Of a stretch of 64,000 nt of DNA, positions 1-64,000 are shown in pieces. Origin of the DNA: Actinomycetota bacterium. Its GTDB lineage: Bacteria > Actinomycetota > Actinomycetes > S36-B12. The first letter of the stretch is position 1, and the number at the start of each line of letters is the position of its first letter. The translations under genes and the position numbers were made by a program. The notes below the pieces were generated by a model that worked only from the letters and a program-made list of their open reading frames with translations, did no database searches and was not told the origin of the DNA. Location of the stretch: positions 13,167 to 77,166 of the forward strand of contig JBJOJS010000023.1 in assembly GCA_046046455.1 (NCBI GenBank). The letters run 5' to 3'.

Positions 1-365
1 GCCTGGGCGAAGATCTGCCCGCCCTTGAGGTCCACCTGGATCTGCGTGTCGCGAAGTTCGGCGTCCTTCTTCGGTGACGGCGCGACGACGCGCATCACCA
101 TGGTGAGGGTGCCCGCCTTGCCTCCCGAGGTGTCGGACACCGTGCCCTGGGTGACCGTGAGATTGCCGATGCCCTTGGCATCCCCGTAGTCCACCGTCAC
201 GGGCCGGGAGAACTTGCCGTAGACCATGAAGGACTCCTTCTTCAGCGCACGAGGCTGAACGGTCTCCGTGCTCGGCGAAGACGACGGAGCCGCCGAGGCG
301 GGTACGCCGACGAGAGCGCCGGCCGCCAGGGCGGTCGCCGCCGTGAGGGCAAGGGCGAACTTCAC
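1..365 (-). CDS. secreted hypothetical protein (N-terminal part only; gene runs past the window edge)
   Basis: Hand translation of the minus strand is open from GTG (363-365) to position 1, about 121 codons with no stop. GGAGG (rc of 370-374) lies 4 nt upstream. N-terminus MKFALALTAATALAAGALVGVPASAAP looks like a Sec signal peptide. Absent from the ORF track because it is truncated by the window edge. Confidence 0.55.
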   Translation of the reverse strand, partial: MKFALALTAATALAAGALVGVPASAAPSSSPSTETVQPRALKKESFMVYGKFSRPVTVDYGDAKGIGNLTVTQGTVSDTSGGKAGTLTMVMRVVAPSPKKDAELRDTQIQVDLKGGQIFAQ

Positions 366-435
366 GTGTCCTCCAAGGGTTTCCCTCGAGGATACGGCTC
401 CCCCTACCCCGGATGCCCGGCCTGACGGGGGCGGC

Positions 436-3306
436 ATGCACACGATCACGGGGACACGCCCGCGTGAGGAGTGCCACACTGGCCCGTCCCCTCGGGAGGT
501 CCCCTTGAGACTCACGCGCATGGTTTCCACGCTCAGCGCTACCGCCATCGGCATTGGCGCGCTGGTCGCCACCGGTGCCCCGCAAGCGGCGGACAGCCCT
601 TCACAGCGCGACGTCGTCATCGTCGTCGACAACACCGCGACACGTGCCACCGATTGGGCCCTTCAGAAGAGGGCCTACCTGGCGATGCTGGATGATCGCG
701 CCACCTTTCCTCTCGACGGCAGCGTGGCTGTCTCCCTGGTGCAGTACGCCGCCGCGAAGGAGGGCGGCCAGGCATCGCGTGTCACGCTTCCGCTCACACG
801 ACTCGACAGCGCGGGCGCCCTCGCGAAGGCCCGGGCTGCGATCTCCGAGGCGACCCTCCTCACTCCGGACACGTCCGGGTTCGACGGCCTGACCGCAGCG
901 GCGCAGGAACTCTCCGCTCGTGGCACGAAGGGTTCGCCGGCCAACGTGTGCCTCACCGCGAACGTCGCATGGGATCGGACGACGCTGATCAAGGGCGCCG
1001 GTGCCGTGAAGTCAGCAGGAGCCACGCGCGTCGGAGTCCTTGCGCTGACGTCACCCTCACTGAGCGCCGCCCAGGCCTCCCAGCTGTTCGCCGATGCGGT
1101 CTTCGGCGACGGCGACGTGGTGAGCGCGCGCAATGTTCCCGAGTTCGGCGGCCTGGTCAACTCCTCCTGCATGCTCCCGGCGGTGCGTCTGCGAGCGATC
1201 GAGGTCAACCAGGTCATCCAGGACTGGCACAACTCCGTGCCTCTCGTGCAATACAAGGACACGATCGCGCGCGTCTTCCTGGAGACCGTCGCCCGACCTA
1301 GTGCCACCGCGAGTGGGCTGCTCCATGGCGAGCGCGACGGGGTGCCACTCCGTGGCAGTCCGCTCTCGCCCATCAATGACAGCGGCGCCATCGCCATCGA
1401 TAGCACCGCCGACGCACGCGGCAGCATCAACGGGAGTCTGAACTTCCGCCTGCCGACGAGCTGGATGAGCGGTGACGTCACGCTGACCTTCGAGTCCCCG
1501 TCCACGATGACCTGCACGGCGGCTGCCGGAGAGGCCCGCGACTGCGACGTCGACGTGACCTTCGAGGAAGCAGCTGAGCCGCGTGTCGACTACGTCTCGG
1601 TTCCCTACGAGTACCTCGGCACCTTGCGTGAGCCCACCGATGCGGAACTGGTCGAGAACATGTACCGGACCGAGGACATCTTCCCGACGCGGTACGTCGA
1701 CTTCGACTTCGACTGGCTCCCTGTCAACGTCGACGACACGATCCCCGACCTCGATAGGGTCAACGCCTTCCTGACGCTCTACGGCCTCTACGAGGATTGC
1801 GGGTCCGACTGCGCGAAGTACTACGGGATCCTCAGTGGCTCGGGCGGGGGTCTCGCCACGGGGATCCCCGGGACCGCAGCGTCGGGATTCCTCTCCGGCA
1901 CCGGGGCCTCGGAGGCATACGGCTACGCGCGCAACCGCGGCCCGCACGAAATCGCGCATATGTACGGCGCCCACCACATCGTCAACGCCGCCGAGAACGG
2001 CAAGACGAGCAGGCTGAAGTACGGCTGGTGCACGGAAGAGGGTGGGCTCACCGCTCCGGAATTCCCCCACTGGTTCTTCTCGTCCGCCGCGGGCGCGGAC
2101 CGGCCGTCCTTCGGACCGCTGGGGTCCGATGACGAGGAGGTCTGGGGCATGTCGCCACGCTTCGTCTCGCGTAACGCCGACCTTGCGGTGAGCGACCCCG
2201 GTCAGGTGTTCCCGCTCATGAGCTACTGCGGCGCGGTAGACCGCTCGAGCCAGTTCCGCTGGCCGTCGCTGCAGACATACGACGTCCTCGCCGACGAGTT
2301 CCTCGGCAGTGCGCGTACGCGGCCGGCTGCGGAGCCATCTGCGCGTCCGTTCATCGTCGTCCGCGGACTCTTCGATCCGCAGTCCCCCGGCTCCGCCGAG
2401 TTCCTCCCCGTGGCGCCGGTCACCATGCGTCCGCCTGCGACGAACACGGGAGAGTGGTCGATTCGACTCGTCGACCGCCGCGGCAAGGCGCTTGCCACGC
2501 GCTCCTTCGCCGCGAGCGAGTCCCACGGCGACGCGGCGGGCCCTGAGCAGGGCGAGGCCACGGCGCGAGCGTCGTTCGCCGTGGCATTCCCCGCTGAGCT
2601 CTCCGCACGCATCGGTGCGATCCAGCTGCGCAAGGGGCAGACGGTCGTCGCCACGCAGCGCGCGTCTACTGCCGCGCCACAGGTGACGATCGCGTCCCCG
2701 AAGGCAGGGGTCGCGCTGACGGGTTCGACGGTCACGGTGAGCTGGGCCGCCCAGGACGCGGACTCATCGGAGTTGAGTGCGACCGTGCTCTACCGGACAA
2801 GCCCCAAGGCCCGCTGGACCCCGGTCGCGATCGATGCGACCGGCAGGAGTATCACCGTGCCGCGGCGCGCGATCGAGGGCTCGCGCGCGGGCGAGTTCAT
2901 GGTCATCGCCAGCGACGGCGTCCGCTCCGGTGCGGCGCGAGTGGGATCGATACGGGTGGCCGACAACCCGCCGATCGTGGTGATCCGCTCAGGTGGCGAT
3001 ACGACGTACTCGGGTGCGCAGAACCTCATCCTCAGCGCCACGGCCTGGGACTCCGAGAGCGGCACGCGAGACGTCACGGTCACGTGGTCGTCGAGCATCG
3101 ACGGGCCCCTTGGTCAGCGGGTCGCGGGCAACTCGAGCAGGGCCGGTGACACCGGCTTCCACATCAATCTCCTTGCCACCGACCTCTCCGAGGGCGTACA
3201 CACCATCACAGCGACCGCGACCGACTCCTTCGGCGGCACGGCCACGGCGACGACGCGGGTGACGATCATGCGCGTGGCAGAAGGCGTCGCGCAGTCCACA
3301 GGCTAG
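436..3306 (+). CDS. secreted multidomain metzincin-like zinc metalloprotease with N-terminal vWA-like domain and C-terminal Ig-like repeats
   Basis: ORF 268..3306. HEIAHMYGAHH matches the metzincin HExxHxxGxxH zinc motif. VVIVVDNTATRATDW...SLVQYAA resembles a vWA/DUF1194-type fold. Hydrophobic leader MVSTLSATAIGIGALVATGAPQAA. The C-terminal 300 aa reads as beta-rich Ig-like repeats. Start is uncertain: ATG 436 or ATG 520. Confidence 0.75.
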   Translation: MHTITGTRPREECHTGPSPREVPLRLTRMVSTLSATAIGIGALVATGAPQAADSPSQRDVVIVVDNTATRATDWALQKRAYLAMLDDRATFPLDGSVAVSLVQYAAAKEGGQASRVTLPLTRLDSAGALAKARAAISEATLLTPDTSGFDGLTAAAQELSARGTKGSPANVCLTANVAWDRTTLIKGAGAVKSAGATRVGVLALTSPSLSAAQASQLFADAVFGDGDVVSARNVPEFGGLVNSSCMLPAVRLRAIEVNQVIQDWHNSVPLVQYKDTIARVFLETVARPSATASGLLHGERDGVPLRGSPLSPINDSGAIAIDSTADARGSINGSLNFRLPTSWMSGDVTLTFESPSTMTCTAAAGEARDCDVDVTFEEAAEPRVDYVSVPYEYLGTLREPTDAELVENMYRTEDIFPTRYVDFDFDWLPVNVDDTIPDLDRVNAFLTLYGLYEDCGSDCAKYYGILSGSGGGLATGIPGTAASGFLSGTGASEAYGYARNRGPHEIAHMYGAHHIVNAAENGKTSRLKYGWCTEEGGLTAPEFPHWFFSSAAGADRPSFGPLGSDDEEVWGMSPRFVSRNADLAVSDPGQVFPLMSYCGAVDRSSQFRWPSLQTYDVLADEFLGSARTRPAAEPSARPFIVVRGLFDPQSPGSAEFLPVAPVTMRPPATNTGEWSIRLVDRRGKALATRSFAASESHGDAAGPEQGEATARASFAVAFPAELSARIGAIQLRKGQTVVATQRASTAAPQVTIASPKAGVALTGSTVTVSWAAQDADSSELSATVLYRTSPKARWTPVAIDATGRSITVPRRAIEGSRAGEFMVIASDGVRSGAARVGSIRVADNPPIVVIRSGGDTTYSGAQNLILSATAWDSESGTRDVTVTWSSSIDGPLGQRVAGNSSRAGDTGFHINLLATDLSEGVHTITATATDSFGGTATATTRVTIMRVAEGVAQSTG

Positions 3307-3701
3307 GCAGCGGGCGGCAGGTCACTGCGATAGACGAGGAGGCGGGCCGCCGTACCCACGGCCAGCACGTCAGCGCTGAGTAGGTAGGGGACCTGTCCGT
3401 GCAGCACCGACGTGACGGCCGCCTCGACCTTCATCGCGAGATCAGGGCACATCATGCGCGTGAGCGCCATCGGGCCGATCTGGATGGTGTCGTCGTGCAC
3501 GGTCACGCTCGCATGGCCGGTGTTGCAGCCGGCGTCGACGTGCAGGTGTCCATCGGCGACCTCGAACGTCGAGCGGATGCCGCCGGGGAGCGGCCACGCA
3601 CCGTCGGCATCGCGGATCTCCGTGAGCACCCACGTGGTGCCCTCGAGCGGCCACACGCGCGAGGCAGGGGCCGACTCCGGGGGATTGACGCCGTCGTCCA
3701 C
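3303..3701 (-). CDS. META domain-containing protein (HslJ-like)
   Basis: 132 aa. The pattern GTTWVLTEI...VDAGCNTGHASVTV...IQIGPMALTRMMC is typical of the META/DUF306 domain. Confidence 0.8.
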   Translation of the reverse strand: MDDGVNPPESAPASRVWPLEGTTWVLTEIRDADGAWPLPGGIRSTFEVADGHLHVDAGCNTGHASVTVHDDTIQIGPMALTRMMCPDLAMKVEAAVTSVLHGQVPYLLSADVLAVGTAARLLVYRSDLPPAA

Positions 3702-3746
3702 GGGTCAAGCGTCCCACGCCCCTCCCTCCCATTTCTCCCGCTAAGC

Positions 3747-3842
3747 GGGACAAATGGTGGAGAAGGGCACGCAGGCGGCCGTTCATCACCATTTGTCCCT
3801 GTCACCTTGTCCCTTTGTCCCTGTCACCTTGTCCCTGTCACC
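3747..3842. repeat. 13-bp inverted repeat plus 14-bp tandem array in a divergent promoter region
   Basis: GGGACAAATGGTG (3747-3759) pairs with CACCATTTGTCCC (3787-3799). TTGTCCCTGTCACC occurs at 3793-3806, 3815-3828 and 3829-3842, with a partial copy TTGTCCCT at 3807-3814. The array ends 13 nt before the GTG at 3856. Confidence 0.8.
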
Positions 3843-3855
3843 GTAGGCTCACGGG

Positions 3856-4335
3856 GTGAACAAGCGCCTCTACGACCTCTTCTGGGGCACCTCCCTGCGC
3901 ACGACGACGGCCCTGCATCGGGTTGTACACAGGGTGAGCGGAGGCCGTGTCTGGAGGCGCTTTCCCGGAGGGGCGCAGGTCGTGTGGATCACCACGATGG
4001 GGCGCAAGTCCGGTGAGTGGCGCACCAACCCCCTACTGGCGGCCCGCGTCGACGACGGCTGGTGCGTCGCAGGGTCCAATGCGGGCCAGGCCAAGGTGCC
4101 GGGCTGGGTCTTCAATGCGCGCGAGCACCCTGAGGGCTATGTGCTCATCAACGACGACGCGTGGCAGTGCACCTTCGTCGAGGCGGAGGGCGCCGATCGC
4201 GATCAGCTCTTCGAGCGGATGATCGCGATGTGGAAGTCCTTCGAGATGTACGCCGAGAACGCCGGTCGCTACATCCCGGTCTTCAGGATCGTCCTCGGCG
4301 AGCGCATCGCGAAGGACGCGATCCCCGGAGCCTGA
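3856..4335 (+). CDS. nitroreductase-family deazaflavin (F420)-dependent oxidoreductase (DUF385-like)
   Basis: 159 aa. Reads ...VVWITTMGRKSGEWRTNPLLAARVDDGWCVAGSNAGQAKVPGWVFNAREHPEG...DRDQLFERM, which is the typical signature of the DUF385/Ddn-like family. Confidence 0.8.
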   Translation: MNKRLYDLFWGTSLRTTTALHRVVHRVSGGRVWRRFPGGAQVVWITTMGRKSGEWRTNPLLAARVDDGWCVAGSNAGQAKVPGWVFNAREHPEGYVLINDDAWQCTFVEAEGADRDQLFERMIAMWKSFEMYAENAGRYIPVFRIVLGERIAKDAIPGA

Positions 4336-4389
4336 CCTCCGCCCGTAGGCGACACCAACAGCGCGCTGAGCGTCGTTACGCGGCGGAAT

Positions 4390-5106
4390 TCAGGGCTGGC
4401 TGGGGACCGGCTGAGGACTGGGTATCGGCAGGATCTCCTCCATGATGCGATCCCACAGGGCCTGACTGTTCGCCCGCCCGAAGGCATGCAGGCCATCGGA
4501 GGCGAGTACGAGTCCGAGGTCCCTCGTCTTGATGATGTGGAAGTTCGAGAAGCGCTTCGCTGCCGCCTTGAGCTCGTAGTCATGGAGGGCGCGACAGGCC
4601 GGGCAACTCGTGTAATACGGCTCGACCCAGAAGACCCGGCGGTCCTTGCCCGCGAGGCGCATGAACCTGTCGATGTCCCAGGCCTTGGGTCCGCCGTCAT
4701 TGGTCCCGAGGTTCACGACGATGGTGTCCGGACCCGTCCTCAGGGCCTTCTTCCACCTGCTCACGTTCGTGGTTCCGACCGCGCGCTCCCCCGCCTTGAC
4801 GAGGCCCCTGCCGTTGACGACCTGCTGCAGCTTGATCCCATGCAGGCCGTAGACGACGAACTTCCCGTCGATCAGGGTCCCTTCAGCGCCATTCGTGTAG
4901 GCACCCGGATAGAGGGCGTCCATCATCACGACGACGTGGGAGTCCCCCATGATCGTGTACTGCTCCGCTTCCGCACGTGGCTGGTCCGTGGCGAGAGCAC
5001 GGCCCGAGCCGAGACCGTCGGCATGGGCGGGAGCGAGGCCGGCTACGACCGCTGAGACTGCGAGGCCTACGGCAGCGAGGACCGGGACGACAGAGAAGCG
5101 CCGCAC
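4390..5106 (-). CDS. secreted SGNH/GDSL-like hydrolase
   Basis: ORF 4390..5181. IMGDSHV (block I Ser), NLGTNDG (block III) and SDGLHAF (block V Asp-x-x-His). Signal peptide VRRFSVVPVLAAVGLAVSAVVAGLAPAHA starts at GTG 5104-5106. An alternative ATG at 5181 lies inside a 16-bp duplication. Confidence 0.7.
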   Translation of the reverse strand: MRRFSVVPVLAAVGLAVSAVVAGLAPAHADGLGSGRALATDQPRAEAEQYTIMGDSHVVVMMDALYPGAYTNGAEGTLIDGKFVVYGLHGIKLQQVVNGRGLVKAGERAVGTTNVSRWKKALRTGPDTIVVNLGTNDGGPKAWDIDRFMRLAGKDRRVFWVEPYYTSCPACRALHDYELKAAAKRFSNFHIIKTRDLGLVLASDGLHAFGRANSQALWDRIMEEILPIPSPQPVPSQP

Positions 5107-5193
5107 TCCCGCACTATAGAGCGGCGCCCCCGCGTGATGCCTGCGATGCGGCAGCGCAGGGTCATGGCAGCGCAGGGTCATGGCAGCGCAGGG

Positions 5194-6153
5194 TCAACGA
5201 CGGGCGGCGTACGCCGAGGTGACCATGTCGCGCAGGTCGCGCTGCGCACTCCAGTCCAGTTCAGACACGATGCGATCGACCGAGGCCACCAATTCGGGCG
5301 GATCGCCCGCGCGCCGGGCCACGGCGACGGCACCGACGTCGTGGCCGACGACCTCGGATACGGCGTCCATGACCTCGAGGACGCTCGAGCCCACGCCGGT
5401 GCCGACATTGAAGACCGCGGCGACGTCACCGCGCTCGACGAGATCCGCGGCGGCGACATGCGCTGCAGCCAGGTCGCTCACGTGGATGTAGTCGCGCACG
5501 CAGGAGCCGTCCGGAGTCGGGTAGTCGGTGCCGAAGACCTGCGGCGCATCACCGCGAGCCAGGGCGTCGAAGACCATGGGAATCAGGTTGTTGACGCTGG
5601 TGTCGCCGAGCTCGGGCGACCCGGCTCCCGCGACGTTGAAGTAGCGCAGGGACACCCAGGACAGCGGTGTGGAGTCCGCGCGCGCGACCGCTTCATCGCG
5701 CACCATCCACTCGCCGATCACCTTGGTCTCGCCGTACGGCGAGAGGGGAGCGAGCGGAGAGTCCTCGGAAATCGGCGACCACGGCGGCTCGCCGTACACG
5801 GCTGCGGAGGACGAATAGACCATGCACGGCGTAGACGCGTCAGCCATCGCCTGGAGGAGCGAGGTCATGCCGCCGACGTTCTCGCGGTAGTAGAGCAGCG
5901 GCTTCTCGACGGACTCGCCGACCGCCTTCTTGGCCGCGAGGTGGATCACGCCGGTGACGCCGTCGAGTGCATGCCGCACGGCATCGGTGTCGAGCACGGA
6001 GGCCTCCACGAAGTCCGCGCCCTCCGGGATCCGTGCATGCAGACCGGTCGATAGGTCGTCGAGGATGGTCACCTCGCGGCCACTCGCCAGCAGATCGCGC
6101 GCGACATGCGCGCCGATGTAGCCGGCTCCCCCGGTGAGCAGCCACCTCGTCAT
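5194..6153 (-). CDS. galE: UDP-glucose 4-epimerase
   Basis: MTRWLLTGGAGYIGAHV (Rossmann GxxGxxG), SSSAAVYG and PYGETK (SDR YxxxK). 319 aa from the ATG at 6151-6153. The upstream 91 codons of ORF 5194..6426 are Pro/Arg/Ser-rich and overlap purC. Confidence 0.9.
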   Translation of the reverse strand: MTRWLLTGGAGYIGAHVARDLLASGREVTILDDLSTGLHARIPEGADFVEASVLDTDAVRHALDGVTGVIHLAAKKAVGESVEKPLLYYRENVGGMTSLLQAMADASTPCMVYSSSAAVYGEPPWSPISEDSPLAPLSPYGETKVIGEWMVRDEAVARADSTPLSWVSLRYFNVAGAGSPELGDTSVNNLIPMVFDALARGDAPQVFGTDYPTPDGSCVRDYIHVSDLAAAHVAAADLVERGDVAAVFNVGTGVGSSVLEVMDAVSEVVGHDVGAVAVARRAGDPPELVASVDRIVSELDWSAQRDLRDMVTSAYAARR

Positions 6154-6166
6154 CCGAAGCACCGCA

Positions 6167-7051
6167 TCATGCGAAGCGATCCCCGGTGAGCAGCTCGTAT
6201 GCCTCGACGTATTTGGCACGGGTCTTGTCGACGATCTCGTCGGGCAGCGGGGGCGGCGGATCGCCGGAGTCCTTGCTCCAGCCCGAGGCGGGCGAGGTGA
6301 GCCAGTCGCGCACGAACTGCTTGTCATACGACGGCTGGGGGTGCCCGGGCTCCCAGTGATCCGCGGGCCAGTAGCGCGAGGAGTCGGGGGTGAGCACCTC
6401 ATCGCCCAGCACCATGCGCCCGGCATAGCGGCCCGCGCGCGCGATGCCGAACTCGAACTTCGTGTCGGCGAGGATCAGCCCGCGCTCCTCGGCGATCGCC
6501 GCCGCGCGGCGATAGACATCGAGCGACAGGCGCTTGAGATCCTGCGCCTCCTCCTGGCCGACGAGCACGATGGTCTCGTCGTAGGTGATGTTGACGTCGT
6601 GCTCGCCCATCGGAGCCTTGGTCGCCGGCGTGAAGATCGGCTTGGGCAGCTTCGAACCATCCTTGAGACCCGGCGGCAGGCCGTTGCCGCAGATGCTGCG
6701 CGTCGCGACGTACTCAGCAAGACCCGAACCGGCGAGATAGCCGCGCACGACGCACTCGACGGGCACCATCTCCAGCGGCTCGCACAGCATGGCGCGGCCA
6801 CGCACCGCCTTGGGCACCTGCGTGGACACGAGGTGGTTGGGCACCACGCCCTGCATCCGGTCGAACCACCACAGGCTGAGCTGAGTGAGGATGCGGCCCT
6901 TGTCGGGGATCTCGGTCGGGAGCACCCAGTCGTACGCCGAGATGCGATCCGACGCGATGAAGAGCAACTGACCGTTGGGTGCCTCGTAGAGGTCGCGCAC
7001 CTTGCCCGAGTAGAGATGGCGATAGCCCTCGGGGAGGTCGTACTCGGACAC
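6167..7051 (-). CDS. purC: phosphoribosylaminoimidazole-succinocarboxamide synthase (SAICAR synthetase)
   Basis: 294 aa. Contains LYSGKVRDLY...LLFIASDRISAYDWVLPTEIPDKGRILTQLSLWWF and ILADTKFEFG, which are classic PurC motifs. Confidence 0.95.
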   Translation of the reverse strand: MSEYDLPEGYRHLYSGKVRDLYEAPNGQLLFIASDRISAYDWVLPTEIPDKGRILTQLSLWWFDRMQGVVPNHLVSTQVPKAVRGRAMLCEPLEMVPVECVVRGYLAGSGLAEYVATRSICGNGLPPGLKDGSKLPKPIFTPATKAPMGEHDVNITYDETIVLVGQEEAQDLKRLSLDVYRRAAAIAEERGLILADTKFEFGIARAGRYAGRMVLGDEVLTPDSSRYWPADHWEPGHPQPSYDKQFVRDWLTSPASGWSKDSGDPPPPLPDEIVDKTRAKYVEAYELLTGDRFA

Positions 7052-7145
7052 GCGCGCATCCTGTCAGAGCCGGGGCGGCCGCCCGATGTTCGGGTAACTC
7101 GCTTCTGTCCCTCAAGCACGGGACGCCGCATCTAGGGTAATCCCC

Positions 7146-7832
7146 GTGGAGTCCCACCTGGATCCCGCCGACGAGTGGGCCCGCCGGGTCCTCATCGTCG
7201 ATGACGATGCCTTCATCAGCAGCCTGGTCACCGAGCTGGTCGCCGGCGCGGGCTTCACGCCCTATGTGGCACACACGGCGCATGAGGCGCTCCGCGTCGC
7301 GGACGACGTCGATCCGGACGCAGCGATCCTCGACATCGAGCTCGGTCCGGGTCCCAATGGCTTCGACCTCGCAGACGCGCTCCTGGCGCGCATGCCGCAC
7401 CTGGCCATCGTCTTCCTCACCCAGGTCGCCGGGCCCGACCTCGTCAATCGCACCGTCTCCATCCCGACGCAAGCGGCGTACCTCGTGAAGCGCGATTTGG
7501 GCGACGCCCAGGCGATCGTGCGCGCACTCGAACACGTGCTGCGCGACGGAGATCCACGGCCGGACTTCCGCGCGGACGAGCAGCGCAATGACCCTCTCAC
7601 CCTGCTGACACCCCAGCAGCTCGAGACCCTGCGACTCGTGGCCGAGGGACTGAGCAACGAGGAGATCTCCGTCCGTCGCGAGACCTCCGTGCGCGCCGTC
7701 GAGGCGATGGTGAGTCGCGTCTTCACGATCCTCGAGGTCAACAACGACCACCGCATCAATCCGCGCGTCGCTGCGACACGTCTCTACCTCGAGCACGGGG
7801 CATCTCCTCTGGCAGCGGAGGAGTCGGCCTGA
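7146..7832 (+). CDS. response regulator, NarL/LuxR family
   Basis: Receiver domain with VLIVDDD, a putative phospho-acceptor in AAILDIEL, and VFLT / YLVK. C-terminal HTH reads LTPQQLETLRLVAEGLSNEEISVRRETSVRAVEAMVSRV. The stop overlaps the kinase start (TGATG, 7829-7834). Confidence 0.9.
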   Translation: MESHLDPADEWARRVLIVDDDAFISSLVTELVAGAGFTPYVAHTAHEALRVADDVDPDAAILDIELGPGPNGFDLADALLARMPHLAIVFLTQVAGPDLVNRTVSIPTQAAYLVKRDLGDAQAIVRALEHVLRDGDPRPDFRADEQRNDPLTLLTPQQLETLRLVAEGLSNEEISVRRETSVRAVEAMVSRVFTILEVNNDHRINPRVAATRLYLEHGASPLAAEESA

Positions 7833-9673
7833 TGGTCGAGCAGCAGGCGAACTCGGTGCTGGATCGCATCGGCGGTCCCTACGCCGTCACCGTGCGGGGG
7901 TTGCTCGTCATCCTGCTGCCGTCGATCCTGCCCAATGTCGTGTACGACTCGGCGACGAGCGGGGGTTCCCCGTTGGCATGGGGGCTGGTGGGGCTCGCCG
8001 GCACCGGGATAGGCGGTCTCGTCTACCTCGTCCTCGGCGCGATCTTCCTGCCTCAGCGACCGCGCCGCTCGCGACCGGTCACGGCGTTCATCGTCTTCGG
8101 CCTGGCGGGCGTGACCCGGGGTGCGGTCATCGCGTTTCTCAGCTTCTCGACGGGGCTGGCAACCCAGCCACTGTGGACCTTCCGCATCGTGGGCGCCACG
8201 GTGCTGGGCATCTGCTGGTTCGCCCTCGCGGCGATCATCGTGGATGCATGGAGTCGCAATCAGGTGGTGATCTACGAACTGCAGGCACGGCAGCAGTCAG
8301 CCTCGATCCAGCGGGCTCACGCAGAGGCAACCCTGCGGCAGGTGCGTGAGAGCATCAGCGACGCGCTCCTGTCCCGGATGATCGCGATCACCTCCACGCT
8401 CGCTTCCGTTGCTCAGCACGGCAGTGATCCCCAGGTGGCTCGACGAGTCGCGTCGGAGATGCACGCCACGGTCAAGGACGTCGTACGACCCTTGAGTCAC
8501 ACCCTCGCCCTCGCCACGCCAGTCGTGGTCCAGATGGGCGTGCCCGCCGAGTCGCTTGGTCAGCGGTCGAGGCGATGGCTGCGATCGGTGACACGTGACG
8601 CACTGACCATCGACCCCTATCACCCCATGATCACCGCGCTGGTGGTCACGCCCTCCGCCATCCCCGGAGCCATTCGCGCCTATGGAGTCGTGCCGGGGCT
8701 CCTGGGGGCGGCGACCATCGGTGCCTTCACGTGGGTGATCCTCAACAGCGCCCGCACCCTCCATGCGCGCCGGACGGCGCCACTGGGCCGCTGGTCGTGG
8801 GTGCCCGCCGTCGTCACCTACCTGCTCGTCGGCGCTGCGTGCTCGCTGGTGCCTGTGGCGGCGCAGTTGATCCGAGGGGGCACGTGGATCGAAGGGTGGG
8901 CCTCCGGCGGTCAGGTGCTCTTCATCCTCACCCCGATCGCCGCCCTCGGCGCTGCTGTCGTCGCCGCTGAGGATCGCCGTCGCACTCTCGGCGAGCGCGA
9001 ACTTCAGGCAGCGGTGACCCAGGCTGAGTGGTCGACGCATCGGGTACAGCAGGAGGCGTGGGCGGCGAACCGCCTCCTCGCGCGCGAACTCCACGGCGGC
9101 GTCCAGTCCGAACTCACCGCCGCCGCACTGCGCCTCGAAGCGTGGTCGCGCAAGCCCGACCCGCAGACACTGGACGCGGTGCTCGACCAAGTGCGCCATG
9201 CCGTGGATCGCGTCAATGACCTGACGTCACGCGGGGTCGAGCCACCGCCGGTCGATGTGCGTCGCGCGCTCGACTCCATCTGCGACGTGTGGATCTCGCT
9301 CACCCGCATCGACATCGATCTGCACCCGGATGTCGCCCTGACGCTCGAGCAGGACCAAGCGGCCGCTGTCACGGTCATCGAGGTCGTCCGTGAGTGCCTG
9401 GGCAACTCCATCCGCCACGGCCGGGCTTCGCAGGTGACGATCGAGGTGGCATTGGTCGCCGGAGGAGCAGCCGGCGACGCCGTCCACCTTGTCGTCGCCG
9501 ACAACGGCGTGGGCAGCAGCTCAGCGGCAGTCCCCGGCCTGGGTTCGCAGCTCCTCGATCAGATCTGCCTCCGGTGGACGCGCACGTCCACCCGCCCGGG
9601 TACGCGCGTCGACGCCGTGGTCACGCTCGCAAGCGAGCCTCCCGCGGCGCTGGCGGATAACGTCAGCGCATGA
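7832..9673 (+). CDS. multi-TM sensor histidine kinase (HisKA_3 type)
   Basis: 613 aa with two hydrophobic multi-helix blocks. LLARELHGGVQSELTAAALRLE (His421, nt 9092-9094) is HisKA_3-like. VIEVVRECLGNSIRHG...VADNGVG...GLGSQLL forms the HATPase N/G boxes. An upstream second HisKA_3-like segment reads RRVASEMHATVKDVV (His211). Confidence 0.85.
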   Translation: MVEQQANSVLDRIGGPYAVTVRGLLVILLPSILPNVVYDSATSGGSPLAWGLVGLAGTGIGGLVYLVLGAIFLPQRPRRSRPVTAFIVFGLAGVTRGAVIAFLSFSTGLATQPLWTFRIVGATVLGICWFALAAIIVDAWSRNQVVIYELQARQQSASIQRAHAEATLRQVRESISDALLSRMIAITSTLASVAQHGSDPQVARRVASEMHATVKDVVRPLSHTLALATPVVVQMGVPAESLGQRSRRWLRSVTRDALTIDPYHPMITALVVTPSAIPGAIRAYGVVPGLLGAATIGAFTWVILNSARTLHARRTAPLGRWSWVPAVVTYLLVGAACSLVPVAAQLIRGGTWIEGWASGGQVLFILTPIAALGAAVVAAEDRRRTLGERELQAAVTQAEWSTHRVQQEAWAANRLLARELHGGVQSELTAAALRLEAWSRKPDPQTLDAVLDQVRHAVDRVNDLTSRGVEPPPVDVRRALDSICDVWISLTRIDIDLHPDVALTLEQDQAAAVTVIEVVRECLGNSIRHGRASQVTIEVALVAGGAAGDAVHLVVADNGVGSSSAAVPGLGSQLLDQICLRWTRTSTRPGTRVDAVVTLASEPPAALADNVSA

Positions 9674-11064
9674 AGCGCGCCGCCGGACTGCTGCTCGGAG
9701 CCCTCGTGCTCGCGGCGTGCGGACCCAGCGCAACGCTGGATGAAGGCGTGCGCACGGACGCCTCCGCGACGCTCCAGCCGGGGGACGATCTCTTCGTCGT
9801 GCAGTTCCAGGCCGAGGCCGATCTCACCGGCGTGGACCAGATCGAGGACTGGGATGAGCGCGGTCGCGTCGTGATGGAGCGCCTCCAGGAGACAGCGGCG
9901 GCATCCCAGGCAGACGCCATCGCCGCTGCCGAGGCAGCGGGTGCGCGCTACGTGTCGCTGTGGATCTCCAACTCCCTCGTCTTCGCCGGGATGCCGGAAC
10001 TCGGCCCCGAGCTCGCCGCCCTGCCGGGAGTCATGAAGGTCTGGCAGGAGGAGACGCCGACCGGCATCGACGACCCGGAGTCATCATCGCCGCCGTTTCC
10101 CGAGCCGGGCGACGGAGGCTGGGAGGTAGCCGCACTCGGAGTGCCCGAGCTCCATGCCGAGGGCATCGACGGATCCGGGGTCACCATCGGGATCATCGAC
10201 ACCGGTGTGGCCTTCCAGCACGAGGCGCTCGCGAGCGGATACCGCGGTCGCGACGGGAATCACGATTACGACTGGTGGAGTCCGCTTCGGACCTACCGCA
10301 CGGAGCCGGTCGACATCGCCGGCCACGGCACCGCCGTAGCCGGTCTCGCTGTCGGAGACGTCATCGGCGTCGCCACGGGCGCTGACTGGATCGCGGGTAT
10401 CGCGTGCAGCGAGGGCGGCTGCCCGATGAGCGGCGTCGTGCACGCGATGCAGTTCATGCTGGCTCCCACGACGCTGGACGAGCGCGATCCCCGGCCTGAC
10501 CTGCGTCCCCAGGTGGTCAACTCCTCCTGGGTGCGCGCATCCGACGATGAACCCATGCGCCGCGCGAGCAAGGCACTCACCGCTGCAGGGATCGTCGAGG
10601 TCTACGCCGCGGGCAATGACGGCCCCGCCTGCGACACCGCGAGCCCTGTCGGACACGGCGACAACACCTTCATCAGCGTCGGTGCCACGCGCGAGGACGG
10701 CTCGCTCGCCGACTTCTCCTCGCGAGGTCCCGCCACCGATGGCGGCATCGCCCCCGACATCGTCGCACCCGGGGATAACGTCGTGACTGCCACGATGGAC
10801 GGCACCTACCAGTCGATCTCCGGCACGTCCTTTGCCGCGCCCCTGGTCGCCGGTGTCGTCGCCCTCATGCTGGAGGCGAATCCCGAGCTCATCGGCCAGC
10901 CCGAGGAAGTCCTGCGCATTCTGCGCTCAACCGCGCGGGGCATGCCGGATGACCAGTGCGGCGGGCCACCCGATGCCATCGATGGCGTGCCCAATGACGC
11001 GACCGGCTGGGGCTTCGTCCAAGCCGCGGAAGCGGTCGAGGCCGCTCGGACCTGGCAGCGCTAG
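9670..11064 (+). CDS. S8 family (subtilisin-like) serine protease, lipoprotein
   Basis: Lipobox LVLAACG. Catalytic triad motifs: GIIDTGV (Asp), HGTAVAGLA (His) and SGTSFAAPLVAG (Ser). ATGA start/stop overlap with the kinase gene. Confidence 0.9.
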   Translation: MKRAAGLLLGALVLAACGPSATLDEGVRTDASATLQPGDDLFVVQFQAEADLTGVDQIEDWDERGRVVMERLQETAAASQADAIAAAEAAGARYVSLWISNSLVFAGMPELGPELAALPGVMKVWQEETPTGIDDPESSSPPFPEPGDGGWEVAALGVPELHAEGIDGSGVTIGIIDTGVAFQHEALASGYRGRDGNHDYDWWSPLRTYRTEPVDIAGHGTAVAGLAVGDVIGVATGADWIAGIACSEGGCPMSGVVHAMQFMLAPTTLDERDPRPDLRPQVVNSSWVRASDDEPMRRASKALTAAGIVEVYAAGNDGPACDTASPVGHGDNTFISVGATREDGSLADFSSRGPATDGGIAPDIVAPGDNVVTATMDGTYQSISGTSFAAPLVAGVVALMLEANPELIGQPEEVLRILRSTARGMPDDQCGGPPDAIDGVPNDATGWGFVQAAEAVEAARTWQR

Positions 11065-12524
11065 CGACTCGACGTGCTGGTCGGCACGTAGGGGCACGTG
11101 AGGTTGCCGGGCCGCTCCAGGCGCATGAGATACGTCGTCACCGCGTCATTGACGCAGCGCGAGGGTGTGATGCCGTAGAGCACGTGACCGACTCCCTCGT
11201 AGGTGATCAATGACGAGCCCGTGAAATAGGTCGCCATCTCGCGCGCCCACACCCACGGCGTCGCTGGATCACCCGTCGCATTGAGCACGATCGGGGGCGT
11301 CGCCAGGCGCAGCGGTCGCGTGAGTCTCGTCACGGGATGGTCGAAGGCGGGCACGCCCGCGCACCAGCTGAGCCAGGTGAGGGTCAACTGCCCGGCTCGG
11401 GCGGAGCCGATCGCGGCACTTCCGCTTGCCCACGCGGCGGCCTGCTCCGTGGTCGGCCGATCGGTGAAGTCACCGCACATCACGAATCGCCTTGCGTAGA
11501 ACGATCCGTAGTCGACATCGGCCCGGGCTGCCCGGGGCAGCCCGAAGAGGGCGGCGTACGCCTCGTCGATCGCTGCAATGGCGTCGGGGATCAGCGCCTG
11601 GGATGCCGCCGCGCTGAACATCACGCCGAGGAACGAGGCACGGGTGACCTCACGGCCCTCGGCATCGATGTAGGTGCGATTGTTGAGTGCGGAGATCACG
11701 CGATACATGCGCGTGCCGTGGACTCGTCCGATACTCGCGGCCAGCATGTCGAGTGCTGCCTGATGAGACGCGCCGCTCACGGCGGCCAACTCACGGAGCG
11801 AGGAGTTGGGCTGCACCGATCCGTCGAGCACGGTCGCGCGCAGGCGCTCGGGGTAGCGCTGTGCGTAGACCAAGCCGACGCGGGTGCCGTAGCTCATGCC
11901 CCAGTAGGTCCACTTCGCTATGCCGAGCTCGCGGCGCAGGGCATCGAGATCGCGGACGACGAACTCCGTGCCGAGGTACGGCGCGATGTCACGATTGGCC
12001 TCGAAGCATTGGCTGTTGGCCGCCGCGTTCTGGCTGAGGAACTCCTCCGTCACCGTCGGCCAGTCGATGGGGCCGGTCGTGGGGATGTCAGCGAGCGACG
12101 GAGGCAGGGTCGTGCAGTCGGTCGGGATCGGTCGACTGAGGCCGATGCCGCGTGGATCCCAGAGCACGATGTCGAAATGCCGCTTCACCCGCTGGGGCAG
12201 CGCGGACATCACTGTGTTGACGACGAGGAGCGATGACGATCCGGGTCCGCCTGGGTTGAGCGTCAGGGTGCCCCGTCGCTCTCCGTCTGCGCGGTGCACG
12301 GCGAAGGCGATCTCCGCGCTATCGGGGTTGCTCCGGTCGAACCAGTCCATCGGCACCGTGAGAGTGCCGCACCGCCAACCCTTGAGGTCCGGAAGCGGGC
12401 AGGGTCCCCATTCCACGCCGGTGCGCGCGGACGCGCGGGCCGGCTCGTGAGCGACGGCGGGTCCGACGAGTGCGGCCGAGCCGATGGCGAGCGCGGCTGC
12501 GGCCGCGAGAAGGCGTCTGTGCAT
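11061..12524 (-). CDS. secreted alpha/beta hydrolase, S33 tripeptidyl-aminopeptidase-like
   Basis: Signal peptide MHRRLLAAAAALAIGSAALVGPAVAHE. NPGGPGSS oxyanion region and GMSYGT nucleophile elbow (GxSxG). C-terminal TAP-like region with GVGHV. Confidence 0.85.
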   Translation of the reverse strand: MHRRLLAAAAALAIGSAALVGPAVAHEPARASARTGVEWGPCPLPDLKGWRCGTLTVPMDWFDRSNPDSAEIAFAVHRADGERRGTLTLNPGGPGSSSLLVVNTVMSALPQRVKRHFDIVLWDPRGIGLSRPIPTDCTTLPPSLADIPTTGPIDWPTVTEEFLSQNAAANSQCFEANRDIAPYLGTEFVVRDLDALRRELGIAKWTYWGMSYGTRVGLVYAQRYPERLRATVLDGSVQPNSSLRELAAVSGASHQAALDMLAASIGRVHGTRMYRVISALNNRTYIDAEGREVTRASFLGVMFSAAASQALIPDAIAAIDEAYAALFGLPRAARADVDYGSFYARRFVMCGDFTDRPTTEQAAAWASGSAAIGSARAGQLTLTWLSWCAGVPAFDHPVTRLTRPLRLATPPIVLNATGDPATPWVWAREMATYFTGSSLITYEGVGHVLYGITPSRCVNDAVTTYLMRLERPGNLTCPYVPTSTSSR

Positions 12525-12526
12525 GG

Positions 12527-14080
12527 CTAGGCAAGCTCCGTGGGAATGCTCTGCGAGTAGGTGAACACATTGTCCGGGTCGACGGCGCGCTTGACCTCGA
12601 CGAGGCGCTCGAGATTGGCGCCGTAGTAGGCGCGGCCCCAGTCGTCGAGATCGGCGTAGGGCCAGTTGACGAAGGATCCCTGCTCGGTGAACTGCGAGGC
12701 GTAGGCGAAGGTCTCGCGCTGCCAGTCCTGCAGGTCGTCGATCATCGCCTGGGACTGCTCACGCCACCAGATAGCCGGGCGCAGCAGGTTGTGGCTCGAG
12801 CGGTGGACGTAGGCGGTCGCATCGGAGGGGACGTCGTTGACGACACCACCGCTCCAGCACATGAGGCGCACCTCGGCGTTGGCATCCTCGGTGCCTCCCG
12901 GGGCGTTGATGACGCGATCGACAAGCTGGTCGAGGGCGTCGGTGGGGATCGGCTCGCGGGTGAAGCGCGCCGCCTCGGCGAGACCGTGCTTGGGCATGTA
13001 CGGCACGGCGAGCCAGTTGATCTGCGCGCTCCAGTAGTCGAACTCACCCATGATGTAGTCGTCCGGATCCGCCGCCTCGAACACCGGAGCGAGGACTGCG
13101 CGGGCCTCCTCCGCGCTCCCCTGATAGCAGCCATCGATGGTGAGCACGGGGAACGCTGACGCGAAACCACCCGATGCGGTGTTGCCGCCCCCGAGCGGCC
13201 TGACGTTGGTGATGCCGGTGAAACCGGAGAGCTCCGGAGGCGCCTCGAGCATGAGGCGGTCGAAGGCCGACCACGCCGCCACGATGTCGTCGCGGCCCCC
13301 GAAGCGGAAGCCATAGACCGTGATCGTGGGCTTGGGGATGCGCACCAGGTTGAAGGTCAGACGTGTGTTGATCCCGAAGTTGCCACCGGCGCCGCCGCGC
13401 AGCGCCCAGAAGAGGTCGGCGTTCTCACGCTCGCTCGCCGTGACCATCTCCCCACTCGCGAGGACGATGTCGGTCGACTCCAGGTGGTCGCAGGTCATGC
13501 CCGCCCAGCGGGCGTTGTCGCCGATGCCACCGCCGAGCACGAGCCCCGTCACGCCCACACCCGGGCACGTGCCGATCGGGAGCATCCACTCCCCTCCGCG
13601 CAGCGCATCGAGCAGGTTGGCATTGAGGGCACCCGAGCCGAGTGTCACGGTGCCGCGCGTGCGATCGACCTCGACGGAGTTCATCGCTCCCGTCGCGATG
13701 AGCAGGCCCGTGGTCGTCGACGCTCCGATGTAGTTGTGCCCGCCTCCGCGAACGACGGGCTGGACGCCCTCCTCGCGGCACCAGCGGACACAGGTGACGA
13801 CGTCCTCCGGGGTGGCGCACTGGGCGATGGCGATCGGCGTCACGGACTCGTAGACGTCGTTCTGCGGGAGGTTCACTCCGGCGAAGTCGGGCATGCCCGG
13901 GGTGAGGAGGGTGCCCGTGAGCGACTTCGCAAGGGCATCAAGGGCGGATGACGAACTCGAGCTTGCGCTGGTGCACGCCGCGAGGCCGCCCGTGGCTGCG
14001 ATGCCCGCAACCGCAGCGGCACCGCCGAGGAAGGCGCGCCGTGACACATGATCGATGAAGCCGGGGGGTGTGGCCACCAT
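12527..14080 (-). CDS. FAD-binding oxidoreductase of the BBE/vanillyl-alcohol-oxidase family, Tat signal plus lipobox
   Basis: SRRAFLGG...GLAACTS is a twin-arginine leader with a lipobox. VVRGGGHNYIG is the FAD_binding_4 motif. The C-terminal YVNW...YYGANLERLVEVKRAVDPDNVF is the BBE-domain signature. Confidence 0.85.
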   Translation of the reverse strand: MVATPPGFIDHVSRRAFLGGAAAVAGIAATGGLAACTSASSSSSSALDALAKSLTGTLLTPGMPDFAGVNLPQNDVYESVTPIAIAQCATPEDVVTCVRWCREEGVQPVVRGGGHNYIGASTTTGLLIATGAMNSVEVDRTRGTVTLGSGALNANLLDALRGGEWMLPIGTCPGVGVTGLVLGGGIGDNARWAGMTCDHLESTDIVLASGEMVTASERENADLFWALRGGAGGNFGINTRLTFNLVRIPKPTITVYGFRFGGRDDIVAAWSAFDRLMLEAPPELSGFTGITNVRPLGGGNTASGGFASAFPVLTIDGCYQGSAEEARAVLAPVFEAADPDDYIMGEFDYWSAQINWLAVPYMPKHGLAEAARFTREPIPTDALDQLVDRVINAPGGTEDANAEVRLMCWSGGVVNDVPSDATAYVHRSSHNLLRPAIWWREQSQAMIDDLQDWQRETFAYASQFTEQGSFVNWPYADLDDWGRAYYGANLERLVEVKRAVDPDNVFTYSQSIPTELA

Positions 14081-14085
14081 GTCTC

Positions 14086-15123
14086 CTAGGGCCGCATGGA
14101 AGCGGTCAGCTTCAACCAGTACTTGACCCGGTCCTGCCAGGGGAATGCGCTCTCGACACCTACCCAGTCATCGACCCACTTATCGGAGAGCAGGCCGTAC
14201 CAGAGTTCACCCGCCACGAAGCCCTTGCCGAAGCTCAGACCCCTGATCGCGAAATCGTGTTCCTTGCGCCAGGTCGCGTAGTTGGTCCACGCCTGGTTGC
14301 CGTCTCCCTGCCCTGCCTCCAGGAGTCCGAGCTTGCTCGGGGTGATTCCGAACTTCACCAGCGTGTCCGCCAATTGGCCCGACGTGGGCACGAAGGCCGT
14401 CGCAGTAATGCCGATGAAATCGTTGGCGTCACCCAAGGACTCGCCCACGCGCTTGAGGAGGTCGAGCACGAGGCTGAAGGTGATCTCGGGCTGCTTCAGT
14501 CCTTCCAGGGACTTCATGAGCGCGTTCAGGGCCTCGGTCGTCTCATCCGGATTGAAGGCGGTGCTCACCGAGAGCGGGATCTTGGTGCTCTCGATGATGG
14601 TGGCCACCTGCTCCACCACCGGCTTGGTCAGCGAGTTGAGGATGCGCACGTCCGTGCTGCTACTGCCGTTGTCGCCCTCGAAAACAAAGGCAAGGGTCAC
14701 CATGATGTCTGCGGTGAGCGTGGTGCTGGTGCCGATGAACTGCGTCTCCTCGAGCGGGCGCACCGCGAGTTCGCCCTCGAACCACGCATCGCCCGTGCCA
14801 TCAGGGATGGAGGCTTCCTCGCCCGGCTCGACCGATCCGGTCTCCTGCGGAGAGTCGGTCACCCACGCCCACTTCGTGCTGCCCGGGACGCCTGTCGTGG
14901 ACTTGATACGGAGTACTGCGACGAAAGGCTCGTCGCCGTCGCTGACGAAGGAGTCTTCTTCGACTTCTTCCGGTCGAACGATGTCGTAGCCGACGAAACC
15001 CTTGAGGGTCGACGCGACCTCCCCCGATGAGGAGGCCGACTCCACGGGGGCCGTGCCCGATGTGCCGCAGGCCGCAAGGAGTCCCGCGAGCACGAGCACG
15101 GTCGCGACTCGGACGGTCCTCAT
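14086..15123 (-). CDS. lipoprotein of unknown function
   Basis: ATG at 15121-15123 gives MRTVRVATVLVLAGLLAACGTSGTAPVESAS (lipobox). 345 aa, acidic, with no motif I recognise. The start lies 1 nt after the stop of the upstream SGNH gene. The upstream part of ORF 14086..15354 is Pro/Arg-rich and overlaps that gene. Confidence 0.7.
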   Translation of the reverse strand: MRTVRVATVLVLAGLLAACGTSGTAPVESASSSGEVASTLKGFVGYDIVRPEEVEEDSFVSDGDEPFVAVLRIKSTTGVPGSTKWAWVTDSPQETGSVEPGEEASIPDGTGDAWFEGELAVRPLEETQFIGTSTTLTADIMVTLAFVFEGDNGSSSTDVRILNSLTKPVVEQVATIIESTKIPLSVSTAFNPDETTEALNALMKSLEGLKQPEITFSLVLDLLKRVGESLGDANDFIGITATAFVPTSGQLADTLVKFGITPSKLGLLEAGQGDGNQAWTNYATWRKEHDFAIRGLSFGKGFVAGELWYGLLSDKWVDDWVGVESAFPWQDRVKYWLKLTASMRP

Positions 15124-15124
15124 G

Positions 15125-16225
15125 TCAGTTCCTTCCCAGAGCGGCGAGGGCCACGCGCGCGAACTCGGCGTACCCCGCCTTATTGGGGTGCACACCGCTG
15201 TCGCCGGCGATGAGGTACGGCGTGCCCGGGCACCATCCGGTGTCGACGTACATCTCGGCGAAATTCTCCTGGGTCGGCGTGGACTGGTTGCTGGGACCGT
15301 CGGTCCCGGTGCCGTCCTTGGCCGCACCGAAGCAGTCGGCCGCGGTGTAGTCACCCGGGGGGACCCCCACGGCGAACTCCGGGTCAGCGGAGGTCAGGCG
15401 TGATCCCTCCGAGTGCGCGGACGTGACGGCGTCCATGGCCTTGGCGATGGTCGCGTTGAGCTCCTCGCGGGCGATGAGCAGGCCCGCAGGCGTGTAGTTG
15501 CCGAGTGCGAGCGCAGGCACCACCTGCGGGTAGGTCAGGACCAGGATCTGGGCATCCGTGCTGTCGAGCAGTCGCGTATAGACGGTGACGAGGGCGTCGT
15601 AGGTGCCGTCCTCGGTGATGATGCGGTTGAAGCATGCGCGGAGTTCCGCCTCCTGGCCGGGTTTGTCGTAGGCGTCGCATCGCTCGCCCTCGCCGAGGAT
15701 GACCTTGCCCAGGGTCGGGTTGCCCCCCAGTGTCATGAGCACGACGTCGGGGTCCTTCGCGGCGACGGCATCCAGGCCCTTGGCTCCATCGATCGTGAAG
15801 AGATCCTCAGCCCACTCCCGGCCGGTCGATCCGGAGATCGCGTAGTTGACGTACGACTCGGCGGGTACGCCGAGTCCCTGGGCGACCTGCGCGGCCCACG
15901 AGACCTGGTTGCCGTAGCCGTAGTCGGGGGCGAAGACGAGGGGCTCCTCGGCGGTGCGCGCCGTGCCGTTGGAGGAGCACAGGTCGTTCTTCTTGTCGGC
16001 AGGGATGGTGCCCTCCCCGACGCAGGTGAAGAACTCTTCGCCGGTCATCTCGGTGCCGTCGTCATAGAAGCCGAATCCCGCCGTGAAGCTGTCACCGAAG
16101 GCGACGATCCGCTCTGCTCCAGCAGGAGCTCCGGAGGATGCCGATTCGATGGGGGTTGCGGCTGTCGACCCGCAGGCGGCTAGGCCAAGGGCGAGCAGGG
16201 GAACGGCGAAGAGACGAGCGCGCAT
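15125..16225 (-). CDS. SGNH/GDSL hydrolase lipoprotein
   Basis: Lipobox LGLAACG. IVAFGDSFTAG (block I), TLGGNP (block II/III) and GDSGVHPNKAGY (block V DxxH). Confidence 0.8.
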   Translation of the reverse strand: MRARLFAVPLLALGLAACGSTAATPIESASSGAPAGAERIVAFGDSFTAGFGFYDDGTEMTGEEFFTCVGEGTIPADKKNDLCSSNGTARTAEEPLVFAPDYGYGNQVSWAAQVAQGLGVPAESYVNYAISGSTGREWAEDLFTIDGAKGLDAVAAKDPDVVLMTLGGNPTLGKVILGEGERCDAYDKPGQEAELRACFNRIITEDGTYDALVTVYTRLLDSTDAQILVLTYPQVVPALALGNYTPAGLLIAREELNATIAKAMDAVTSAHSEGSRLTSADPEFAVGVPPGDYTAADCFGAAKDGTGTDGPSNQSTPTQENFAEMYVDTGWCPGTPYLIAGDSGVHPNKAGYAEFARVALAALGRN

Positions 16226-16323
16226 GCCAGCACTCTAGGTAGAAGGGGTGCGCGAGGGGCGAGAGTATTCGGATATCTCACGCGGGTCCCTTCGCGACCG
16301 CAGTTCGCGGCTAGCCTGCCCTC
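16226..16323. promoter_or_regulatory. divergent promoter region between the SGNH operon and RHS-1
   Basis: 98-nt gap between divergently oriented starts. It contains ATTCGGATATCTCACGCGGG (16267-16286). This matches 15 of 20 positions of a motif placed at the same distance upstream of RHS-3. Confidence 0.35.
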
Positions 16324-19300
16324 ATGCGCTTCGCTTCTCCGGTCATCATCGCCGTCTCGCTGGCACTCACGGTCTCTGCGTGCACGTCCAGCCCGCCCGA
16401 GTCGGCGACCTCGAGTCCGACGCCCAGCGTCGTGGAGCCGACCGACGATGGTGCCATCGCGGCCGCGGGCACGCCCGTCGCCGATGTGCAGCCGTGGCTC
16501 GCGGGTGTTGTCCCCGGTGGCGACGCGAGCGGGCCGGTGAGCCCGACGGACTGGCCGTCGGCCACAGTGAAGGCTGCCGGGACCTCGACGTCTCTCACGC
16601 CCACGCTGGTCGCACCGGGCATCGACGGCGAAATCCGCGTCGAGATCGTGGACCTCAGCGCGGGCGGCGGGTTCGGCGCCGATGGCACCGGGGAGGCCAC
16701 CGAGCTCGTCTGGTCCGGGAGCGGTCGTGGAGCAGGCACCGAGGTGCCCGCCGACACGCTGCGCCAGGGAGCGACCTACGCCTGGCGGGCGTTGCGCAAT
16801 GAGCAGGTCGTCGGCGGGCCGTGGGGATTCGGCGTCGACGTCGTACGCACGGGCAATGCACCGATGGACCAGCTCTACGGCGTAAACGTCAACATGGTGA
16901 GCGGCGTGGTCTCGACACGCTGGGCCAGTCCGTCCTTCACAGGCGCCGCCGGCGGCATCGTCATCGCCCTGGGTTACCGCGCACCCGTGGAGGCGAAGCC
17001 CGTCAGCTTCCCCGGCCTGCCTGCCGGCTGGTCGTGGGACCTCCCGGGTTCAGGCCTCATCGAGGCACGCGAGTCCGAGATCACATCCGGATCGGGCGAT
17101 GACGCGGGGCCGCGAAGCGTCGTCCTGCTCAACGCGCAGGGCATCGGCCAGACCTTCGTCCGGACGGAGACGGGTGCCTACGTGCCCGGGCTCGCCGACG
17201 GTACGGCGACCGGATACGGCTCCGCCGGCACGCTCATCCGCATCGGCGACGGGATCTGGCAGTTCACCGCACCCGACGGCACCCTCACGCGCTTCGAGGG
17301 CGGCCGCACCGTGTCGGAGTGGAACGCCGGCCTGCCGACTGTCGCCTACACGTGGGATGCGGATGGCCGACTGCTGTCGATGGGCGACGGCATCTCCCGC
17401 ACGCTCTCGATGATCTACGCCGGCACCGGCGACTGCCCCGCCGCGAGCTGGGGCAATGGCTTCGATGTCGCCGAGGGCATGTGGTGCGCGACCGTCAATC
17501 CCGATGGGTCGGTCACGGGTGTCGGATACACGGGCGGACAGATTGGCCTGATCGCCGATGCGGGCGGAGTCAGCGCCGGGTTCGGCTGGGATCGTGCCGG
17601 TCGCCTCAGCGCCGTACGCAGCACGAGCGCCGCGGCCGCTGCCGCGACCGCCGGCGGCGCGTGGGCCGGACCTGAGTTCACGACGCAGATCGCCTACGAC
17701 GCCGTCGGCCGCGTGGAGTCCCTCACTGCGCCAGCTCCAGCGCCCGGAGTGGATCGCGTGCAGAGGTCGTACTCCTACCCCGCCGACGCCTCGTCCAGTG
17801 AGCTGACCGCGTCAGCCACGCAGTCCGTCGTCGGCAACGGCGCACCGCGACTGGTCTCCTCCGACCTCGGCTCGGGCCGCGTCCTGGAGATCACGGTCGA
17901 GTCCGAGACCTGGAAGACCCTCAAGCGCCGCGACGTCGACGGTCGCAGCACGACGGTGAAGTACGACGAGGAGTCCGGGGTCGTCCTTCAGGGCACGGAC
18001 GAGACCGGGCGCACCGTCCAGACACTCACGGACAAGGACTCCATCGCCACCGAAGTGGTCGGGCCCTTCGTCGGCTCCGACCAGGGCGCGATGCGCAACG
18101 AGCGATTCCTCGACGCGACGATCGACAACCCTGCCGCGGGCACGGACTCCCCCACCACTCCCTGGTACGGACTCGCGGCCGTGGTGTGGTCCGACGATGC
18201 AGGGACGCCGGCCTACTGGGACCGCGACCTCCTCGGCGACTCGCTGTCAGCTGAACTCAACGTGCCCGGATCGTGGAACGCCGTCGCGACGGGCACCTGG
18301 AAGGTGCCGGAGAGCGGCGTCTGGAAGGTCGAAGCCACGTCCTCCGACGGCGTCGGTATCGACGTAACCCTCGACGGCGTCCGCTGCACCAGCGACGTCG
18401 GCGAGCCCTGCGAGATAAAGCTCTCCAAGGGAGATCACGCGCTCGCGCTCAGCCTCGTCGGTCAGGGTGCCGGATCTTTCGCCGTACGCGCAGGGCGCGG
18501 AGGGGATGCGCCCAAGGCCCTGCCGATCGACGCACTGCGCCCCGGCTACCGTGCGGCGACGCTCATGTCGATCAACGACGTCGTCGACGGTCGCAATGTG
18601 GGCACGCAGGTGATCGAGAACTCCCGGCCCTGGTCCCCCTCCCCGGAGTCGATCCGATCGGCAGGCGACCTCGTCACCCGCTTCACCTACGAGCCCACGG
18701 ATCCCCGGAAGGGGAGCTGGGGCCGACCTCTCGACACGACGACACCGGGCGGGGCGGTCCTCTCCACGTCGTACTACGGCAACGACGAGCAGGTCGAGGA
18801 CCCGTGCACCGGCACTTCCTCCCCGCAGGTCGGCCAGCCCAAGACCCAGGTGCGCTACGACGGCGTACGCGTGACGACGGTCTACAACGCCCAGGGCTAT
18901 CCCGCGTCCGTGACGACGGAGGGCGCAGGCGGCGAAGGCCAGCGCACCTGCGCGACGTACGACCCGGCCGGCCGTCCGCTCACGACGAGCACGAAGACGC
19001 TCGGCGGCGAGGAACTGGCATCCTCGTCGACGGAGCGGGTCTGGCAGGACGGTCAGCTGGTCACCACGGTGACGTCAACGTCACCGCAGGGCACCTTCAC
19101 CACGCGCTCGGTCACCGACATCCTCGATCAGATCGTGTCGTACACCGACGCATGGGGCACGACCACCGACTACACGCTTGATGCCGAGGGGCTCATCGTG
19201 AAGCGCACCACGACGCCCAAGGGTGCGTCCGCGCCAGCCCTCGTGGTCGAGTACGGGTTCGAGAAGGGCAGCGGCTCGCTCTCCACGGTGAGCGCCAACG

Positions 19301-21006
19301 GGGAGGTCCTCGCCGCACTCGACTACGCCGAGACAGGGCTGCTGGACTCGGTGACCTACCCCGGCGGCGTCACCGCGACCTACGCTTACGCCGCCCCGGG
19401 CACGGTGGAGTCGATGGCCCTGAAGACGGCAGACCTGACCTTCAGCCAGGACCGCGAGCGCAATGCCGCAGGTCGCACGCTGGCGAGCACTCTGCGCGTG
19501 CGCAGCGACGGCGATGACGTGCTGCAGTCGCGCTGGGAGTACGGGTTCGATGACGCCGGGCGCCTGACGAAGGCGACGCTCAGCAGCAAGGGCGATGTCG
19601 ACGTCGTGGGCGGTGACAAGCGCACCTTCACCTACTCCTACGGCTCACCCGAGGCGTGCCCGACGACGGCGGGAGCCGACTTCAACCGCACGGGTGGCAG
19701 CCGCGACGGAGTCGACTTCGTCACTTGCTACGACGCGAAGTTCCGCATGGCGTCCACCACGGATCCGCGCCTCGCGGCGAAGGGCAAGGCGGAGGCGACG
19801 TACGACGCACTCGGTCGGCTCACGGCCCTCAGCGGCGACGTCCCCCTCGAGATCACCTGGGGAGCAGGCACGACGCCCCTGGCGATCACGCAGGGCGGTG
19901 CCGTGACGACACTCACCAACAGCGGGCCGAGCCTCATCGAGTACGCCGTGGACGGAGTCGCGACTCGACTGTCCTACGCGTCCGCGGGGCAGGCGCCCGC
20001 CCTCCTCCTCGACGATCAGGGCAAGGTCACCGCCATGCTCGTGGGCCTGCCCGGCGGAGCCCTCGCGCGGCTCGACGCCGCCGGCGCGCTCTCGCAGATC
20101 GACTACACCGACATCTTCAGCGCCGCGCTCACCAGCACGGCACCGGACGGCACCTCGCTCGGCTCCGGGCAGGCGCATCTCGCGACGCGCTTCGGCCCCT
20201 ACGGTGAGCCGCTCGTCTCCTCGGATGCGCTCGCGCCGGCAGCGACCTACGGCTGGCAGGCGGGGCCGCGCAATCCCACGGTCGGCGGGTGGCACGACAT
20301 CACCCTCACGGCGCGTCCCTACCACCCGTGGCTCGGCCAGTTCCTCGCCTTCGACCCGGCGGTCGGAGCGTCGACCACGGGCTACGGCTACGGCGATGGC
20401 AGCCCTGTGGACCGCCCTGACTTCAGCGGCAACTTCCCGATCTTCGAGACGCTGGCCATCGCCGGCGGAATCCTCGCCGGGGTCGCAGGCGTCGGCATGG
20501 GCCAGGTCAAGGTCGGCGCCAGCAAGGCGGGTCGCACTCTCGTCATCGGGGGCGCCGCTGTGGGCGTAGCGGCGGCCGTGACCGGCATCGTCGGCACCTG
20601 GACCACCGAGACCACCGACTCGAGCCAGGGACTCCAGATCGCCTCCACCGTCGTCGCAGGTCTGGGCATCCTCGCGATCGGGGGCGCCGCGGCGGTCCAG
20701 AAGTATCGCGAAGCGCAGTACATGACCAAGCTGCGTGCCTACGCCGACGACGCCATCAAGGCCTCCGAGGTCGCGTACACGAAGGAGTTGCAGAGCCTGC
20801 GACAGCAGCAACTGGCGATGTACGCCCCGGGCCTCACGGCCGAAGAGGGTCTGGAGTTGGTCGCCAAGTACGAGGAGAGCAAGGCAATCCTGGCCGAACT
20901 CATGGGCCGCTACCAGGGTAAGCAGGTCCACATGGACGCCCTGCACAAACAGGACCTCGAGTTCCTGAGCTTCTACAACGGCGAGCGGCCGCGGTGGTTC
21001 AACTGA
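16324..21006 (+). CDS. RHS/YD-repeat lipoprotein (RHS-1) with PA14-like insert and hydrophobic C-terminal tail
   Basis: 1560 aa. Lipobox LTVSAC. Many YD-type repeats (YTWDADGRLLS, YDAVGRVES, YDPAGRPLT, FDDAGRLTKA, YDALGRLTAL). RHS core end reads ARPYHPWLGQFLAFDP...GYGYGDGSPVDRPDFSG. A PA14-like block lies at about 18160-18540. The tail is at 20437-21003. Confidence 0.9.
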   Translation: MRFASPVIIAVSLALTVSACTSSPPESATSSPTPSVVEPTDDGAIAAAGTPVADVQPWLAGVVPGGDASGPVSPTDWPSATVKAAGTSTSLTPTLVAPGIDGEIRVEIVDLSAGGGFGADGTGEATELVWSGSGRGAGTEVPADTLRQGATYAWRALRNEQVVGGPWGFGVDVVRTGNAPMDQLYGVNVNMVSGVVSTRWASPSFTGAAGGIVIALGYRAPVEAKPVSFPGLPAGWSWDLPGSGLIEARESEITSGSGDDAGPRSVVLLNAQGIGQTFVRTETGAYVPGLADGTATGYGSAGTLIRIGDGIWQFTAPDGTLTRFEGGRTVSEWNAGLPTVAYTWDADGRLLSMGDGISRTLSMIYAGTGDCPAASWGNGFDVAEGMWCATVNPDGSVTGVGYTGGQIGLIADAGGVSAGFGWDRAGRLSAVRSTSAAAAAATAGGAWAGPEFTTQIAYDAVGRVESLTAPAPAPGVDRVQRSYSYPADASSSELTASATQSVVGNGAPRLVSSDLGSGRVLEITVESETWKTLKRRDVDGRSTTVKYDEESGVVLQGTDETGRTVQTLTDKDSIATEVVGPFVGSDQGAMRNERFLDATIDNPAAGTDSPTTPWYGLAAVVWSDDAGTPAYWDRDLLGDSLSAELNVPGSWNAVATGTWKVPESGVWKVEATSSDGVGIDVTLDGVRCTSDVGEPCEIKLSKGDHALALSLVGQGAGSFAVRAGRGGDAPKALPIDALRPGYRAATLMSINDVVDGRNVGTQVIENSRPWSPSPESIRSAGDLVTRFTYEPTDPRKGSWGRPLDTTTPGGAVLSTSYYGNDEQVEDPCTGTSSPQVGQPKTQVRYDGVRVTTVYNAQGYPASVTTEGAGGEGQRTCATYDPAGRPLTTSTKTLGGEELASSSTERVWQDGQLVTTVTSTSPQGTFTTRSVTDILDQIVSYTDAWGTTTDYTLDAEGLIVKRTTTPKGASAPALVVEYGFEKGSGSLSTVSANGEVLAALDYAETGLLDSVTYPGGVTATYAYAAPGTVESMALKTADLTFSQDRERNAAGRTLASTLRVRSDGDDVLQSRWEYGFDDAGRLTKATLSSKGDVDVVGGDKRTFTYSYGSPEACPTTAGADFNRTGGSRDGVDFVTCYDAKFRMASTTDPRLAAKGKAEATYDALGRLTALSGDVPLEITWGAGTTPLAITQGGAVTTLTNSGPSLIEYAVDGVATRLSYASAGQAPALLLDDQGKVTAMLVGLPGGALARLDAAGALSQIDYTDIFSAALTSTAPDGTSLGSGQAHLATRFGPYGEPLVSSDALAPAATYGWQAGPRNPTVGGWHDITLTARPYHPWLGQFLAFDPAVGASTTGYGYGDGSPVDRPDFSGNFPIFETLAIAGGILAGVAGVGMGQVKVGASKAGRTLVIGGAAVGVAAAVTGIVGTWTTETTDSSQGLQIASTVVAGLGILAIGGAAAVQKYREAQYMTKLRAYADDAIKASEVAYTKELQSLRQQQLAMYAPGLTAEEGLELVAKYEESKAILAELMGRYQGKQVHMDALHKQDLEFLSFYNGERPRWFN

Positions 21007-21012
21007 CCTGAT

Positions 21013-21050
21013 CCGCACGGCCGATCGGCTACAGGCGATCGGCCGTGCGG
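21013..21050. terminator. 15-bp stem hairpin between the convergent RHS-1 and RHS-2 genes
   Basis: CCGCACGGCCGATCG (21013-21027) pairs perfectly with CGATCGGCCGTGCGG (21036-21050) around an 8-nt loop. The RHS-2 stop codon (21029-21031) lies in the loop. There is no clear U-tract. Confidence 0.5.
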
Positions 21051-24000
21051 TGGTCGCCCTCGCGCGAGGGCATGCCCTCGCAGCCACCCTCGACGGGGCA
21101 GTCCTGCGGATCCGCGGCTCCCGCCTCGCCCTGCTCGGCCTCCGCGGCCTGCTGCGGCTGCTGACCGCCGCCGAGCAGGAGCTGGAAGCCGGCCACGGTG
21201 AGCGAGGCCTGCGTGATCGTCTTCAGCAGCGTGGGCTTCTCGTTCGCCACCTGCGATGAGGCGCGGATGGCGCTGTCGGCGAGCTCATCGGCGCTGTCGA
21301 TCACGGAGGATGTCGCCTTCGACGCCTCCTTCCACGCCTTGTATCTCCCGGCACCCCAGGTCGCCATGTCGATGCCGACGGAGATCGCCTCGAAGACGAG
21401 ATCCGTCGTCGTCAACTCCTCGAAGCCGCCTCGCTCCCACGCGGTCACCGAGAGCTGCGCCGCGCTCGTCGTCAGGGAGATCGCCAGCACGATGGCGAAG
21501 GATCCGGGCAGCATGATCGACGCGGTGATGCTCGCCACGGCGAGCACATTGCGCGCGAAGTCGAACCACGAGTAGGCGCCGGTGGGGTCCGAGTAGTTGA
21601 CCGGATCGGCCTCGGCGAAGCCGTAGCCGGTCGAGGAGGATCCCGGGACAGGGTCGAAGGCGAGATAGGCGCCGAGCGCGGGCAGATAGGGCCGCGCGAG
21701 GGACAGCACGAGGCCGGAGCCGCCGGAGAGTGTGGGCTCCAGGCGCGAGAATCCGTAGCCGTAGGAGGGCGGATCGGCTGCGAGCGCGCCTGCGGACGGC
21801 CGGCCCGTCTCCAATGGTTCGCCGAACGGGCCGAGGGCCTCGGCGAGGACTCCTCCGCCGGCGCCCCGCACGGCCTGGCCACGGGCATCGGTGCGCACCA
21901 CGACCTCGCCGCGGATGCCCGGGTGATCGAGGACGACATCGCCACTTGCCAGGGACTTCTTCCACAGCGCGCCACCGGGCAGCAGCAGGCGCACCTGCGT
22001 GGGACTGCCCTGCCCATCGAGCAGCAGTCCCGGGGCGATGGCGGTCGGATTGGCATAGGCCATGAGGGTGGTGGTCGAGGCCGAGTCATCCGACGTGCGT
22101 TGTGCGACCAGGCGGCCGAGCGCATGCGCGAGGTCGGAGGTGACCGGCACGGCACCCATGCCGTCGACGATCGTGGCGGGCAGGCCGCCCCAACTCCAGT
22201 CCAGGCTGAGCGTGGCTCCCTCGGCCTCGCTCGACGTCAGCCGGCCGAGCGCATCCCAGGAGAGCCGGGCCGAGCCGCCCTGCGGGGCCATGAGCGGATC
22301 CGTCGTCGATACGGCGCGCCCCGCACCGTCGTAGCAGGTCACGTAGTCGCGATCGTCGCGTCGCCCGCTCGTGCGATCGAGGTCGATACCGGGATCCCCC
22401 GACGTGCCGCACGAGGCGTCCTGTGGGCCGAAGCGGTAGTCGAAGCGCCGCCGATCGGCGCCCACGCCCGCCTGGTCGCCCTCGACGTCGAGGATCGCGG
22501 TCGACAGGCGCGCCGCCTTGTCGTAGGCGTAGCCCCATTCGCGCTTCGTGCTCGCCTCGCCCGCGCGCACGACCCGCGTGGTGCGGGTGGAGATGCGGCC
22601 GGCGTCGTTGGTGCCGGTCGCATCGGTGACGAGCGAGCCGTCTGCCAGGGTGATCGCCGTCGACTGCACCGTGCCGTTGGGGCGGTACTCGAACTCCTGG
22701 GAGACGGCGGAGGCGTATTCCACGCTCGCGACTCGCCCGGCACCGTCGTACCGGACTCGGGCGATCTCCCTCCCGTCGATTGACATGCGCGTGGGCCGAC
22801 CCGTATCCGCGTCGAACTCCTGGCTCGATGTCACGAGTTCCTTGCCGTCGACCGAGGTGGTGCGGCTGATCTGATTGCCCTGGACGTCATACCGATAGTC
22901 GAAGACCGCTCCGGTGAGGTCGCGATAGGTGACCAAGCGGCCCAGGAGATCGACGGTCGTCTCGGTGACCGCCTGCGCGGGGAATATCTCGCCGGGGGGA
23001 GTGGTCGTCACCTGCGTGCGCGTGCGGCGCGGGTCGCCCTCGACCCCAGCGCTGACGATCGCCTCCTCCACGAGATCGCCCTTGACGCCGTAGAGACGTG
23101 ACGACGTGACACTGCCATCGCTCGCGAACGTCCAGCAGGCGAGTTCGCCCGCCTGGCCGCCGGTGCGGATGGCGATCGTGCGGCCGGCGGCATCGAACCA
23201 TCGCTCGACCACGACCCCGTCGGTGCGGGTGATGGAGCGCACCTGGCCCGCCTGCGGCGCGGCTGCGGCATCCGGGCAGGGCGGTGACTCACTGGCGCCC
23301 GTGACCGGCCAGTACGCCGTTGTCGTGACCCGACCGCCCGGCGTGGTCGCGGTGAGCTTGCGACCCCAGCCGCCCTGGCCGACCGGCTCGTAGGTCGCGC
23401 GCGAGACGCGACCCCCGGGCGACTCCACCTGCGTGGGGCGCCCGGTCCAGGGCTCGTCGTACGTCGTGTAGGTGTCGAAGGCGGAGCCCTCGGCGAATCG
23501 GTCGTTGGTCAGCGTCGCCGTCTGGACCCCGAATCCCGGCGTGACCGATGACATGACTTCGAGCTTTGACGGCAGCCTGCCGCCTCCGTCCACCTCGGCG
23601 CCCACGCGCAGGCTCGACTCGGCGGTGCTGGAGGACATATCGATGCGCAGAGCATGCTCGCCGTCGCGCAGATCGAATCGGCAGATGCCATCGGAGTCCG
23701 CCTCGCAGGGTCGGTTGTCGACGTACACCGTGACGTCTGCCTCATCCGCGGCTCGCACCTGCAGAGCCCACGTCGTCGCTTTGCCGTCCCCGGCGCCGGT
23801 ATCCGTGCGCCAGGTCCCCGCGAAGCGGCCCGACCACGAGCCCTGGCCCACCGGACTCGCAGCCCAGTCGACCTCCACGCGCCCATCGCGCGCGATCCAG
23901 CCCCCGGCGGCAAGGGGACCTGTCGCTCCCGGCGACGCCCAGTAGTCGGCGGCCAGTCCCTCGTACGCCTCGCCATCGCGCATCTGGTCGACCTGCGTGG

Positions 24001-25771
24001 TCTGCGAGAACGCGGCATCACCCACGGTCGAAGGCCCGGTGAAGCCACTGCGCCGCCCTTCGCCGTACGTGTATCGGGTGACGCGACCCTCGTAGTCGGT
24101 GATCGACTCGACCCGCCGGCCAGACTTGTCCCAGGCCATGGATGTCGTCGCTCCGTCGCGATCACGGCGCGTGAGCGGACGCCAGTCGGCTGCACTCACG
24201 GTCATCTCGAAGAGCCGCCCTTGGCCGATCGATGACTGCAGCGGCTGGACCCCGGCACCATAGGAAAAGTCGCCCGCGAGGGATCCTGCGATGACGGCTG
24301 CACTCACCGGGGTCGCATCGAGGGACGCCTGCTGCGAGATCAACGGGTACTCGTAGAGGTGCACGAGCCGCTCCGCACCGGGAGCGGGTGCCCCCTCGGC
24401 CACACCCCACACTCGACCCGAGGGGTCGTAGGCAACCTGCGTGAGCACGTCGGTGGCCGCGCGATCGACGGTGCCCGAGGCGACAGCCGCGTTGGCCATC
24501 GGCTGGCGCACGGCCGCGAGGCGCCCGGAGGCATCCCACCCGATTCCCAGTCCGATCTCGCTCATCGGTCCGGGGCCGCCGACGGCATCGGCGATGAGCC
24601 CGATCTGCGGTGTGCCAGCGGCATCGACGTAGTGGATCTGCGTCGACGTGCCGTCCCACCAGGTGACCTGGCACAGCATCGCTTCCGGCGCAGCAACGAA
24701 TCCCGATGCGACAGGGCAGTCCGCGCCGTAGGCGAAGTCGATCGTGCGCTCGCTCGGATCGGTCACCGTGCGGGGCAGACCCTCACCCGTCCACTGGACT
24801 CGGCCGGCGAGGAGCCCCGAGGGGTACGACGCGACCGGTCGATCACCCTGGAACTCGGTGATGTCGCCATTGGTCTCCGTGAGCTGCCAGATGTCGCCTT
24901 CCCGCACCAGGGTTCCGGACGTCGCCGCGTCCATCCGGCGGCCGTTGGACCAGGTCTGCGTGTAGACGCCTACGTCGTTGCGGGTGAAGGTCATCGATCG
25001 TCCGGTGACATCGGCGACGTAGACCGAGGTCGGCACTCCATCGCGCACCGACTCCGACGGCTCGAATGTCGTCCACCGCGATGCGAGCGGCACGCTCATC
25101 CGCCATCCCGCCGGCATGCCGGCGCTTGAGGTCTGGCCGGGCTGGTAGGTGAGGAGGGCGAATGCCTGCCCGGCGACCGTCGGGTAGGAGCGCGAGGTCC
25201 AGGTGAGGGTCGGCACGCCGGTGATGAGGTGCGTCGTCACGCCGCCGAGCGCATCGCGGGGAGCGAGGCCGGGACGCGTCGCGTCGATGTTGAGCGAGAA
25301 GGGTCCCGCCCAGTCCCCGGAGGGGGCGTTGGCATTGCGTGCACGCCAGGAGTACTGCCGACCATCCTCGAGGGTGCCCGGGGGCACCTGCCATTCACGG
25401 CGCGAGCCCCCCGACGCCAGTGGCTCGTCGACGCCCGGCTCGTCGCCGGCCGAGACGTCGTAGATCTCGAAGGTCACATCCTCGGCCTCGACCTGCGCAG
25501 GGGCGACGAGCGTGGGCGTCACGGACACGGCGAGGCCGGAGGCATCGAGAGCCGACGGCGGGAAGGCCTCCGGAAGGGCCGGACCCGAGCCCGCCGAAGG
25601 GGGCAGCGCCCCCGCCTCAACCGCAGGTCGCAGCCCCGCTGCTGCCGGAGCGCCCGCGTCGGCAGACTGCGATGCGGACTCGACCGGGGCAGGAGTCGGC
25701 GGTGTCGAGGTGCACCCCGCCAGCACAGCGAGCGCGCTCGCCAGCGCGACGAACCCCGAAGCGCGCCTCAC
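21029..25771 (-). CDS. RHS/YD-repeat lipoprotein (RHS-2) with PA14-like insert and hydrophobic C-terminal tail
   Basis: GTG 25769-25771 gives VRRASGFVALASALAVLAGCTS (lipobox). YD repeats include YDPSGRVWG, FDAAGRTIA, YDGAGRVASV, YDKAARLSTA and WDALGRLTS. Core end reads ARPYLPALGAYLAFDP...ADPVNYSDPTGAY. The tail is at 21032-21577. The start overlaps the upstream gene's stop (GTGA). Confidence 0.9.
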   Translation of the reverse strand: MRRASGFVALASALAVLAGCTSTPPTPAPVESASQSADAGAPAAAGLRPAVEAGALPPSAGSGPALPEAFPPSALDASGLAVSVTPTLVAPAQVEAEDVTFEIYDVSAGDEPGVDEPLASGGSRREWQVPPGTLEDGRQYSWRARNANAPSGDWAGPFSLNIDATRPGLAPRDALGGVTTHLITGVPTLTWTSRSYPTVAGQAFALLTYQPGQTSSAGMPAGWRMSVPLASRWTTFEPSESVRDGVPTSVYVADVTGRSMTFTRNDVGVYTQTWSNGRRMDAATSGTLVREGDIWQLTETNGDITEFQGDRPVASYPSGLLAGRVQWTGEGLPRTVTDPSERTIDFAYGADCPVASGFVAAPEAMLCQVTWWDGTSTQIHYVDAAGTPQIGLIADAVGGPGPMSEIGLGIGWDASGRLAAVRQPMANAAVASGTVDRAATDVLTQVAYDPSGRVWGVAEGAPAPGAERLVHLYEYPLISQQASLDATPVSAAVIAGSLAGDFSYGAGVQPLQSSIGQGRLFEMTVSAADWRPLTRRDRDGATTSMAWDKSGRRVESITDYEGRVTRYTYGEGRRSGFTGPSTVGDAAFSQTTQVDQMRDGEAYEGLAADYWASPGATGPLAAGGWIARDGRVEVDWAASPVGQGSWSGRFAGTWRTDTGAGDGKATTWALQVRAADEADVTVYVDNRPCEADSDGICRFDLRDGEHALRIDMSSSTAESSLRVGAEVDGGGRLPSKLEVMSSVTPGFGVQTATLTNDRFAEGSAFDTYTTYDEPWTGRPTQVESPGGRVSRATYEPVGQGGWGRKLTATTPGGRVTTTAYWPVTGASESPPCPDAAAAPQAGQVRSITRTDGVVVERWFDAAGRTIAIRTGGQAGELACWTFASDGSVTSSRLYGVKGDLVEEAIVSAGVEGDPRRTRTQVTTTPPGEIFPAQAVTETTVDLLGRLVTYRDLTGAVFDYRYDVQGNQISRTTSVDGKELVTSSQEFDADTGRPTRMSIDGREIARVRYDGAGRVASVEYASAVSQEFEYRPNGTVQSTAITLADGSLVTDATGTNDAGRISTRTTRVVRAGEASTKREWGYAYDKAARLSTAILDVEGDQAGVGADRRRFDYRFGPQDASCGTSGDPGIDLDRTSGRRDDRDYVTCYDGAGRAVSTTDPLMAPQGGSARLSWDALGRLTSSEAEGATLSLDWSWGGLPATIVDGMGAVPVTSDLAHALGRLVAQRTSDDSASTTTLMAYANPTAIAPGLLLDGQGSPTQVRLLLPGGALWKKSLASGDVVLDHPGIRGEVVVRTDARGQAVRGAGGGVLAEALGPFGEPLETGRPSAGALAADPPSYGYGFSRLEPTLSGGSGLVLSLARPYLPALGAYLAFDPVPGSSSTGYGFAEADPVNYSDPTGAYSWFDFARNVLAVASITASIMLPGSFAIVLAISLTTSAAQLSVTAWERGGFEELTTTDLVFEAISVGIDMATWGAGRYKAWKEASKATSSVIDSADELADSAIRASSQVANEKPTLLKTITQASLTVAGFQLLLGGGQQPQQAAEAEQGEAGAADPQDCPVEGGCEGMPSREGDHRTADRL

Positions 25772-27198
25772 TTGTTGGTGATCGTCGCGAGCCAGGAGGC
25801 TCCAAACGCGTAGGAGGAGCCAGCGCTCCCGCCCGTGGAGGCGCACTCGATCGAAAGCTGGGACTGGGCCAGCGAGGACGCGTCGCTCTGACAGGAGATC
25901 AGCGCCTGCTCGACCTGCTTGCCGTTCTCGTTCACCTTCTTGATGGACGGCCTGCCGCCATTACCGCGGACGCCGTCGAGTTCCAAGGACGCAGCGATGC
26001 GCAGGGTGACGTTCTTGTCGAGGAACTCACGGGACGCCGCCGGCATCCTCGTGGTGAAGGTCAGGCTCGCATCGGGCCAGCAGGCATTCTCCGCAGAGGT
26101 GGCACCCTTGCGGCAGGCGTAGACCTCACCCGTCGATGACGTGATGTTGATCGGCTCGAGCTTCAATTGCAGCGTGGTCTTCGCGTTCCTCGCGAGAGCG
26201 TAGGCACCCACCGTGATGACGTTTCCGTCACCGGGCCCCACCACCTGGCCCACGGGCGACTTGCGCTGCGCCCACTGCGCCCCCTGAGTGAGGCTCGCAT
26301 CCACGATGCGCCAGGCGAGGAAGAGCTTTTCGTTCTTGAAATCCCCCCCGGGATTCTTGGCCGGATCCTGCTTGTACACCTTCACCGTGGCGTCCTTGCC
26401 CACTACCCCAGTCCACGTGGTCTTGATATCGACCCGCATCGGTGCCGTCCAGGCATAGGTGTCGTAGACGAAGTCCCACTTGTATCCGCTGTTGTACGTG
26501 TCCGTCCAGCAGCCCACCACGGAAGAGTTCCGCACCTCGCAGCTCGGGTATGTCTTCACGTCCTTGGTGTCGTTGTCGCGGGTGTCCCATGGCGCCTTGA
26601 TTTCCGCCGACGCGAGGGCGGAATCGATGCAGCCGCGATCCTTGGTGAAGGTGGACACACTGCCATCCTGGCTGCGGTCGACATTGGTGCACTTCCACCA
26701 CACGTAGCCGTTGGGGTCGCGCGCCCAGTCACGATCCTCCTGATGTCCCCACCAGCCGGGGTGATCGCTCCAGACCTTGCCGTCCCAGTAGTAGTACGTC
26801 TGCAGGTTCGACACGCCCATCGGCGGCCGGGCGCACTCCCACTCGCCTTCCTCATCGTCAAAGTTCCACGCCTTCTCACCCGTCTGCATCAGCCAGACGA
26901 CGTCGGTGTTGGACGGATCGACATCGGTACGGGCGCGGAAATCGTTGCGGAGCCAGACGACATCGAGGTTGTTGTAGATGCGCGCATTGGCCGTGACGTC
27001 ATCTCGCGAGCGGCACTTGGACTTCGGGTGCTGCTCTCCCGCCACCTCGCCCTCCCCGGCCGACTCCACCGGCGCCGGGCTCGAAGCCGGTGCGGCGTCC
27101 GAGGAGGAGGTACCTGATGTCGACGTGCCTGATGTGCAGGCGGCAAGCGCGAGCGCCCCCGCCACAGCGACTACCACCGCGTGCATCTTCCTGGCCAT
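25768..27198 (-). CDS. Trp/Cys-rich lipoprotein of unknown function, translationally coupled to RHS-2
   Basis: MARKMHAVVVAVAGALALAACTS (lipobox). 476 aa with Trp-rich stretches (YYYWDGKVWSDHPGWWGHQEDRDWARDPNGYVWWKC) and about 11 mature-chain Cys. I recognise no family motif. GC is lower than the neighbours by eye (about 58-63% on two sampled 60-nt lines). Confidence 0.75.
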   Translation of the reverse strand: MARKMHAVVVAVAGALALAACTSGTSTSGTSSSDAAPASSPAPVESAGEGEVAGEQHPKSKCRSRDDVTANARIYNNLDVVWLRNDFRARTDVDPSNTDVVWLMQTGEKAWNFDDEEGEWECARPPMGVSNLQTYYYWDGKVWSDHPGWWGHQEDRDWARDPNGYVWWKCTNVDRSQDGSVSTFTKDRGCIDSALASAEIKAPWDTRDNDTKDVKTYPSCEVRNSSVVGCWTDTYNSGYKWDFVYDTYAWTAPMRVDIKTTWTGVVGKDATVKVYKQDPAKNPGGDFKNEKLFLAWRIVDASLTQGAQWAQRKSPVGQVVGPGDGNVITVGAYALARNAKTTLQLKLEPINITSSTGEVYACRKGATSAENACWPDASLTFTTRMPAASREFLDKNVTLRIAASLELDGVRGNGGRPSIKKVNENGKQVEQALISCQSDASSLAQSQLSIECASTGGSAGSSYAFGASWLATITNK

Positions 27199-27297
27199 GC
27201 TCCGAGCGTACGTCGCACGAGGCGGGAGTGCGGGGTGATGTTCGGGTTTCTCACACGTGCCGGGCCCGGGCTACGTTCCCCGGGATACCTTCGCGCT
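27199..27297. promoter_or_regulatory. divergent promoter region between the lipoprotein/RHS-2 operon and RHS-3
   Basis: 99-nt gap between divergent starts. It contains GTTCGGGTTTCTCACACGTG (27240-27259) 38 nt before the RHS-3 ATG. This is similar to 16267-16286, which lies 37 nt before the RHS-1 ATG. Confidence 0.35.
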
Positions 27298-30200
27298 ATG
27301 CGCACTCGCCAGCGACTGTTCGCCGCTGTCGCCGTCACGGCGAGCCTTGCCATGGTGGCCACCGGCTGCACCACCTCCACTGAGCCGTCGCCGACGCCCT
27401 CCGCCGCACCCGTGGAGACCGCTGAGACGTCCGGGGGAGTCGCCGCGTCGTCGATCAACGCGGCGGACGTCCAGCCCTGGGTCGCGGGGACGGTCCCGGG
27501 TGGCGATGCCACCGGGCCGACGTACCCGACCGAATGGCCCGACGCCCCCGTGATCGGAGGCGGGCAGACGACATCGCGCACGCCCACGCTCATCGTCCCC
27601 GACGATGCACGGCTCTCCGGCGATGTGCAGGTGCAGATCGTCGACCTCGGCATCGGCGGTGGCTTCGGCCTCGACGGCCGCGGAGAGGCGACCGGTATCG
27701 CCTTCGAGGGGCGCCGCAGCACACGAGGCTTCACCGTCCCCGCAGACACCCTGGTCGACGGGGGCACCTACGCCTGGCGTGCCGGCAGCCCCGACGACTG
27801 GGCGGGACCGTGGGTCTTCACGATCGACACCGTCCGCTCGCAGAACGCTCCGGTCGACTCGGTGGGCAACATCAACGTCAATCTCATGTCGGGAGTGCCG
27901 GCCGCGCGATGGACGAGTCCCGAAGTGTCCGGGGCGCTCGGCGCCTTCGGCATCGGCGTGATCTTCCGACCCGGCAGCCCCGCGACTCCAGGACTCCCCG
28001 AGGGCTGGAACTGGGTGCTCCCCGGGAGCGGGTTCATCAGCCTGCAGGAGTCCGAGGTGATGTTCGGCGATGCGGCCGACGTATCGCTCTTCGGTGGTGA
28101 TGCCGGCCCCCTCAGCGTGACCCTGCGCACCACCAACGGCGCCGGCCTGACCTTCGTGCGCACGGAGACCGGCGGCTACGTCCCGGGCCTGTCGGACGGC
28201 ACCGCGACGGCGTACTCGCGCGGTGGTGTGCTCACGCGGATGAGCCCGAACACATGGCAGTTGTCCACTCCCGACGGCTCCATGACGCGATTCGTGGACG
28301 GCCGCGCCGTGAGCGAGTGGTCACGCGGCAACCCGGTCGCCAACTTCACCTGGGACGAGCAGGACCGCCTCGTCAGCGTCAGTGACGGCACCTCCCGCAC
28401 GACGACACTCGCCTACGCGGGCGGGTCATGCCCGGCGGTGGACTGGGGCAACGGCTTCGATGTCGCCGACGGCATGTGGTGCTCGGCGACGTACGCCGAC
28501 GGCACCGTCACCGGCATCGGCTACGTCGGCGGCCGGATCGGGCTGATCGCCGACCCCGGCGGATTGGGCACGGGCTTCGGCTGGGACGGCGCCGGTCGCC
28601 TCGCCGCTGTGCGCTCTCCGGGTGCCACCGCAGCGGCAGCCACCGCGGGAAATGACTGGGCCGGGGCGGACCTCACCACTTCTGTCGCGTACGACGGTGT
28701 CGGTCGTGTCGCGTCCCTGACGTCCGCGGCGACAGCACCCGGAGGCGAGCGGCTGACACGCACCTACACCTACCCGACGGGCGCACCGCGCGACGGCGAG
28801 CTGAAGGCGGCGGTCATGCAGGAGGGTGGTCCCTCCGCGGGGACCGTCCTTCAGGTCACCGCGACAGCCGACCGCTGGCAGGTAACCGAACGGGTGGAAG
28901 CAGGTCGGCTGACGACCACCACCGACTACGACACGGCAGGGGTCGTCACGCGGGGCACCGACCCGCAGGGTCGCACCCTCACGACGAAACTCGACGACGA
29001 GGCGCTCATGCGCACGTCGACAGGGCCGTACACCGGCTCCCCTGACGGCGCGCTCCGGACCGATCGCACGCTGGACGCCACAGCGACGAATCCCGAGGCC
29101 GGCGCCACCTCACCGACCGAGCAGTGGCACGGCCTCTCCGCGATGGTGTGGTCCGGTGATGAGGGCCGGGCCGAGTGGTGGGACGAGCGCACCCTCGAGG
29201 AGCGCGGTGTGGGCGGAGTCGTCGGCACCGAAGGCGAGTGGGAGGCCCAGGCATCCGGACTCTGGAAGGTGCCCGAGTCGGGCGTCTGGACGATCGAGGC
29301 GACGGCCTCCGACGACCTGCGCATCGAGGTGCTCGTCGACGGCGTTCGGTGCCCGGAGGGCGACGGCTGCGAGATACGCCTGGACCAGGGCGAGCACAAC
29401 CTCGCCATCGCCCTGCGCGGCAAGGGGAGGGGATCGTTCAGCGTCAAGGCGGATCGGGGCGGTGAACCCACGCGCATCCCCATCACGCAGGTGCGGCCGA
29501 ACTTCAACACGGCGACGGTCGTATCACTCAACGACAACGTCGAGGGTCGCAATGTCGGCTCGCAGGTCTACGACTTCGCTCGGCCCTGGACCCAGGCACC
29601 CGAGAGCGTCACCGCAAGCGGCGGCCTGCGCACGGCGTTCACGTACGAGCCGGAGTCGCCCGCGTCCGATCAGTGGGGCCGTCAGACGGGCACGCGCACC
29701 GCCGGCGGCGCCACCATGGCGACGGCGTACTACGGCGCCGACGAGCAGGCGAGCGGTGCCTGCGGCGGTGGCGGCGTACAGGGAGGACTCGCGCGCCAAA
29801 TGACCCGCTACGACGGGGTCACCATCACTTTGGTCTACGACGGTGCGGGCCGTGTCCAGTCGATGGTCACGTCCGGGGACGGTGCTTCCGAGACGACCTG
29901 CCTCGCCTACGACGCTGCCGGACGGACGGTGTCGACGAGCATCGCCGACAAGACCGGCGCCACGCTGCGCTCCTCGATGTACACCTACACCTGGTCCGAC
30001 GGCCGGCTCACGACGCAGCTCACCTCCACCGTCGCGGGTGAGTCCTTCACGACATCGACGACCTACGACATCGCCGGCAGGGTGCTGGAGTTCGTGGACG
30101 CATGGGGCGCGAAGACGTCATACGACTATGACGTCGAGGGCAACAACACCAAGCGCACAACGACAGCCCCCGGTGGCTCGTCACCCATCCTGACCGTGGA

Positions 30201-31818
30201 CCTCGCACATGATGGCGCGACCGGCAACGTGACGAGGATCGACGCCAATGGCACGACGCTTGCCAAGGTGACCTACAGCGAAGGCGGACAGCCCCGGAGC
30301 GTGGACTACCCCGGCTCGGTGTCCCAGTCCTTCGACTACACCTCGGCCGGGGCCATCAGCGTCACGCAACTCACGACCAAGGACACGGTCTTCATCCAGC
30401 GCCGCGAGCGCAATAGCGCCGGTCGCACTCTCTCGTCATCCACGACGGTGGAGCAGGGGTCGAAGACCGTCACAGATGCCACATGGGGCTACGACTACGA
30501 CAGTGCGGGACGCCTCATCGATGCCAAGCTCGTCACTCGCGGCGATGCCAGCACCATGGGCGGGGAGAAGCGGACATTCGGCTACGGGTACGGCTCTCAG
30601 GAGCAGTGCCCGTCCAGCACCGGTAACGACTTCAACCGCACGGGCGGCTCGCGCGACGGCATCGACTACGTGACGTGCTACGACGGTCGCGGTCGCCTTG
30701 CCTGGACGACGGACCCCCACCTGGTCGGCGAAGACGGGAAGGCGAAGGCGACCTGGGATGGCCTGGGCCGTCTCGTCGGCCTCGATGGAGCCGTGCCCCT
30801 CGCGCTCACCTGGGAGGCGGGGACGCAGGCGTCCGGCGTCACGCAGGGAGATGTCGCGAGCACCATGCTCTCGGTAGGCGGGGTCATGATCCGCGAGGAC
30901 GTGGGCGGGGTCATCCGCACCCTCGGCTACTCCGGCCCGGACGCCCGGCTCCCCTCCCTCGTCATGGATGACGCCCAGAAGGTGACGGGGATGCTCGTCG
31001 GCCTGCCGGGCGGGGCCATCGCGCACCTCGATCCAGCCGGTGCGCTCGAACGCATCGATCATCCCGACCTCTTCCTCGGCGTACTCGCCTCGACGGACGC
31101 GAACGGCGCCGCGCCCGGGCTCGCGGCGCAGTACGGGCCTTACGGCGAGCCGCTCGTGCCGGCGACCACTGCCTCGATGGAGTACGGCTGGCAGGCGACT
31201 CCGCGCAATCCGACGCTGTCGGGATTCCACGACCTGACGTTCACGGCTCGGCCCTACCACCCGTGGCTCGGCGCCTTCCTCGCCTTCGACCCGGATGTGG
31301 GTGTCTCGCCCAGCGGCTACGGCTACGGCGACGGCAACCCGCTGGACAACCCCGATCCCTCGGGCATGTCGGGAGCCCTCGACATCGTCGCCCTCGTCTT
31401 CGGGATCGTGGCGACGATCAGCGGCGCTGCATCGGGCGTCGTCGCGAGGAGCTCGAATGGCGAATTCTGGGAGACGGAGTTGAAGATCATCATGGTCGGC
31501 TCCGCGACCATCAGCGGGGCCCTCGCGATCGCCCGCCAGATCCCGGCCTTCCGGGAGCAGGCTCCGCAGGACGGTGTGACGGTCGCCAGCGCGGTCTTCG
31601 CCGTACTCGGAGTCGTCGCTGCATCGGTGGGCAGTTATCGCTACTCCGGCCAGGTGGAGGTCGGCATCAAGGCACGTCAGGCTATCGAGGAAGCCCTGGA
31701 GAGATCCACCTACTCCGCTGCGAAGGATCTCGCCGAGGACTCGCTGGATGCGGGCAAGAAGGCCGTCCGGGACGACGAGTACAACCGAGTCAAGAACTTC
31801 CTGGAGAACTTCGACTAG
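27298..31818 (+). CDS. RHS/YD-repeat lipoprotein (RHS-3) with PA14-like insert and hydrophobic C-terminal tail
   Basis: ATG 27298 gives MRTRQRLFAAVAVTASLAMVATGCTT (lipobox). It aligns along its whole length with RHS-1 (for example DVQPWVAGTVPGGDATGP, WKVPESGVWTIEATASDD). Core end reads ARPYHPWLGAFLAFDP...GDGNPLDNPDPSG. The tail is at 31366-31815. Confidence 0.9.
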   Translation: MRTRQRLFAAVAVTASLAMVATGCTTSTEPSPTPSAAPVETAETSGGVAASSINAADVQPWVAGTVPGGDATGPTYPTEWPDAPVIGGGQTTSRTPTLIVPDDARLSGDVQVQIVDLGIGGGFGLDGRGEATGIAFEGRRSTRGFTVPADTLVDGGTYAWRAGSPDDWAGPWVFTIDTVRSQNAPVDSVGNINVNLMSGVPAARWTSPEVSGALGAFGIGVIFRPGSPATPGLPEGWNWVLPGSGFISLQESEVMFGDAADVSLFGGDAGPLSVTLRTTNGAGLTFVRTETGGYVPGLSDGTATAYSRGGVLTRMSPNTWQLSTPDGSMTRFVDGRAVSEWSRGNPVANFTWDEQDRLVSVSDGTSRTTTLAYAGGSCPAVDWGNGFDVADGMWCSATYADGTVTGIGYVGGRIGLIADPGGLGTGFGWDGAGRLAAVRSPGATAAAATAGNDWAGADLTTSVAYDGVGRVASLTSAATAPGGERLTRTYTYPTGAPRDGELKAAVMQEGGPSAGTVLQVTATADRWQVTERVEAGRLTTTTDYDTAGVVTRGTDPQGRTLTTKLDDEALMRTSTGPYTGSPDGALRTDRTLDATATNPEAGATSPTEQWHGLSAMVWSGDEGRAEWWDERTLEERGVGGVVGTEGEWEAQASGLWKVPESGVWTIEATASDDLRIEVLVDGVRCPEGDGCEIRLDQGEHNLAIALRGKGRGSFSVKADRGGEPTRIPITQVRPNFNTATVVSLNDNVEGRNVGSQVYDFARPWTQAPESVTASGGLRTAFTYEPESPASDQWGRQTGTRTAGGATMATAYYGADEQASGACGGGGVQGGLARQMTRYDGVTITLVYDGAGRVQSMVTSGDGASETTCLAYDAAGRTVSTSIADKTGATLRSSMYTYTWSDGRLTTQLTSTVAGESFTTSTTYDIAGRVLEFVDAWGAKTSYDYDVEGNNTKRTTTAPGGSSPILTVDLAHDGATGNVTRIDANGTTLAKVTYSEGGQPRSVDYPGSVSQSFDYTSAGAISVTQLTTKDTVFIQRRERNSAGRTLSSSTTVEQGSKTVTDATWGYDYDSAGRLIDAKLVTRGDASTMGGEKRTFGYGYGSQEQCPSSTGNDFNRTGGSRDGIDYVTCYDGRGRLAWTTDPHLVGEDGKAKATWDGLGRLVGLDGAVPLALTWEAGTQASGVTQGDVASTMLSVGGVMIREDVGGVIRTLGYSGPDARLPSLVMDDAQKVTGMLVGLPGGAIAHLDPAGALERIDHPDLFLGVLASTDANGAAPGLAAQYGPYGEPLVPATTASMEYGWQATPRNPTLSGFHDLTFTARPYHPWLGAFLAFDPDVGVSPSGYGYGDGNPLDNPDPSGMSGALDIVALVFGIVATISGAASGVVARSSNGEFWETELKIIMVGSATISGALAIARQIPAFREQAPQDGVTVASAVFAVLGVVAASVGSYRYSGQVEVGIKARQAIEEALERSTYSAAKDLAEDSLDAGKKAVRDDEYNRVKNFLENFD

Positions 31819-31824
31819 GGCGAA

Positions 31825-33246
31825 TTACAGGATCGCTCCGGGCGAGTACGCCGCCGCCGCGGGATGTGCTTCTGCGATGGCCTGGACGCGCTCGGATACG
31901 CGTGCGACCTGATCCCGCGCCGCTCCGGTGAAGTCCATCGGCTCGGCGATGAGCGCTTCGAGGTCGTGGCGGGAGAGGCCCAGTCGGGGATCAGAGGCCA
32001 GGCGATCGAGCAGGTCGTTGTCGGTCTCGCCCGCGCGCATGGCGAGCGCGACGGCGACCGCGTGCTCCTTGATCGCCTCGTGCGCGGTCTCGCGTCCGAC
32101 GCCTGCGCGCACCGCGGCCATGAGCACCTTGGTCGTCGCCAGGAAAGGCAGGTAGCGCTCGAGTTCGCGATCGATCACCGCGGGGAAGGCTCCGAACTCA
32201 TCGAGCACCGTGAGGAAGGTCTCGAAGAGCCCGTCGATGGCAAAGAAGGAGTCGGGAAGGGCGACGCGTCGTACGACGGAGCAGGAGACATCGCCCTCGT
32301 TCCACTGGTCGCCCGCGAGCTCACCGACCATGCTGGCGTATCCACGCAGGATGACGGCGAGGCCGTTGATCCGCTCGGAGGAGCGGGAGTTCATCTTGTG
32401 CGGCATCGCGCTCGAGCCGACCTGGCCGGGCTTGAAGCCCTCCGTGACGAGCTCGGCACCCGCCATCAGGCGGATCGTGGTCGCGGCGTTGCTCGGTGCG
32501 CTCGCTACCTGCACGAGGGTGGTGACGACGTCATAGTCGAGGGAGCGCGGATAGACCTGGCCGACGCTGTCGAGCAGGCGCGCGAAGCCGAGGTGGTCGG
32601 CGACCGAGCGCTCGAGTCGTGCGAGCGCGTCGGCGTCGCCATCGAGGAGGTCGAGCATGTCCTGTGCGGTGCCGACCGGGCCCTTGATCCCCCGGAGCGG
32701 GAACCGCTCGATGAGGTCGGTGAGGCGTTCGTAGGCGAGCAGCATCTCGTCCGCCCAGGTCGCGAACCTCTTGCCCAGGGTCGTCATCTGCGCCGCGACG
32801 TTGTGGGAGCGACCGGCCATCGGTGTCTCGGCGTACTGCACGGCGAGGGCACTCAGGCGGACAAGGGCGGCGACGACCTTGTCGCGCGTGAGCACGAGGG
32901 AGTCGCGGATGAGCATCTGCTCGACGTTCTCGGTGAGATCGCGGCTCGTCATCCCCTTGTGGATGTGCTCATGACCTGCGAGGGCATTGAACTCCTCGAT
33001 GCGTGCCTTGACGTCATGACGCGTGACGCGCTCGCGTCCGGCGATCGAGGCGAGATCGATGTCGTCGATGACCCGGGCGTAGTCCGTGACGACGCCGTCG
33101 GGGATGTCGATGCCGAGATCGGCCTGCGCATCGAGGACGGCGAGCCAGAGCCGACGCTCCGCCGCGATCCGGTGCTCCGGAGCCCAGAGCGCGGCCATCG
33201 CCGGCGAGGCGTAGCGCTGGGCGAGAACGTCGGGGATCACGGGCAC
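31825..33246 (-). CDS. purB: adenylosuccinate lyase
   Basis: 473 aa. YASPAMAALW...ERRLWLAVLDAQ, MTSRDLTENVEQM and the fumarate-lyase signature GSSAMPHKMNSRSSE. Confidence 0.95.
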   Translation of the reverse strand: MPVIPDVLAQRYASPAMAALWAPEHRIAAERRLWLAVLDAQADLGIDIPDGVVTDYARVIDDIDLASIAGRERVTRHDVKARIEEFNALAGHEHIHKGMTSRDLTENVEQMLIRDSLVLTRDKVVAALVRLSALAVQYAETPMAGRSHNVAAQMTTLGKRFATWADEMLLAYERLTDLIERFPLRGIKGPVGTAQDMLDLLDGDADALARLERSVADHLGFARLLDSVGQVYPRSLDYDVVTTLVQVASAPSNAATTIRLMAGAELVTEGFKPGQVGSSAMPHKMNSRSSERINGLAVILRGYASMVGELAGDQWNEGDVSCSVVRRVALPDSFFAIDGLFETFLTVLDEFGAFPAVIDRELERYLPFLATTKVLMAAVRAGVGRETAHEAIKEHAVAVALAMRAGETDNDLLDRLASDPRLGLSRHDLEALIAEPMDFTGAARDQVARVSERVQAIAEAHPAAAAYSPGAIL

Positions 33247-33347
33247 ATCCTCCCAGACGCCGGGACGGCTACCGCCAGCCCAGCCACGAGCTTCTTTGCC
33301 CTAGATCCGTCACCCGGTGGCACTTTCGGAGCAAAGAAGGCACCGGC

Positions 33348-34604
33348 CTACGGCACGGCGGCGCGGGCGGCAATATCGGTGCGGCGGTGGGAACCGGGCA
33401 GGTCGATGCGGTCGACCCCGGCGTAGGCCCGCGCGCGGGCCTCGGCAAGGGTCGCGCCTCGCCCCACGACGGAGATCACGCGCCCGCCACTCGCAACGAT
33501 GTCCGCTCCGTCGGCTCGGGTCCCCGCATGGAGTACGTCGACCCCCGGGAGTGCGTCGGCCTCGGCGAGGCCGCTGATGACTCCGCCGGTGACGGGAGAC
33601 TCGGGGTAGCCCTGGGCGGCGACGACCACGCACACGGCCGCGTCGTCGCTCCACTGCAGCGGCGGCAGGTCATCGAGCGTCCCGGTCGCCGCGGCGAGCA
33701 GCAGTGATGACAGTGGCGAGTCCAGACGCGCGAGCACCACCTGGGTCTCGGGATCACCGAAGCGCGCATTGAACTCCACGACGCGCAATCCCTTCGAGGT
33801 GAGCGCGAGACCGGCGTAGAGGAGGCCGGCGAAGGGAGTGCCGCGTCGGCGCATCTCGTCGACGGTCGGCTGCAGCACGGTGCGCATCGTCTCGTCGACC
33901 AGGTCATCGGGGGCCCAGGGCAGCGGGGAGTACGAGCCCATGCCACCGGTGTTGGGACCCGCATCGCCGTCGCCGACGCGCTTGAAGTCCTGGGCCGGCC
34001 GCAGCGGCACGACGGTGACGCCATCGGTCACCGCGAAGAGAGACACCTCGGGACCGTCGAGGTACTCCTCGAGGACGACCGCGGATCCCGCATCGAGGCA
34101 TGCCCGCGCATGGTCGAGGGCGGCGGCGCGATCCTCGGTGACGACAACCCCCTTGCCCGCGGCGAGCCCATCGTCCTTGACGACGTACGGCGACCCGAGG
34201 TCGTCGAGGGCGGCCTCCACTTCGGCGAGCGAGCGGCATACCGCAGGCCGGGCTGTCGGCACGCCCGCCGCAGCCATGACCTCCTTCGCGAAGGCCTTGC
34301 TGCCCTCGAGGCGCGCCGCCTCTGCGCTCGGGCCGAAGCAGGCGATCCCGCGGGCCCGCACGGCATCGGCCACCCCCGCGACAAGCGGGGCCTCGGGTCC
34401 GATCACGACGAGGCCGGCGCCGATCGCCTGCGCGAGGTCGGCGACCGCCTGTCCATCGAGCGGGTCGATCGCATGCACCTGCGCGTCCTGGGCGATTCCC
34501 GCGTTGCCCGGCGCCACATGGACGGCGTTCACCTGAGCGTCACGTCGCAGCGCCCGCACGAGGGCATGCTCGCGGGCGCCCGAGCCGACAACCAAGACGA
34601 TCAC
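33348..34604 (-). CDS. purD: phosphoribosylamine-glycine ligase
   Basis: GTG 34602-34604 gives VIVLVVGSGAREHALVRAL. ATP-grasp motifs: YVVKDDGLAAGKGV, EEYLDGPEVSLFA and RVVEFNARFGDPETQ. Confidence 0.95.
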   Translation of the reverse strand: MIVLVVGSGAREHALVRALRRDAQVNAVHVAPGNAGIAQDAQVHAIDPLDGQAVADLAQAIGAGLVVIGPEAPLVAGVADAVRARGIACFGPSAEAARLEGSKAFAKEVMAAAGVPTARPAVCRSLAEVEAALDDLGSPYVVKDDGLAAGKGVVVTEDRAAALDHARACLDAGSAVVLEEYLDGPEVSLFAVTDGVTVVPLRPAQDFKRVGDGDAGPNTGGMGSYSPLPWAPDDLVDETMRTVLQPTVDEMRRRGTPFAGLLYAGLALTSKGLRVVEFNARFGDPETQVVLARLDSPLSSLLLAAATGTLDDLPPLQWSDDAAVCVVVAAQGYPESPVTGGVISGLAEADALPGVDVLHAGTRADGADIVASGGRVISVVGRGATLAEARARAYAGVDRIDLPGSHRRTDIAARAAVP

Positions 34605-34664
34605 AAGCCGCGAGCCTAGTCGTGCCTGGTCGGTGCCCCCTCCTACGCGACGTAGGATGACCCG

Positions 34665-36068
34665 GTGATGCGGGCGTGGCACGGGGGAATGCTGGCGGTC
34701 TCCGCCACTCTCCTCGCCGGATGCGGGTTCCTCCCCTTCGGTGCCTCCTCGACCAGCCCGTCGCCCAGCCCCACGGACACCATGCCGTCGGCCGCCTGCC
34801 CCGCGGGCGACTCGGTCACGCCACCGGACATCTCCGACCTCACTGTCGACGGTGTGCCTGCGGAGCAGCGCACCGCTCCCCTGGTCGTGCCCTACAACGG
34901 CCTGCAGGGCGGCTCGCCCGAGCGACCCATGGTGATGCGCCTGGAGGTGGTCACGTCCGCGAGCGGTTCTCCCGTGCGCTTCCGCGCCACCGGGGCGCTG
35001 CTGCTCGAGTCGCTCGTCGAGGACCCGCTCGGCGAGCCCGAGGTGACGGTCTTCAGCGAGAGCGGGGTCGAGCGCTGCATCGCGTCGGTCTATCTCTTCG
35101 CCACGACCGTCGGCGACGCCAACGTCTACGTCGAAGGCCTCAACTCCACCACCACCCTCATCCCCGTCGTCACTGCGGGCCAGGCGGCACGCAACATCTC
35201 GCTCACGGTCACCGACAGTTCGGTCGACTCGGGGGAGAGCTTCGAGGCACTCGTGGGTGTCACCGATGTCTTCGGCAATCCCATCGAGAACGCCGCGGTC
35301 GATCTCTCCCTGCCTCCCAAGGGTCCGGGGCGCTTCGTCACGGGCGCCAACACCTTCACCGTTCTGACCGATCCCAAGGGACGGGCATCGGTGGAGATCC
35401 AGACGCGCAAGGGCGGGTCGCTCACCGTGACCGCCAAGGGCGACCTGGCCGCCTGCTCACCGGCTGAGAACCAGTACGAGTGCCCCGCGGACCGGCCCGT
35501 GCCGGGCTTCGAGCCGGCCAGTGGCACCCAGAAGGTCAAGGTAAGCATCGTCGAGCCCACCGTCGAGGTGACCACCCCGCCCGCGGGCGCGGCGTTCAGC
35601 ACCGGGGAGAAGTTCGACGTTGCCGGCAAGGCGACCGGGGTCCGCGAAGGCTCGACCGTCGCGCTCATCGTCGGCGACACCCCGCTCGGGGCGAGCACCG
35701 TCAAGGCGGACGGCACCTTCACCTTCCGCGATGTCGTCGCCCAGAAGGGCGGAAGCGGCGACCTCGGCTACGTCGTCAAGGTGGCCGACCTCAAGCCGAC
35801 GCCGCTCGACATCACGGTCAAGGACTTCACCATCGTGTCGTACAAGCGCGTGGCCGCGGGGCTGCGCTTCCGCGTCGCCGCGGGGGCGTGGAAGGCCGGC
35901 ACCATCATCGAACTCACGCGGGATGGCACACCGGTCAGCAAGATCGAGGTGACCTCAGCCGGGAGCGAGGTCATCCTCTTCGCACCCGATGAGCCGGGCT
36001 TCTACCAGGTGCAGGTGAGCACCTCGCGCGGCATCGTCTACGGCCTCGAGGTGCAGCCCGTCCTGTAG
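34665..36068 (+). CDS. lipoprotein with bacterial Ig-like (Big) domains
   Basis: Lipobox LLAGCG followed by a Ser/Pro linker. Repeated beta-rich modules, for example NISLTVTDSSVDSGESFEALVGVTDVFGNPIENAAVDLSL...GRASVEIQTRKGGSLTVTAKG, resemble Big_1/invasin-type domains. Confidence 0.65.
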   Translation: MMRAWHGGMLAVSATLLAGCGFLPFGASSTSPSPSPTDTMPSAACPAGDSVTPPDISDLTVDGVPAEQRTAPLVVPYNGLQGGSPERPMVMRLEVVTSASGSPVRFRATGALLLESLVEDPLGEPEVTVFSESGVERCIASVYLFATTVGDANVYVEGLNSTTTLIPVVTAGQAARNISLTVTDSSVDSGESFEALVGVTDVFGNPIENAAVDLSLPPKGPGRFVTGANTFTVLTDPKGRASVEIQTRKGGSLTVTAKGDLAACSPAENQYECPADRPVPGFEPASGTQKVKVSIVEPTVEVTTPPAGAAFSTGEKFDVAGKATGVREGSTVALIVGDTPLGASTVKADGTFTFRDVVAQKGGSGDLGYVVKVADLKPTPLDITVKDFTIVSYKRVAAGLRFRVAAGAWKAGTIIELTRDGTPVSKIEVTSAGSEVILFAPDEPGFYQVQVSTSRGIVYGLEVQPVL

Positions 36069-36074
36069 CCGCGA

Positions 36075-37421
36075 TCAGCCCGTGTAGTGCTTGTCGGTGA
36101 TCGAGAGCACCTCGTCGAGGATCGCCAGACCCTCCTTGGCCTCCGCATCGGTGACCGTGCACGGCGGCACGACGTGGGTGCGGTTGAAGTTGACGAAGGG
36201 CATGAGGCCGCGCTTCTTGCACTCGACGGTGAACTCCGTCATCGCCGGCGAAGTGCCTCCATAGGGAGCCAGCGGCTCCTTGGTCGCGCGATCGGTCACG
36301 AGGTCGAGCGCCCAGAAGACACCGAGGCCGCGCACGTCGCCGATGACGGGATGGCGCTCCTGGAGCTCGCGCAGGGCCGGACCGAGAACGTCGTTGCCGA
36401 TGCGCTTGGCGTTGTCGACGACGCCCTCCTCGGTCATCGCATCGATCGCACCGACGATGGATGCGGCGGCGAGCGGATGGCCGGAGTAGGTGAGTCCGCC
36501 GGGGAAGACGCGCTCATCGAAGGTCGCCGCGATGGCGTTGGAGATGACAACACCGCCGACCGGGACGTAGCCGGAGTTGGATCCCTTGGCGAAGGTGATG
36601 AGGTCGGGCTCAGCGCCCCAGTTCTGCCAGGCGAACCACTCGCCGGTGCGGCCGAAGCCGCTCATGACCTCATCGGCGATCCACACGATCTCGTACTTAT
36701 CGCACAGCGCACGCAGGCCCTCGAGATAGCCGGGCGGCGGCACGAGGACACCCGCCGTACCCACCACGGACTCGAGCAGGATCGCGCCGATGGTGCCGGG
36801 ACCCTCGAACTTGATGACCTCCTCCAGGTGCTGCAGCGCGCGCTCGGTCTCCTGCTCGGGCGAGTCCGACCAGAAGGGGGAGCGGTAGGGGAAGGGGCCG
36901 AAGAAGTGCACCTGCTGCGACGCGTATTCATTGGGCCAGCGGCGCGGGTCGCCCGTCGCCTGGATCGCCGCACCGGTGTTGCCGTGGTAGCTGCGGTAGG
37001 CCGACAGCACCTTGTGCTTGTGCGTATGCAGGCGCGCCATCCGGATGGCATTCTCGATGGCGTCGGCGCCACCGTTGGTGAAGAAGACCTTCTGGTGGCG
37101 CGTGCCCGCGCGATCGACGATGCGCTTGGCTGCCTCGCCGCGCATGTCATTGGCGTGCTGCGGGGCAATCGTGGCGAGGCGCGCGGCCTGATCCTGGATC
37201 GCCTTGACGACCTTGGGGTGCTGGTGGCCGATGTTGACGTTGACCAGCTGGCTCGAGAAGTCGAGATAGCGATTGCCGTCGTAGTCCCAGAAATAGGAGC
37301 CTTCCGCCGCCGCGATAGGAAGTGGCTTGATCTGAGCCTGGGCACTCCAGGAGTGGAAGACATGCGCGCGATCGAGGTCGTAGACGCGCTGACCCTCGGC
37401 GGGATCGGGGGTGTAGTCCAT
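36075..37421 (-). CDS. class III (omega-type) pyridoxal-phosphate aminotransferase
   Basis: ATG 37419-37421 is preceded by AAGGAG. MDYTPD...HVFHSWSAQ..., YRSYHGNTGAA, IWIADEVMSGFGRTGEWFA and FAKGSNSGYVPVGG (Schiff-base Lys). The upstream 138 codons of ORF 36075..37835 are non-coding-like. Confidence 0.9.
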   Translation of the reverse strand: MDYTPDPAEGQRVYDLDRAHVFHSWSAQAQIKPLPIAAAEGSYFWDYDGNRYLDFSSQLVNVNIGHQHPKVVKAIQDQAARLATIAPQHANDMRGEAAKRIVDRAGTRHQKVFFTNGGADAIENAIRMARLHTHKHKVLSAYRSYHGNTGAAIQATGDPRRWPNEYASQQVHFFGPFPYRSPFWSDSPEQETERALQHLEEVIKFEGPGTIGAILLESVVGTAGVLVPPPGYLEGLRALCDKYEIVWIADEVMSGFGRTGEWFAWQNWGAEPDLITFAKGSNSGYVPVGGVVISNAIAATFDERVFPGGLTYSGHPLAAASIVGAIDAMTEEGVVDNAKRIGNDVLGPALRELQERHPVIGDVRGLGVFWALDLVTDRATKEPLAPYGGTSPAMTEFTVECKKRGLMPFVNFNRTHVVPPCTVTDAEAKEGLAILDEVLSITDKHYTG

Positions 37422-37450
37422 GGGGGCTCCTTTGCTGGGACGGCAGCAGC

Positions 37451-38068
37451 CTAGACCTGCCCGAGCCTGCGGCGAAGGCGCTCCCGAACTCCCGGCCACT
37501 CCTCCGCGGTCACGGAGAACATCACCGTGTCGCGCACCGTGCTGTCGGATCGGCGCTGATAGCGGCGCAGCACGCCCTCGTACGTCGCCCCGAGCTTCGC
37601 GATGGCCGCCTGCGAGCGCCTGTTGCGGATGTCGGTCTTGAGCTGGACGCGCCCGAAGCCGTGATCGAAGGCCCACGTCATGAGCAGCAACTTGCACTCC
37701 GGGTTGACCTCGGTCGCCCAGACGGACGGGGAGTACGCCGTGCTCCCGATCTCCAAGCGGGCATCCGGGAGGCTCACGTCGAGGTACGACGTCGTGCCGA
37801 CGACCCCATCGCCCTGGCGGACAACCCAGGGCCACCTGCCTGCCTGCGGTGCCTGCGCCAGCGTCGCGGCGTACTCCTCAGCGGCCTTCGGACGCCCCGC
37901 GACATGATCCCAGCAGGCATCGTGATCGAGTGCAGCGAAGAGCGCGGGCGCATCCTGTGGGACGAACTGCGTGAGCGTCACGTGGTCGCCCACGAGCTCC
38001 TGGGGAGGCGGCCACTGCGCCTGAGGCCACACCACGTCATCAGGCCGAGAGTCGGGCGGGATGGTCAC
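37451..38068 (-). CDS. GNAT family N-acetyltransferase (RimJ/RimL-like)
   Basis: 205 aa. LEIGSTAYSPSVWATEVNPECKLLLMTWAFDHGFGRVQLKTDIRNRRSQAAIAKLGATYEGVLR is the typical Acetyltransf_3 pattern. Confidence 0.85.
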   Translation of the reverse strand: MTIPPDSRPDDVVWPQAQWPPPQELVGDHVTLTQFVPQDAPALFAALDHDACWDHVAGRPKAAEEYAATLAQAPQAGRWPWVVRQGDGVVGTTSYLDVSLPDARLEIGSTAYSPSVWATEVNPECKLLLMTWAFDHGFGRVQLKTDIRNRRSQAAIAKLGATYEGVLRRYQRRSDSTVRDTVMFSVTAEEWPGVRERLRRRLGQV

Positions 38069-38681
38069 CGGGCCAGTGTGGCATTCCTACGATGGGCACG
38101 TGGACACGATCGAGATCACCGAGGTCACGCTGTCGATGATCGTGCTGTGGTCGATCCTCATCGGCGTGGCCGCCATCGTGGCCTACTGGGTCTACCGATC
38201 GATGGACCGCCCACGTCTGCGGCTCACCCCCACCCCTGAGGGACCACGGGCGATGCGACGCGACGTCATCCTCTACGCGGTGACGACCCCGGTGCTCATC
38301 GTGCTGTGGTGGGCGTTCTTCTTCACCGTCCTCCTGGTCAACGCCAATGAGATCAACGCAGCGCAGTTGGTGATCTTCCCTATCGCGCTCATCATCGCGA
38401 TCCGCACGCTCGCCTTCGTCACACCTCACGCCGCACATGAGCTGGCCAAGGTCGTCCCCGTGGCACTCATCGCCTTCGTCATCCTCGACGGCAACATCCG
38501 GTCGGCGGAGGAAATCGGCGAGATGCTCGATGCTGTCGCCGAGATCGACGTCGCCGGACCGGCGCTGCTCCTGCTCTTCGCCTACGACTACCTGCTCACC
38601 ACGATCTGGTACTGGGGCTGGATTCGCTGGGGTAGGCCCCGGTGGGAATCGCGCAAGGCAGCTCCCGGCGGGGCAGCGCGC

Positions 38682-39968
<1,287 letters not shown>

Positions 39969-40030
39969 GGGGATCACCTCGAGACGGGCGGGGAGGACAT
40001 TCCCCGGGCCCACGATGGGCCCGCAGAAGA

Positions 40031-40423
40031 TTAGCGGTTGGGGCCCCTATCGGTCACATCCCCGCGCTCCGCCTCACGGCGATGCAGCTCGGCCACGTAG
40101 GCCTCCCAGGCTTGCGCATCCGGGTCCGCCGCTGCCTCAGCCGCCTGAGCTGCCTCGGCCGCCTCGGCCTCCGCGCGATAGGCATCCACGCGCGAGCGAT
40201 AGCGGTCGGTGAACCACCGCGTGAGATTGCCGTGCGTGCGATAGCGATTCCACACGACGATCGCGAAGAGCCCGATGATCGGCCACTGGAAGGTGTAGGC
40301 CCACGAGCGCTGCACGCCCTCCTGCGCTCGGCCGTACTGCTTGAACGTCGCATAGGTGCACAGTGCGAGCACGACGACGAGAGGCAGGTGCAGGGTGAGG
40401 ATGTCCTTCCAGCGACGACTCAC
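40031..40423 (-). CDS. small membrane protein, coupled to the CopD-like gene
   Basis: GTG 40421-40423 overlaps the upstream stop (GTGA). [27 protein letters not shown]...[15 protein letters not shown] gives 2 TM helices, followed by an Ala/Glu-rich tail. The longer ORF 40031..40831 overlaps the CopD-like gene. Confidence 0.6.
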
Positions 40424-41877
40424 GCGACCGGCACCTCCTGCGGTGCCTCCACGACGGCAGAGATCTCGCGCGGACGACGTCGTACAAGGGCGAGCACGGC
40501 GATGCACGCGAGCCCGACGCCCCCGGCTAACGCGACTTGAGCGCTGGTCTCCACCGGATCGGATCGGGAGGCGAGCCACAGTGCCGCGGGCCACAGCACG
40601 GCAGTGAGGATGATCGCCGGCAGCCCGCGCGGCCCTAGGGCAGCGACGGCGAAGGCCCAGCCTGCGAGGACCAGCACCATGGACGCGATCACTGCAGCGA
40701 TTCCGATGCCGAGCAGCCCCGAGGGGACGACCGCGGCCATGACGTAGGTGAGGACCGCCAGGGCGACGGCGAAGGGCTCGGGGTAGGCGTCCGTCGCCCG
40801 GCGCAGCCACGCGGGACGCGCTCCCGACCACGCGATCACCGCGGGCAGGGCCAGGGCGAGCAGGGCGAGGGCGCCGGCGGTAATGCGATCGCCCGCGATA
40901 GCGCCAGCAGGTGGAGCGGTGCGGGAGAGCGCGACCGAGATGCCGAGGGCGATGCCCATGAGGAGGACCTCATAGGACGCGAAGCGGACCAGGGAGACGC
41001 CGTCTCCCGTGGGCACCACATGGCGGCGCTGACGCCAGCCGAAGACGATGAGCGCGGCGAGCAGCGTCGCCTTCGCGAGGATGAGAGTGCCGTACGCCGT
41101 CGTGATGAGAGAAGCCACACCATCGACACGCAGCGAGGCATTGAGCAGGCCGCTCTCGGCGAGGACGATGACGCAGACGAGGGCAAGTGTGCTGAAGCGG
41201 CGGATCGCGAGCGCTGCGTCATCGGGATGGCGCGCGACGTGCGAGCACACGGCGATGAGGCCGCCGACCCACACCCCGACCGCGAGGAGGTGGATGGCCA
41301 GGGAGATCGACGCAGAGGTGTGTCCGGAGTGCAGGCCCGAGTGGCCCATCAGCCCGGTGAGGCCGGCCGCTGTGGCCGCGAGTGCGAGGACGATCCACGC
41401 CGTGACTCGGCCGAGGATCGCCCAGCCGAGCAGGGCCACGAACGCCACGAGCACGATCTGCGCGACGAGGATCTGGCCGAGCTGGGTCTGGGTGATCAGG
41501 GCGAAGACGATCTGCGGGTCGAGCGAGTCGGTCAGCGGTCGACCGAGCAGTTCGGAGACGGTGAGAGGCACCTGGGCGATCAGGGCGACGAGCCACACCA
41601 GCGCACCGAGCGAGGCGAGCCGGATCAGGCGATGGTCGACGCGCGGCAGCAGGAGGCCACCCACGACGACGAAGCCCAGCACGATCGCCGCGGCCACGTC
41701 GCGCGCCCACCGATCCAGAGGGAGCCCCCAGAGGGTCTGCCACGGCACCACCGGCAGTCCCTCGACCGTCGTCTCCGAGAGGGCACCGAGCGTGGCCAGG
41801 ATGAGGAGCAGGACGGGTACGCCGGCGAAGAGACCCACGCTGACGCGGGCACCGGCAGACAGTCGTGCTGAGCTCAC
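40420..41877 (-). CDS. CopD-family copper-resistance/oxidase-biogenesis membrane protein
   Basis: GTG 41875-41877. About 485 aa with roughly 12 TM helices. A His-rich loop GLMGHSGLHSGHTSAS and the architecture typical of CopD-like proteins next to oxidase genes. Confidence 0.7.
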   Translation of the reverse strand: MSSARLSAGARVSVGLFAGVPVLLLILATLGALSETTVEGLPVVPWQTLWGLPLDRWARDVAAAIVLGFVVVGGLLLPRVDHRLIRLASLGALVWLVALIAQVPLTVSELLGRPLTDSLDPQIVFALITQTQLGQILVAQIVLVAFVALLGWAILGRVTAWIVLALAATAAGLTGLMGHSGLHSGHTSASISLAIHLLAVGVWVGGLIAVCSHVARHPDDAALAIRRFSTLALVCVIVLAESGLLNASLRVDGVASLITTAYGTLILAKATLLAALIVFGWRQRRHVVPTGDGVSLVRFASYEVLLMGIALGISVALSRTAPPAGAIAGDRITAGALALLALALPAVIAWSGARPAWLRRATDAYPEPFAVALAVLTYVMAAVVPSGLLGIGIAAVIASMVLVLAGWAFAVAALGPRGLPAIILTAVLWPAALWLASRSDPVETSAQVALAGGVGLACIAVLALVRRRPREISAVVEAPQEVPVA

Positions 41878-41887
41878 TGACCTGAGA

Positions 41888-42643
41888 TCACTGGGAGGCG
41901 CTGGGCGAAGCCGAACCCGAAGGTGATGCGGACGGGGATGGCGCCGGCGCGTCCGGGTTGTAGAGGCTGAACTCGCCGAAGTTGGCCGGGGTGGTGTTGG
42001 GGCTCGCCTTGAGGAAGGTCGTGCAGAGCGCGCCGAGCAGGATGCTCGCGCAGACCCAGACCATCCAGTACCCGACCAGCTTGGCCTGGAAGGGGTTCTC
42101 CGTCGACACGAGGCCCGCACGCGTGCGATTGGTGATGGCAAGGAGCAGGAAGGCGATGAGCAGCAGGTGCGCGAGCGTCGACGCGGTGAGGAGGAAGACC
42201 GCCGACGCGTAGGAGCCATTGCCGGGCCCGAAGGGGAATGTCGTGATCTGCCACCACTGCAGCACGATCGCGCCGATGATGACGACGAGCGCGATCGCGC
42301 TCGCGGCGACGAGCCCCCCTCGGTGATCGGATCGCAGACTGCGAATGCCGAGCCACAGGATGAGGGTGGAGACGACGACGAGGACCAGGATCGCCCAGAA
42401 GGGCCAGTCCGCAGCCCAGGGCAACGGCGAACGGCTCTTGAGCAGGTCGTTGTTGCCGAAGGTCTGCTGGTTGGGTGCCCATCCGTTGTTGACGTTGAGC
42501 GACCACAGGTAGCAGTAGCTGATGATCAGGGCGATCGTGCCCGAGAAGTCGGCGACGATGAGGAAGATGAGCCCGAGGCGGTTGCGCCGGGCGACGACCG
42601 CGACCGGCTCTCCCGTGGTGGGCGACAATAGGGGTGCGCTCAT
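41888..42643 (-). CDS. heme-copper oxidase subunit III-like protein
   Basis: ATG 42641-42643 overlaps the subunit I stop (ATGA). 251 aa with multi-TM stretches (LIFLIVADFSGTIALIISYCYLW, FWAILVLVVVSTLILWLG, AVFLLTASTLAHLLLIAFLLLAI) and a Ser/Pro-rich C-terminus. Confidence 0.75.
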   Translation of the reverse strand: MSAPLLSPTTGEPVAVVARRNRLGLIFLIVADFSGTIALIISYCYLWSLNVNNGWAPNQQTFGNNDLLKSRSPLPWAADWPFWAILVLVVVSTLILWLGIRSLRSDHRGGLVAASAIALVVIIGAIVLQWWQITTFPFGPGNGSYASAVFLLTASTLAHLLLIAFLLLAITNRTRAGLVSTENPFQAKLVGYWMVWVCASILLGALCTTFLKASPNTTPANFGEFSLYNPDAPAPSPSASPSGSASPSASQ

Positions 42644-44583
42644 GACGGGGCCCCCACCTTCTCGTCGTACTGCTTCTCGAGGGTCTTCGGATCGAGCGGG
42701 TCGGGTACGCCGTAGTCGTAGGGCAGTTTGGTGACGACGGGCAGGACGGGGAAGTTCTCCAGCGGCACGGGTGTCTGCGTCTGCCAGTCGAGGGTCTGCG
42801 CGTGCCACGGATTGGACGAGGCCACCTCCCCGCTGCGCCACGAGTGGATGATCGCGGCGAGGAAGATGAGCATGCCGATGCCGATGACATATGCGCCGAT
42901 GGTGGAGATCCAGTTCGAGATATTGAACATGTTGTCGAACTGCAGCACGCGACGCGGCTGGCCCTGCAGTCCGGCGACGAACATCGACATGAAGGTGATC
43001 TGGAAGCCGGCGAAGGCCGTCCAGAAACCGATTGATCCCATGCGCTCGTCGAGGAAGCGGCCGGTCATCTTGGGGAAGTAGTAGGCCACCGCGCCCATGG
43101 CACCGAAGAGGCCCGCTCCCATGAGCATGTAATGGAAGTGCGCGGTGACGAACATGTTGCCGTGGAAGTACTGGTCGGCGGGCACGTCAGAGAGGTAGAC
43201 GCCGGTGACCCCGCCGATCATCTTGTTGAAGATCACTGCGAAGACGGCCATCATCGGCAGGCGGCTCCAGAAGGTGCCGCGCCACATCGTGCCGATGACG
43301 ACGAGCACGAGGAAGCCCACCGGGATCGAGATCATCTCCGTCGAGAGCATGAAGGGATAGTTGGCCTGCGGGGCCCATCCGGTCATGTACATGTGATGCG
43401 CCCACACTAGGCCGCTGAGGCCGACGACGCCGACGATGCCGGCAATGGCCATGTAGTAGCTGAAGAGCGGCTTGCGCATGAAGACGGGGATGAGCTCCAT
43501 CATCACGGCCATGCTCGGGATGAGGATGACGTAGACCTCGGGGTGGCCGAGCAACCAGAAGAGGTTCTCGTAGAGCCAGACGCTGCCGCCCTCGATCGGG
43601 TTGAAGAACGACGTATTGATGAGGCGGTCGGTCATCGACAGGATCTGCGAGTACATGTAGAACGGGAAGGCGTAGAGGCCCATGGCCGCCGCGGCGAACG
43701 CGCCGTAGATGAGGATCGGCGTACGCGACCACGTCATGCCCTTGGCGCGCATCGTCAGGACCGTGGTCATGATGTTGACGCTCGCCAGCGCGGTCGAGAC
43801 CGCGAAGACGATGATCGTCGTCTGGTAGCCGATCATCCCGGGCCCAGCCTGGGAGTTGAGCGGCTGGTAGACGCTCCAGCCGTCGCGGATGCCGCCGACG
43901 AGCAGCGACAGGATGAGCGGGGGCACCGCGCAGACGAGCAGCCAGATGCTCAGTGCGTTGAGGCGCGGGAAGGCCATGTCGCGCGCACCGCACATGAGCG
44001 GCACGATGAAGTTGCCCACCGGGCCGGAGACGACCACGATCATCGCGATGACCATGGCGATTCCGTGCGTGCCGACGAGGGAGTTGTAGAAGTCGGGATT
44101 GAAGACTTCCATCCACGTCGCGCCCAGCTCCGTGCGGATGAGCATCGCGAGGAGGCCGCCGAAGCCGAGGATGATCATGGCGACGATGAGGTACTGGATG
44201 CCGACCACCTTGTGATCGGTGGTGAAGCGCCAGTAGCGGAACTTGCCCTGGTCCTTGCCCGCCATGAACTCCGCGTCCTCGTGGGTGAGGTCGCGTCCGA
44301 GGAGCCAGCGGATCGGGCCGACGAAGGCGCCCATGCCACCCATGAAGCCGATGACCCAGCCGACCATCATCGCCCAGAAGACCGGGCCGGACGCGGCGTT
44401 GGCGAAGGTGGCGGTGAGCGCGCCCGCGGGGAACTGCAGGCTCATGACGTAGCCGAAGACGAGGGCGAGGACGACTCCGCCGATGAGTCCGGTGAAGAAG
44501 TTGAGGTGGCGCATGATGCCGCCCGGCTTGCCGTGCTGCTTGGGCTGCGGCACCTCTACCTGGTGGATCGTCGCGGTGCTCAT
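42640..44583 (-). CDS. ctaD: heme-copper (cytochrome c) oxidase subunit I, N-terminally extended
   Basis: 647 aa. GHPEVYVILIPSMAV, WAHHMYMTGW and TAHFHYMLMG are the canonical heme a/CuB ligand motifs. About 100 extra N-terminal residues add two further hydrophobic helices. Confidence 0.93.
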   Translation of the reverse strand: MSTATIHQVEVPQPKQHGKPGGIMRHLNFFTGLIGGVVLALVFGYVMSLQFPAGALTATFANAASGPVFWAMMVGWVIGFMGGMGAFVGPIRWLLGRDLTHEDAEFMAGKDQGKFRYWRFTTDHKVVGIQYLIVAMIILGFGGLLAMLIRTELGATWMEVFNPDFYNSLVGTHGIAMVIAMIVVVSGPVGNFIVPLMCGARDMAFPRLNALSIWLLVCAVPPLILSLLVGGIRDGWSVYQPLNSQAGPGMIGYQTTIIVFAVSTALASVNIMTTVLTMRAKGMTWSRTPILIYGAFAAAAMGLYAFPFYMYSQILSMTDRLINTSFFNPIEGGSVWLYENLFWLLGHPEVYVILIPSMAVMMELIPVFMRKPLFSYYMAIAGIVGVVGLSGLVWAHHMYMTGWAPQANYPFMLSTEMISIPVGFLVLVVIGTMWRGTFWSRLPMMAVFAVIFNKMIGGVTGVYLSDVPADQYFHGNMFVTAHFHYMLMGAGLFGAMGAVAYYFPKMTGRFLDERMGSIGFWTAFAGFQITFMSMFVAGLQGQPRRVLQFDNMFNISNWISTIGAYVIGIGMLIFLAAIIHSWRSGEVASSNPWHAQTLDWQTQTPVPLENFPVLPVVTKLPYDYGVPDPLDPKTLEKQYDEKVGAPS

Positions 44584-45437
44584 GAGGTCTTACCCCCGCC
44601 CGTCTCGCGCATGAAGGTCTCGAAGGTTTCCTCGGGTAGCACGCGGATCTGCGTCTCCATGTAGGCGTGGTGCAGGCCGCAGAGCTCAGCGCAGCGCACG
44701 TTGAAGACGCCCTCCTTGCTGGGGGTCACGCCCGTCTGCGTGATGGCACCGGGATTGGCGTCGATCTTGACGCCGAGCTCGACCGCCCAGAAGTTGTGGA
44801 TGACGTCCACCGAGGTCACGTTGAAGAGCACGGGACGATCCTTGGGGAGGTAGAGCACGTCACTCGCGAACTTGTCGTACTGCGGGTACTCGAAGGTCCA
44901 CACCCACTGCTGGCCCGTGACATTGACGACCAGGGCATCCTCGGTCTTGGGCTGCCCCGTGGCCGACGTGGAGCCGTAGGAGTCCGCGGTGATGTCCGCG
45001 AGCTCGATCAGGCCCCACACGACGAGGAACGCCGCCAGCAGGCTGGAGGCCGCCGTCCAGGTGATGACGGCAACCGCGTTGGTGCGGATCGCGGGGTTGT
45101 CGTTGTTGGGTGGAGCATCGCCGCTCTTGCCCTTCCAGCCGAAGAGGCTGTAGAGCAGCACCGCGAAGACGAACGCCGTGATGGGGATCGACACCAGGGT
45201 GAAGACGAAGATCGTCTGCTGGATGTCGGCCATGATCGACGATGCGGGGCCGCCCGACTGGTTCATCGCCGCGAGCATCAGCCAGGCCAGCGGCAGGAGC
45301 AGGAAGCCCACGACCACCGTGATGATGAGGATGTGTCGCACGTAGCGGCGCTGCAGCCACTCGCGCAGGCGGTGCATGGCCGGGGGCCTGTTGGTCGGCG
45401 CCTCGGGCTCTTCGGCCGGGATCATCGTGTCGGCCAT
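44580..45437 (-). CDS. ctaC: cytochrome c oxidase subunit II (CuA)
   Basis: 285 aa. DVIHNFWAVELG plus CAELCGLHHAYM matches the CuA motif H...CxExCGxxHxxM. Two N-terminal TM helices. ATGA overlap with subunit I. Confidence 0.9.
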   Translation of the reverse strand: MADTMIPAEEPEAPTNRPPAMHRLREWLQRRYVRHILIITVVVGFLLLPLAWLMLAAMNQSGGPASSIMADIQQTIFVFTLVSIPITAFVFAVLLYSLFGWKGKSGDAPPNNDNPAIRTNAVAVITWTAASSLLAAFLVVWGLIELADITADSYGSTSATGQPKTEDALVVNVTGQQWVWTFEYPQYDKFASDVLYLPKDRPVLFNVTSVDVIHNFWAVELGVKIDANPGAITQTGVTPSKEGVFNVRCAELCGLHHAYMETQIRVLPEETFETFMRETGGGKTS

Positions 45438-46135
45438 CAGACGACCTCGAGGGTGCCGGACATCCAGCCGCGCTGCTGCATCGGACCGCCGAACTCCTGG
45501 TACTGATCACCGCACGGGAACTCGCAGTTCCACACGTAGGTGCCCGGCGCGCCCGTCCGGAAGGTGAAGGTCACTTCCTTCGGGTTATCGACGTAGGGGT
45601 TGGCATTGCCCACCTCATTGGCGCCGAGATCCGGCAACGGCACGGAGAGGAAGAGGTAGGGCTGGCCGCTCTCGGGGTACTGGTGGACGGTGAAGGTGTG
45701 CGCGACCTTGGTCGGATCCACCTCGGTCACCGTCTTGCCGTTGACGGTCATCGTGCCGTCGACCGTGCCGTGCACCTTGGCCCAGTAGGGATTGAAGACG
45801 CGACCCCCGGAGTCGTACTGGTAGATCGTCACGGTGACAAGGGAGTTCGCCGGCACCTGCAGGGTCGTGGACGGCCAGTAGAAGGGCCAGCCCTGGCTCG
45901 CGTAGAGCGCATTGACGCCCTCGGTCGGTCCCGGAACGGCGTCAGAGCTGTTGGGGTAGACGTAGAGCTCGAGGTTGGCGGCGTTCACCGGTCCCTCGGG
46001 CGTGTCGACGGTGCCGGCCGGCTCCGCGACGAGCAGAGGCGGCTCGCCGCTCGTGGTGCTGGCGAAGACCGCGACACCCGCGACGACTCCGGCACCGATG
46101 AGCACGGAGACGAGCGCGACAAGGAAACGCTTCAC
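45437..46135 (-). CDS. membrane-anchored cupredoxin-like protein
   Basis: 232 aa. N-terminal anchor FLVALVSVLIGAGVVAGVAVFA, then a beta-rich domain ending YVWNCEFPCGDQYQEFGGPMQQRGWMSG. Its stop shares 1 nt with the subunit II start. Confidence 0.7.
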   Translation of the reverse strand: MKRFLVALVSVLIGAGVVAGVAVFASTTSGEPPLLVAEPAGTVDTPEGPVNAANLELYVYPNSSDAVPGPTEGVNALYASQGWPFYWPSTTLQVPANSLVTVTIYQYDSGGRVFNPYWAKVHGTVDGTMTVNGKTVTEVDPTKVAHTFTVHQYPESGQPYLFLSVPLPDLGANEVGNANPYVDNPKEVTFTFRTGAPGTYVWNCEFPCGDQYQEFGGPMQQRGWMSGTLEVV

Positions 46136-46277
46136 GTCCCCCCTTCCCGAGAGCGTGGGACGGGCCGTGGGTGCACAGCCGTGGGCTCAGGTTAGGGGTC
46201 GGCGAGGCCGCCGTCCGGTATTCGACGCGAAATCATTGCGAATTCATCCTCGCGCCCCCGATGTCTATCGTGGGCAC

Positions 46278-47126
46278 ATGACGCCGTGGGTCCCTGGTGA
46301 GGATCTGTGGACGGTCGATCTCTTCGTCACGACCAACCTCATCCTGGTCACGGCCCTCTACCTCATCGGCGTGCGCGTCCTTGCCAGCCGTGGGCTCACA
46401 TGGTCTGCCTGGCGCACCGGCACCTTCCTCATCGCGATGGCACTGCTGGCCGTGGCCTATCTGGGTCCCTTCGAGACGCTCGCGCACACCTACTTCTGGG
46501 CGCACATGGGCCAGCACCTCATCGTGATGATGCTCGCCGCGCCCTTCATCGTGCTCTCGTGCCCGGTGGCCCTGGCCGTGCTCGCGACCTCGGGTCGCAC
46601 GCGGGCGGCGATCATCCGTGGCCTGCGCTCGCCGATCGGGCTCGCGCTCGTCAACCCGGTGGTGACGTGGGTGCTCTTCGTCACCGTGCTCATCGGCTCG
46701 CACATCACGCCGGTCATGGAGTGGGTTCTCGGCGATCACGACGCCATGGCCTACGTCGAGCGTCCGCTCTACCTGATCGCGGCGCTGCTGTTCTACTACC
46801 CGCTCATCGGCAACGACATGTGCGCGCGGCGACCCAAGCCGGCCTACCGCCTGCTCTCGCTCGGGCTCATGATGATCCCCGAGACCGCTCTCGGGGCGAT
46901 CATCTTCCTCGCCCCCGTCACTCTCTACCCCACGTACGTCGCCGCGACGACGGCTGCGGGCGGCGACCCGCTCGTCGATCAGCAGCTCGCCGGAGCGCTC
47001 ATGTGGGCGATCACGATGGTGATCGACTCGATATGGATGATGGTGGCGGCAGTGGAGTGGTGGCGGTCCGAGGAGCGTCGCACATCGCTCCAGGAGCGCC
47101 GCGAGCAGCAGGAGGTGTCCCGATGA
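46278..47126 (+). CDS. ctaG: cytochrome c oxidase assembly protein (Caa3_CtaG family)
   Basis: ATG 46278. 282 aa, multi-TM. YFWAHMGQHLIVMMLAAPFIVL and PETALGAIIF...QQLAGALMW are typical of this family. Confidence 0.85.
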   Translation: MTPWVPGEDLWTVDLFVTTNLILVTALYLIGVRVLASRGLTWSAWRTGTFLIAMALLAVAYLGPFETLAHTYFWAHMGQHLIVMMLAAPFIVLSCPVALAVLATSGRTRAAIIRGLRSPIGLALVNPVVTWVLFVTVLIGSHITPVMEWVLGDHDAMAYVERPLYLIAALLFYYPLIGNDMCARRPKPAYRLLSLGLMMIPETALGAIIFLAPVTLYPTYVAATTAAGGDPLVDQQLAGALMWAITMVIDSIWMMVAAVEWWRSEERRTSLQERREQQEVSR

Positions 47127-47698
47127 AGGCCGTGACGGTCCTCGTGGGCGCGGCTGTGCTCCTCACCGCGTGCTCAGGATCGGGGATGTACGCCGCCACG
47201 CCCGTCGTCACGATCCCCGCGACCTCGGCCGCGATCAACGACGTCGTCGGAGTCACGATCATTCCCGCCGCAGAGCGCGAGCAGACGATCGTCATCGGGG
47301 GCGAGACTGCCGACGGCACCGAACTCTCCACCGCGCAGATGGGTGGTGACATCGTCGTGGTGAATGCGTGGGCCTCATGGTGCCCGCCGTGCATCGAGGA
47401 GCTCCCCCTGCTCGCATCTGCCGCCGAGTCCTACGCCGACCAGGGCGTGACCTTCGTCGGCCTCAACTCCCTCGATGACCCGATCGCGGCGGCGAGCCTG
47501 CTCGGATCGAGCCCGTATCGCAGCATCGACGACCGCGATGGGGCGATCCTCGCGACCATCCCGGGTGTGCCACCGCGTTCGCTCCCGAGCACCGTGATCC
47601 TCGACCGTCAGGGCCGCATCGCGGTGCGCATCATCGGCCCCGTGAAGCCCGGCCAGCTCGAGCAGGCGCTCGACATGCTCGTCGCCGAGCCTGCCTGA
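47123..47698 (+). CDS. TlpA/ResA-like thiol-disulfide oxidoreductase lipoprotein
   Basis: ATGA overlap with ctaG. Lipobox LLTACSG. Thioredoxin fold with VNAWASWCPPCIEELP (CxxC). Confidence 0.85.
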   Translation: MKAVTVLVGAAVLLTACSGSGMYAATPVVTIPATSAAINDVVGVTIIPAAEREQTIVIGGETADGTELSTAQMGGDIVVVNAWASWCPPCIEELPLLASAAESYADQGVTFVGLNSLDDPIAAASLLGSSPYRSIDDRDGAILATIPGVPPRSLPSTVILDRQGRIAVRIIGPVKPGQLEQALDMLVAEPA

Positions 47699-47711
47699 GG
47701 CCCGGGCCTGC

Positions 47712-49187
47712 CTAGGAGAAGGCGACCGTGACGCTGGCGGCGGGGATCTTCTGAGTCTTCTTGCCGACCTTCGCGGAGCATGTGGCCGTCAGCGTCGCCT
47801 GCGAGCCCTTGGCCGCCTTGAGTCGGCTCATGAGCGCGGGCGCGGTGACGCCGGTATTCAACTGACCATTCGTCGCCTTGGCCTTCGTGGCGATCTTGCT
47901 GGTCACCTTGCCGGCTCGCGCCGTGACATCGCACATCGCACCCGGCACCGTCGCCAGACGGATCGTGGGCTGCGTCGTCGCGGTAGAGCCGAACGCGCGG
48001 ACGGGATTCGAGTTTGTCTGCGCCGGGGAGACGAAACGCGTGACGCCAGCCTTGGTCACTGTCCTCAAGGACAGGCCCTCACCCGTGCTCGCGCGCACGA
48101 CGGATTCCAGCGCGCGCACCATCGCCGTTGACGCGCCGGGATTCACGCACGTGCTGAAGCCCTCCGGCGGGACATTGCCCTCTTCGCCGGGAATGCACGG
48201 AGGGACGTTCGGATCTTCGTCGCTCGGCGGCAGGTTGGCAGCGACGTCGTCGCAGTAGTACCAGCCCGGACCCTGCCAGCCGGGCTGCGTCGGCATGCCC
48301 GGGGGAAGGGGCGGCAACTGCATCCAGCCCTGCGGATTGGCGGGCTGGGACGCGGAGTACTGGCAGCCCACCAGGCTCTGGGTCGGCCCCCCGCCCATGA
48401 GCTCGTCGCAGTTGGGCACCTCGGGTGGGCATGCGGTGTCGATGTCGAGGCTCAGCGGGATAGTGACGGCGGCGTACCCCCGCTGGACGAGCGTCCCTTC
48501 GCCGGTGCGCCCGGCATAGGCCCCGGTCGCTCCCGTGAGGTAGGCCTGCACCGTCATGTCGTAGGCAACGCAGAAGGAGTCCCCGCTGCCCTGGATGGTG
48601 ATCCCGGCCTCCTCGCACGTCACTCGCTCGGAATCCTGGGTGTAGTCGCCGAACGACTCCAAGGTCCCGGCCAGTTGGGACTTCTGCGCATCGTCCACGC
48701 TGATCGTCCACGAGCACGACACGTGACCGCTGCCTGACATGCCGTAGGGATTGGGTCCGTAGCCGGGAAGTCCGGATGCCGCGACGGCGATGCTGAAGAA
48801 GCTGGAGCGCTTCTGTCCTACCTCGCAGAGCAGTGTGAAACTGCCCGTCCCCGACTGGCCTTCGGCAGAGGCCGACGCCGTGCCGTTGATGGCGACACTG
48901 GAGAGGATCCGCTCCATCGTGACGGTGCACAGGATCTCGTTGCCCGGCTTGGAGATCGCCTGTGTGAGACCCATTGCCGGCCCCGCGGTCATCTCCATCG
49001 TGAATGACTCGCCGAGGCTCTGGTGGCAGATGGTGCTCGCGGAGTCGCGAATGTTGCCGATGAGCGGCGAGCTCATGGTGTACTCGAACTCCAGGTCATC
49101 GGGGATGGTCGCGCCTGAAGCGGGGAGCGCACCTGCCAGAAGCGTGCCGACGGCGATCAGAGCTGCGGTGACATAGCCAGGACGCAT
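47712..49187 (-). CDS. secreted Cys-rich protein of unknown function
   Basis: ATG 49185-49187 gives MRPGYVTAALIAVGTLLAGALPASGA (signal peptide). 491 aa with more than 15 Cys. A Pro/Gly/Trp-rich central segment (QGWMQLPPLPPGMPTQPGWQGPGWYYCDD) and a Lys/Thr-rich C-terminus. No motif I recognise. Confidence 0.6.
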   Translation of the reverse strand: MRPGYVTAALIAVGTLLAGALPASGATIPDDLEFEYTMSSPLIGNIRDSASTICHQSLGESFTMEMTAGPAMGLTQAISKPGNEILCTVTMERILSSVAINGTASASAEGQSGTGSFTLLCEVGQKRSSFFSIAVAASGLPGYGPNPYGMSGSGHVSCSWTISVDDAQKSQLAGTLESFGDYTQDSERVTCEEAGITIQGSGDSFCVAYDMTVQAYLTGATGAYAGRTGEGTLVQRGYAAVTIPLSLDIDTACPPEVPNCDELMGGGPTQSLVGCQYSASQPANPQGWMQLPPLPPGMPTQPGWQGPGWYYCDDVAANLPPSDEDPNVPPCIPGEEGNVPPEGFSTCVNPGASTAMVRALESVVRASTGEGLSLRTVTKAGVTRFVSPAQTNSNPVRAFGSTATTQPTIRLATVPGAMCDVTARAGKVTSKIATKAKATNGQLNTGVTAPALMSRLKAAKGSQATLTATCSAKVGKKTQKIPAASVTVAFS

Positions 49188-49260
49188 GGGGACTCCATTC
49201 CTCGGCAGGAGTGTGGAGCGCTCAGGGCGCCGAGGCAAGGCGAATGCGGATAACGATCCC

Positions 49261-50223
49261 TCAGCGGAGCGAATGGGACATTTCACGGCCGAGCGCATCG
49301 CCGGATACCCATGCGGATTGGGTGCGGGGCTGCCCTGCCCAGCCATCGCCCGCGCGACCCACCACCCCATCGAAGGCGAAGGACTCGGGGCGGGCGTGGG
49401 CGGGGCGGGCGTAGGTCCAGCGCTTCACGGTGAACCACGCGGGCGCGGCCCCGCTGAGATTGCGGAGCACGGCGAGCATGGCGGGCGCCGCGGTGACCGG
49501 CTCGGTGAGGTGCCCCGCGGCAAGCACCGGCGTCGAGTGCGCCACGAGCACGGGTGCGTCGTCACCGCGTCGCGAGCCGTCGTCGGCAATGAAGGACAGC
49601 ACCGGATCGTCGTTGACGAAGGCGCCGTCGAAGTCCCAGGTGCGCTCGGGATAGACGGCGACGAGCGCCATCACCGGCTCCCACAGGGGAGCGTCACCTA
49701 CGGGCACCAGCGCGTCCATCTGCGGGTCAGGGCCGCAGAGAGCCACTGCGCGGTAGTCGCGATCGGCGACGCGTACACCGCTATTGCCGACGTCCACGCT
49801 AGTCACATCGACGGGGTGGCGGATCTCCACGAGATCCGAGGGCAGGACCGATGCAAGGTCCTCGACCAGGCTGCGCAGTCCACGCGGGGCGGCGTAGCGC
49901 ACGGGACCCGACTTGGTGCCGAGGATCGCGCTGCCGTCCGCGATGTGGAAGGTGTCGGTCCACGGCCGCACGAGCCCGCGGTCGACCCAGTCGCCCACGA
50001 CCTCGCCGAACGCCGTGTCGTCGACCGTGAAGTAGGACGCACCCACGTCGACCACGCGTCCGTCATAGGGCGTGCCCGTGTCACGGAGAGTCTGCGTGGC
50101 GAGGCGACCGCCGAGGCGATGTCCGCGATCGAGGACGTCCACCGTGAGGCCGGCGTCCGCCAGTGCGGTGGCGCAGGCGATGCCGCTTATGCCGCCGCCG
50201 ATCACCGCGACATCCGCCATCAT
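49261..50223 (-). CDS. NAD(P)/FAD-dependent oxidoreductase (amine-oxidase/renalase-like)
   Basis: MMADVAVIGGGISGIACATALADAGLTVDVLDRGHRLGGR is a dinucleotide-binding GxGxxG-beta-alpha-beta motif. 320 aa. Confidence 0.8.
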   Translation of the reverse strand: MMADVAVIGGGISGIACATALADAGLTVDVLDRGHRLGGRLATQTLRDTGTPYDGRVVDVGASYFTVDDTAFGEVVGDWVDRGLVRPWTDTFHIADGSAILGTKSGPVRYAAPRGLRSLVEDLASVLPSDLVEIRHPVDVTSVDVGNSGVRVADRDYRAVALCGPDPQMDALVPVGDAPLWEPVMALVAVYPERTWDFDGAFVNDDPVLSFIADDGSRRGDDAPVLVAHSTPVLAAGHLTEPVTAAPAMLAVLRNLSGAAPAWFTVKRWTYARPAHARPESFAFDGVVGRAGDGWAGQPRTQSAWVSGDALGREMSHSLR

Positions 50224-50231
50224 CGTCTCCC

Positions 50232-50636
50232 CTAGTCCCGGAGGCTGGGATCGCAGTCGACGATGAAGGTCGCGCAGCGCTCCGCCTCGTCGTCCTCGCC
50301 GATGGCTGCGGCGGCGCGCTGCAGCGCGATGAGGCAGCGCAGGAAGCCGCGGTTGGGCTCATGTGACCAGGGCACGGGGCCGTGACCCTTCCACCCATTG
50401 CGTCGCAGGGCATCGAGGCCGCGGTGGTAGCCCACGCGCGCGAAGGCGTAGGACTCCACGACGCGACCTTCATTCCACGCGGAATCCGAGAGAACCGCCC
50501 ACGCGAGGCTCGACTGCGGATGACGTCGCGCGACGTCGTACGCGTCAGCACCGCCTTCGAGCTCAGTGCGCGCGTCGACGTCGTCGGGAAGCAGGGTCGG
50601 GGGCGGACCCCCGAGGAGGTTCTCGTGCAGGCTCAC
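50232..50636 (-). CDS. DUF3151 domain-containing protein
   Basis: 134 aa. The pattern HPQSSLAWAVLSDSAWNEGRVVESYAFARVGYHRGLDALRRNGWKGHGPVPWSHEPNRGFLR is the one I associate with actinobacterial DUF3151 proteins found near fba and purA. Confidence 0.7.
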   Translation of the reverse strand: MSLHENLLGGPPPTLLPDDVDARTELEGGADAYDVARRHPQSSLAWAVLSDSAWNEGRVVESYAFARVGYHRGLDALRRNGWKGHGPVPWSHEPNRGFLRCLIALQRAAAAIGEDDEAERCATFIVDCDPSLRD

Positions 50637-50650
50637 ACCCGCATCCTGCC

Positions 50651-51514
50651 CTACCCGAGTTCGAAGCTGGTGCTGCCCCAGATCCGTTCGAGCGGCAGCG
50701 GCCGCACGTCTCCGCGATACATCCGCGTGCAGGCGAAGGTCGACACCATGCCCAGCGACTCGGCCAGGGAGACGGCGGCTTGGTGCGGAGCCGGGATATC
50801 GATGACGAGGTCGTCACCCCATGACGCAGCCGTCGTGGCGCAGGCGGCCAGCAGGGCGAGTGCGACGTCCTCGTCCTCGGCGAAGAGCGGACCGATGCGC
50901 GCGCCACGGCCGATCATGGGTCGCACCGTCGCGTAGCCGCGAGTGTCCGGCCCGCGGCCGATGACGTACGACGTACGCGGGGAATCCGGTGCGAGCCAGG
51001 CGCGTACGAACTGCTCACGGCGCGCCGGTACGTGCTCCTCGTCGTAGTCGATGAGCGCCTCGATGTCCGCCGGTCCGACGTCGTCCACGGGCATGGAGCG
51101 CCCCGCCAGGGCTGCCGAGATGTCCTGGGCGCTGCCGACATATCGCTTCGTCAGGTGGGCGGGGACGTAGCCAAGGGAGGCGTATGTCGCCACCTGCTCC
51201 TCGACTCCGTCGAGGCCGCTCGCCGCCGGGCCGATGCGCTCGAGCGCCGCGTCGAAGATCTGGTGCCCGATACCTCGGCCCCGCAGCCCCGGGTCGACGA
51301 TGTAGTAGCCGATGAAGGAGTAGGTGTCGTCGTAGCGCACGGCGCTGATCGAGCCCACGGGTCGATCAGCAGCCCACGCGAGCAGGAAGCCTCCGGGGTC
51401 GGCGAGGTGGAACGCCTCCACATCCCCGCGGCCCGCGCCCCAGCCCTCGCGCAGCGCCCACTCCTGGAAGAGGTGCATCTGATCCGCGCTGGCCGTGCGG
51501 ATCTCGAGGTCCAT
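50651..51514 (-). CDS. GNAT family N-acetyltransferase with YitH-like C-terminal domain
   Basis: 287 aa. IGYYIVDPGLRGRGIGHQIFDAAL is the acetyl-CoA binding motif Q/RxxGxG/A. Confidence 0.8.
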   Translation of the reverse strand: MDLEIRTASADQMHLFQEWALREGWGAGRGDVEAFHLADPGGFLLAWAADRPVGSISAVRYDDTYSFIGYYIVDPGLRGRGIGHQIFDAALERIGPAASGLDGVEEQVATYASLGYVPAHLTKRYVGSAQDISAALAGRSMPVDDVGPADIEALIDYDEEHVPARREQFVRAWLAPDSPRTSYVIGRGPDTRGYATVRPMIGRGARIGPLFAEDEDVALALLAACATTAASWGDDLVIDIPAPHQAAVSLAESLGMVSTFACTRMYRGDVRPLPLERIWGSTSFELG

Positions 51515-51520
51515 CGCGGG

Positions 51521-52408
51521 TCAGGTGATCGACGCGGCGTAGATCTCGTCGATCGTCGCCTGGAGGGTCTCCGTGAACTCCGCATCGCTCTGCTGCGCGG
51601 TGAGTCCCTCGGAAAGGGCGCGCGAGAAGCTCGCGATCATGCCGTTGTTGGCCGCGAGCATGTCGCACGCATCGTCGCGTGAGTAGCCACCGGACAGCGC
51701 CACCACGCGCAGGACCTTGGGATGGTCGATGAGGACCTTGTAGAAGTTGTTTTCGCTCGGCAGCGAGAGCTTGAACATGACCTGCTGGCCCTCGGGGATG
51801 CGATCGAGACCGGCAAGCAGTGCGTCGCGCAGGATCGCCTCGCTCTGCGCCTTGTCATCGCTCTTGATGTTGACCTCGGGCTCGATGATCGGCACGAGAC
51901 CGTGGCCGAGGATCTGCAGGGCGACATCGAACTGCTGGTCGACGACCGCCTTGATGCCCGCGGGATTCGCCGAGTTGATGACCGAGCGCATCTTGGTGCC
52001 GAAGACGCCCTTGCTCGCCGCGCGCGTGCACAGATCATCGAGGTGCGGCATGGGCTTCATGACCTGTGCGCCATCGACCTCGTCGGCGAGGCCGAGGTCG
52101 ACCTTGACCAGCGGCACCACGCGCTTGACGTTCCAGAGGTACGACGGAGTCGGCTGGCCCTCGACATCGCGGTCCATCGTCATTTCGAAGAGGATCGCTG
52201 CGATCACCTTGTCGCCGTTGAACGCCGGGTTGGTGATGATGCGCGAGCGCATGGCGTGGACGAGATCGAACATCTGCTCGTCGCCGGAGTAGGCGCTCTC
52301 GTCGATGCCGTAGAGCTTCAGCGCCTTGGGGGTGCTGCCGCCGCTCTGGTCGAGTGCGGCGATGAAGCCCTTGCCGGATCCCATCTGGGTGCGCATATCG
52401 GTATTCAT
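51521..52408 (-). CDS. class I fructose-bisphosphate aldolase
   Basis: ATG 52406-52408. MNTDMRTQMGSGKGFIAALDQSGGSTPKAL..., VVPLVKVDLG, PIIEPEV and VMFKLSLP match the short bacterial class I (Fda-type) enzymes. About 295 aa. Confidence 0.88.
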   Translation of the reverse strand: MNTDMRTQMGSGKGFIAALDQSGGSTPKALKLYGIDESAYSGDEQMFDLVHAMRSRIITNPAFNGDKVIAAILFEMTMDRDVEGQPTPSYLWNVKRVVPLVKVDLGLADEVDGAQVMKPMPHLDDLCTRAASKGVFGTKMRSVINSANPAGIKAVVDQQFDVALQILGHGLVPIIEPEVNIKSDDKAQSEAILRDALLAGLDRIPEGQQVMFKLSLPSENNFYKVLIDHPKVLRVVALSGGYSRDDACDMLAANNGMIASFSRALSEGLTAQQSDAEFTETLQATIDEIYAASIT

Positions 52409-52476
52409 GGGGCGATCTCCCGTGCGTCGGTGGTCCCCGCACCCTATCGGCAAACGTTTGCAGAGGGAAGGGGCCC

Positions 52477-53742
52477 TCAGGTCACGGTCGTGTCATCGGC
52501 GGTCACGGCATAGCCATCGGCGGCCACGGCATAGCCATCGCGGGAGCGCAGCCGCCAGACCGAGGGCACAAGGAGGGCGCCCGCCGCTCCGAGGGCGGCG
52601 ATCAGGGCTGCGATGGCAAACGCCTCGGAGATGGGGATGAAGATGAGGAGCGGCCCGGCCAGGGCGAGGCCAATGGGCCCGAACATGAGCGAGCCGAAAG
52701 CGTCGTAGGAGGAGACGCGGGAAAGCGACTCGGGTGGCACATTGCGCTGAAGCGCCGTGAACCACAGCACCTGGAAGAACTCGATCGCGAGACCCCAGGC
52801 GAAGGCGCCGAGCATGATGACCGGCAGCGGAGCCGCGAGGGCGAGGGTGAGCAGCCACGCCGGCAGCGTCAGGCACATGAGCATGCCGAAGGCGATCGGA
52901 CGCTCGATGCGCAATCGCGAGGCGACCAGCGCACCGATGAGCAGTCCGACGGCCAAGGCCCCGAGCACGGCCGACCATCCTGCCGGGCCGCCGTACTCCT
53001 CCTCGGCGAGCACGGGCCCGAGCACTTCCTCCGCGCCGCGCATGACCATGACGATGAGGCTGAAGGCGAGCACGACAGCGACGATCCAGCGGTAGGAGAT
53101 GAAGGTCTTCCACCCGTCGATGAGGTCGCGCACGGGCGACTCACCGGAGTGATGCGGTCTCGAGAGGCGTCGGAAGGAGAAGACGAGCGCACCGGCGGCG
53201 AGGAAGGTGAAGGCGTCGAGGAAGATCGCCCACCCGGATCCGAAGAACGTGACGAGCACGCCGCCGATGGCTGTGCCGACGATGAAGCCACCGTTGGAGC
53301 CGACGGAGAGGTACGCATTGGCCGGCTGGAGGTGCTCCTCAGGCACGACGTCGGAGATCAATCCTGGGTACGCCGGGTACCACAGTCCATTGAGGATGCC
53401 GGCGAGCACCTGCAGTCCGATGAGGAGCGGGATCGTCGCGCTATCGGTGATGAAGAGCAGGCCGATGGTCGCGATCACGGCGAAGAGCAGCATGTCGCAG
53501 ATGCCGATCATGAGCGGTCGACCCACGCGATCGGCGATCACTCCCCCGATGGGCAGGAAGATCACCAGAGGGATGGCCTGGGCAGCGAGAACGATGCTGA
53601 GGGCCGTGGGCGAGCCCTCGGGCAGTCCGAGGACACCGAAGGCCAGTGCCACGGGTGCCATGCCATTGCCGATGTTGGAGATCGTGCGAGCGGCAAAGAG
53701 ACGTCGGTACGCCGACATCGACGCCAGGATCCGCACGCTCAC
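52477..53742 (-). CDS. MFS transporter
   Basis: 421 aa with about 12 TM helices. YRRLFAARTISNIGNGM..., GGVIADRVGRPLM is the MFS motif A-like loop. The start is GTG 53742 or ATG 53718. Confidence 0.85.
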   Translation of the reverse strand: MSVRILASMSAYRRLFAARTISNIGNGMAPVALAFGVLGLPEGSPTALSIVLAAQAIPLVIFLPIGGVIADRVGRPLMIGICDMLLFAVIATIGLLFITDSATIPLLIGLQVLAGILNGLWYPAYPGLISDVVPEEHLQPANAYLSVGSNGGFIVGTAIGGVLVTFFGSGWAIFLDAFTFLAAGALVFSFRRLSRPHHSGESPVRDLIDGWKTFISYRWIVAVVLAFSLIVMVMRGAEEVLGPVLAEEEYGGPAGWSAVLGALAVGLLIGALVASRLRIERPIAFGMLMCLTLPAWLLTLALAAPLPVIMLGAFAWGLAIEFFQVLWFTALQRNVPPESLSRVSSYDAFGSLMFGPIGLALAGPLLIFIPISEAFAIAALIAALGAAGALLVPSVWRLRSRDGYAVAADGYAVTADDTTVT

Positions 53743-53784
53743 CGGCGGATCCTATGTCCCGTATGTCATCGCTAGAGTCGCCGC

Positions 53785-54972
53785 GTGATCGACATCGAGG
53801 CACTGCGCGCGGACACCCCGGGCTGCGTCAACGTCACGCATCTCAACAACGCGGGATCGGCGTTGCAGCCGGCGATCGTCACCGACACCGTCGTCGCGCA
53901 CCTGCGGCGCGAGGAGCAGGTCGGTGGCTACGAGGCGCACGCGGAAGCACGCGATCGAGTTGCCGGTGTCTACGCCTCGGTGGGATCACTGGTCAATGCG
54001 CCGATCGAGCGGGTGGCGCTCGTGGAGTCGGCCACCGTCGCGTGGGACCGCGGTCTGCAGGCCATCGCCTTCAGCGACCCGCCCGGACCGGGTGACCGGA
54101 TGCTGGTTTCGGGCAGTGAGTACGCGTCCAACGTGCTGCCGCTGCTGCAGCTGGCACGACGTACAGGTGCCTCCGTCGAGGTCATCCCCGACGGTGCTGA
54201 CGGCAGTGTCGATGTCGAGGCACTCGGCAACATGCTCGACGAGGGGGTGCGCATCGTCTCGGTCAATCACGCACCCAGCCAGAACGGTCTCGTCAATGAC
54301 GTGGTTGCGATAGGCGACATGCTCCGGATGCACGGCTCGCCCGCGTGGTATCTCGTCGACGCGTGCCAGTCGGTCGGCCAGTTGCCCGTCGACATGGGGC
54401 GCATCGGATGCGATGTGCTGTCGGCGACGGGTCGGAAGTTCCTGCGCGGACCACGTGCGACGGGATTCCTCGTCGTCTCGCAGCGCATGCTCGACGACCT
54501 CGAGCCCTTCCCCCTCGACCTGCATGCGGCTACCTGGACCGCGCTGGACGACTACGAGTTGGCCGCGGGTGCCGCACGCTTCGAGTCCTGGGAGAAGGCG
54601 TACGCCGCACTCCTCGGCATGGGCGCGGCCATCGACTACGCCCTCGCCTGCGGCATCGAGCCCCTGGCTGCGCGCATCGGCCTGCTCGCCCAGCGCGCGC
54701 GAACCGGACTCGCCGAGATCCCGGGCGTGATCGTGCGCGACCGTGGCAGCGTTCAGTCAGGCATCGTCACGATTCGCGTCGAGGATCCGGCCGGGGTCGT
54801 GGCCGGGCTGCGGGCGCTCGGGATCAACACGAGCCTGTCGACCCCCGACTACTCCCGCATCGACTTTGGCCGTGACCAGGCACCCGGTCTCGTGCGAATC
54901 AGCCCGCATGCCTACAACACCGAGGACGAGGTGGATCGCGCCGTCGCCGCGATCGCCGCACTCGTGCGCTAA
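53785..54972 (+). CDS. class V aminotransferase / cysteine desulfurase-like PLP enzyme
   Basis: 395 aa. THLNNAGSAL, LVDACQSVGQLPVDM and ATGRKFLRGPRATG (PLP Lys in SxxxK-like context). Confidence 0.85.
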   Translation: MIDIEALRADTPGCVNVTHLNNAGSALQPAIVTDTVVAHLRREEQVGGYEAHAEARDRVAGVYASVGSLVNAPIERVALVESATVAWDRGLQAIAFSDPPGPGDRMLVSGSEYASNVLPLLQLARRTGASVEVIPDGADGSVDVEALGNMLDEGVRIVSVNHAPSQNGLVNDVVAIGDMLRMHGSPAWYLVDACQSVGQLPVDMGRIGCDVLSATGRKFLRGPRATGFLVVSQRMLDDLEPFPLDLHAATWTALDDYELAAGAARFESWEKAYAALLGMGAAIDYALACGIEPLAARIGLLAQRARTGLAEIPGVIVRDRGSVQSGIVTIRVEDPAGVVAGLRALGINTSLSTPDYSRIDFGRDQAPGLVRISPHAYNTEDEVDRAVAAIAALVR

Positions 54973-55580
54973 TCCACTGGAGCGCTCGGCAGCTGTCCGA
55001 ACACATGGCGGCGTACCCAGGCATGCATCGCCACGGCAGCGGCCGCGCCGGCGTTGATGCTGCGCGTCGAGCCGAACTGCGTGATGGCAAGCAGATCGAC
55101 GCAGGCGTCCTGCGCCTGCGCGGAGAGACCTGGGCCCTCCTGGCCGAAGACGAGCACGCAGTCCCGCGGGATGTCATAGGTCTCGATCGGCACGGAGCCC
55201 TCGACGTTGTCGATGCCGATCAAGGGGATCTCGGCATCAGCAGCCCACCCGACCAGTGCCTCGATCGATTCGTGATGGCGCACGTGCTGGTAGCGCTCCG
55301 TCACCATCGCGCCCCGCCGATTCCATCGGCGATGGCCCACGATGTGCACCTCGGCCGCCAGGAACGCATTGGCCGAACGGACGACCGAGCCGATGTTCAT
55401 GTCGTGCTCGAAGTTCTCGATCGCGACGTGGAAGGGGTGCCGCCGCGCATCGAGGTCCGCGACGATCGCCTCGACGGTCCAGTTGCGGTAGCGGTCGACG
55501 ACGTTGCGGGTGTCCCCCTCCGCGACCAGCTGCGGATCAATCCGCGGATCGGGATCGGAGCCATCGACACCGGAACCCAT
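54969..55580 (-). CDS. TrmH/SpoU family RNA 2'-O-methyltransferase
   Basis: 203 aa. NIGSVVRSANAF, LVFGQEGPGLS and SINAGAAAAVAMH correspond to SpoU motifs 1-3. Confidence 0.85.
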   Translation of the reverse strand: MGSGVDGSDPDPRIDPQLVAEGDTRNVVDRYRNWTVEAIVADLDARRHPFHVAIENFEHDMNIGSVVRSANAFLAAEVHIVGHRRWNRRGAMVTERYQHVRHHESIEALVGWAADAEIPLIGIDNVEGSVPIETYDIPRDCVLVFGQEGPGLSAQAQDACVDLLAITQFGSTRSINAGAAAAVAMHAWVRRHVFGQLPSAPVD

Positions 55581-55628
55581 GGCTCGACCCTAGAGGGATG
55601 GGCAGGGGCCAGGCCTTAGAGTCGATGG

Positions 55629-56300
55629 GTGCCGGATCTCGCCCTCACGCTCACGGCAGCCGTCACGGCCCTCGGCCCGGAGTGGCTCGACCCGCAGACC
55701 CTGCTCACCAACCTCGGCGACATCGCCTTCTGGGTGGTCCTCGGGATCATCTTCGCCGAGTGCGGCCTCCTCATCGGCTTCTTCCTGCCCGGGGATTCGC
55801 TGCTCTTCATCACCGGTCTCTTCATCGCCTCGGGCTTCATCTCCATCAACATCTGGCTCGCCTGCCTCCTCCTGCTCACCGCGGCGGTCGTGGGCAACGC
55901 GGTCGGCTACGCCATCGGCTACAAGGTGGGTCCCGCGCTCTTCCGTCGTGAGGACTCGCGGCTGTTCAAGAAGGAGTACGTCGAGAAGACCCATGCCTTC
56001 TTCGACAAGTACGGCGGCCGCGCCATCATCCTGGCTCGATTCGTGCCGATCGTGCGCACCTTCATCACCGCGATCGCCGGTGTCGCCCGCATGGACTTCC
56101 GCCGCTTCATGCTCTTCACCGCTATCGGCGGCATCATCTGGGCCGTCGGTGTCACCCTCGCCGGCTACTTCCTCGGCACGATCCCCTTCGTCAAGGACAA
56201 CATCGAGGCGATCCTTCTCCTCGTCGTCCTGGTGAGCGTCATTCCCATCATCTGGGAGTTCATCAAGCACCGCCGCCAGCGCGGTGCCGCCGAGTCCTAG
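55629..56300 (+). CDS. DedA family membrane protein
   Basis: 223 aa. FFLPGDSLLFITG and YGGRAIILARFVPIVRTFITAIAGVARM are the DedA/SNARE-associated signature. Confidence 0.85.
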   Translation: MPDLALTLTAAVTALGPEWLDPQTLLTNLGDIAFWVVLGIIFAECGLLIGFFLPGDSLLFITGLFIASGFISINIWLACLLLLTAAVVGNAVGYAIGYKVGPALFRREDSRLFKKEYVEKTHAFFDKYGGRAIILARFVPIVRTFITAIAGVARMDFRRFMLFTAIGGIIWAVGVTLAGYFLGTIPFVKDNIEAILLLVVLVSVIPIIWEFIKHRRQRGAAES

Positions 56301-56833
56301 ACGAGGCCCAGGTCGTCGAGGGAGTAAGCCGCCCGGTACTCCAGTCCCGCCTCGCGCACGGCGTCCCCTGCACCACGATCGACGATCACGGCGACGCCGA
56401 CGACCTCGGCACCCGCTTCGCGCAGGGCTTCCACGGCAGTGAGCACGCTCGATCCCGTCGTCGACGTGTCCTCGACCGCGAGCACGCGTCGGCCGGTGAC
56501 ATCGGGGCCCTCGATACGACGCTGCAGACCGTGCGCCTTGCCCTCCTTGCGCACGACGAAGGCATCGATGTGCTCACGCCGGGCGGCACACGCGTGCAGC
56601 ATCGCCGTGGCAACCGGATCCGCGCCCAAGGTGAGTCCACCGACAGCGTCGTAGTCCCAGTCGGAGGTCAGATCGCGCATCACGCGGCCGATGAGCGGGG
56701 CAGCCACGGCATCGAGGGTCACGCGGCGGAGATCGACGTAGTAGTCCGCTTCCCGACCACTCGAGAGGATGACCTTCCCGTGCACGACGGCCTTGTCGAC
56801 GATCTGCTGGCGGAGGGCTTCGCGGTCGCTCAT
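56297..56833 (-). CDS. pyrE: orotate phosphoribosyltransferase
   Basis: 178 aa. GKVILSSGREADYYVDLR and the PRPP loop RVLAVEDTSTTGSS. Confidence 0.9.
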   Translation of the reverse strand: MSDREALRQQIVDKAVVHGKVILSSGREADYYVDLRRVTLDAVAAPLIGRVMRDLTSDWDYDAVGGLTLGADPVATAMLHACAARREHIDAFVVRKEGKAHGLQRRIEGPDVTGRRVLAVEDTSTTGSSVLTAVEALREAGAEVVGVAVIVDRGAGDAVREAGLEYRAAYSLDDLGLV

Positions 56834-56847
56834 GGGCAGACCCTAGG

Positions 56848-57288
56848 GTGCTGAGCGTGGCTACCGGAAGCGTGGTGCTCACCCCCGGGTCGGCGTACGC
56901 CGTGCCCGGTGCACTCGATCTCTCCGCTGAGGCGCTCGCCGACTCGGAGTGGACGGCACGGGTGGCCCTCGGCATCGCCGCTGCGTCGTCGGACCTGGCG
57001 CCGCCCCTGCTCCTCGTGCTCACCGGACACGCCGCGGCGCACGCACCCCATCTCGGATTCGCGCAGCGCTCGGCGCGACGTGCCGTCAGTGGCTACGTGC
57101 TCGTCGATCCCGTGCTGCCACGCCCCGGAGCGGTGAGCGACTGGCCCGACGCGCCCGTGACGGTGATCCTCACCCCGCAGGCGGACGACGACACGCGGGC
57201 TGCCGCGCTTGGTGCGCGCCTGCGCGGCTGGGAGGTGCTCGAGGGCGACCCGAGCAGCCTTATCGCCGACATCGCCGCCCGGCCCTAA
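56848..57288 (+). CDS. hypothetical protein
   Basis: 146-aa ORF that fills the gap between pyrE and the SDR gene, with coding-like composition. No recognisable motif. Confidence 0.4.
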   Translation: MLSVATGSVVLTPGSAYAVPGALDLSAEALADSEWTARVALGIAAASSDLAPPLLLVLTGHAAAHAPHLGFAQRSARRAVSGYVLVDPVLPRPGAVSDWPDAPVTVILTPQADDDTRAAALGARLRGWEVLEGDPSSLIADIAARP

Positions 57289-57289
57289 C

Positions 57290-57357
57290 TTCGTTGAGTG
57301 GCGGCGTGTCGCATGCGACACGCCTGAGAAGCAGGCGAGCGCCCGCCACTCAACGAA
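57290..57357. terminator. nested hairpin filling the gap between two convergent genes
   Basis: Outer 15-bp stem: TTCGTTGAGTGGCGG (57290-57304) pairs with CCGCCACTCAACGAA (57343-57357). It encloses a perfect 20-nt palindrome GCGTGTCGCATGCGACACGC (57304-57323). Flanked directly by both stop codons (57286-57288 and 57358-57360). Confidence 0.5.
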
Positions 57358-58128
57358 TTAGCGAGCGGCGCGGGCCTGACCGCCGGCGCGGCGCGAGCCG
57401 ATGGCGCGCACCAGCGGACGTGGGAGGTACTGCGCCGCGAGGGAGAGCGCTTTGTACTGCGTGCCGGCGACACTCACCGGACGACCCTTGCGTACGTCGA
57501 CCAGGGCCCGATCGACGACATCCTGGGTGTCGAGCCACATCCACTCGGGCACGGCGTCCATCTCCATGCTCGCGCGCTGATGGAACTCCGTGTGCGTGTA
57601 GCCCGGGCACACGGCCGTGACATGCACTCCCGTGCCCGCGAGCTCGATCGACAGGCTCTCGCTGAAGACCGTGACCCATGCCTTCGCGGCGGAGTAGGTG
57701 CCGCCCGTGATCCACCCGGCGACGCTGCTCACGTTGAGGACCGCGCCGCTGCCCCGCGCGACCATTCCCGGCAGTGCCGCATGGGTGAGGCGCATGACCG
57801 CGGTGACGAGCACGTCGAGCATCCGCTGCTCCGCCTCGAGGTCCCCCGTAGAGAATCGCTGGGGTACGCCGAATCCGGCGTTATTGACGAGGATCTCGAC
57901 CGGCATGGTGCGCAGGCGCTCCTCGACCAGCGCCATCTGCGACCGGTCAGCAAGATCCGCGGGCAGGACTTCCACTTCCACGCGATGACCGCGCAGCTCC
58001 GCTGCGACGACCTCGAGCCGCTCGCGGTCCCGAGCGACGAGGACGAGGTCATGCCCGCGGCGGGCGAGAGTGCGGGCGAAGGTCAGTCCGATGCCCGATG
58101 TCGCGCCCGTGATGAGTGCCGTGCCCAT
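57358..58128 (-). CDS. SDR family oxidoreductase
   Basis: [18 protein letters not shown] (TGxxxGxG), NNAG and YSAAK (YxxxK). Confidence 0.9.
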
Positions 58129-58220
58129 GTGAATCTCCTCGGGATCGTCGCAAAAGCCACGCGGGACTCTCGTGCGTCAGGCGTGAGACCCCCATCCTTG
58201 CCTACTCTGGCCTCGTGAGG

Positions 58221-59630
58221 ATGAGACGCCTGCTCGCCGGGATCGCCGCGGCGCTGCTCCCGGCCGCCCTGCTCCTCGCACCGGCAGCCTCCGCAGCCGA
58301 GATGTCTCCCCGCGTGGTCAATGGTCGCGAACCCCTCCCTGACGAGGTCCCCGGCCTCGTCTACGTCAGGGCCGGCGGTGCGATCTGCAGCGGCACGCTG
58401 GTCGATGCCACCCACGTCATCACCGCCGGGCACTGTGCCGCCTCAGGAGCCGGGACCACGAAGAGTCCCTCGTCCTTCACCGTCGGCTGGACCCCCACGG
58501 GCACCCTGCCCGCCCCGGTCTGGGCGGGCGTCTCCAAGGTCGCCCTGCACCCCGACTACGACGGGCAGACCTTCGTCAACGACATCGCCGTGCTCACCCT
58601 GGCGACGCCACTCCTCGGTGCCACGCCCATGGCGCTCGCCACGACCGATGTCGCGCGCACCTCTCTCGGTGCGGGCGCGACTGTCCAGGCTGCAGGTTTC
58701 GGCTACACCTCGTCACGCGGCCCACTGAGCAATCGTGCGCTCGTGGGCGATCTCACCGTCGTCCCCAATCGCGTATGCCGCGACGACGCACTCACCTACA
58801 CGATCGGCGGCATCAGCTTCATCGGCCTCGACATCGCGACCTCGACAGCGGTGTGCGCCATCGGCGTTCAGCCAGAGAGCAGCCTCATCATCGACACGTG
58901 CCAGGGAGACTCCGGTGGCCCGCTCTACGCCGGCACCGCCGCAGGACCACGCCTGCTCGGACTGGTGAGCGTCGGAGTGGGCTGCGCCGGCTTCGACGAC
59001 AGGGGAGATGAGCTCACCGACAAGACCCCGGGCGTCTATACGCGCATCACGCCGTACCTGAACTGGTTGACGCAGGTCGGCGTGCGCCAGGCGCCATCGG
59101 CACCGCGCATCACCGCCGTCTCCACCGGAGCCGACGGCATCGCCGTCACCTTCATCCCCGGCGACGCAAACGTGGTGGAGAGCTACCGCGCGGTCGCATC
59201 GGGTCCCTCGGGCACGACGGCCGAGTGCACGACCAGCGGCGCGGCGCTCACGTGCACGGTGAGCGGACTCACCGCCGGAGCGACGTACGCCGTCCTCGGC
59301 TACGCCGTGAGCGGCTCGCTCGAGTCGGGTGCCTCAGGGCCGGTCATGGCCGTCGCGGGTACGCCGACCCTGCGCCCGGAGAAGCCGCGCATCGACACGG
59401 TCACGACGACACCCGCACGACGGCTCGCTGTCTCCGTGAGCCGTCTCGATCCGGCCGGCTGGACGTCGACGTTCGTCGTGTGCAGCGATGGCGGCCGCAC
59501 GTATCGCTCGGACGTCGTAGGAGGCAGGGCGGTGCTGGCGCTTCCCTCCGGGCACACCTACCGCTGCTACGCCAAGAGCACCAACGATGTCGGTGCTGCC
59601 CGGTCGAAGCCGGTCCGGATCGACTTCTGA
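58221..59630 (+). CDS. secreted trypsin-like (S1) serine protease with two C-terminal FN3-like domains
   Basis: Signal peptide [35 protein letters not shown] (His), NDIAVLTL (Asp) and CQGDSGGPL (Ser). The C-terminus holds two beta-sandwich-like modules of about 90 aa. Confidence 0.85.
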
Positions 59631-59631
59631 C

Positions 59632-61089
59632 ATGCGCCGTCTCGCGCCCCTCGCTCTCCTCTCGGGCATCGCGCTCCTGGCGATGCTGCCCGTGCCCGCA
59701 CAGGCTGCGCCCGACGTCGCACCCCGCGTCGTCAACGGCGAGCCAGGGCCGTCCACGGACTTCGACTACCTCGTCGCACTCGGCGACCGCGGGCGCTACG
59801 AGGCGCTCGGCATGGATAGAGCGCAATTCTGCGGGGGCACCCTCGCCTCCACGACCCTGGTGATCACGGCGGCGCACTGCGTCGTCGACGTGACCGTGCG
59901 CGACATCGTCGTCGGAAGTTTTGTCGACGGAGACCTTGCCAGTGAGACCGGACGCGTTGTCGGTGTCGCCGCCATCAAGATCCATCCGCGCTACAACGGC
60001 TCGACCCAGTCGCACGACATCGCCGTCATCACGCTCAAGCAGCCGCTCCTCGGCGTGCCCACGCTCGCGCCCGCGACCACGGAGGAGGCGGCGGTGCTCA
60101 CAGCCCCCCGCGCCCCCGCACGTGTCGCCGGCTGGGGGGCGACCAACCACCAGCAGCCCTGGCGCTTCACCTCCGTCTATCGCATCGGGCAACTCGTGGT
60201 CTTCCCCACCAGCTCCTGCGGTGAGGGGGAGAACTTCGTCATCGACGGCGTGACCTTCCGCGGCTACGGACCCGCCTCCCTCGATCCGAGGGTCATGCTG
60301 TGCGCAGAGGGAGTCCGCAATGGCGCCCCCGTGGATAGCTGCGTCGGCGATTCCGGCGGGCCGCTCGTGGGCGGCATCGGTGCAGCGCAGCGCCTCATCG
60401 GCGTGGTGAGCTGGGGCCTCGACGAGTGCGCGACACGCAGCGGTCCCGGCGTCTACGCCCGGGTCTCGGCCTTCACGTCGTTCCTTAGGGACGCCGGCGT
60501 GCCCTTCACACCGGAGCCGACCGATACACCCTTGCCTCCGCGCATCTCCGGCGTTACCACCACGGCGACGAGCATGACCATCACTGTCACACCCGCCACC
60601 GGTGGACTGGAGCCGGACGAGTACGCCGTGTCCGCACGCGATCCCAGCGGCCTCGTGACGTCGTGCTCGATGGAGGCGCCCCCGAGGCCCGCGACCGCCC
60701 GGTGCACCATCGCCGAACTCACTCCCGGTACGGCGTACGCCGTGTCCGCCATTGCGATCGCGGAAGGCACACCCTCGACACCCAGCGCCGAGCGCACGAT
60801 CACCCCCGCGGGCCTGCCCGCGAAGCCACGCATCGACGCCGTCGAGGTCGAGCGCGGAGGCTACGCCGGGTTCGTGGTCACGAGCATCCGCGGCAACGGC
60901 TCTCCGGTCCTGCGCAAGGTGGTCCGCTGCTCGACGAGCAACCACCCGACGCGCTCAGCACCCATCGTCGCCAAGGGGATCGCGCTTGTCTCGGGGCTGC
61001 ACCGTGGCGCCACGTATACATGTGTGGCCATCGTGACCAATGAGTACGGCTCGAAGCAGTCCGAGAAGGTCCGTGTCACGGCGCGCTGA
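59632..61089 (+). CDS. secreted trypsin-like (S1) serine protease with two C-terminal FN3-like domains (tandem paralog)
   Basis: Starts 1 nt after the previous stop. Signal peptide MRRLAPLALLSGIALLAMLPVPAQA. VVNG, ITAAHC, HDIAVITL and CVGDSGGPL. Same C-terminal architecture as the upstream paralog. Confidence 0.85.
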   Translation: MRRLAPLALLSGIALLAMLPVPAQAAPDVAPRVVNGEPGPSTDFDYLVALGDRGRYEALGMDRAQFCGGTLASTTLVITAAHCVVDVTVRDIVVGSFVDGDLASETGRVVGVAAIKIHPRYNGSTQSHDIAVITLKQPLLGVPTLAPATTEEAAVLTAPRAPARVAGWGATNHQQPWRFTSVYRIGQLVVFPTSSCGEGENFVIDGVTFRGYGPASLDPRVMLCAEGVRNGAPVDSCVGDSGGPLVGGIGAAQRLIGVVSWGLDECATRSGPGVYARVSAFTSFLRDAGVPFTPEPTDTPLPPRISGVTTTATSMTITVTPATGGLEPDEYAVSARDPSGLVTSCSMEAPPRPATARCTIAELTPGTAYAVSAIAIAEGTPSTPSAERTITPAGLPAKPRIDAVEVERGGYAGFVVTSIRGNGSPVLRKVVRCSTSNHPTRSAPIVAKGIALVSGLHRGATYTCVAIVTNEYGSKQSEKVRVTAR

Positions 61090-61108
61090 CGCCCACTAGG
61101 CTCGCGCC

Positions 61109-62077
61109 ATGCTGGCGGCCTACTACGAGCAGCGGGGCAACTCCGACGTCCTCACCGTCGGGGAGATTCCGACCCCGGGACCGGGCGTGGGCGAGGTCCG
61201 GGTGCGCCTCCAGGTCGCCGCGGTCAATCCGACCGACTGGAAGTCGCGCGCGCATGCCGCACCCATGGACTTCCCGCTGCAGGTGCCGGGCCAGGACGGC
61301 GCGGGCGTCATCGAAGCGGTCGGCCCCGGTGTCGATATCGGCCGCATCGGCGAGCGTGTGTGGGTCTATCACGCAGCCTTCCAGCGTCAGTACGGCACGG
61401 CGGCACAGTTCACCGTCGTGCCCGCGCGCCAGGCGGTGCGCATCCCCGACGGCATCGATACTGATCAGGCGGCCGCCCTCGGCATCCCCTATCTCACGGC
61501 GTACGGGTGCCTCTTCGCCGACGGATCCATCGACGGCCAGACGGTGCTCGTGCACGGCGGCGCGGGTGCGGTCGGACACGCGGCGGTGCAACTCGCCCGC
61601 CGCGGTGGCGCCCATGTGATCGCCACGGTGAGCAGTGCCACCAAGGGCGCGATCGCCGCCGACGCCGGTGCGCACGTCGTGGTGGACTACACGTCCGATG
61701 GCGCGATCGACGCCATCAGATCAGCAGCTCGAGCGGGTGTGGATCGTGTCGTCGAGGTCGACCTCACGCGCAATCTCGAGCTCGACCTCGCCGTGATCGT
61801 GCCCGGTGGCGTCATCGTCACGTACGCCGCCGACGCGGTGGACCCGACCGTGCCGGTCCGCAACCTCATGACACGCAACGCGACCCTGCGCTTCGCCCTC
61901 GTCTACGGCTTCCCGGCGCCCCTGCTCGCCGCGGGCATCACCGAGGTGACCGAGGCACTCGAGGCCGGAGACCTCAGCCCGCTCCCCGTCGTGCGCTTCC
62001 CGCTCGCCGATGTCGCAGCGGCTCACGACGCCGTGCAGTCGCGCACGCCCGCCAAGGTGCTCATCGACCTGCCGTAG
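61109..62077 (+). CDS. NADPH:quinone oxidoreductase (MDR / zeta-crystallin family)
   Basis: 322 aa. VRVRLQVAAVNPTDWK, PGQDGAGVIEAVG and VLVHGGAGAVGHAAVQLA (nucleotide-binding). Confidence 0.85.
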   Translation: MLAAYYEQRGNSDVLTVGEIPTPGPGVGEVRVRLQVAAVNPTDWKSRAHAAPMDFPLQVPGQDGAGVIEAVGPGVDIGRIGERVWVYHAAFQRQYGTAAQFTVVPARQAVRIPDGIDTDQAAALGIPYLTAYGCLFADGSIDGQTVLVHGGAGAVGHAAVQLARRGGAHVIATVSSATKGAIAADAGAHVVVDYTSDGAIDAIRSAARAGVDRVVEVDLTRNLELDLAVIVPGGVIVTYAADAVDPTVPVRNLMTRNATLRFALVYGFPAPLLAAGITEVTEALEAGDLSPLPVVRFPLADVAAAHDAVQSRTPAKVLIDLP

Positions 62078-62080
62078 GGA

Positions 62081-62527
62081 CTACCGACCCTCGGCATCCA
62101 GCTCGGCGAGCAGGTCGACGCGCCGCTCGTGTCGGCCACCGTCGAAGTCGGTGCCCAGGAAGACACCCAGGGCCAGCTCGGCCTCCGCGACGGCGGTCAC
62201 GCGGCCTCCGAAGCACGCGACATTCGCATCGTTGTGACGCCTACTCATCTCCGCGTCCTCAGCCGTGCGGAGTACGGCGGCACGCACGCCCGGGATCTTG
62301 TTAGCGGCCATGCAGATGCCGAGGCCACTGCCGCACACCGCGACTCCGCGATCGGCATCGCCCGCTGCCACCGCACGTGCCACGGCGGCACCGAAGACGG
62401 GGTAGTCGCAGGATGCGTCCGAGTCGGTGCCCACGTCGATGATCTCGTGACCTGCGTCATGGAGCCACGCGCGCAGGGCTTCCTTGAGCTCGAAGCCGGC
62501 ATGGTCGCTGCCGATCACGATCCTCAT
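62081..62527 (-). CDS. rpiB: ribose-5-phosphate isomerase B (RpiB/LacA/LacB family)
   Basis: 148 aa. MRIVIGSDHAGFELKE, GVAVCGSGLGICMAANK and RRHNDANV. Confidence 0.9.
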   Translation of the reverse strand: MRIVIGSDHAGFELKEALRAWLHDAGHEIIDVGTDSDASCDYPVFGAAVARAVAAGDADRGVAVCGSGLGICMAANKIPGVRAAVLRTAEDAEMSRRHNDANVACFGGRVTAVAEAELALGVFLGTDFDGGRHERRVDLLAELDAEGR

Positions 62528-63963
62528 GTGCCCTCCCTCTGTCGGTCGCGCTCGACGGCCTCACGCCAGCGCACCTGCCGTTCGGCGATGAGCGGGCTGC
62601 CCGTGGGCTCCACGATGCCATGGGCGTCGATCACCACGGGCGGCATCTCCTCCCCGAGTGCAGTCATGACCAGACGCGTCGCTCCCACCACCGTCGCATC
62701 GGCCACCGATGCAGGCTGCAGTGCGATGCCGAGCGCGTCAGCGAGGAGCGCGACGTACGCTGCATCGCGACTGCCGCCACCGAGCGTCGTGAGCGGCGCG
62801 GCCGGAGCCGCACCCGACTCGGCAATCGCCGCGTATCCCGCGGAGACGGCGTAGGCCATGCCTTCGAGCACCGAACGCAGCATCGCCTCGCGTGTGGTCG
62901 ACAGGGACAGGCCCTGCCAGGAGGCCCGCAGATCGGGATCGAGGTAGGGGCTGCGCTCACCGGCGACGAAGGGGAGGAACACAGGATCGTCAGCCCGCAC
63001 TCCCGCGGCGAGTGCACGCTGCGCGTCATCGATGGTCGCGCCAAGCCACGCCAGTGCGCGTTCGAGGGCGAGGCCGCCGCTCTGCACGGCCGCGAGGCGG
63101 TAGTACGCCGCACCGATCGTGCCGGTGGCCGCGAAGGTGTGCGTGCGCAATGTGTCGTCGGGATCCGGGCTCGCGAGGACACTGCTCACCTGCGCGCCCG
63201 TGCCGAGGGCGAGCGCGCCGCACCCGGGTGCGAGACCCAGCCCGTGGATGCCGCAGGCGGCATCGGCACCACCTGTCGACACCGGCAGGCCCGTGAGCAC
63301 GGTGTCCTTCAACGTCACAGTGCCGGCGATAGCGGCCGAGGAGATAACGGGGGCCAGCAGATCGGGTCGCACGCCACAGGCCCCGAGGGCTGCCGGGCTC
63401 CACGCACCCGCGACCAGGTCGTAGAGCAGCGTGCCGCTGGCATCGGAGGGATCAGTGGCGACATCTCCCGTGAGTTGCATGCGCAGCCAGTCCTTGGGCT
63501 GCAGGGCCCACCGTGCGCGGGTGAGCATCTCCGGCTCATGATCGGCCAGCCAAGCGAGCGTCACACCGGCGAAGCCGGGGAAGGGAGCCGAGCCCAAGCG
63601 CGCGAGCTGCGCTCGCCCGAGGGAGTCGGAGATGCGGCGAGCCTGCGCGGCGCTGCGGGTGTCCGCCCAGGTGATGGCCGGACGCAGCGGCGAGCCGTCG
63701 GCCGCGCACAGCACCACACCGTGCATCTGTCCGCTCAGGCCGATTCCATCGATAGGTCCCTCGACCTGGGCGACCGCCTCGCGTGCGGCATCGAGCGAGG
63801 CGGCGAGCCACGCCTGGGGATCCGTCTCAGCCCATCCCGGCTGCGTGGAATCCACCGCATAGGGGCGCACGGCGGAGGACAGGACCTCACCATCGTCCGC
63901 GACGACCGCCACCTTGACCGACTGGGTGCCGAGGTCGATCCCGACGACGCGACGCATGGGCAC
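62524..63963 (-). CDS. FGGY-family carbohydrate kinase (xylulokinase-like)
   Basis: 479 aa. VGIDLGTQSVKVAVV...GWAETDPQAWL, SGQMHGVV and LGGGSRD. ATGA-type overlap with rpiB. Confidence 0.85.
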   Translation of the reverse strand: MPMRRVVGIDLGTQSVKVAVVADDGEVLSSAVRPYAVDSTQPGWAETDPQAWLAASLDAAREAVAQVEGPIDGIGLSGQMHGVVLCAADGSPLRPAITWADTRSAAQARRISDSLGRAQLARLGSAPFPGFAGVTLAWLADHEPEMLTRARWALQPKDWLRMQLTGDVATDPSDASGTLLYDLVAGAWSPAALGACGVRPDLLAPVISSAAIAGTVTLKDTVLTGLPVSTGGADAACGIHGLGLAPGCGALALGTGAQVSSVLASPDPDDTLRTHTFAATGTIGAAYYRLAAVQSGGLALERALAWLGATIDDAQRALAAGVRADDPVFLPFVAGERSPYLDPDLRASWQGLSLSTTREAMLRSVLEGMAYAVSAGYAAIAESGAAPAAPLTTLGGGSRDAAYVALLADALGIALQPASVADATVVGATRLVMTALGEEMPPVVIDAHGIVEPTGSPLIAERQVRWREAVERDRQREGT

Positions 63964-64000
63964 ATCCTGCCGCGCTAGCCTCGCTCCCGTGCCCGCGGTC

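Follow-up and report, generated by a model that had tools for sequence, protein, structure and literature searches.

Six neighbouring actinobacterial lipoproteins, three of them RHS toxins, carry one short tag between tether and unrelated bodies that looks like an undescribed processing or docking signal

Six neighbouring lipoproteins, three of which are RHS toxins, carry one tag of about 13 residues between the tether and otherwise unrelated bodies. Judged from its sequence and distribution, the tag (here called the module) looks like an undescribed common signal, putatively for processing or docking. The genes lie in a 64,000-nucleotide stretch of DNA (the window) from an uncultured freshwater actinobacterium. 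All six module-bearing protein families are annotated as hypothetical or not annotated at all.

Results

A two-part module at the end of the lipoprotein tether

The module follows the pattern A-P-[VI]-E-S-A-S-x(0-4)-G-x-[VIP]-A, which spans about 13 residues in two halves. It lies 3-32 residues past the lipobox Cys, where it ends a disordered Ser/Thr/Pro/Ala tether just before the cargo domain. A sequence-only reading of this DNA had described a five-residue motif, P[VIP]E[ST]A, in six lipoproteins; we found all six copies at the positions and Cys distances given there, and the two copies said to be nearly identical in DNA are so. That motif is real but was understated, as it is only the first half of the longer two-part module. 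The genes of the block and its surroundings are as follows.

7098-9673, plus strand: two regulatory genes preceding the S8 gene, which encode a LuxR-type response regulator and a histidine kinase
9670-11064, plus strand: S8 subtilase lipoprotein without module; its start lies within the last nucleotides of the histidine-kinase gene upstream
11061-12524, minus strand: TAP-like (S33) alpha/beta hydrolase, secreted, with a Sec signal peptide
12527-14080, minus strand: BBE/FAD oxidase lipoprotein, Tat-exported, without module; an internal negative control
14086-15123, minus strand: 345-aa lipoprotein without Pfam or NCBIfam family and without similar PDB fold
15125-16225, minus strand: SGNH/GDSL hydrolase lipoprotein, heading a tightly packed run of the SGNH, 345-aa, BBE and TAP-like genes
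16324-21006, plus strand: RHS-1 lipoprotein, in which YD repeats and an Rhs core precede a C-terminal domain some 190 aa long
21029-25771, minus strand: RHS-2 lipoprotein, with a likely GTG start that shares the letters GTGA with the stop of the 476-aa gene
25768-27198, minus strand: 476-aa lipoprotein, forming a conserved pair with the downstream RHS gene
27298-31818, plus strand: RHS-3 lipoprotein

Within these genes, the modules read as follows.

15013-15051, minus strand: APVESASSSGEVA of the 345-aa lipoprotein, 5 residues past the Cys, with the folded domain following at once
16121-16156, minus strand: TPIESASSGAPA of the SGNH/GDSL lipoprotein
16393-16407, plus strand: PPESA of RHS-1, the motif of the sequence-only reading, aligning with linker residues of the other RHS proteins
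16423-16461, plus strand: PSVVEPTDDGAIA, the degenerate homologous module in RHS-1, which lines up in register with APVESASPEAQGEIA and others like it
25643-25690, minus strand: APVESASQSADAGAPA of RHS-2
27040-27075, minus strand: APVESAGEGEVA of the 476-aa lipoprotein
27406-27444, plus strand: APVETAETSGGVA of RHS-3

RHS-1 is the one protein in which the motif picked out earlier is present but is not the true homologue, which is PSVVEPTDDGAIA, 18-20 residues upstream of a conserved ADVQPW; by alignment, PPESA is probably a look-alike within the linker. In an orthologue of RHS-2 (L075, 1478, plus strand) the module reads APVESESASGAPA.

All six proteins and every module-bearing homologue have a basic n-region, a hydrophobic h-region and a lipobox of the form [LVI][ASTVI][GAS]C, and lipidation is predicted for them. 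The RHS assignment is given by matches to PF05593 and TIGR01643 that exceed the cut-off. The TIGR03696 core (residues 1290-1420) scored 32.6, 26.5 and 25.8 bits against a cut-off of 32.5, and is followed by 150-190 aa. RHS-1 and RHS-2 are convergent with a gap of 22 bp. The layout of the window leaves no room for an immunity gene directly downstream of the RHS genes, and none was found there; the gene that begins within 6 bp after RHS-3 is one we take to be purB.

The module exceeds chance and is selected as peptide

Tethers of this kind are compositionally biased, and module-like strings occur now and then in other phyla, in lipoproteins that are unrelated (P0065, P0182). Chance similarity in low-complexity Pro/Ser/Ala/Glu linkers nevertheless has a negligible probability and is refuted by shuffling, by a six-frame scan of the window, by conservation in orthologues and by the partition of the module among families. 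The shuffled-linker comparison proposed in the sequence-only reading, run here on the tethers with 5000 composition-preserving shuffles, placed the regular expression in at most 2 tethers, against 6 of 6 observed. With no motif defined in advance, an exact 5-mer common to three of the six tethers had p ~5e-4, and a 4-mer common to four had p ~2e-4. The extended pattern arose by chance in about 1.1% of shuffled tethers and occurred exactly five times in the six frames of the 64-kb window, each time in a tether of the block.

The six leaders in the window have no mutual DNA similarity, and the codons of the module differ at synonymous sites; selection therefore acts on the peptide. A signal at the level of DNA or RNA is ruled out by these same observations and by the lack of any Rfam match in the window.

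The module is a conserved island restricted to certain families

In other freshwater Actinomycetota MAGs, orthologues that are 37-90% identical keep the module at the protein level. The tether varies in sequence and in length (3-32 aa) among orthologues of the 345-aa, 476-aa, RHS and SGNH proteins, leaving the module as a conserved island. It was present in 23 of 24 orthologues of the 345-aa protein; 476-aa orthologues (P0156-P0161) carry APV[EDAT]SAS.GEVAG behind tethers of differing length; and those of the SGNH hydrolase (L007, L008, L016) carry APVES[AS]SSAGAPA followed by a second Pro/Thr linker, which places the module outside the SGNH fold. Some orthologues have D, A or T in place of the Glu.

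When 1.84 billion proteins were searched exhaustively with a profile, two more lipoprotein families with the module emerged, X and Y. It thus occurs beyond the six genes of the block, in tandem arrays located elsewhere, each copy of which carries a leader and a module of its own. In all, the module stands on five unrelated mature domains: RHS, SGNH hydrolase, 345-aa, 476-aa and the related small families X and Y. Among 37 distinct N-termini of the module families, 28 matched the strict pattern and 8 the loose one, and the module was found only in MAG and metagenome proteins of freshwater Actinomycetota. It was absent from all 13 S8, BBE and other lipoproteins compared, including each of the 7 S8 copies and 5 BBE orthologues, and from the non-lipoprotein homologues of the 345-aa family. 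Within the window, the S8, BBE and Ig-like lipoproteins and the one at 47171, plus strand, were confirmed to lack the motif. Orthologue conservation, the five domains, the absence from S8 and BBE and the cargo swap described below together give good support to the earlier proposal of a common signal on otherwise unrelated mature proteins.

Further searches placed the module in no described family. A search of metagenome DNA with a pattern of fixed 3-residue spacer gave 57 matches and no new family: 5 were real, all from known module families, and 52 were unrelated proteins (for example, a ligase-like PVE[ST]ALLDGEVAV), an outcome that chance similarity would also produce. A short N-terminal profile used in a word-index search was uninformative, bringing up nothing but short proteins with generic lipoprotein signals, and a literature search for the module's peptide strings returned only acronyms. 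Neither Pfam nor NCBIfam has a family over the N-termini, and a PDB profile search over the module gave generic signal-peptide matches only (E > 0.1). The module is N-terminal, and no Pfam or NCBIfam model for C-terminal sorting signals of the LPXTG/sortase, exosortase or rhombosortase types matched.

Leader and module are exchanged between cargo proteins

Profile alignments (hhalign) of family Y with the 476-aa family, and of the 345-aa with the 476-aa family, showed similarity only in leader and module, ending at GEVA[GS]. A natural cargo swap behind one leader and module, with the DNA junction exactly at the module's end, is seen in L016 compared with L007 and L008. These loci are highly similar from the 5' end of the SGNH gene across the intergenic region and on through signal peptide, tether and module; right after GEVAG comes an abrupt split, with either a family X or an RHS body following (mean column identity 83% over the whole alignment, including the breakpoint).

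Since leader and module are demonstrably exchanged between genes, and the short tethers of X, Y and the 345-aa family are alike (C-G-S-T-A-T-A-P-V-E-S-A-S), we considered whether the module merely hitch-hikes, as part of an ancestral leader spread by recombination or as microhomology for cassette exchange. This is very improbable: the six leaders of the window differ in DNA, signal peptide and tether while the module is kept with synonymous changes, the module is conserved in orthologues of 37-60% identity whose flanking tether is scrambled (as seen in column conservation), and S8 and BBE lack it in every genome.

The AlphaFold2 (AF2) model of the 345-aa protein was good (pLDDT 81), with pLDDT below 50 at residues 1-24 and 31-37, marginal confidence for the module and a fold that begins at about residue 41; compared with the PDB, this fold gave no match with E below 0.09. 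The model of the 476-aa protein was too poor to use (mean pLDDT 50). That the module is part of each cargo fold is ruled out by the second linker of the SGNH proteins, the module-free non-lipoprotein homologues of the 345-aa family and the ends of the hhalign alignments. A signal peptidase I site at S-A-S was also rejected, because the module can be more than 30 residues from the h-region.

Synteny with proteases and candidate roles of the module

A unit of response regulator, histidine kinase and S8 genes, usually with the TAP-like gene, adjoins module genes even in genomes whose protein identity falls to about 45%. S8 is syntenic with module-bearing genes in L008, L011-13, L016, L075 and L077; the order of the three-gene unit recurs in L016 and L077, and the TAP-like gene in L016. 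The hypothesis that we tentatively prefer is that the co-encoded S8 and TAP-like proteases recognise the module and cleave there, which would fit two facts, the synteny with proteases and the position of the module at the junction of tether and cargo. We count for release that the module of most families directly borders the folded cargo, where a releasing cut would fall.

Under this cleavage hypothesis, signal peptide with lipobox, variable disordered tether and module would form a portable N-terminal leader, in which the module would be a short linear element that a single common factor recognises in trans. A lipid anchor would first attach the proteins to the outer side of the cytoplasmic membrane. 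The co-encoded and two-component-regulated S8 subtilase lipoprotein would then cut in or beside the module, and the Pro-rich remnant may be trimmed by the TAP-like (S33) aminopeptidase, which is secreted; RHS toxins, SGNH hydrolase and other cargo proteins would thereby be freed from the cell. Recognition in trans, the cut and the identity of the protease are what we infer here.

Several observations speak against cleavage. Two-part conservation over 13 residues with a variable spacer exceeds a typical subtilase site and would suit a docking peptide as well, and the Glu is variable in some orthologues. In the SGNH proteins of L007, L008 and L016 a cut would give no clean cargo because of the second linker after the module. 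The synteny of S8 and TAP-like genes could reflect co-regulation of unrelated exoenzymes, and the X/Y arrays showed no protease gene on their short contigs. Separately, the pro-mature junction of S8 itself (DPESSS...GGWEVAAL) is faintly module-like, a resemblance that we judged too weak to serve as evidence.

Nearly as likely is that the module is a docking or clustering handle. Left uncut, it would bind a putative common partner (a wall or membrane scaffold, a co-encoded lipoprotein or another copy of the module) and gather toxins, SGNH hydrolase and accessory proteins into a surface assembly. Modularity, family specificity and the cargo swap fit docking equally well, and the 476-aa and RHS genes form a conserved, translationally coupled pair with the module on both proteins. 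Domains with such a proposed role exist (MAFB-N, APD1/APD2; PMC3482391). The two halves, V-E-S-A and G-E-V-A, with a variable spacer that contains Gly, could form a small hairpin or a strand added to a partner; against this, AF2 gave the module marginal confidence and no packing, Pro is frequent in the second half (GAPA, GDPA) and suits strand pairing poorly, and the distance between module and membrane varies tenfold.

In an improbable third reading, [ED]-[ST]-[AS] is a modification sequon, for O-glycosylation or another modification, that may protect the tether or bind wall polymers. Ser/Thr nearly always follows the acidic residue of the triplet, and the E-S-A, D-S-A or E-T-A core resembles the O-glycosylation sequon of Bacteroides, D-(S/T)-(A/I/L/V/M/T). 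The Ser/Thr/Pro-rich tethers likewise resemble the O-mannosylated N-termini known from some actinobacterial lipoproteins. A sequon leaves unexplained the conserved Pro-Val before the triplet and the G-x-V-A after it, however; the variants VEPA, VEPT, VIDAS and VEEP lack Ser/Thr at that place, the conserved block has no dedicated glycosyltransferase, and the tethers of S8 and BBE are Ser-rich yet module-free.

The conserved response regulator, histidine kinase and S8 genes beside module genes, with histidine kinase and S8 genes overlapping, could also point to a peptide signal that S8 frees from several tethers and the adjacent kinase senses, with the same peptide encoded many times. Enterococcal pheromones, which are cut from lipoprotein signal peptides, offer an analogy. 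We regard such a precursor role as hardly likely, as the sequence drifts among paralogues of one genome, which is unusual for a signal.

Discussion

In a more speculative reading, the module may be the address label of a dedicated new pathway in monoderm Actinomycetota, serving two-component-controlled cargo release or the assembly of surface weapons. Its cargo would comprise RHS toxins, a lipase/esterase and small beta-rich proteins, exchangeable behind the tag by recombination. If this is true, the label would be the N-terminal equivalent, on lipoproteins, of the C-terminal tags of the sortase, exosortase and T9SS systems. The tag on three RHS toxins suggests a route for deploying toxins without a dedicated secretion system in abundant freshwater Actinomycetota. 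The finding offers a defined peptide tag, a candidate enzyme pair and regulator nearby and a natural cargo swap, and the tag, if transferable, could become a tool for protein display or release in actinobacterial hosts.

In Bacillus subtilis, a cut a short way past the Cys releases lipoproteins into the medium, and we know of no consensus motif or dedicated protease for such shaving or release. The mechanism of lipoprotein release in Gram-positive bacteria is still under investigation (reviewed in PMC7530257). If cleavage is confirmed, the module would be the first defined signal for lipoprotein release.

The LES of Bacteroidota and the +2 Lol-avoidance signals of Proteobacteria lie right beside the Cys (+2 to about +6) and serve sorting in diderm bacteria. 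As the module putatively does, these short motifs after the lipobox decide the fate of a subset of lipoproteins, whereas the module stands 3-32 residues away from the Cys, where the tether ends, and its hosts lack an outer membrane. PMC7530257 mentions the +2 rule.

Maturation in two steps offers a further comparison. The transglutaminase of Streptomyces mobaraensis is reportedly matured by an endoprotease and then by a tripeptidyl aminopeptidase, as Zotzel and colleagues are said to have described in 2003. It is thus an actinobacterial secreted protein in which a TAP-family (S33) enzyme trims away a Pro-containing remnant after the endoprotease has cut, and the window has an S8 endoprotease and a TAP-like hydrolase beside the candidate substrates. 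The pro-transglutaminase differs in that a folded inhibitory pro-region is removed, by a metalloprotease in the native host, whereas the module belongs to a lipoprotein tether and its cleavage is hypothetical; we know of no motif shared by the two.

WapA of Bacillus subtilis is a Sec-exported RHS toxin. SitA of Myxococcus is a lipoprotein polymorphic toxin whose leader is the determinant of delivery, by outer-membrane exchange in a diderm (PMC5562445). Both resemble the RHS proteins described here in using Sec or lipoprotein leaders and not dedicated secretion systems, but neither has a conserved module after the tether that is common to non-toxin proteins.

Close parallels are the lineage-specific constant N-terminal domains of toxins and effectors described by Zhang et al. 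2012 (PMC3482391), namely MAFB-N of Neisseria, Microscilla-N and APD1/APD2 of Amoebophilus, for which anchoring or clustering was proposed. Like MAFB-N and APD1/2, the module is restricted to a lineage, follows a signal peptide or lipobox and precedes diverse C-terminal bodies that include toxins and hydrolases. Those domains are globular, belong to diderms and have no sequence relationship to the module, whereas the latter is a linear element of about 13 residues in a disordered tether of monoderm Actinomycetota, behind which whole mature proteins are swapped and not only toxin tips.

A two-part module follows the lipobox of six lipoproteins

The sequence-only reading had proposed that six lipoproteins of the window (G+C ~69%) share a P[VIP]E[ST]A motif after the lipobox Cys and that the remaining lipoproteins lack it. 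Translation of the ORFs placed a lipobox and the motif in all six at the positions listed below, and a lipobox-ORF scan of the window identified four further credible lipoproteins, none of which carried the motif.

Lipoproteins of the window (position, strand where assigned, protein, motif)
15034-15048, - strand, 345-aa lipoprotein, PVESA
16139-16153, - strand, SGNH lipoprotein, PIESA
16393-16407, + strand, RHS-1, PPESA
25673-25687, - strand, RHS-2, PVESA
27058-27072, - strand, 476-aa lipoprotein, PVESA
27409-27423, + strand, RHS-3, PVETA
Cys codon 9718, + strand, S8 (subtilase) lipoprotein, no motif
Cys codon 13975, - strand, BBE (Tat-exported FAD oxidase) lipoprotein, no motif
34722, Ig-like lipoprotein, no motif
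47171, lipoprotein, no motif

With no motif predefined, an exact 5-mer common to three of the six window tethers arose in ~0.05% of composition-preserving shuffles, and a 4-mer common to four of the six in ~0.02%. The pattern as first proposed matched at most two of six shuffled window tethers, compared to all six observed. A chance origin of the motif is excluded.

The motif was genuine but incomplete. Alignment of the N-termini showed that its five residues form only the first half of a longer two-part module, A-P-[VI]-E-S-A-S-x(0-4)-G-x-[VIP]-A, situated between the lipoprotein tether and the mature body (cargo). In all six frames of the 64-kb window the whole-module expression had five matches, all in tethers of this block, with a chance rate of ~1.1% in shuffled tethers. 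The exception is RHS-1: in an alignment of nine RHS N-termini, with which MAFFT agreed, its PPESA fell opposite linker residues, and PSVVEPTDDGAIA (16423-16461) lay opposite the module, with a conserved ADVQPW in register 18-20 residues downstream. Within this 64-kb window the module is present in 6 of 10 lipoproteins, in degenerate form in RHS-1. Half-copies (SAPETSS, PPESATS) were also seen upstream of the real module in two related contigs (L007:2430, - strand; L008:5679, - strand) and at 16393-16407 of the window; such half-copies in several tethers may represent a degenerate internal duplication.

A confident AlphaFold2 model of the 345-aa protein (14086-15123, - strand; mean pLDDT 81, pTM 0.81) combined a mixed beta-sheet with long helices. 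Residues 1-24 and 31-37 had pLDDT below 50, confidence in the module was only marginal, and the fold began near residue 41. Together with the alignments, this marks the module as a short linear element that terminates a disordered tether. A Foldseek search of the PDB with this model gave no match better than E = 0.09, and the 345-aa protein may have a new fold.

The module marks a defined set of lipoproteins and is conserved as protein

We counted distinct lipoprotein N-termini from the window and related loci against the two-part pattern, including two further families of small lipoproteins, X and Y.

Matches of lipoprotein N-termini to the two-part pattern (strict, loose, none)
RHS: 7, 3, 0
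SGNH: 3, 0, 0
X: 3, 0, 0
Y: 4, 3, 0
345-aa: 9, 2, 1
476-aa: 2, 0, 0
S8: 0, 0, 7
BBE: 0, 0, 5
Other lipoproteins: 0, 0, 1

The DNA of the six leaders (signal peptide plus tether) showed no similarity beyond composition, and Rfam had no match anywhere in the window. Each codon of the module showed variation at its synonymous position among 23 distinct instances in the window and related loci (Ala GCC, GCG, GCA, GCT; Pro CCC, CCG, CCT; Val GTG, GTC; Glu GAG, GAA; Ser TCN, AGC, AGT). As judged from these codons, the target of selection is the protein sequence of the module, not its DNA.

Conservation in related genomes was found for the 345-aa, 476-aa, RHS and SGNH proteins. Lipoprotein members among 41 homologues of the 345-aa protein (45-90% identity) kept [VI]-[ED]-[ST]-[AS]...G-x-V-A behind tethers of 4 to 32 residues. 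Six homologues of the 476-aa protein (37-62% identity) carried APVESAEEGDVA, APVDSASSGEVAG, APVASASSGEVAG, ATVESASPGAVAG and APVTTASSSDAGDLAG, and RHS and SGNH orthologues retained the module in six related loci (L007, L008, L011, L016, L075, L077). The module is not part of the SGNH fold, since three SGNH orthologues have a second Pro/Thr linker behind it. The module was absent from five 345-aa homologues that are not lipoproteins (P0031-P0035); in these, a Sec signal peptide is present, and tether and module give way to an N-terminal extension of 100-260 aa rich in Ala and Ser. No homologue occurred outside metagenomes and MAGs labelled Candidatus Nanopelagicales or Actinomycetota, with MAG names indicating lakes and rivers; two of the MAGs originate from Lake Mendota. 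The homologues are all annotated as hypothetical, and the source sequences come from uncultured organisms, mostly as short contigs.

Cargo is exchanged directly behind the module

When the 476-aa family was compared profile-to-profile with family Y and with the 345-aa family, only leader and module aligned, and the alignments ended at GEVA[GS]. The module is therefore common to five unrelated mature domains (RHS, SGNH, 345-aa, 476-aa and X/Y). The clearest single result on modularity was a natural swap between L016 (7560-8060) and two other contigs, L008 (5620-6120) and L007 (3200-3700). The DNA of these related genomes is highly similar (mean column identity of 83%, taken across the entire alignment with the breakpoint) from the SGNH 5' end across the divergent intergenic region and the shared promoter region, signal peptide, tether and module to GGCGAGGTGGC[CT]GGC (G-E-V-A-G), and homology stops exactly after the GEVAG codons. 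Beyond this point L016 encodes a 196-aa family X protein (WGTKGVE...), and L007 and L008 encode an RHS protein of ~1550 aa (AGVNAADVQPW...). Leader and module thus behave as one unit, with the cargo exchanged directly behind the module.

A search of 1.84 billion representative proteins with a leader-plus-module profile yielded 25 matches (E up to 1e-3). Convincing among them were the 476-aa family, one RHS fragment, family X (~170 aa; P0162, P0164, P0165, P0167), to which a gene at L005 1053- also belongs, and family Y (210-245 aa; P0170-P0172, P0174, P0183, P0184). Families X and Y share distant homology (hhalign 99%) and matched no Pfam family. They form tandem arrays (Y-X-Y in L015, Y-Y in L019 and L048), each copy with a leader and module of its own. 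The arrays are translationally coupled (L015:121-2017; L019; L048); X and Y share a [DN]P..G.P.V[TS] motif, and Y has a conserved Cys pattern. An extra X copy, its gene call truncated at the N-terminus, lies between the S8 and TAP-like genes at L016:4186-4737. A module-only DNA pattern had 57 matches in the metagenome collection, of which 52 were in unrelated proteins and five were real; all of the real ones were lipoproteins, from either the 345-aa or the Y family.

Genomic context and proposed function

On the + strand, the window encodes a response regulator, a histidine kinase and the S8 lipoprotein (kinase/S8 overlap 9661-9673), convergent with a tightly packed - strand run of SGNH, 345-aa, BBE and TAP-like (S33 alpha/beta) hydrolase genes. 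The three-gene unit adjoins module-bearing genes in the same order in L016 and L077, and S8 adjoins them in L008 and L075; this adjacency persists even without BBE, SGNH or TAP-like genes. Given the overlap and the conserved order, co-transcription of the S8 gene with the two-component genes is probable. S8, which is a lipoprotein too, contains an I9-like propeptide; the TAP-like hydrolase carries an ordinary Sec signal peptide. The S8 pro-mature junction (residues ~110-150, window 10000-10120), DDPESSSPPFPEPGDGGWEVAALG, faintly echoes the module (PES.S ... G.EVA), a likeness too weak to interpret.

RHS-1 is divergent from SGNH, and its stop converges with that of RHS-2 22 bp away (21007-21028). 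RHS-3 is followed within 6 bp (31819-31824) by a gene read as the lyase purB. Gaps of 22 and 6 bp leave no room for a downstream immunity gene at any of the three RHS genes. Behind the Rhs core, each RHS protein continues with a domain of 150-190 aa, in which Pfam and NCBIfam reported no toxin domain. The 476-aa gene precedes RHS-2 with a stop/start overlap (GTGA, 25768-25771), and this pairing recurs in L075 (1470-1478) and L077 (1197-1200; 4-nt overlap) with RHS as downstream member, which may mean that the 476-aa protein has an accessory role. At 40000-44600 the window has unusual AT and GC skew, lower G+C and polytopic membrane proteins, one of which reads like cytochrome oxidase subunit I; no link to the module was seen.

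The data show a tag at the protein level that marks the boundary between tether and cargo, does not depend on the cargo and is restricted to one lineage. The neighbouring protease and oxidase lack this tag, and it is syntenic with a regulated S8 protease. We infer that a common factor reads it in trans. Regulated proteolytic release is our first-ranked, if tentative, explanation: cleavage at the module would be the work of S8, with possible trimming of the remnant by the TAP-like enzyme. This ranking rests on the junction position, on independence from membrane distance, on conserved synteny with two extracellular peptidases, both without the tag, and on a single precedent from Streptomyces, where maturation reportedly involves an endoprotease and a tripeptidyl aminopeptidase. 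Modification sequon, peptide-signal precursor and pure hitch-hiking are each less likely accounts of the same tag. Nearly as likely as release, and still doubtful, is a non-cleaved docking or clustering handle, which would better fit a two-part pattern with a variable spacer; Zhang et al. (PMC3482391) proposed such a role for MAFB-N and APD1/2.

Comparison with known systems

No entry covering the module was present in Pfam, NCBIfam, Rfam or the PDB, and its peptide strings had no match in a literature search. The Bacteroidota LES and the +2 rule operate immediately beside the Cys, a position contradicted by the variable Cys-module spacing here. The nearest conceptual parallel is the constant, lineage-specific N-terminal domain that follows the signal peptide or lipobox of polymorphic toxins and effectors (PMC3482391); however, the domains treated there are globular and belong to diderm bacteria, whereas the module is a short linear element. 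From these comparisons we class the module as a shared N-terminal leader element marking a set of exported effectors.

Follow-up and report, generated by a model that had tools for sequence, protein, structure and literature searches.

Almost all Rhs toxins and bacterial teneurin-like proteins (TLPs) possess an immunity gene. Tse5 from Pseudomonas aeruginosa is delivered by the T6SS and has the cognate immunity protein Tsi5, WapA from Bacillus subtilis is wall-anchored, carries a tRNase and has an immunity protein of its own, and at the Rhs cleavage site Leu usually follows the DxxG motif. Inside its YD shell, past a protease site with the aspartyl dyad D1141/D1164, Tse5 holds a hydrophobic cargo with predicted TM segments, Tse5-CT (PMC10684867). 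TLPs are defined by an FN-plug, an NHL propeller, a YD shell and usually a TIP domain; their CTDs are highly polymorphic, with an immunity gene after nearly all of them, and the hydrophobic BiTLP-CTD is membrane-damaging and toxic only if exported (Raoelijaona et al. 2026, PMC13018210). Myxococcota TLPs are predicted Sec/SPII lipoproteins, and the Gram-positive ones have SPI signals and wall-binding domains without a lipobox (PMC13018210). In mosquito SGS1 (PDB 8fjp), the YD shell bears mid-shell beta-sandwich carbohydrate-binding modules and an aspartyl-protease site. Behind that site come about 230 aa that are predicted as multi-pass TM helices but lie buried in the shell, and then another C-terminal domain; SGS1 has no immunity partner (PMC9935623).

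The three genes compared here with these systems, RHS-1, RHS-2 and RHS-3 (R1–R3), lie in a 64,000-nucleotide stretch of DNA (the window) from an uncultured freshwater actinobacterium, at a chromosomal locus amid housekeeping genes that adjoins a histidine kinase/response regulator (HK/RR) pair (Table 1). The open reading frames and strands proposed by the first-pass annotation were recovered with sensible starts (ATG at 27298 for R3; GTG at 25771 for R2, overlapping the TGA of the upstream gene as GTGA), and because GC3 is 0.86–0.88 across R1–R3 they are counted as real genes. As annotated, they are full-length paralogs with a common layout of lipobox, YD repeats, mid-protein insert, Rhs core and divergent tail, R3 being 47% identical to R1 over its full length and R2 33% (E 2e-157). 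Similarity among the three ends shortly past the core motif ARPY.P.LG.[FY]LAFDP, which is found in each, and at the DNA level R1 and R3 are most alike in the core. The proposed N-terminal motif DVQPW[LV]AG.VPGGDA.GP holds for R1 and R3 but is degenerate in R2.

Table 1 Positions of the three Rhs genes, their parts and the accessory gene in the window
Feature	Position	Strand	Properties and evidence
RHS-1 (R1, clade C)	16324-21006	+	1560 aa, monocistronic; ORF, homologs, GC3 0.88
R1 signal peptide with lipobox MRFASPVIIAVSLALTVSAC, Cys20	16324-16383	+	PROSITE-type lipobox rule; Cys20 invariant in family alignment
R1 PA14-fold insert, residues 600-745	18121-18558	+	AF2, Foldseek, block HMM; conserved Cys688/Cys696 pair
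R1 Rhs core/C-terminal plug, ends PDFSG	20191-20430	+	TIGR03696 match, residues 1292-1369; invariant D1344, D1366
R1 tail, glycine-zipper three-helix module, residues 1370-1458	20431-20697	+	Hydrophobic segments, loop charges, conservation
R1 tail, charged C-terminal domain, ~100 aa, helical-looking	20698-21003	+	Fastest-evolving part of R1
RHS-2 (R2, clade A)	21029-25771	-	1580 aa
R2 lipobox	25712-25771	-	
R2 PA14 block	~23537-23980	-	
R2 core	21578-21718	-	
R2 tail	21032-21577	-	
Accessory Cys/Trp-rich lipoprotein	25768-27198	-	476 aa; GTGA overlap with R2
RHS-3 (R3, clade B)	27298-31818	+	1506 aa
R3 lipobox	27298-27369	+	
R3 PA14 block	~29119-29503	+	
R3 core	31132-31365	+	
R3 tail	31366-31815	+	

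The lipobox noted in all three proteins was recovered with a PS51257-type rule (K/R in the n-region, a hydrophobic core and [LVI..][AST..][GAS]C at residues 15–35), as VSAC at C20 in R1, LAGC at C20 in R2 and ATGC at C24 in R3. The rule also selects 29 of the 34 family members, the other five being truncated gene calls, and the lipobox Cys is invariant in the family alignment. From these motifs we infer lipidation of R1–R3 via Sec/SPase II, and because four Cys pairs are invariant across the family an extracytoplasmic location is suggested. Secretion genes are absent, as had been remarked: a Pfam scan of 57 ORFs across the window matched no T6SS or T7SS family, and neither R1–R3 nor the 57 ORFs gave a PAAR/VgrG-linked or DUF6531/LXG-type N-terminus. 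WapA and actinobacterial PA14-Rhs proteins are comparable in this respect, as monoderm Rhs proteins that are Sec-dependent or independent of a secretion system. Bacterial TLPs such as BiTLP (PDB 9ifo) are likewise Sec-exported surface YD shells, with at most four copies per genome, and in view of the Myxococcota lipoproteins among them it goes too far to call a lipoprotein signal unprecedented for YD-shell toxins (PMC13018210). A lipid anchor under the cell wall would be awkwardly placed for launching contact-dependent delivery, which speaks against a cocoon toxin.

Profile searches for the annotated YD repeats and core gave a graded result. The NCBIfam YD-repeat model TIGR01643 was passed by R1, R2 and R3 (34.7, 54.6 and 47.3 bits; cut-off 15.8) and Pfam RHS_repeat by R2 and R3, with R1 at 21.8 against a cut-off of 22, but the core model TIGR03696 only by R3 (32.6 against 32.5; R1 25.8, R2 26.5). 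The AF2 model of the R1 shell (residues 170–1369, with the tail outside the model; pLDDT 88.5, pTM 0.84) bears out the expected YD shell, and the PA14 insert is placed mid-shell. Foldseek returned Tse5 as best match (E 5e-38), followed by RhsA, Tse15, a bacterial TLP, teneurins, TcB-TcC and SGS1; every one of the best 48 matches is an Rhs, teneurin, Tc or SGS1 shell, and the R1 shell is thus predicted to be a spiral beta-sheet Rhs cocoon. TLP 9ifo ranked tenth, below the T6SS Rhs shells, and NHL and FN families, which belong to the TLP definition, gave no match in R1–R3 at E<=0.1. Like R1, Tse5 (PDB 8cp6) has a shell of some 1,100 aa that is plugged at its N- and C-terminal ends, and inside it, as is proposed for R1, a hydrophobic, membrane-acting C-terminal fragment of about 150 aa of glycine-zipper type (PMC10684867). 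D1344 and D1366 of R1, invariant in alignments of 29 and 37 sequences and 22 residues apart, form a putative aspartyl-protease dyad, the Tse5 pair having a spacing of about 22–23 residues. Tse5 differs from R1–R3 in lacking a signal peptide, a lipobox and a PA14 insert, at 15% sequence identity, and the trio differs from Tse5 in its predicted Sec/SPase II export signal and in having neither a T6SS nearby nor an immunity gene. SGS1 differs in being eukaryotic, with 3364 aa, two beta-propellers and no lipobox. Across the R1–R3 family the residue after DxxG varies and Leu is not kept, which counts against a cocoon toxin.

The mid-shell block annotated as PA14-like was located at the expected positions in the genes. 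Modelled alone, R1 residues 585–760 gave a pLDDT of 92.1, and the best 40 Foldseek matches were all PA14 domains with probability 1.0, among them MpIBP (2.4e-5), anthrax PA, Epa1A, Flo5A and RsgI, so that the predicted structure confirms a PA14 beta-barrel fold. Pfam PA14 (PF07691) matched none of R1–R3 at E<=0.1, and the profile link is transitive only: an HMM of the insert block matches P0034 (4e-12), itself a Pfam PA14 protein at 3.5e-4, as well as the PA14 positions of P0036 and P0042-44. The Asp-cis-Asp calcium/sugar site is not conserved at the aligned position, which we take from Flo5 to be the DcisD site; here the family reads SDG, SDD, ADE, STG, SEG, SPG and the like. That this canonical site is not kept is a further observation at odds with a cocoon toxin.

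Each tail (140–240 aa across the family) combines a conserved glycine-zipper module of three helices, with an invariant GxxxAxxxGxxxG in helix 1, and a fast-evolving end. The module is as well conserved as the shell. In close pairs, identities of shell, helix module and end are 91/84/82, 88/79/50 and 80/93/80%; the charged C-terminal domain of R1, which matched no Pfam family, is 50% identical to that of P0002 where the shells share 88%. The R2 tail is homologous to the tails of P0030-32 and of the relative L001 (16079-20806). Loop 1 contains K/R and, apart from a single E in one member, no D/E; loop 2 contains D/E and no K/R, and K/R return after helix 3. This agrees with the positive-inside rule for an N-out/C-in topology in many divergent members and fits a reading in which the helices are a true anchor in the producer's membrane: R1–R3 would be surface receptors or adhesins of teneurin type, with a PA14 ligand module, rather than toxin containers, held by the N-terminal lipid and three TM helices, with the last 60–140 residues in the cytoplasm. 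The weak Pfam matches of the tails, all to integral-membrane families, the integration by Sec expected of such segments, the vertical inheritance of the tails, which in clade A are better conserved than the shell, the missing immunity genes and the syntenic chromosomal setting with its housekeeping neighbours and HK/RR pair all agree with such an anchor. The chain, however, would have to stay unbroken, and for this the invariance of both protease aspartates is odd; to our knowledge, teneurins, whose C-terminus exits the shell, have lost them. Moreover, an Rhs-shell chain beyond the plug points into the cavity, and the helices, Gly/Ala-rich and of no more than marginal hydrophobicity (summed Hessa scale -1.6 to +4.2 kcal/mol), resemble the cargo of Tse5 and SGS1. 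The tail profile gives weak leads, at E 0.17 to SmhB, a pore-forming toxin, and at E 0.67 to SGS1, whose non-significant match spans cleavage site and helices (E 0.34–0.67). The anchor is a tentative alternative, and somewhat doubtful. As regards a cocoon toxin, three moderately hydrophobic helices passing through SecYEG could integrate into the producer's own membrane, which is an objection to it.

The first-pass annotation also proposed an expanding polymorphic family, i.e. classical Rhs toxins directed at close relatives, with immunity encoded nearby. An Rhs cocoon, an intact protease dyad and paralog-specific tails would suit such toxins, and so do the distant Microbacterium/Nocardia PA14-Rhs proteins (P0046/P0054/P0056). 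These are the nearest sequence outgroup (25–27% identity over about 75% of R1) and have a Pfam PA14 domain at the R1-equivalent position, but differ from the trio in length (2100–2500 aa), in an extra N-terminal PA14/CBM96/DNRLRE region, in lacking a lipobox and in their diverse tails; at Microbacterium P0046, the sole locus examined, a 121-aa gene in a toxin island lies directly downstream. The trio itself behaves otherwise. R1, R2 and R3 belong to the separate old clades C, A and B (NJ tree), and the best DNA repeat between paralogs is 173 nt at 79% identity. Trio and accessory gene are syntenic in the distant relative L001 (S8/HK/RR ... purB-purD), where the proteins are only 44–58% identical. 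No near-identical shells with unrelated tails were found, and wherever two members are close, the similarity of their tails follows that of their shells, which indicates tails inherited vertically and co-diverging with their shells. No immunity-sized gene follows R1–R3, or their homologs in L001, the P0025 contig and L083, and there is no intergenic room for one: R1 and R2 converge with 22 bp between their stops, and 6 bp separate the stops of R3 and purB. For all its resemblance to known membrane toxins packaged in shells, the trio has neither the variable toxin tips nor the immunity genes by which such systems are defined. Local expansion of polymorphic toxins is already largely refuted and highly improbable, and the family is best read as non-polymorphic, immunity-less and restricted to lake Actinomycetota. 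The same two features, a missing immunity gene and non-polymorphic tails, also weigh against a cocoon toxin.

The co-transcribed accessory lipoprotein has only seven homologs, contains 10 invariant Cys and gave no Pfam or PDB match; it is 29% identical to the product of an L001 gene that likewise precedes a clade-A RHS. It occurs together with one member each of several clades in three genomes or more. This, and its translational coupling to R2, would be expected if it formed one envelope complex with the three cocoons, either a Tc-like multi-component device or a structural surface layer, with each paralog as a distinct subunit. Such a complex is improbable: evidence of interaction and a TcA-like component are both missing, and singleton homologs exist (L083).

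The reading we prefer, which stands at roughly even chances of being correct, is that R1–R3 are lipid-anchored cocoons packaging membrane-inserting helices, as in Tse5, BiTLP and SGS1, in a non-polymorphic and immunity-less form. After Sec export and lipoprotein processing, the proteins would remain tethered to the cytoplasmic membrane on its outer side. The plug probably cleaves itself after the D-x-x-G motif, leaving in the shell a fragment of 150–190 aa made up of the three-helix module and the short, fast-evolving hydrophilic end, and the cocoon would shield the hydrophobic helices through export and storage. Upon a trigger, either ligand binding or release of the anchor, the helices may exit the shell, insert N-out/C-in and permeabilise the membrane or take the C-terminal end across. 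Self-cleavage, encapsulation, membrane insertion and target are inferred in this scheme. The target is probably not close kin, because the cargo is vertical, an immunity gene is missing and the module is a conserved chromosomal one.

A domesticated Rhs module of abundant lake Actinomycetota, in which three anciently diverged lipoprotein cocoons and a dedicated Cys-rich lipoprotein constitute a conserved envelope device with a glycine-zipper cargo not directed at kin, is rather unlikely. If it were true, the cargo might act on grazers, or on phage-infected or foreign cells, with no need of immunity, or might serve as a regulated channel or signalling element in the membrane of the producer itself. 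The trio would then be a bacterial parallel to the YD-shell toxins that were repurposed as teneurins and SGS1.

The window is chromosomal DNA with a G+C content of 66–71%, and the three ORFs named in the first-pass annotation, RHS-1, RHS-2 and RHS-3, are all present where it had placed them. Their third-codon G+C (GC3) of 0.86–0.88 is typical of real genes in the window. RHS-1 shares 47% identity with RHS-3 over the whole length and 33% with RHS-2 (E 2e-157); in both comparisons the similarity stops a few residues past ARPY.P.LG.[FY]LAFDP...D-x-x-G, the end of the Rhs core. Each N-terminus opens with a short, basic n-region, followed by a hydrophobic core and then the lipobox, VSAC in RHS-1 (Cys20), LAGC in RHS-2 (Cys20) and ATGC in RHS-3 (Cys24). 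A PROSITE-type lipobox rule holds for the three proteins and, in the family overall, for 29 of 34 members, the other five being gene calls that begin within the mature protein. The public calls for the homologs P0014, P0024, P0029, P0031 and P0028 start from an internal Met or Val at or past the PVESA motif (e.g. 'MPVESAS...'). As such starts drop both signal peptide and lipobox, automatic surveys would under-count lipoprotein RHS proteins. Tat export was considered and rejected, the twin-arginine consensus being absent from all three signal peptides. The N-terminal motif DVQPW.AG.VPGGDA.GP, earlier ascribed to all three paralogs, holds for RHS-1 and RHS-3 only and is degenerate in RHS-2.

Positions of the RHS genes and of other features in the window
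Feature	Coordinates	Strand	Remark
RHS-1 ORF	16324-21006	+	clade C
RHS-2 ORF	21029-25771	-	clade A
RHS-3 ORF	27298-31818	+	clade B
Accessory lipoprotein gene	25768-27198	-	476 aa, Cys/Trp-rich
345-aa lipoprotein gene	14086-15123		carries [AT]P[VI]E[ST]A
GDSL lipase gene	15125-16225		carries [AT]P[VI]E[ST]A
[AT]P[VI]E[ST]A	15048, 16153, 25687, 27072	-
[AT]P[VI]E[ST]A	27409	+
[AT]P[VI]E[ST]A, degenerate	~16430	+	in RHS-1
Histidine kinase/response regulator pair	7146-9673
Lipoprotein-rich stretch	9670-36068
Epimerase/dehydratase, longest ORF	5194-6426	-	overlaps purC by about 260 nt
purC	6167-7051	-
Trypsin-family serine protease gene	58116-59630	+	about 500 aa
Trypsin-family serine protease gene	59587-61089	+	about 500 aa, with FN3
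High-GC3 ORF	268-3306	+	Pfam none/weak
High-GC3 ORF	4390-5181	-	Pfam none/weak
High-GC3 ORF	38061-38759	+	Pfam none/weak
High-GC3 ORF	45437-46135	-	Pfam none/weak
High-GC3 ORF	47712-49370	-	Pfam none/weak

Curated profiles are barely sensitive enough to establish the Rhs identity of these proteins. The YD-repeat model TIGR01643 passes in all three, Pfam RHS_repeat in RHS-2 and RHS-3 (RHS-1 scores 21.8 against a cut-off of 22), and the Rhs core model in RHS-3 only, by a margin of 0.1 bit. Neither PA14, NHL, FN nor any toxin family gave a Pfam match in the three proteins, and a whole-protein profile search against PDB sequences returned YD-repeat matches only. It is structure prediction that settles the assignment to a predicted Rhs cocoon. 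The RHS-1 model, built for residues 170–1369 from a 37-sequence alignment, is nearly all beta-hairpin (mean pLDDT 88.5, pTM 0.84). Its best Foldseek match among solved structures is the T6SS Rhs effector Tse5 (5e-38), followed by a Salmonella bongori Rhs core, RhsA, Tse15 and RhsP; lower matches include a bacterial teneurin-like protein (TLP), teneurins, TcB-TcC and mosquito SGS1. Invariant in the 29-sequence family alignment are four cysteine pairs, R1331-P-Y1333, D1344, D1366 and G1369. D1344 and D1366 are 22 residues apart and, judging from this spacing, form the putative counterpart of the Rhs self-cleavage catalytic pair, which is D1141/D1164 in Tse5 (PMC10684867).

The PA14-like block proposed by the first-pass annotation is borne out at the level of the fold by three results. 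Distant homologs of 1900–2300 aa bear Pfam PA14, and an HMM of the RHS-1 block (residues 600–745) matches them at the PA14 positions (for example residues 584–728 of the homolog P0034, 4e-12). Modelled alone, the block reached a pLDDT of 92.1, and its best 40 Foldseek matches were exclusively PA14 domains, among them those of a Marinomonas adhesin, anthrax protective antigen, Epa1, Flo5 and RsgI. The position that we take to be the Asp-cis-Asp calcium/sugar site of Flo and Epa lectins is variable across the RHS family.

The RHS genes are flanked on one side by purC, a response regulator, a histidine kinase, an S8 subtilase (itself a lipoprotein) and several exported enzymes, and on the other by purB, purD, a Big_1 lipoprotein and purA. 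In agreement with the earlier reading of the neighbourhood, a Pfam scan of 57 ORFs across the 64 kb of the window, with alternative frames counted at some loci, revealed no T6SS or T7SS component. The S8 subtilase was considered as a mycosin-like T7SS component and rejected, as it is a lipoprotein beside a two-component system and Ecc genes are absent. The convergent stop codons of RHS-1 and RHS-2 are separated by 22 bp, and those of RHS-3 and purB by 6 bp, which leaves no space for a downstream immunity gene. A terminator/promoter scan of the RHS-1/RHS-2 junction found nothing. In related loci, same-strand ORFs further downstream were also sought automatically; since GC3 is high in the antisense frames of high-GC DNA too, the output was noisy and was relied on only where gene calls agree.

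The stretch that holds the RHS genes is dense in predicted lipoproteins (S8 subtilase, BBE/FAD oxidase, the 345-aa protein, GDSL lipase, RHS-1 to RHS-3, the accessory protein and Big_1) and adjoins the histidine kinase/response regulator pair; the BBE/FAD oxidase signal combines a Tat-like RRxFLG with a lipobox. Elsewhere in the window, the two adjoining trypsin-family genes look like tandem paralogs. Among the sizeable high-GC3 ORFs, a 1012-aa protein matches Big_7 only. The Pfam domain of the epimerase/dehydratase begins only at residue 95, so its true start probably lies further downstream.

Two protein searches yielded 32 clusters of full-length relatives (33–85% identity), all metagenomic and one labelled Candidatus Nanopelagicales. 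A single-protein scan of GTDB genomes with RHS-1 gave no match; scanning GTDB species representatives with the family alignment gave about 30 loci, all in lake metagenome-assembled genomes and mostly present in several, often adjoining, copies per genome. The window purA is at most 79% identical to that of any GTDB representative genome, and thus the window organism is not among them. On L001, a related 48-kb contig, the order is Big_1, purD, purB, RHS, RHS, a 424-aa gene, RHS, S8, histidine kinase and response regulator. The flanks of the cluster are those found in the window; on L001 the S8, histidine kinase and response regulator genes directly abut it. A neighbour-joining tree resolves four old clades, of which A, B and C are each represented once in the window, and A, B and D once each on L001. 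The longest DNA repeat among the paralogs, located in the core region, is 173 nt at 79% identity, and recent duplication or gene conversion was rejected on this ground. Taken with the old clades and the synteny of L001, this contradicts the earlier description of an expanding family; RHS-1 to RHS-3 and the accessory gene are an old, maintained gene set and not a local expansion. Outgroup PA14-Rhs proteins from Microbacterium and Nocardia differ from the lipoprotein clade in having no lipobox and unrelated tails. At the one such locus examined, that of Microbacterium P0046, a 121-aa gene directly follows the Rhs gene inside a toxin island, in contrast to the housekeeping setting of the lipoprotein clade. 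This conflict island (Microbacterium sp. PRF11, JAUZUP010000002.1, 3821-16907) contains Xre/RES, YbaB, an EspC-like small protein, a GH-E toxin with SUFU immunity and the 121-aa gene.

The accessory gene lies upstream of RHS-2, its TGA overlapping the RHS-2 GTG start, so that the two genes are translationally coupled. The protein has 10 invariant cysteines and only seven detectable homologs, and the family is kept upstream of clade-A RHS genes. The 424-aa protein of L001, likewise directly upstream of an RHS-2-type gene, is 29% identical to it. Another contig combines three RHS genes with two genes likened to it by size (455 and 443 aa, no Pfam match). Neither Pfam nor PDB contained a relative of the accessory protein, its profile showing only lipoprotein-signal similarity to LpqE and Cgl2664. 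Possible roles for the accessory protein are those of a partner, a chaperone or an atypical immunity factor. The motif [AT]P[VI]E[ST]A, 4–25 residues past the lipobox Cys and often followed by x(2-4)-GEVA, is common to five different lipoproteins: RHS-2, RHS-3, the accessory protein, the 345-aa lipoprotein and the GDSL lipase. The entire RHS family has it as its consensus, the L001 accessory protein carries it too, and it is absent from the S8, BBE oxidase and Big_1 lipoproteins. A possible role of the motif is as a lineage-specific signal for sorting or release.

Past D-x-x-G, the tails measure 140–240 residues. In clades B, C and D, up to three hydrophobic segments rich in Gly/Ala stand at their start, and the first of these has an invariant GxxxAxxxGxxxG. 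Loop 1 carries K/R and almost no D/E (one E in one member), loop 2 D/E and zero K/R, and K/R recur C-terminal to helix 3. The helices are marginally hydrophobic (Hessa sums -1.6 to +4.2 kcal/mol), and the remaining 50–150 aa are hydrophilic and clade-specific. Isolated tails and the N-terminal domain gave nothing significant in Pfam, and the tail profile returned only non-significant leads among PDB sequences (SmhB 0.17, SGS1 0.67). In every pair the nearest shell relative is also the nearest tail relative; the tails are hence not swapped, and the family is not polymorphic as first described. The helix module is conserved at least as well as the shell, and the terminal stretch evolves fastest and is still alignable (shell/helix-module/end identities of 88/79/50%, 66/78/39% and 80/93/80% in example pairs).

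Tse5 encapsulates a pore-forming C-terminal fragment in its shell (PMC10684867), and the SGS1 shell, which has carbohydrate-binding inserts mid-shell, encloses about 230 aa of predicted TM helices (PMC9935623). The hydrophobic C-terminal domain of a Bacillus TLP permeabilises cells only if exported (PMC13018210). By the precedent of these three solved systems, hydrophobic predicted-TM segments right after the Rhs protease site can be shell cargo. Alternatively, the tail helices could be a true C-terminal anchor in the producer, resulting in a doubly tethered, teneurin-like surface protein. This main rival accommodates the loop charge pattern, the vertical inheritance of the tails, the lack of an immunity gene and export through Sec equally well or better. 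Still, it is judged unlikely in view of the conserved protease residues and the glycine-rich, marginally hydrophobic helices. A lipid-anchored cocoon that would package membrane-inserting helices is favoured, since an invariant Asp pair, a tail of cargo size and a glycine zipper match the stored-cargo pattern of Tse5, SGS1 and the Bacillus TLP; by this analogy, we give the packaging role of RHS-1 to RHS-3 about an even chance.

Myxococcota TLPs provide a precedent for a Sec/SPII signal on a YD-shell toxin (PMC13018210), and hydrophobic cargo in a YD shell likewise has precedent. The distinctive features here are that an Rhs cocoon of a monoderm actinobacterium carries a lipobox, that a predicted PA14 fold is inserted within the shell, that the putative cargo is non-polymorphic and lacks an immunity gene, and that several paralogs share a conserved locus with an accessory lipoprotein of their own, so far only in uncultured lake Actinomycetota. 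RHS-1 to RHS-3 lack the defining features of polymorphic toxin systems, T6SS/T7SS effectors and TLPs; they do have the predicted Rhs cocoon and PA14 folds and the lipobox.

The current understanding of Rhs/YD cocoons is that they carry exchangeable toxins and come together with immunity genes and delivery machinery. In the lipoprotein RHS clade, the cocoon, the putative self-cleavage residues and a cargo that looks membrane-active are retained, and polymorphism, immunity and a dedicated secretion system have been lost. The clade forms a fixed chromosomal module of several paralogs in Actinomycetota from fresh water that are uncultured and in part assigned to Candidatus Nanopelagicales. Should the cargo be a toxin, the clade would show a way for a monoderm to deploy a shell-packaged membrane toxin by Sec export and lipoprotein processing while sparing itself. 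Otherwise, it would exemplify in bacteria the shift from toxin to surface receptor that has been proposed for teneurins.

Follow-up and report, generated by a model that had tools for sequence, protein, structure and literature searches.

Conserved membrane-helix tails on RHS shell proteins of freshwater Actinomycetota: probably stored cargo or a membrane anchor rather than a polymorphic toxin

The RHS locus

Within the window, the stretch of 64,000 nucleotides that was analysed here as a whole, three genes encode RHS/YD-repeat proteins, referred to as R1, R2 and R3 (Table 1). R1 and R2 are convergent, with stop codons 22 bp apart, and their tails face each other across a hairpin, as an earlier note on this DNA had described; the hairpin has -39.8 kcal/mol (z = -6.35) and no T-run. 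R3 and purB also converge, and 7 bp separate the R3 stop codon from purB. The cluster sits among the purine-biosynthesis genes purC, purB, purD and purA, an arrangement that is syntenic across genomes and represents a core-chromosome location; signs of mobile elements at the locus and tRNA genes in the window were looked for and none were found. Uncultured freshwater Actinomycetota maintain three to four genes of this family in their core chromosome, in tandem or convergent arrays whose genes are 8-176 bp apart. The GC content of the genome is 66-71% and the GC3 of R1 is 0.88.

Directly upstream of R2 is a gene for a Trp/Cys-rich lipoprotein of 476 aa, for which no known family was found. Its homologues adjoin RHS genes at the related loci L003, L005, L006, L011 and L016, and on the contig of the relative P0004 a 465-aa gene with no Pfam match takes the same upstream position, the gene order having been confirmed. 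Most RHS genes of the family have no such lipoprotein neighbour. No immunity gene was found downstream of R1, R2, R3 or about 20 family members; in these relatives, the next gene is either another RHS gene or belongs to unrelated genes.

Table 1. Features of the RHS locus (positions are those of the window)
Feature	Position	Strand	Length	Description
R1	16324..21006	+	1560 aa	Divergent RHS/YD-repeat protein; from translation and profile matches
R1 autoprotease motif	20314..20433	+		R1331...D1344...D1366-x-x-G1369; predicted P1 = N1370
R1 tail	20434..21003	+	190 aa	Gly/Ala-rich helices at 20440-20496, 20539-20595 and 20638-20694
R1 charged helical C-terminus	20695-21003	+	103 aa	After helix 3
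Hairpin between convergent R1 and R2	21013..21050			Perfect 15-bp stem; loop contains the R2 stop codon
R2	21029..25846	-	1605 aa (longest ORF)	RHS/YD-repeat lipoprotein
R2 tail	21032..21574	-	181 aa
R2 Cys motif	21062-21100	-		Invariant CPxEGGCxGxPxR, from alignment with three orthologs
R2 amphipathic helix	21353-21409	-		Invariant D/E/D face; ortholog alignment, boundaries from low-confidence AF2 model
R2 Pro-Gly helical hairpin	21428-21568	-		Ortholog alignment, boundaries from low-confidence AF2 model
R2 autoprotease motif	21575..21694	-		R1385...D1398...D1420-P-T-G1423; predicted P1 = A1424
R2 lipobox Cys	25712-25714	-		LAGC, Cys at aa 45
Trp/Cys-rich lipoprotein gene	25768..27198	-	476 aa	Directly upstream of R2
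R3	27181..31818	+	1545 aa (longest ORF)	RHS/YD-repeat lipoprotein
R3 lipobox Cys	27367-27369	+		ATGC, Cys at aa 63
R3 autoprotease motif	31249..31368	+		R1357...D1370...D1392-P-S-G1395; predicted P1 = M1396
R3 tail	31369..31815	+	149 aa	Hydrophobic helices at 31384-31440, 31486-31542 and 31573-31629

Shell, export signals and autoprotease motif

All three proteins score above the cutoff of the NCBIfam model YD_repeat_2x. Matches to Pfam RHS_repeat were obtained for R2 (7e-13), R3 (6e-8) and R1 (2.4e-4), the last with 21.8 bits being slightly under the 22-bit cutoff. The NCBIfam model Rhs_assc_core (TIGR03696; cutoff 32.5 bits) is passed by R3 at 32.6 bits, while R1 (25.8) and R2 (26.5) fall below it, and the matches end at residues 1369, 1423 and 1396 of R1, R2 and R3, respectively. 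When compared with the PDB, a profile of the family matched the core domains of T6SS Rhs proteins (E = 1.4e-9), and SGS4 (9on3) gave E = 0.29 over the end of the core. The repeats, together with an RHS-associated core domain that carries an autoprotease motif, identify R1, R2 and R3 as RHS/YD-repeat shell proteins. An AF2 model of R3 residues 346-1545, built on a 5-sequence alignment, is beta-rich and serves for secondary structure only, with a mean pLDDT of 47 and values below 50 in the tail. The FN-plug, NHL and YD-shell superfold of bacterial TLPs, usually with TIP, was not found, and NHL, TEN_YD-shell and related Pfam models gave no match to R1, R2 or R3 even at E <= 10. A neighbour of P0004 has a "faint" precomputed TEN_YD-shell match, the sole one listed.

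The N-terminal signal of R1 is of the lipoprotein type (MRFASPVIIAVSLALTVSAC, with Cys20). In R2 the lipobox Cys falls at residue 45 of the longest ORF, so that translation probably begins downstream of 25846; by the same reasoning, the Met of MRTRQRLF is the probable start of R3. Across the family, the signal peptides are Sec-type lipoprotein signals or ordinary ones, and the RHS proteins of close relatives are lipid-anchored. A search for the twin-arginine motif in the signal peptides of R1, R2, R3 and their relatives found none, and Tat export of a pre-folded shell was rejected.

The RHS autoprotease has been defined by the motif DPxG-x18-DPxG (PMC10684867). In the present family the first of the two motifs is DPxxG rather than DPxG, and 27 of 27 sequences share the residues R, D(+13), D(+35) and G(+38), at identities of only 30-78%. 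The canonical motif DPxGL has Leu at P1; here the predicted P1 residue varies (N, A, M, L, E, Q, G, T or F), so that cleavage is not assured. The first hydrophobic helix begins 2-10 residues past the predicted scissile bond, in R1, R2 and R3 as well.

Architecture of the tails

The ends of the Rhs_assc_core matches and Kyte-Doolittle scores over 19 residues (KD19) confirm that the tails start with Gly/Ala-rich hydrophobic helices right after the core motif, and every tail peptide quoted in the earlier note is present at the position given there. Over roughly 1550 aa in each of the three proteins, 19-mers scoring at least 1.6 occur only in the signal peptides and the tail helices. The helices of R1 score 1.75-2.11, with loop charges of +2/0, 0/-2 and +4/-1. 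Hydrophobicity was assessed with Kyte-Doolittle windows and a position-independent Hessa sum, calibrated on membrane proteins of the same window. The tail helices have a mean KD of 2.03 against 2.07 for the genuine transmembrane (TM) helices of those proteins, and a simplified Hessa sum of 1.69 against 1.95. They contain more Gly (17.5% vs 9.6%), more Ala and less Leu than the window TM helices. Motifs of the form small-xxx-Gly-xxx-small are found at 3.2 per 100 aa in the tails compared with 0.95 in the window membrane proteins; their count of 89 exceeds the 62 +/- 7 of composition-matched shuffles and was reached by 0 of 500 shuffles. The strict form GxxxGxxxG is not enriched in the tails (0.22 vs 0.23).

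The R3 tail ends in a charged stretch of about 60 aa after the third helix. The R2 tail is more than a simple single long helix: the Pro-Gly hairpin and the amphipathic helix come first, then another hydrophobic helix, a Gln/Ala/Glu linker and, at the C-terminus, the Cys motif. Its helix boundaries come from an AF2 model on four orthologs (pLDDT 39.6), which likewise is good for secondary structure only.

Across 15 loci and proteins, about 26 tails have 2-4 hydrophobic helices each, the distant relative L018 being the sole family member with an ordinary hydrophilic tail. Tail sizes range from about 138 to 257 aa across the family (149-190 aa in the window), the longest corresponding to roughly 27 kDa, and the C-terminal extensions past the helices are short at 45-120 aa. 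In all tails, the region ahead of helix 1 is acidic, with 0-1 Lys/Arg against 1-4 Asp/Glu. Most three-helix tails have a basic loop 1-2 and an acidic or neutral loop 2-3, the loops of R3 being mixed, and the 15 residues past the last helix are basic (+2 to +5) in nearly all of about 20 tails. Across these roughly 20 tails, R3 loops aside, the flanking charges fit a topology with the N-terminus outside and the C-terminus inside. The tails thus combine TM-grade helices with positive-inside charges, as a three-TM integral membrane protein does. The example of SGS1 shows that these two properties do not prove residence in a membrane (PMC9935623). Taken together, the tail is a conserved membrane-helix module, in effect of three helices, that is followed by a short, lineage-variable C-terminal extension.

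Sequence and profile searches of Pfam, NCBIfam and the PDB with the window tails and the tails of 10 relatives gave no significant match. No toxin or enzyme family was matched in Pfam or the PDB by either tails or extensions, in keeping with the earlier remark that no nuclease, deaminase or ADP-ribosyltransferase motif is visible, and the PDB held no sequence homologue of the tails among solved toxins. Weak tail matches to Tetraspanin, DUF202, CopD, claudin, MotA and the ATPase c-subunit were rejected as generic similarity between TM segments.

Inheritance of the tails with their shells

The tails of the three paralogs had been described as unrelated in sequence. For R1 and R3 this did not hold: the two are colinear, being 23% identical over 124 aa (pairwise E = 0.002), and belong to one BLAST-linked tail cluster in which small residues are conserved in helices 1 and 3. 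Three Ala/Gly positions in these helices are invariant in the seven closest tails of the R1/R3 type, and two Gly are almost invariant across eleven. The R1 tail is 36% identical to that of its L003 ortholog (E = 3e-13), and the R3 tail is homologous to tails of L004 (E = 5e-11). For R2 the description stands, as no profile-profile similarity to R1/R3-type tails was found (hhalign probability 1.2%), and its tail forms a separate family, alone among the three window paralogs.

Orthologs of R2 are P0004, L005, P0006 and the minus-strand gene of L004. Compared with P0004, R2 is 72.5% identical in the core, 77.5% in the tail and 86% in the helix block, its best-conserved part; compared with L005, the values are 66% for the core and 60% for the tail. 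Identity does not fall at the junction of core and tail. In R1/R3-type proteins, the tails diverge faster than the cores (51 vs 39% and 58 vs 33%), yet they stay colinear and homologous. A phmmer search of 1.84 billion representative proteins with the R2 tail alone, the two-sequence R2/P0003 tail alignment being too unreliable as a profile, returned 3 matches, all of them C-termini of RHS orthologs; the R2 tail, to which this result applies, is thus not shared with other scaffolds or orphan cassettes. Homologue searches with the C-terminal 411 aa of R1 (3 matches) and with its core residues 1000-1372 (2 matches) say little on the rarity of the family. Among family members at 45-78% amino-acid identity, synonymous sites are saturated.

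Tail type is congruent with the clade of the core, and the same design is found in about 26 relatives from freshwater Actinomycetota MAGs. As judged from these alignments, the tails are inherited with their shells rather than swapped, with neither the variable C-terminus nor the identity break of a polymorphic toxin. The facing R1 and R2 tails had been proposed as a variable module of about 1.1 kb, a proposal that the alignment of orthologs, the check named in the earlier note itself, refutes. The conservation of the R2 block, its acidic face, the conserved Ala/Gly positions and the enrichment in zipper motifs suggest that the helices are functional rather than passive. R1, R2 and R3 belong to a small clade of vertically inherited, Sec-exported RHS shell proteins of freshwater Actinomycetota.

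Comparison with known RHS proteins

The closest likeness in design is to the SGS1/SGS family of the mosquito, whose RHS/YD shell was acquired from Wolbachia-like bacteria and has been solved by cryo-EM (PMC9935623). In SGS1, too, the shell and its Arg/Asp/Asp triad are followed directly by several confidently predicted TM helices, with one more domain at the C-terminus, and the family is conserved rather than polymorphic and has no immunity gene. In SGS1 the helices have been shown to lie inside the shell. SGS1, a eukaryotic protein of 3364 aa, has six predicted helices as well as beta-propellers, lectin/CBM domains, a furin site and a Tox-SGS domain, whereas R1-R3 have three helices, a bacterial lipobox and short extensions, and their tails show no significant sequence similarity to it.

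Tse5 (RhsP1) of Pseudomonas aeruginosa shares the shell and a protease of the DPxG-x18-DPxG type, and stores a hydrophobic C-terminal fragment of about 150 aa that inserts into membranes and depolarises cells (PMC9637101, PMC10684867). It is delivered by a T6SS through a PAAR domain, has the immunity protein Tsi5 and belongs to a polymorphic family; R1-R3 carry Sec/lipoprotein signals and lack an immunity gene, and their vertically conserved tails give no sequence match to it. Bacterial TLPs, such as BiTLP of Bacillus inaquosorum, are YD shells with Sec signals on the cell surface, also in Gram-positive bacteria and Actinomycetota, and those of Gram-negative bacteria are predicted lipoproteins (PMC13018210). 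The CTD of BiTLP, which is cleaved yet enclosed, includes a predicted TM segment, and on export it permeabilises membranes (PMC13018210). Unlike R1-R3, TLPs have the superfold named above, mostly with TIP, and highly polymorphic CTDs that are almost all followed by an immunity gene.

Metazoan teneurins resemble the present proteins in having a YD shell on a membrane-tethered surface protein with a conserved, non-toxic role, which would fit the earlier idea of a doubly tethered shell. Teneurins, however, have their TM helix at the N-terminus (type II) and have lost the last catalytic Asp, and their C-terminus exits an opening of the shell after a long internal linker (PMC9935623, PMC13018210); R1-R3 have an intact triad and a linker of 2-10 residues. 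WapA toxins are also described for Streptococcus suis (PMC12704120).

Stored cargo or membrane anchor

The earlier note had offered two readings, a pore toxin or a C-terminal anchor. Both remain the leading models, between which sequence alone cannot decide; its other possible outcomes, a match to a soluble toxin fold and helices scoring below TM grade, did not occur. The three proteins would probably carry either stored membrane-inserting cargo or a membrane anchor, and not a classical polymorphic toxin.

With a probability of about 0.5, we favour the tail as a cleaved membrane-helix cargo that is stored in the shell and conserved without an immunity gene, because the catalytic Arg/Asp/Asp triad is invariant in all 27 sequences. 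An intact RHS aspartyl protease would cut the chain 2-10 residues ahead of the first helix, and the hydrophobic module would stay shielded inside the shell, as experiments have shown for SGS1, Tse5 and BiTLP. Some trigger may then free the module to insert into a membrane, with a pore, depolarisation or delivery of the C-terminal extension as the outcome. In solved RHS/YD shells the cleaved C-terminal fragment remains enclosed (PMC10684867, PMC13018210), and with so short a linker helix 1 would begin inside the shell. The six predicted TM helices of SGS1, which follow the protease site and precede a further domain, are embedded in the shell (PMC9935623); the pore-forming CT of Tse5 is encapsulated (PMC10684867); and the Sec-signal shell of BiTLP encloses a CTD that has a predicted TM segment and permeabilises membranes (PMC13018210). 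In teneurins, which miss the last catalytic Asp, the C-terminus is not released (PMC9935623). The window tails lie within known cargo sizes (Tse5, 16 kDa in 32,000 A3; BiTLP, a cavity of 44,000 A3; Tc toxins, about 200 residues; SGS1, about 300). The target would probably not be sibling bacteria, since there is neither an immunity gene nor tail swapping.

Several points count against stored cargo. The varying P1 residue leaves cleavage uncertain, and the AF2 models, with pLDDT 47 and 40, are too poor for the tail to be located. The longest tails would fill or exceed a cavity of the size of that in Tse5, and the missing immunity gene and non-polymorphic tails are unlike both Tse5 and BiTLP. The Sec-type signals, with no twin-arginine motif, imply that the chain is threaded unfolded from N to C. 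SecYEG normally treats TM-grade helices with positive-inside Lys/Arg as stop-transfer anchors, and full export and shell packing of three such helices are hard to account for.

A less likely alternative is that the tail acts as a stop-transfer domain in the producer's own membrane, the helices leaving the translocon sideways with the N-terminus out and the charged C-terminal extension in the cytoplasm. An uncleaved chain would hold the shell at the cell surface by both ends; after cleavage, the lipid anchor would hold the shell and a separate small three-TM protein would be left behind. Such a protein would serve in structure, adhesion or signalling, as teneurins or GAIN-domain adhesion receptors do, and would not be toxic. 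Lipobox or ordinary signal peptides without a Tat motif, hydrophobicity matching genuine TM helices of the same genome and the positive-inside pattern across about 20 tails agree with such an anchor. So do the tandem or convergent arrays without an immunity gene, the vertical conservation of the tails at a syntenic site among purC, purB, purD and purA, and the short extensions that match no enzyme or toxin family. However, the invariant triad would sever the anchor from the shell, and a covalent double tether, as first suggested, is unlikely because the tail should be cut away. The short linker and the solved shells that enclose the cleaved fragment also argue against an anchor, as does a conservation of the helices, with the invariant acidic face in R2, beyond what a passive anchor needs. 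No precedent is known for an RHS protein that is anchored by its C-terminus in the producer membrane, and the three studied RHS cases with hydrophobic tails are all encapsulated cargo (PMC9935623, PMC10684867, PMC13018210).

Much less probable are classical polymorphic antibacterial pore-forming toxins of the Tse5 or WapA type, with exchangeable tails and immunity encoded elsewhere or provided by the 476-aa lipoprotein. WapA of Bacillus subtilis likewise has a Sec signal followed by RHS repeats at the surface of a monoderm cell, but it has cell-wall-binding domains, a soluble tRNase toxin and the downstream immunity gene WapI, and is polymorphic between strains. The small-residue zippers of the hydrophobic tails recall membrane-depolarising toxins (PMC9637101, PMC12744356), R2-type genes have a conserved lipoprotein gene beside them, and R1/R3-type tails do outpace their cores in divergence. 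Against this stand the even identity across the R2 junction, the restriction of the R2 tail to its own orthologs, the match between tail type and core clade, the absence of a small downstream gene after about 20 family members, the scarcity of lipoprotein neighbours and a housekeeping location free of mobile-element signs. That the tails are low-complexity C-termini with no specific membrane role, a by-product of a 68-70% GC genome that favours the Gly, Ala and Val codons in which they are rich, is effectively refuted by the confinement of the helices to the post-core region in all three proteins, the conserved position, number and flanking charge of the helices in about 26 relatives, the R2 block being the most conserved part of R2, and the motif enrichment above composition-matched shuffles.

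A further reading can be put forward tentatively: an immunity-less class of conserved RHS shells whose cargo would be no weapon against kin but a membrane protein of three helices, ready-made and ending in a short cytoplasmic tail. It would be delivered in trans into another membrane, as a free-living bacterial counterpart of SGS1, or have the shell cleaved off at the membrane in a GAIN-like way; in both cases the shell would be a housekeeping device of the envelope or of cell interaction in streamlined freshwater Actinomycetota.

Implications

RHS shells are understood almost entirely as containers of polymorphic toxins that are paired with immunity genes. The clade described here keeps the shell and the autoprotease and has a conserved membrane-helix module in place of a swappable toxin, without an immunity gene. 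If the helices are cargo, these proteins would be a bacterial design relative of the mosquito SGS proteins and a simpler system for studying the release of hydrophobic helices from a shell into a membrane. Should they instead be an anchor, this would be the first RHS shell built into the producer's own membrane and, among bacterial states, the one whose logic comes nearest to teneurins. Both outcomes would bear on how a toxin container is converted to a non-toxic use.

Three RHS Genes in a Conserved Neighborhood

The window has a GC content of about 68% and carries three paralogous genes for divergent RHS/YD-repeat proteins, R1, R2 and R3 (RHS-1 to RHS-3 of the earlier note), all with high GC3 (0.85-0.88). 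They are matched by Pfam RHS_repeat (R1 just under the cutoff) and NCBIfam YD_repeat_2x, and TIGR03696, the RHS-associated core domain, is matched as far as residue 1369 in R1, 1423 in R2 and 1396 in R3, with the R1 and R2 scores below cutoff. Solved T6SS Rhs cores are matched by a profile of the family at 1.4e-9. Pairwise identity is 49% for R1 and R3 and 34% for R1 and R2. At its N-terminus each protein has a lipoprotein-type signal (R1 ...LTVSAC, R2 ...VLAGC, R3 ...VATGC) from which the twin-arginine consensus is absent. At equivalent places the shells of all three also hold an insert in which two Cys are invariant and Trp is conserved (…GTWKVPESGVWKVEATSSDG…DGVRC…C…L..G.H.L…); it looks like a beta-sandwich receptor-type domain, has no Pfam match and reaches an AF2 confidence of only 50-68.

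Features in and around the RHS cluster (window positions)
Feature	Position	Strand	Remarks
Secreted/surface-type protein	268-3306	+	1012 aa, Big_7 Ig domain
purC	6167-7051		
LuxR-type response regulator	7098-7832		upstream of RHS cluster
Histidine kinase	7832-9673		upstream of RHS cluster
S8 subtilase	9670-11064		upstream of RHS cluster
Lipoprotein and GDSL lipase genes	14086-16225	-	just upstream of R1; real lipoprotein start near MRTVRVATVLVLAGLLAAC
R1	16324-21006	+	1560 aa
Two-Cys shell insert of R1	18240-18510		R1 residues ~640-730
Hairpin between R1 and R2	21013-21050		perfect, 15 bp, GC-rich; -39.8 kcal/mol, z = -6.35; without T-run
R2	21029-25846	-	1605 aa, longest ORF
R2 tail terminus	21062-21100	-	C-P-x-E-G-G-C-x-G-x-P-x-R
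R2 tail amphipathic helix	21353-21409	-	Asp, Glu, Asp on one face
Trp/Cys-rich lipoprotein	25768-27198	-	476 aa; directly upstream of R2, end overlaps longest R2 ORF
R3	27181-31818	+	1545 aa, longest ORF
purB	31825-33246		
purD	33348-34682		
Secreted/surface-type protein	34665-36068	+	467 aa, Big_1 domain
purA	38682-40013		
Secreted/surface-type trypsin-fn3 protease	59587-61089	+	

R1 and R2 are convergent, their stop codons 22 bp apart. The hairpin between them covers the final R2 codons, with the R2 stop codon in its loop, and probably terminates transcription in both directions. Between the end of R3 and the convergent purB lie 7 bp; purB is one of four purine-biosynthesis genes scattered around the cluster, which thus has a housekeeping setting.

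The flanks of the cluster (response regulator, histidine kinase, subtilase, lipoprotein and GDSL lipase) are syntenic with three MAG contigs from relatives (L001, L002 and L007), the first three genes together with purC in L002, and all three contigs have RHS genes preceded by the lipoprotein-lipase pair or by just the lipoprotein. As its lipase is 84-92% identical, L007 is the closest relative found. Homologues of the 476-aa lipoprotein, for which there is no Pfam family, adjoin RHS genes at five loci (L003, L005, L006, L011 and L016), and on the contig of P0004, a relative found by protein search, a 465-aa gene without Pfam matches takes the equivalent position. The lipoprotein is a conserved RHS partner and may serve as an accessory, receptor or protective factor. 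The window contains no tRNA genes, and inspection short of a dedicated mobile-element search noticed no signs of a mobile island around the cluster. Envelope proteins are abundant in the region.

Hydrophobic Helices Follow the Core Throughout the Clade

The region past the predicted autoprotease site, here called the tail, had been described in the earlier note as hydrophobic helices followed by a charged helical segment, and the peptides quoted there were all found in place. Along the ~1550 residues of each protein, only the signal peptide and the helices past the core score at or above the classical Kyte-Doolittle threshold (1.6 over 19 residues). The tail helices were compared with 54 TM-like segments of other GC3-supported genes in the window, including cytochrome oxidase subunit I and several multi-pass proteins. 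On scales used in simplified form and calibrated on the same genome, the tail helices have a mean Kyte-Doolittle score of 2.03 (2.07 in the window segments) and a Hessa sum of 1.69 (1.95 +/- 2.8 kcal/mol). Since they are as hydrophobic as the window's own segments, the suggestion of TM-like tails stands. Compared with these segments, Gly (17.5 vs 9.6%) and Ala (23.7 vs 16.4%) are raised and Leu (8.8 vs 17%) is lowered. Small-xxx-Gly-xxx-small motifs occur 3.2 times per 100 residues in the tails and 0.95 times in window membrane proteins; their count exceeds that of 500/500 composition-matched shuffles, a significance that is overstated because the family sequences are kin. Strict GxxxGxxxG is not enriched. 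The earlier note saw no nuclease, deaminase or ADP-ribosyltransferase-type motif in the tails; searches of Pfam, NCBIfam and the PDB gave no sequence match tying a tail to a toxin or enzyme family.

Genome and metagenome scans yielded 22 loci in relatives; L001-L010, the ones with an organism given, are uncultured Actinomycetota MAGs, several of them lake-derived and two labelled Nanopelagicales. From these loci and protein searches, 27 sequences spanning the core end were assembled, and 26 have two to four hydrophobic helices beginning 2-10 residues past the core motif, the sole ordinary hydrophilic tail being that of the most distant relative (L018). In all of about 20 tails compared, the stretch leading into helix 1 is acidic (0-1 Lys/Arg vs 1-4 Asp/Glu), and in nearly all the 15 residues past the last helix are basic (+2 to +5). 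Most three-helix tails have a basic loop between helices 1 and 2 and an acidic or neutral one between helices 2 and 3; both R3 loops are mixed. Such a pattern is a positive-inside signature, predicting an N-outside/C-inside three-helix topology in which the R2-type hairpin is counted as two helices. The post-helix region is short (45-120 aa), lineage-variable and, in ten further relatives, without a known-domain match. The family's only clearly globular post-helix domain, which is beta-rich, ~110 aa long and conserved between L002 (5929-10854) and L004 (2-4210), follows the three helices there (…YDxGNG…WxTxxGEGTxFxYQVGGV…FGTD…MSFWWNP; no Pfam match).

Four more distant members (L010 850-6204, L013 1729-7032, L014 1714-6996 and L015 1525-6861) lie in tandem arrays, and their signal peptides are ordinary ones that lack the lipobox Cys. 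Because they keep their hydrophobic-helix tails, the helical tail, rather than the lipid anchor, is the constant of the clade. The hydrophobic tails are a real feature and a clade-wide trait, and that they are a compositional artefact is scarcely credible.

Two Tail Types, Each Inherited With Its Core

The earlier note regarded the tails as mutually unrelated in sequence. This applies to the R1/R3 type against the R2 type; the tails of R1 and R3, however, are homologous, and their pairwise alignment (E = 0.002, 23% identity over 124 aa) runs colinearly from helix 1 to helix 3. When post-cleavage tails were compared all against all by BLAST, one cluster comprised R1, R3, L002, L003, three L004 tails, L010a, L013a, L014b and L015b, and another comprised R2 with its orthologs and a set of tails starting ANEWSWFWQ. 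Profile-profile similarity between the two was not detected (hhalign probability 1.2%), and so "alike in design, unrelated in sequence" describes only R1/R3 against R2. Small residues of helices 1 and 3 are conserved between R1, R3 and their relatives: the seven closest tails agree without exception at three Ala/Gly positions of helix 1 and at one Gly of helix 3, and two Gly hardly vary among eleven. The R2 tail is more complex than the simple build first described. In an alignment of four orthologs and in an AF2 model of low confidence (pLDDT 40; the AF2 model of R3 reached 47), it comprises a Pro-Gly-broken helical hairpin, an acidic loop, an amphipathic helix and a long amphipathic stretch, then another hydrophobic helix and a Gln/Ala/Glu linker. 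The acidic face of the amphipathic helix is invariant in the four orthologs, as is the Cys-containing terminal motif, while the remaining C-terminal linker varies. The two Cys may coordinate a metal, or may form a disulfide of the kind that joins the BiTLP CTD to its shell.

Within each type the tails follow their cores. Between R2 and its closest ortholog, P0004, the core is 72.5% and the tail 77.5% identical, and no 100-residue stretch of R2 is better conserved than the helix-bearing block (residues 1401-1500, 86%). For L005 and the L004 copy the core and tail identities are 66 and 60%, for P0006 49 and 43%. Exhaustive phmmer against 1.84 billion representative proteins, carried out for the R2 tail alone, returned three matches, each at a C-terminus: two in ~1560-1580-aa RHS proteins and one in a 293-aa protein bearing the end of an RHS core motif. 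R1/R3-type tails diverge faster than their cores in comparisons with L003 and L004c, the set lacking closer orthologs (R1-L003, core 51 vs tail 39%; R3-L004c, 58 vs 33%), and are still recognisably orthologous (E = 3e-13 and 5e-11). In a neighbor-joining tree of the last 290 core residues, which is rough and without support values, every subclade has one tail type.

The tails are thus conserved among orthologs, which by the earlier note's own test refutes polymorphic tails. About 20 family genes are followed by a tandem RHS gene (gap 17-176 bp), a convergent RHS gene (8-99 bp) or an unrelated gene, and none by a small same-strand gene in the immunity position of Tse5, WapA and TLP loci; R2-type and R1/R3-type genes also form convergent pairs in L004, in L005 and on the P0004 contig. 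The polymorphic-toxin framing is not supported, and a classical polymorphic antibacterial toxin is highly improbable.

A Predicted Cleavage Site Ahead of Helix 1

Across all 27 sequences, four residues at the core end never vary: R(0), D(+13), D(+35) and G(+38). In the canonical RHS site, DPxGL, P1 is Leu; the family has a variable P1. Its first half-motif is DPxxG, deviating from the DPxG of the RHS autoprotease motif, DPxG-x18-DPxG (PMC10684867). Three catalytic residues have been listed, the last Asp of which is missing in teneurins (PMC9935623), and R(0), D(+13) and D(+35) correspond to the Arg and two Asp needed for RHS autoproteolysis. With an invariant triad and two deviations from the motif, autocleavage of the tail from the shell is likely, not assured.

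Cargo or Anchor

We put the probability that the tail is cleaved cargo stored inside the shell at about one half. The triad would cut the tail off, and with only 2-10 residues between the scissile bond and helix 1, that helix would have to begin within the shell; RHS/YD shells of solved structure keep the cleaved C-terminal piece enclosed (PMC10684867, PMC13018210). Three experimental precedents (SGS1, Tse5 and BiTLP), tail sizes that fit known cargo capacity in most family members, and conservation patterns suggestive of working helices rather than a passive anchor also favor storage.

That the helices instead act as stop-transfer segments in the producer's own membrane is a distinctly less probable reading. 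It agrees with the Sec-type signals and with three TM-grade helices flanked by Lys/Arg on the cytoplasmic side, which the translocon normally frees laterally. The absent immunity genes and vertical conservation are compatible with it, and equally so with cargo that does not target siblings, as in SGS1. The triad, the short spacing, the precedents, the sizes and the helix conservation were counted for stored cargo instead. This is a weighing and not a settlement, because both readings predict the same hydrophobicity and charge and because confidently predicted TM helices can lie within an RHS shell, as in SGS1 (PMC9935623). What probability remains is left to readings beyond cargo, anchor, polymorphic toxin and artefact.

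The closest case in design is mosquito SGS1, which combines a shell and an intact triad with several predicted TM helices plus another domain, and is conserved without an immunity gene; its tail is unrelated in sequence, however, and the protein is far larger. Tse5 and BiTLP resemble stored cargo in their enclosed membrane-active tails but are polymorphic, each with an immunity gene as its partner. To count as a TLP, a protein also needs FN-plug and NHL domains, neither of which was detected in R1, R2 or R3. Teneurins likewise are conserved, non-toxic, membrane-tethered shells, but they are anchored at the N-terminus, have lost the last catalytic Asp and let the C-terminus out via an opening in the shell. 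No literature report was found of RHS proteins in this lineage or of an RHS protein with a C-terminal anchor in its producer. The family is best filed as an "RHS shell with a membrane-active C-terminal region", and the finding would gain in interest if the tail proves to be a membrane protein delivered in trans or a true anchor in the producer's membrane.
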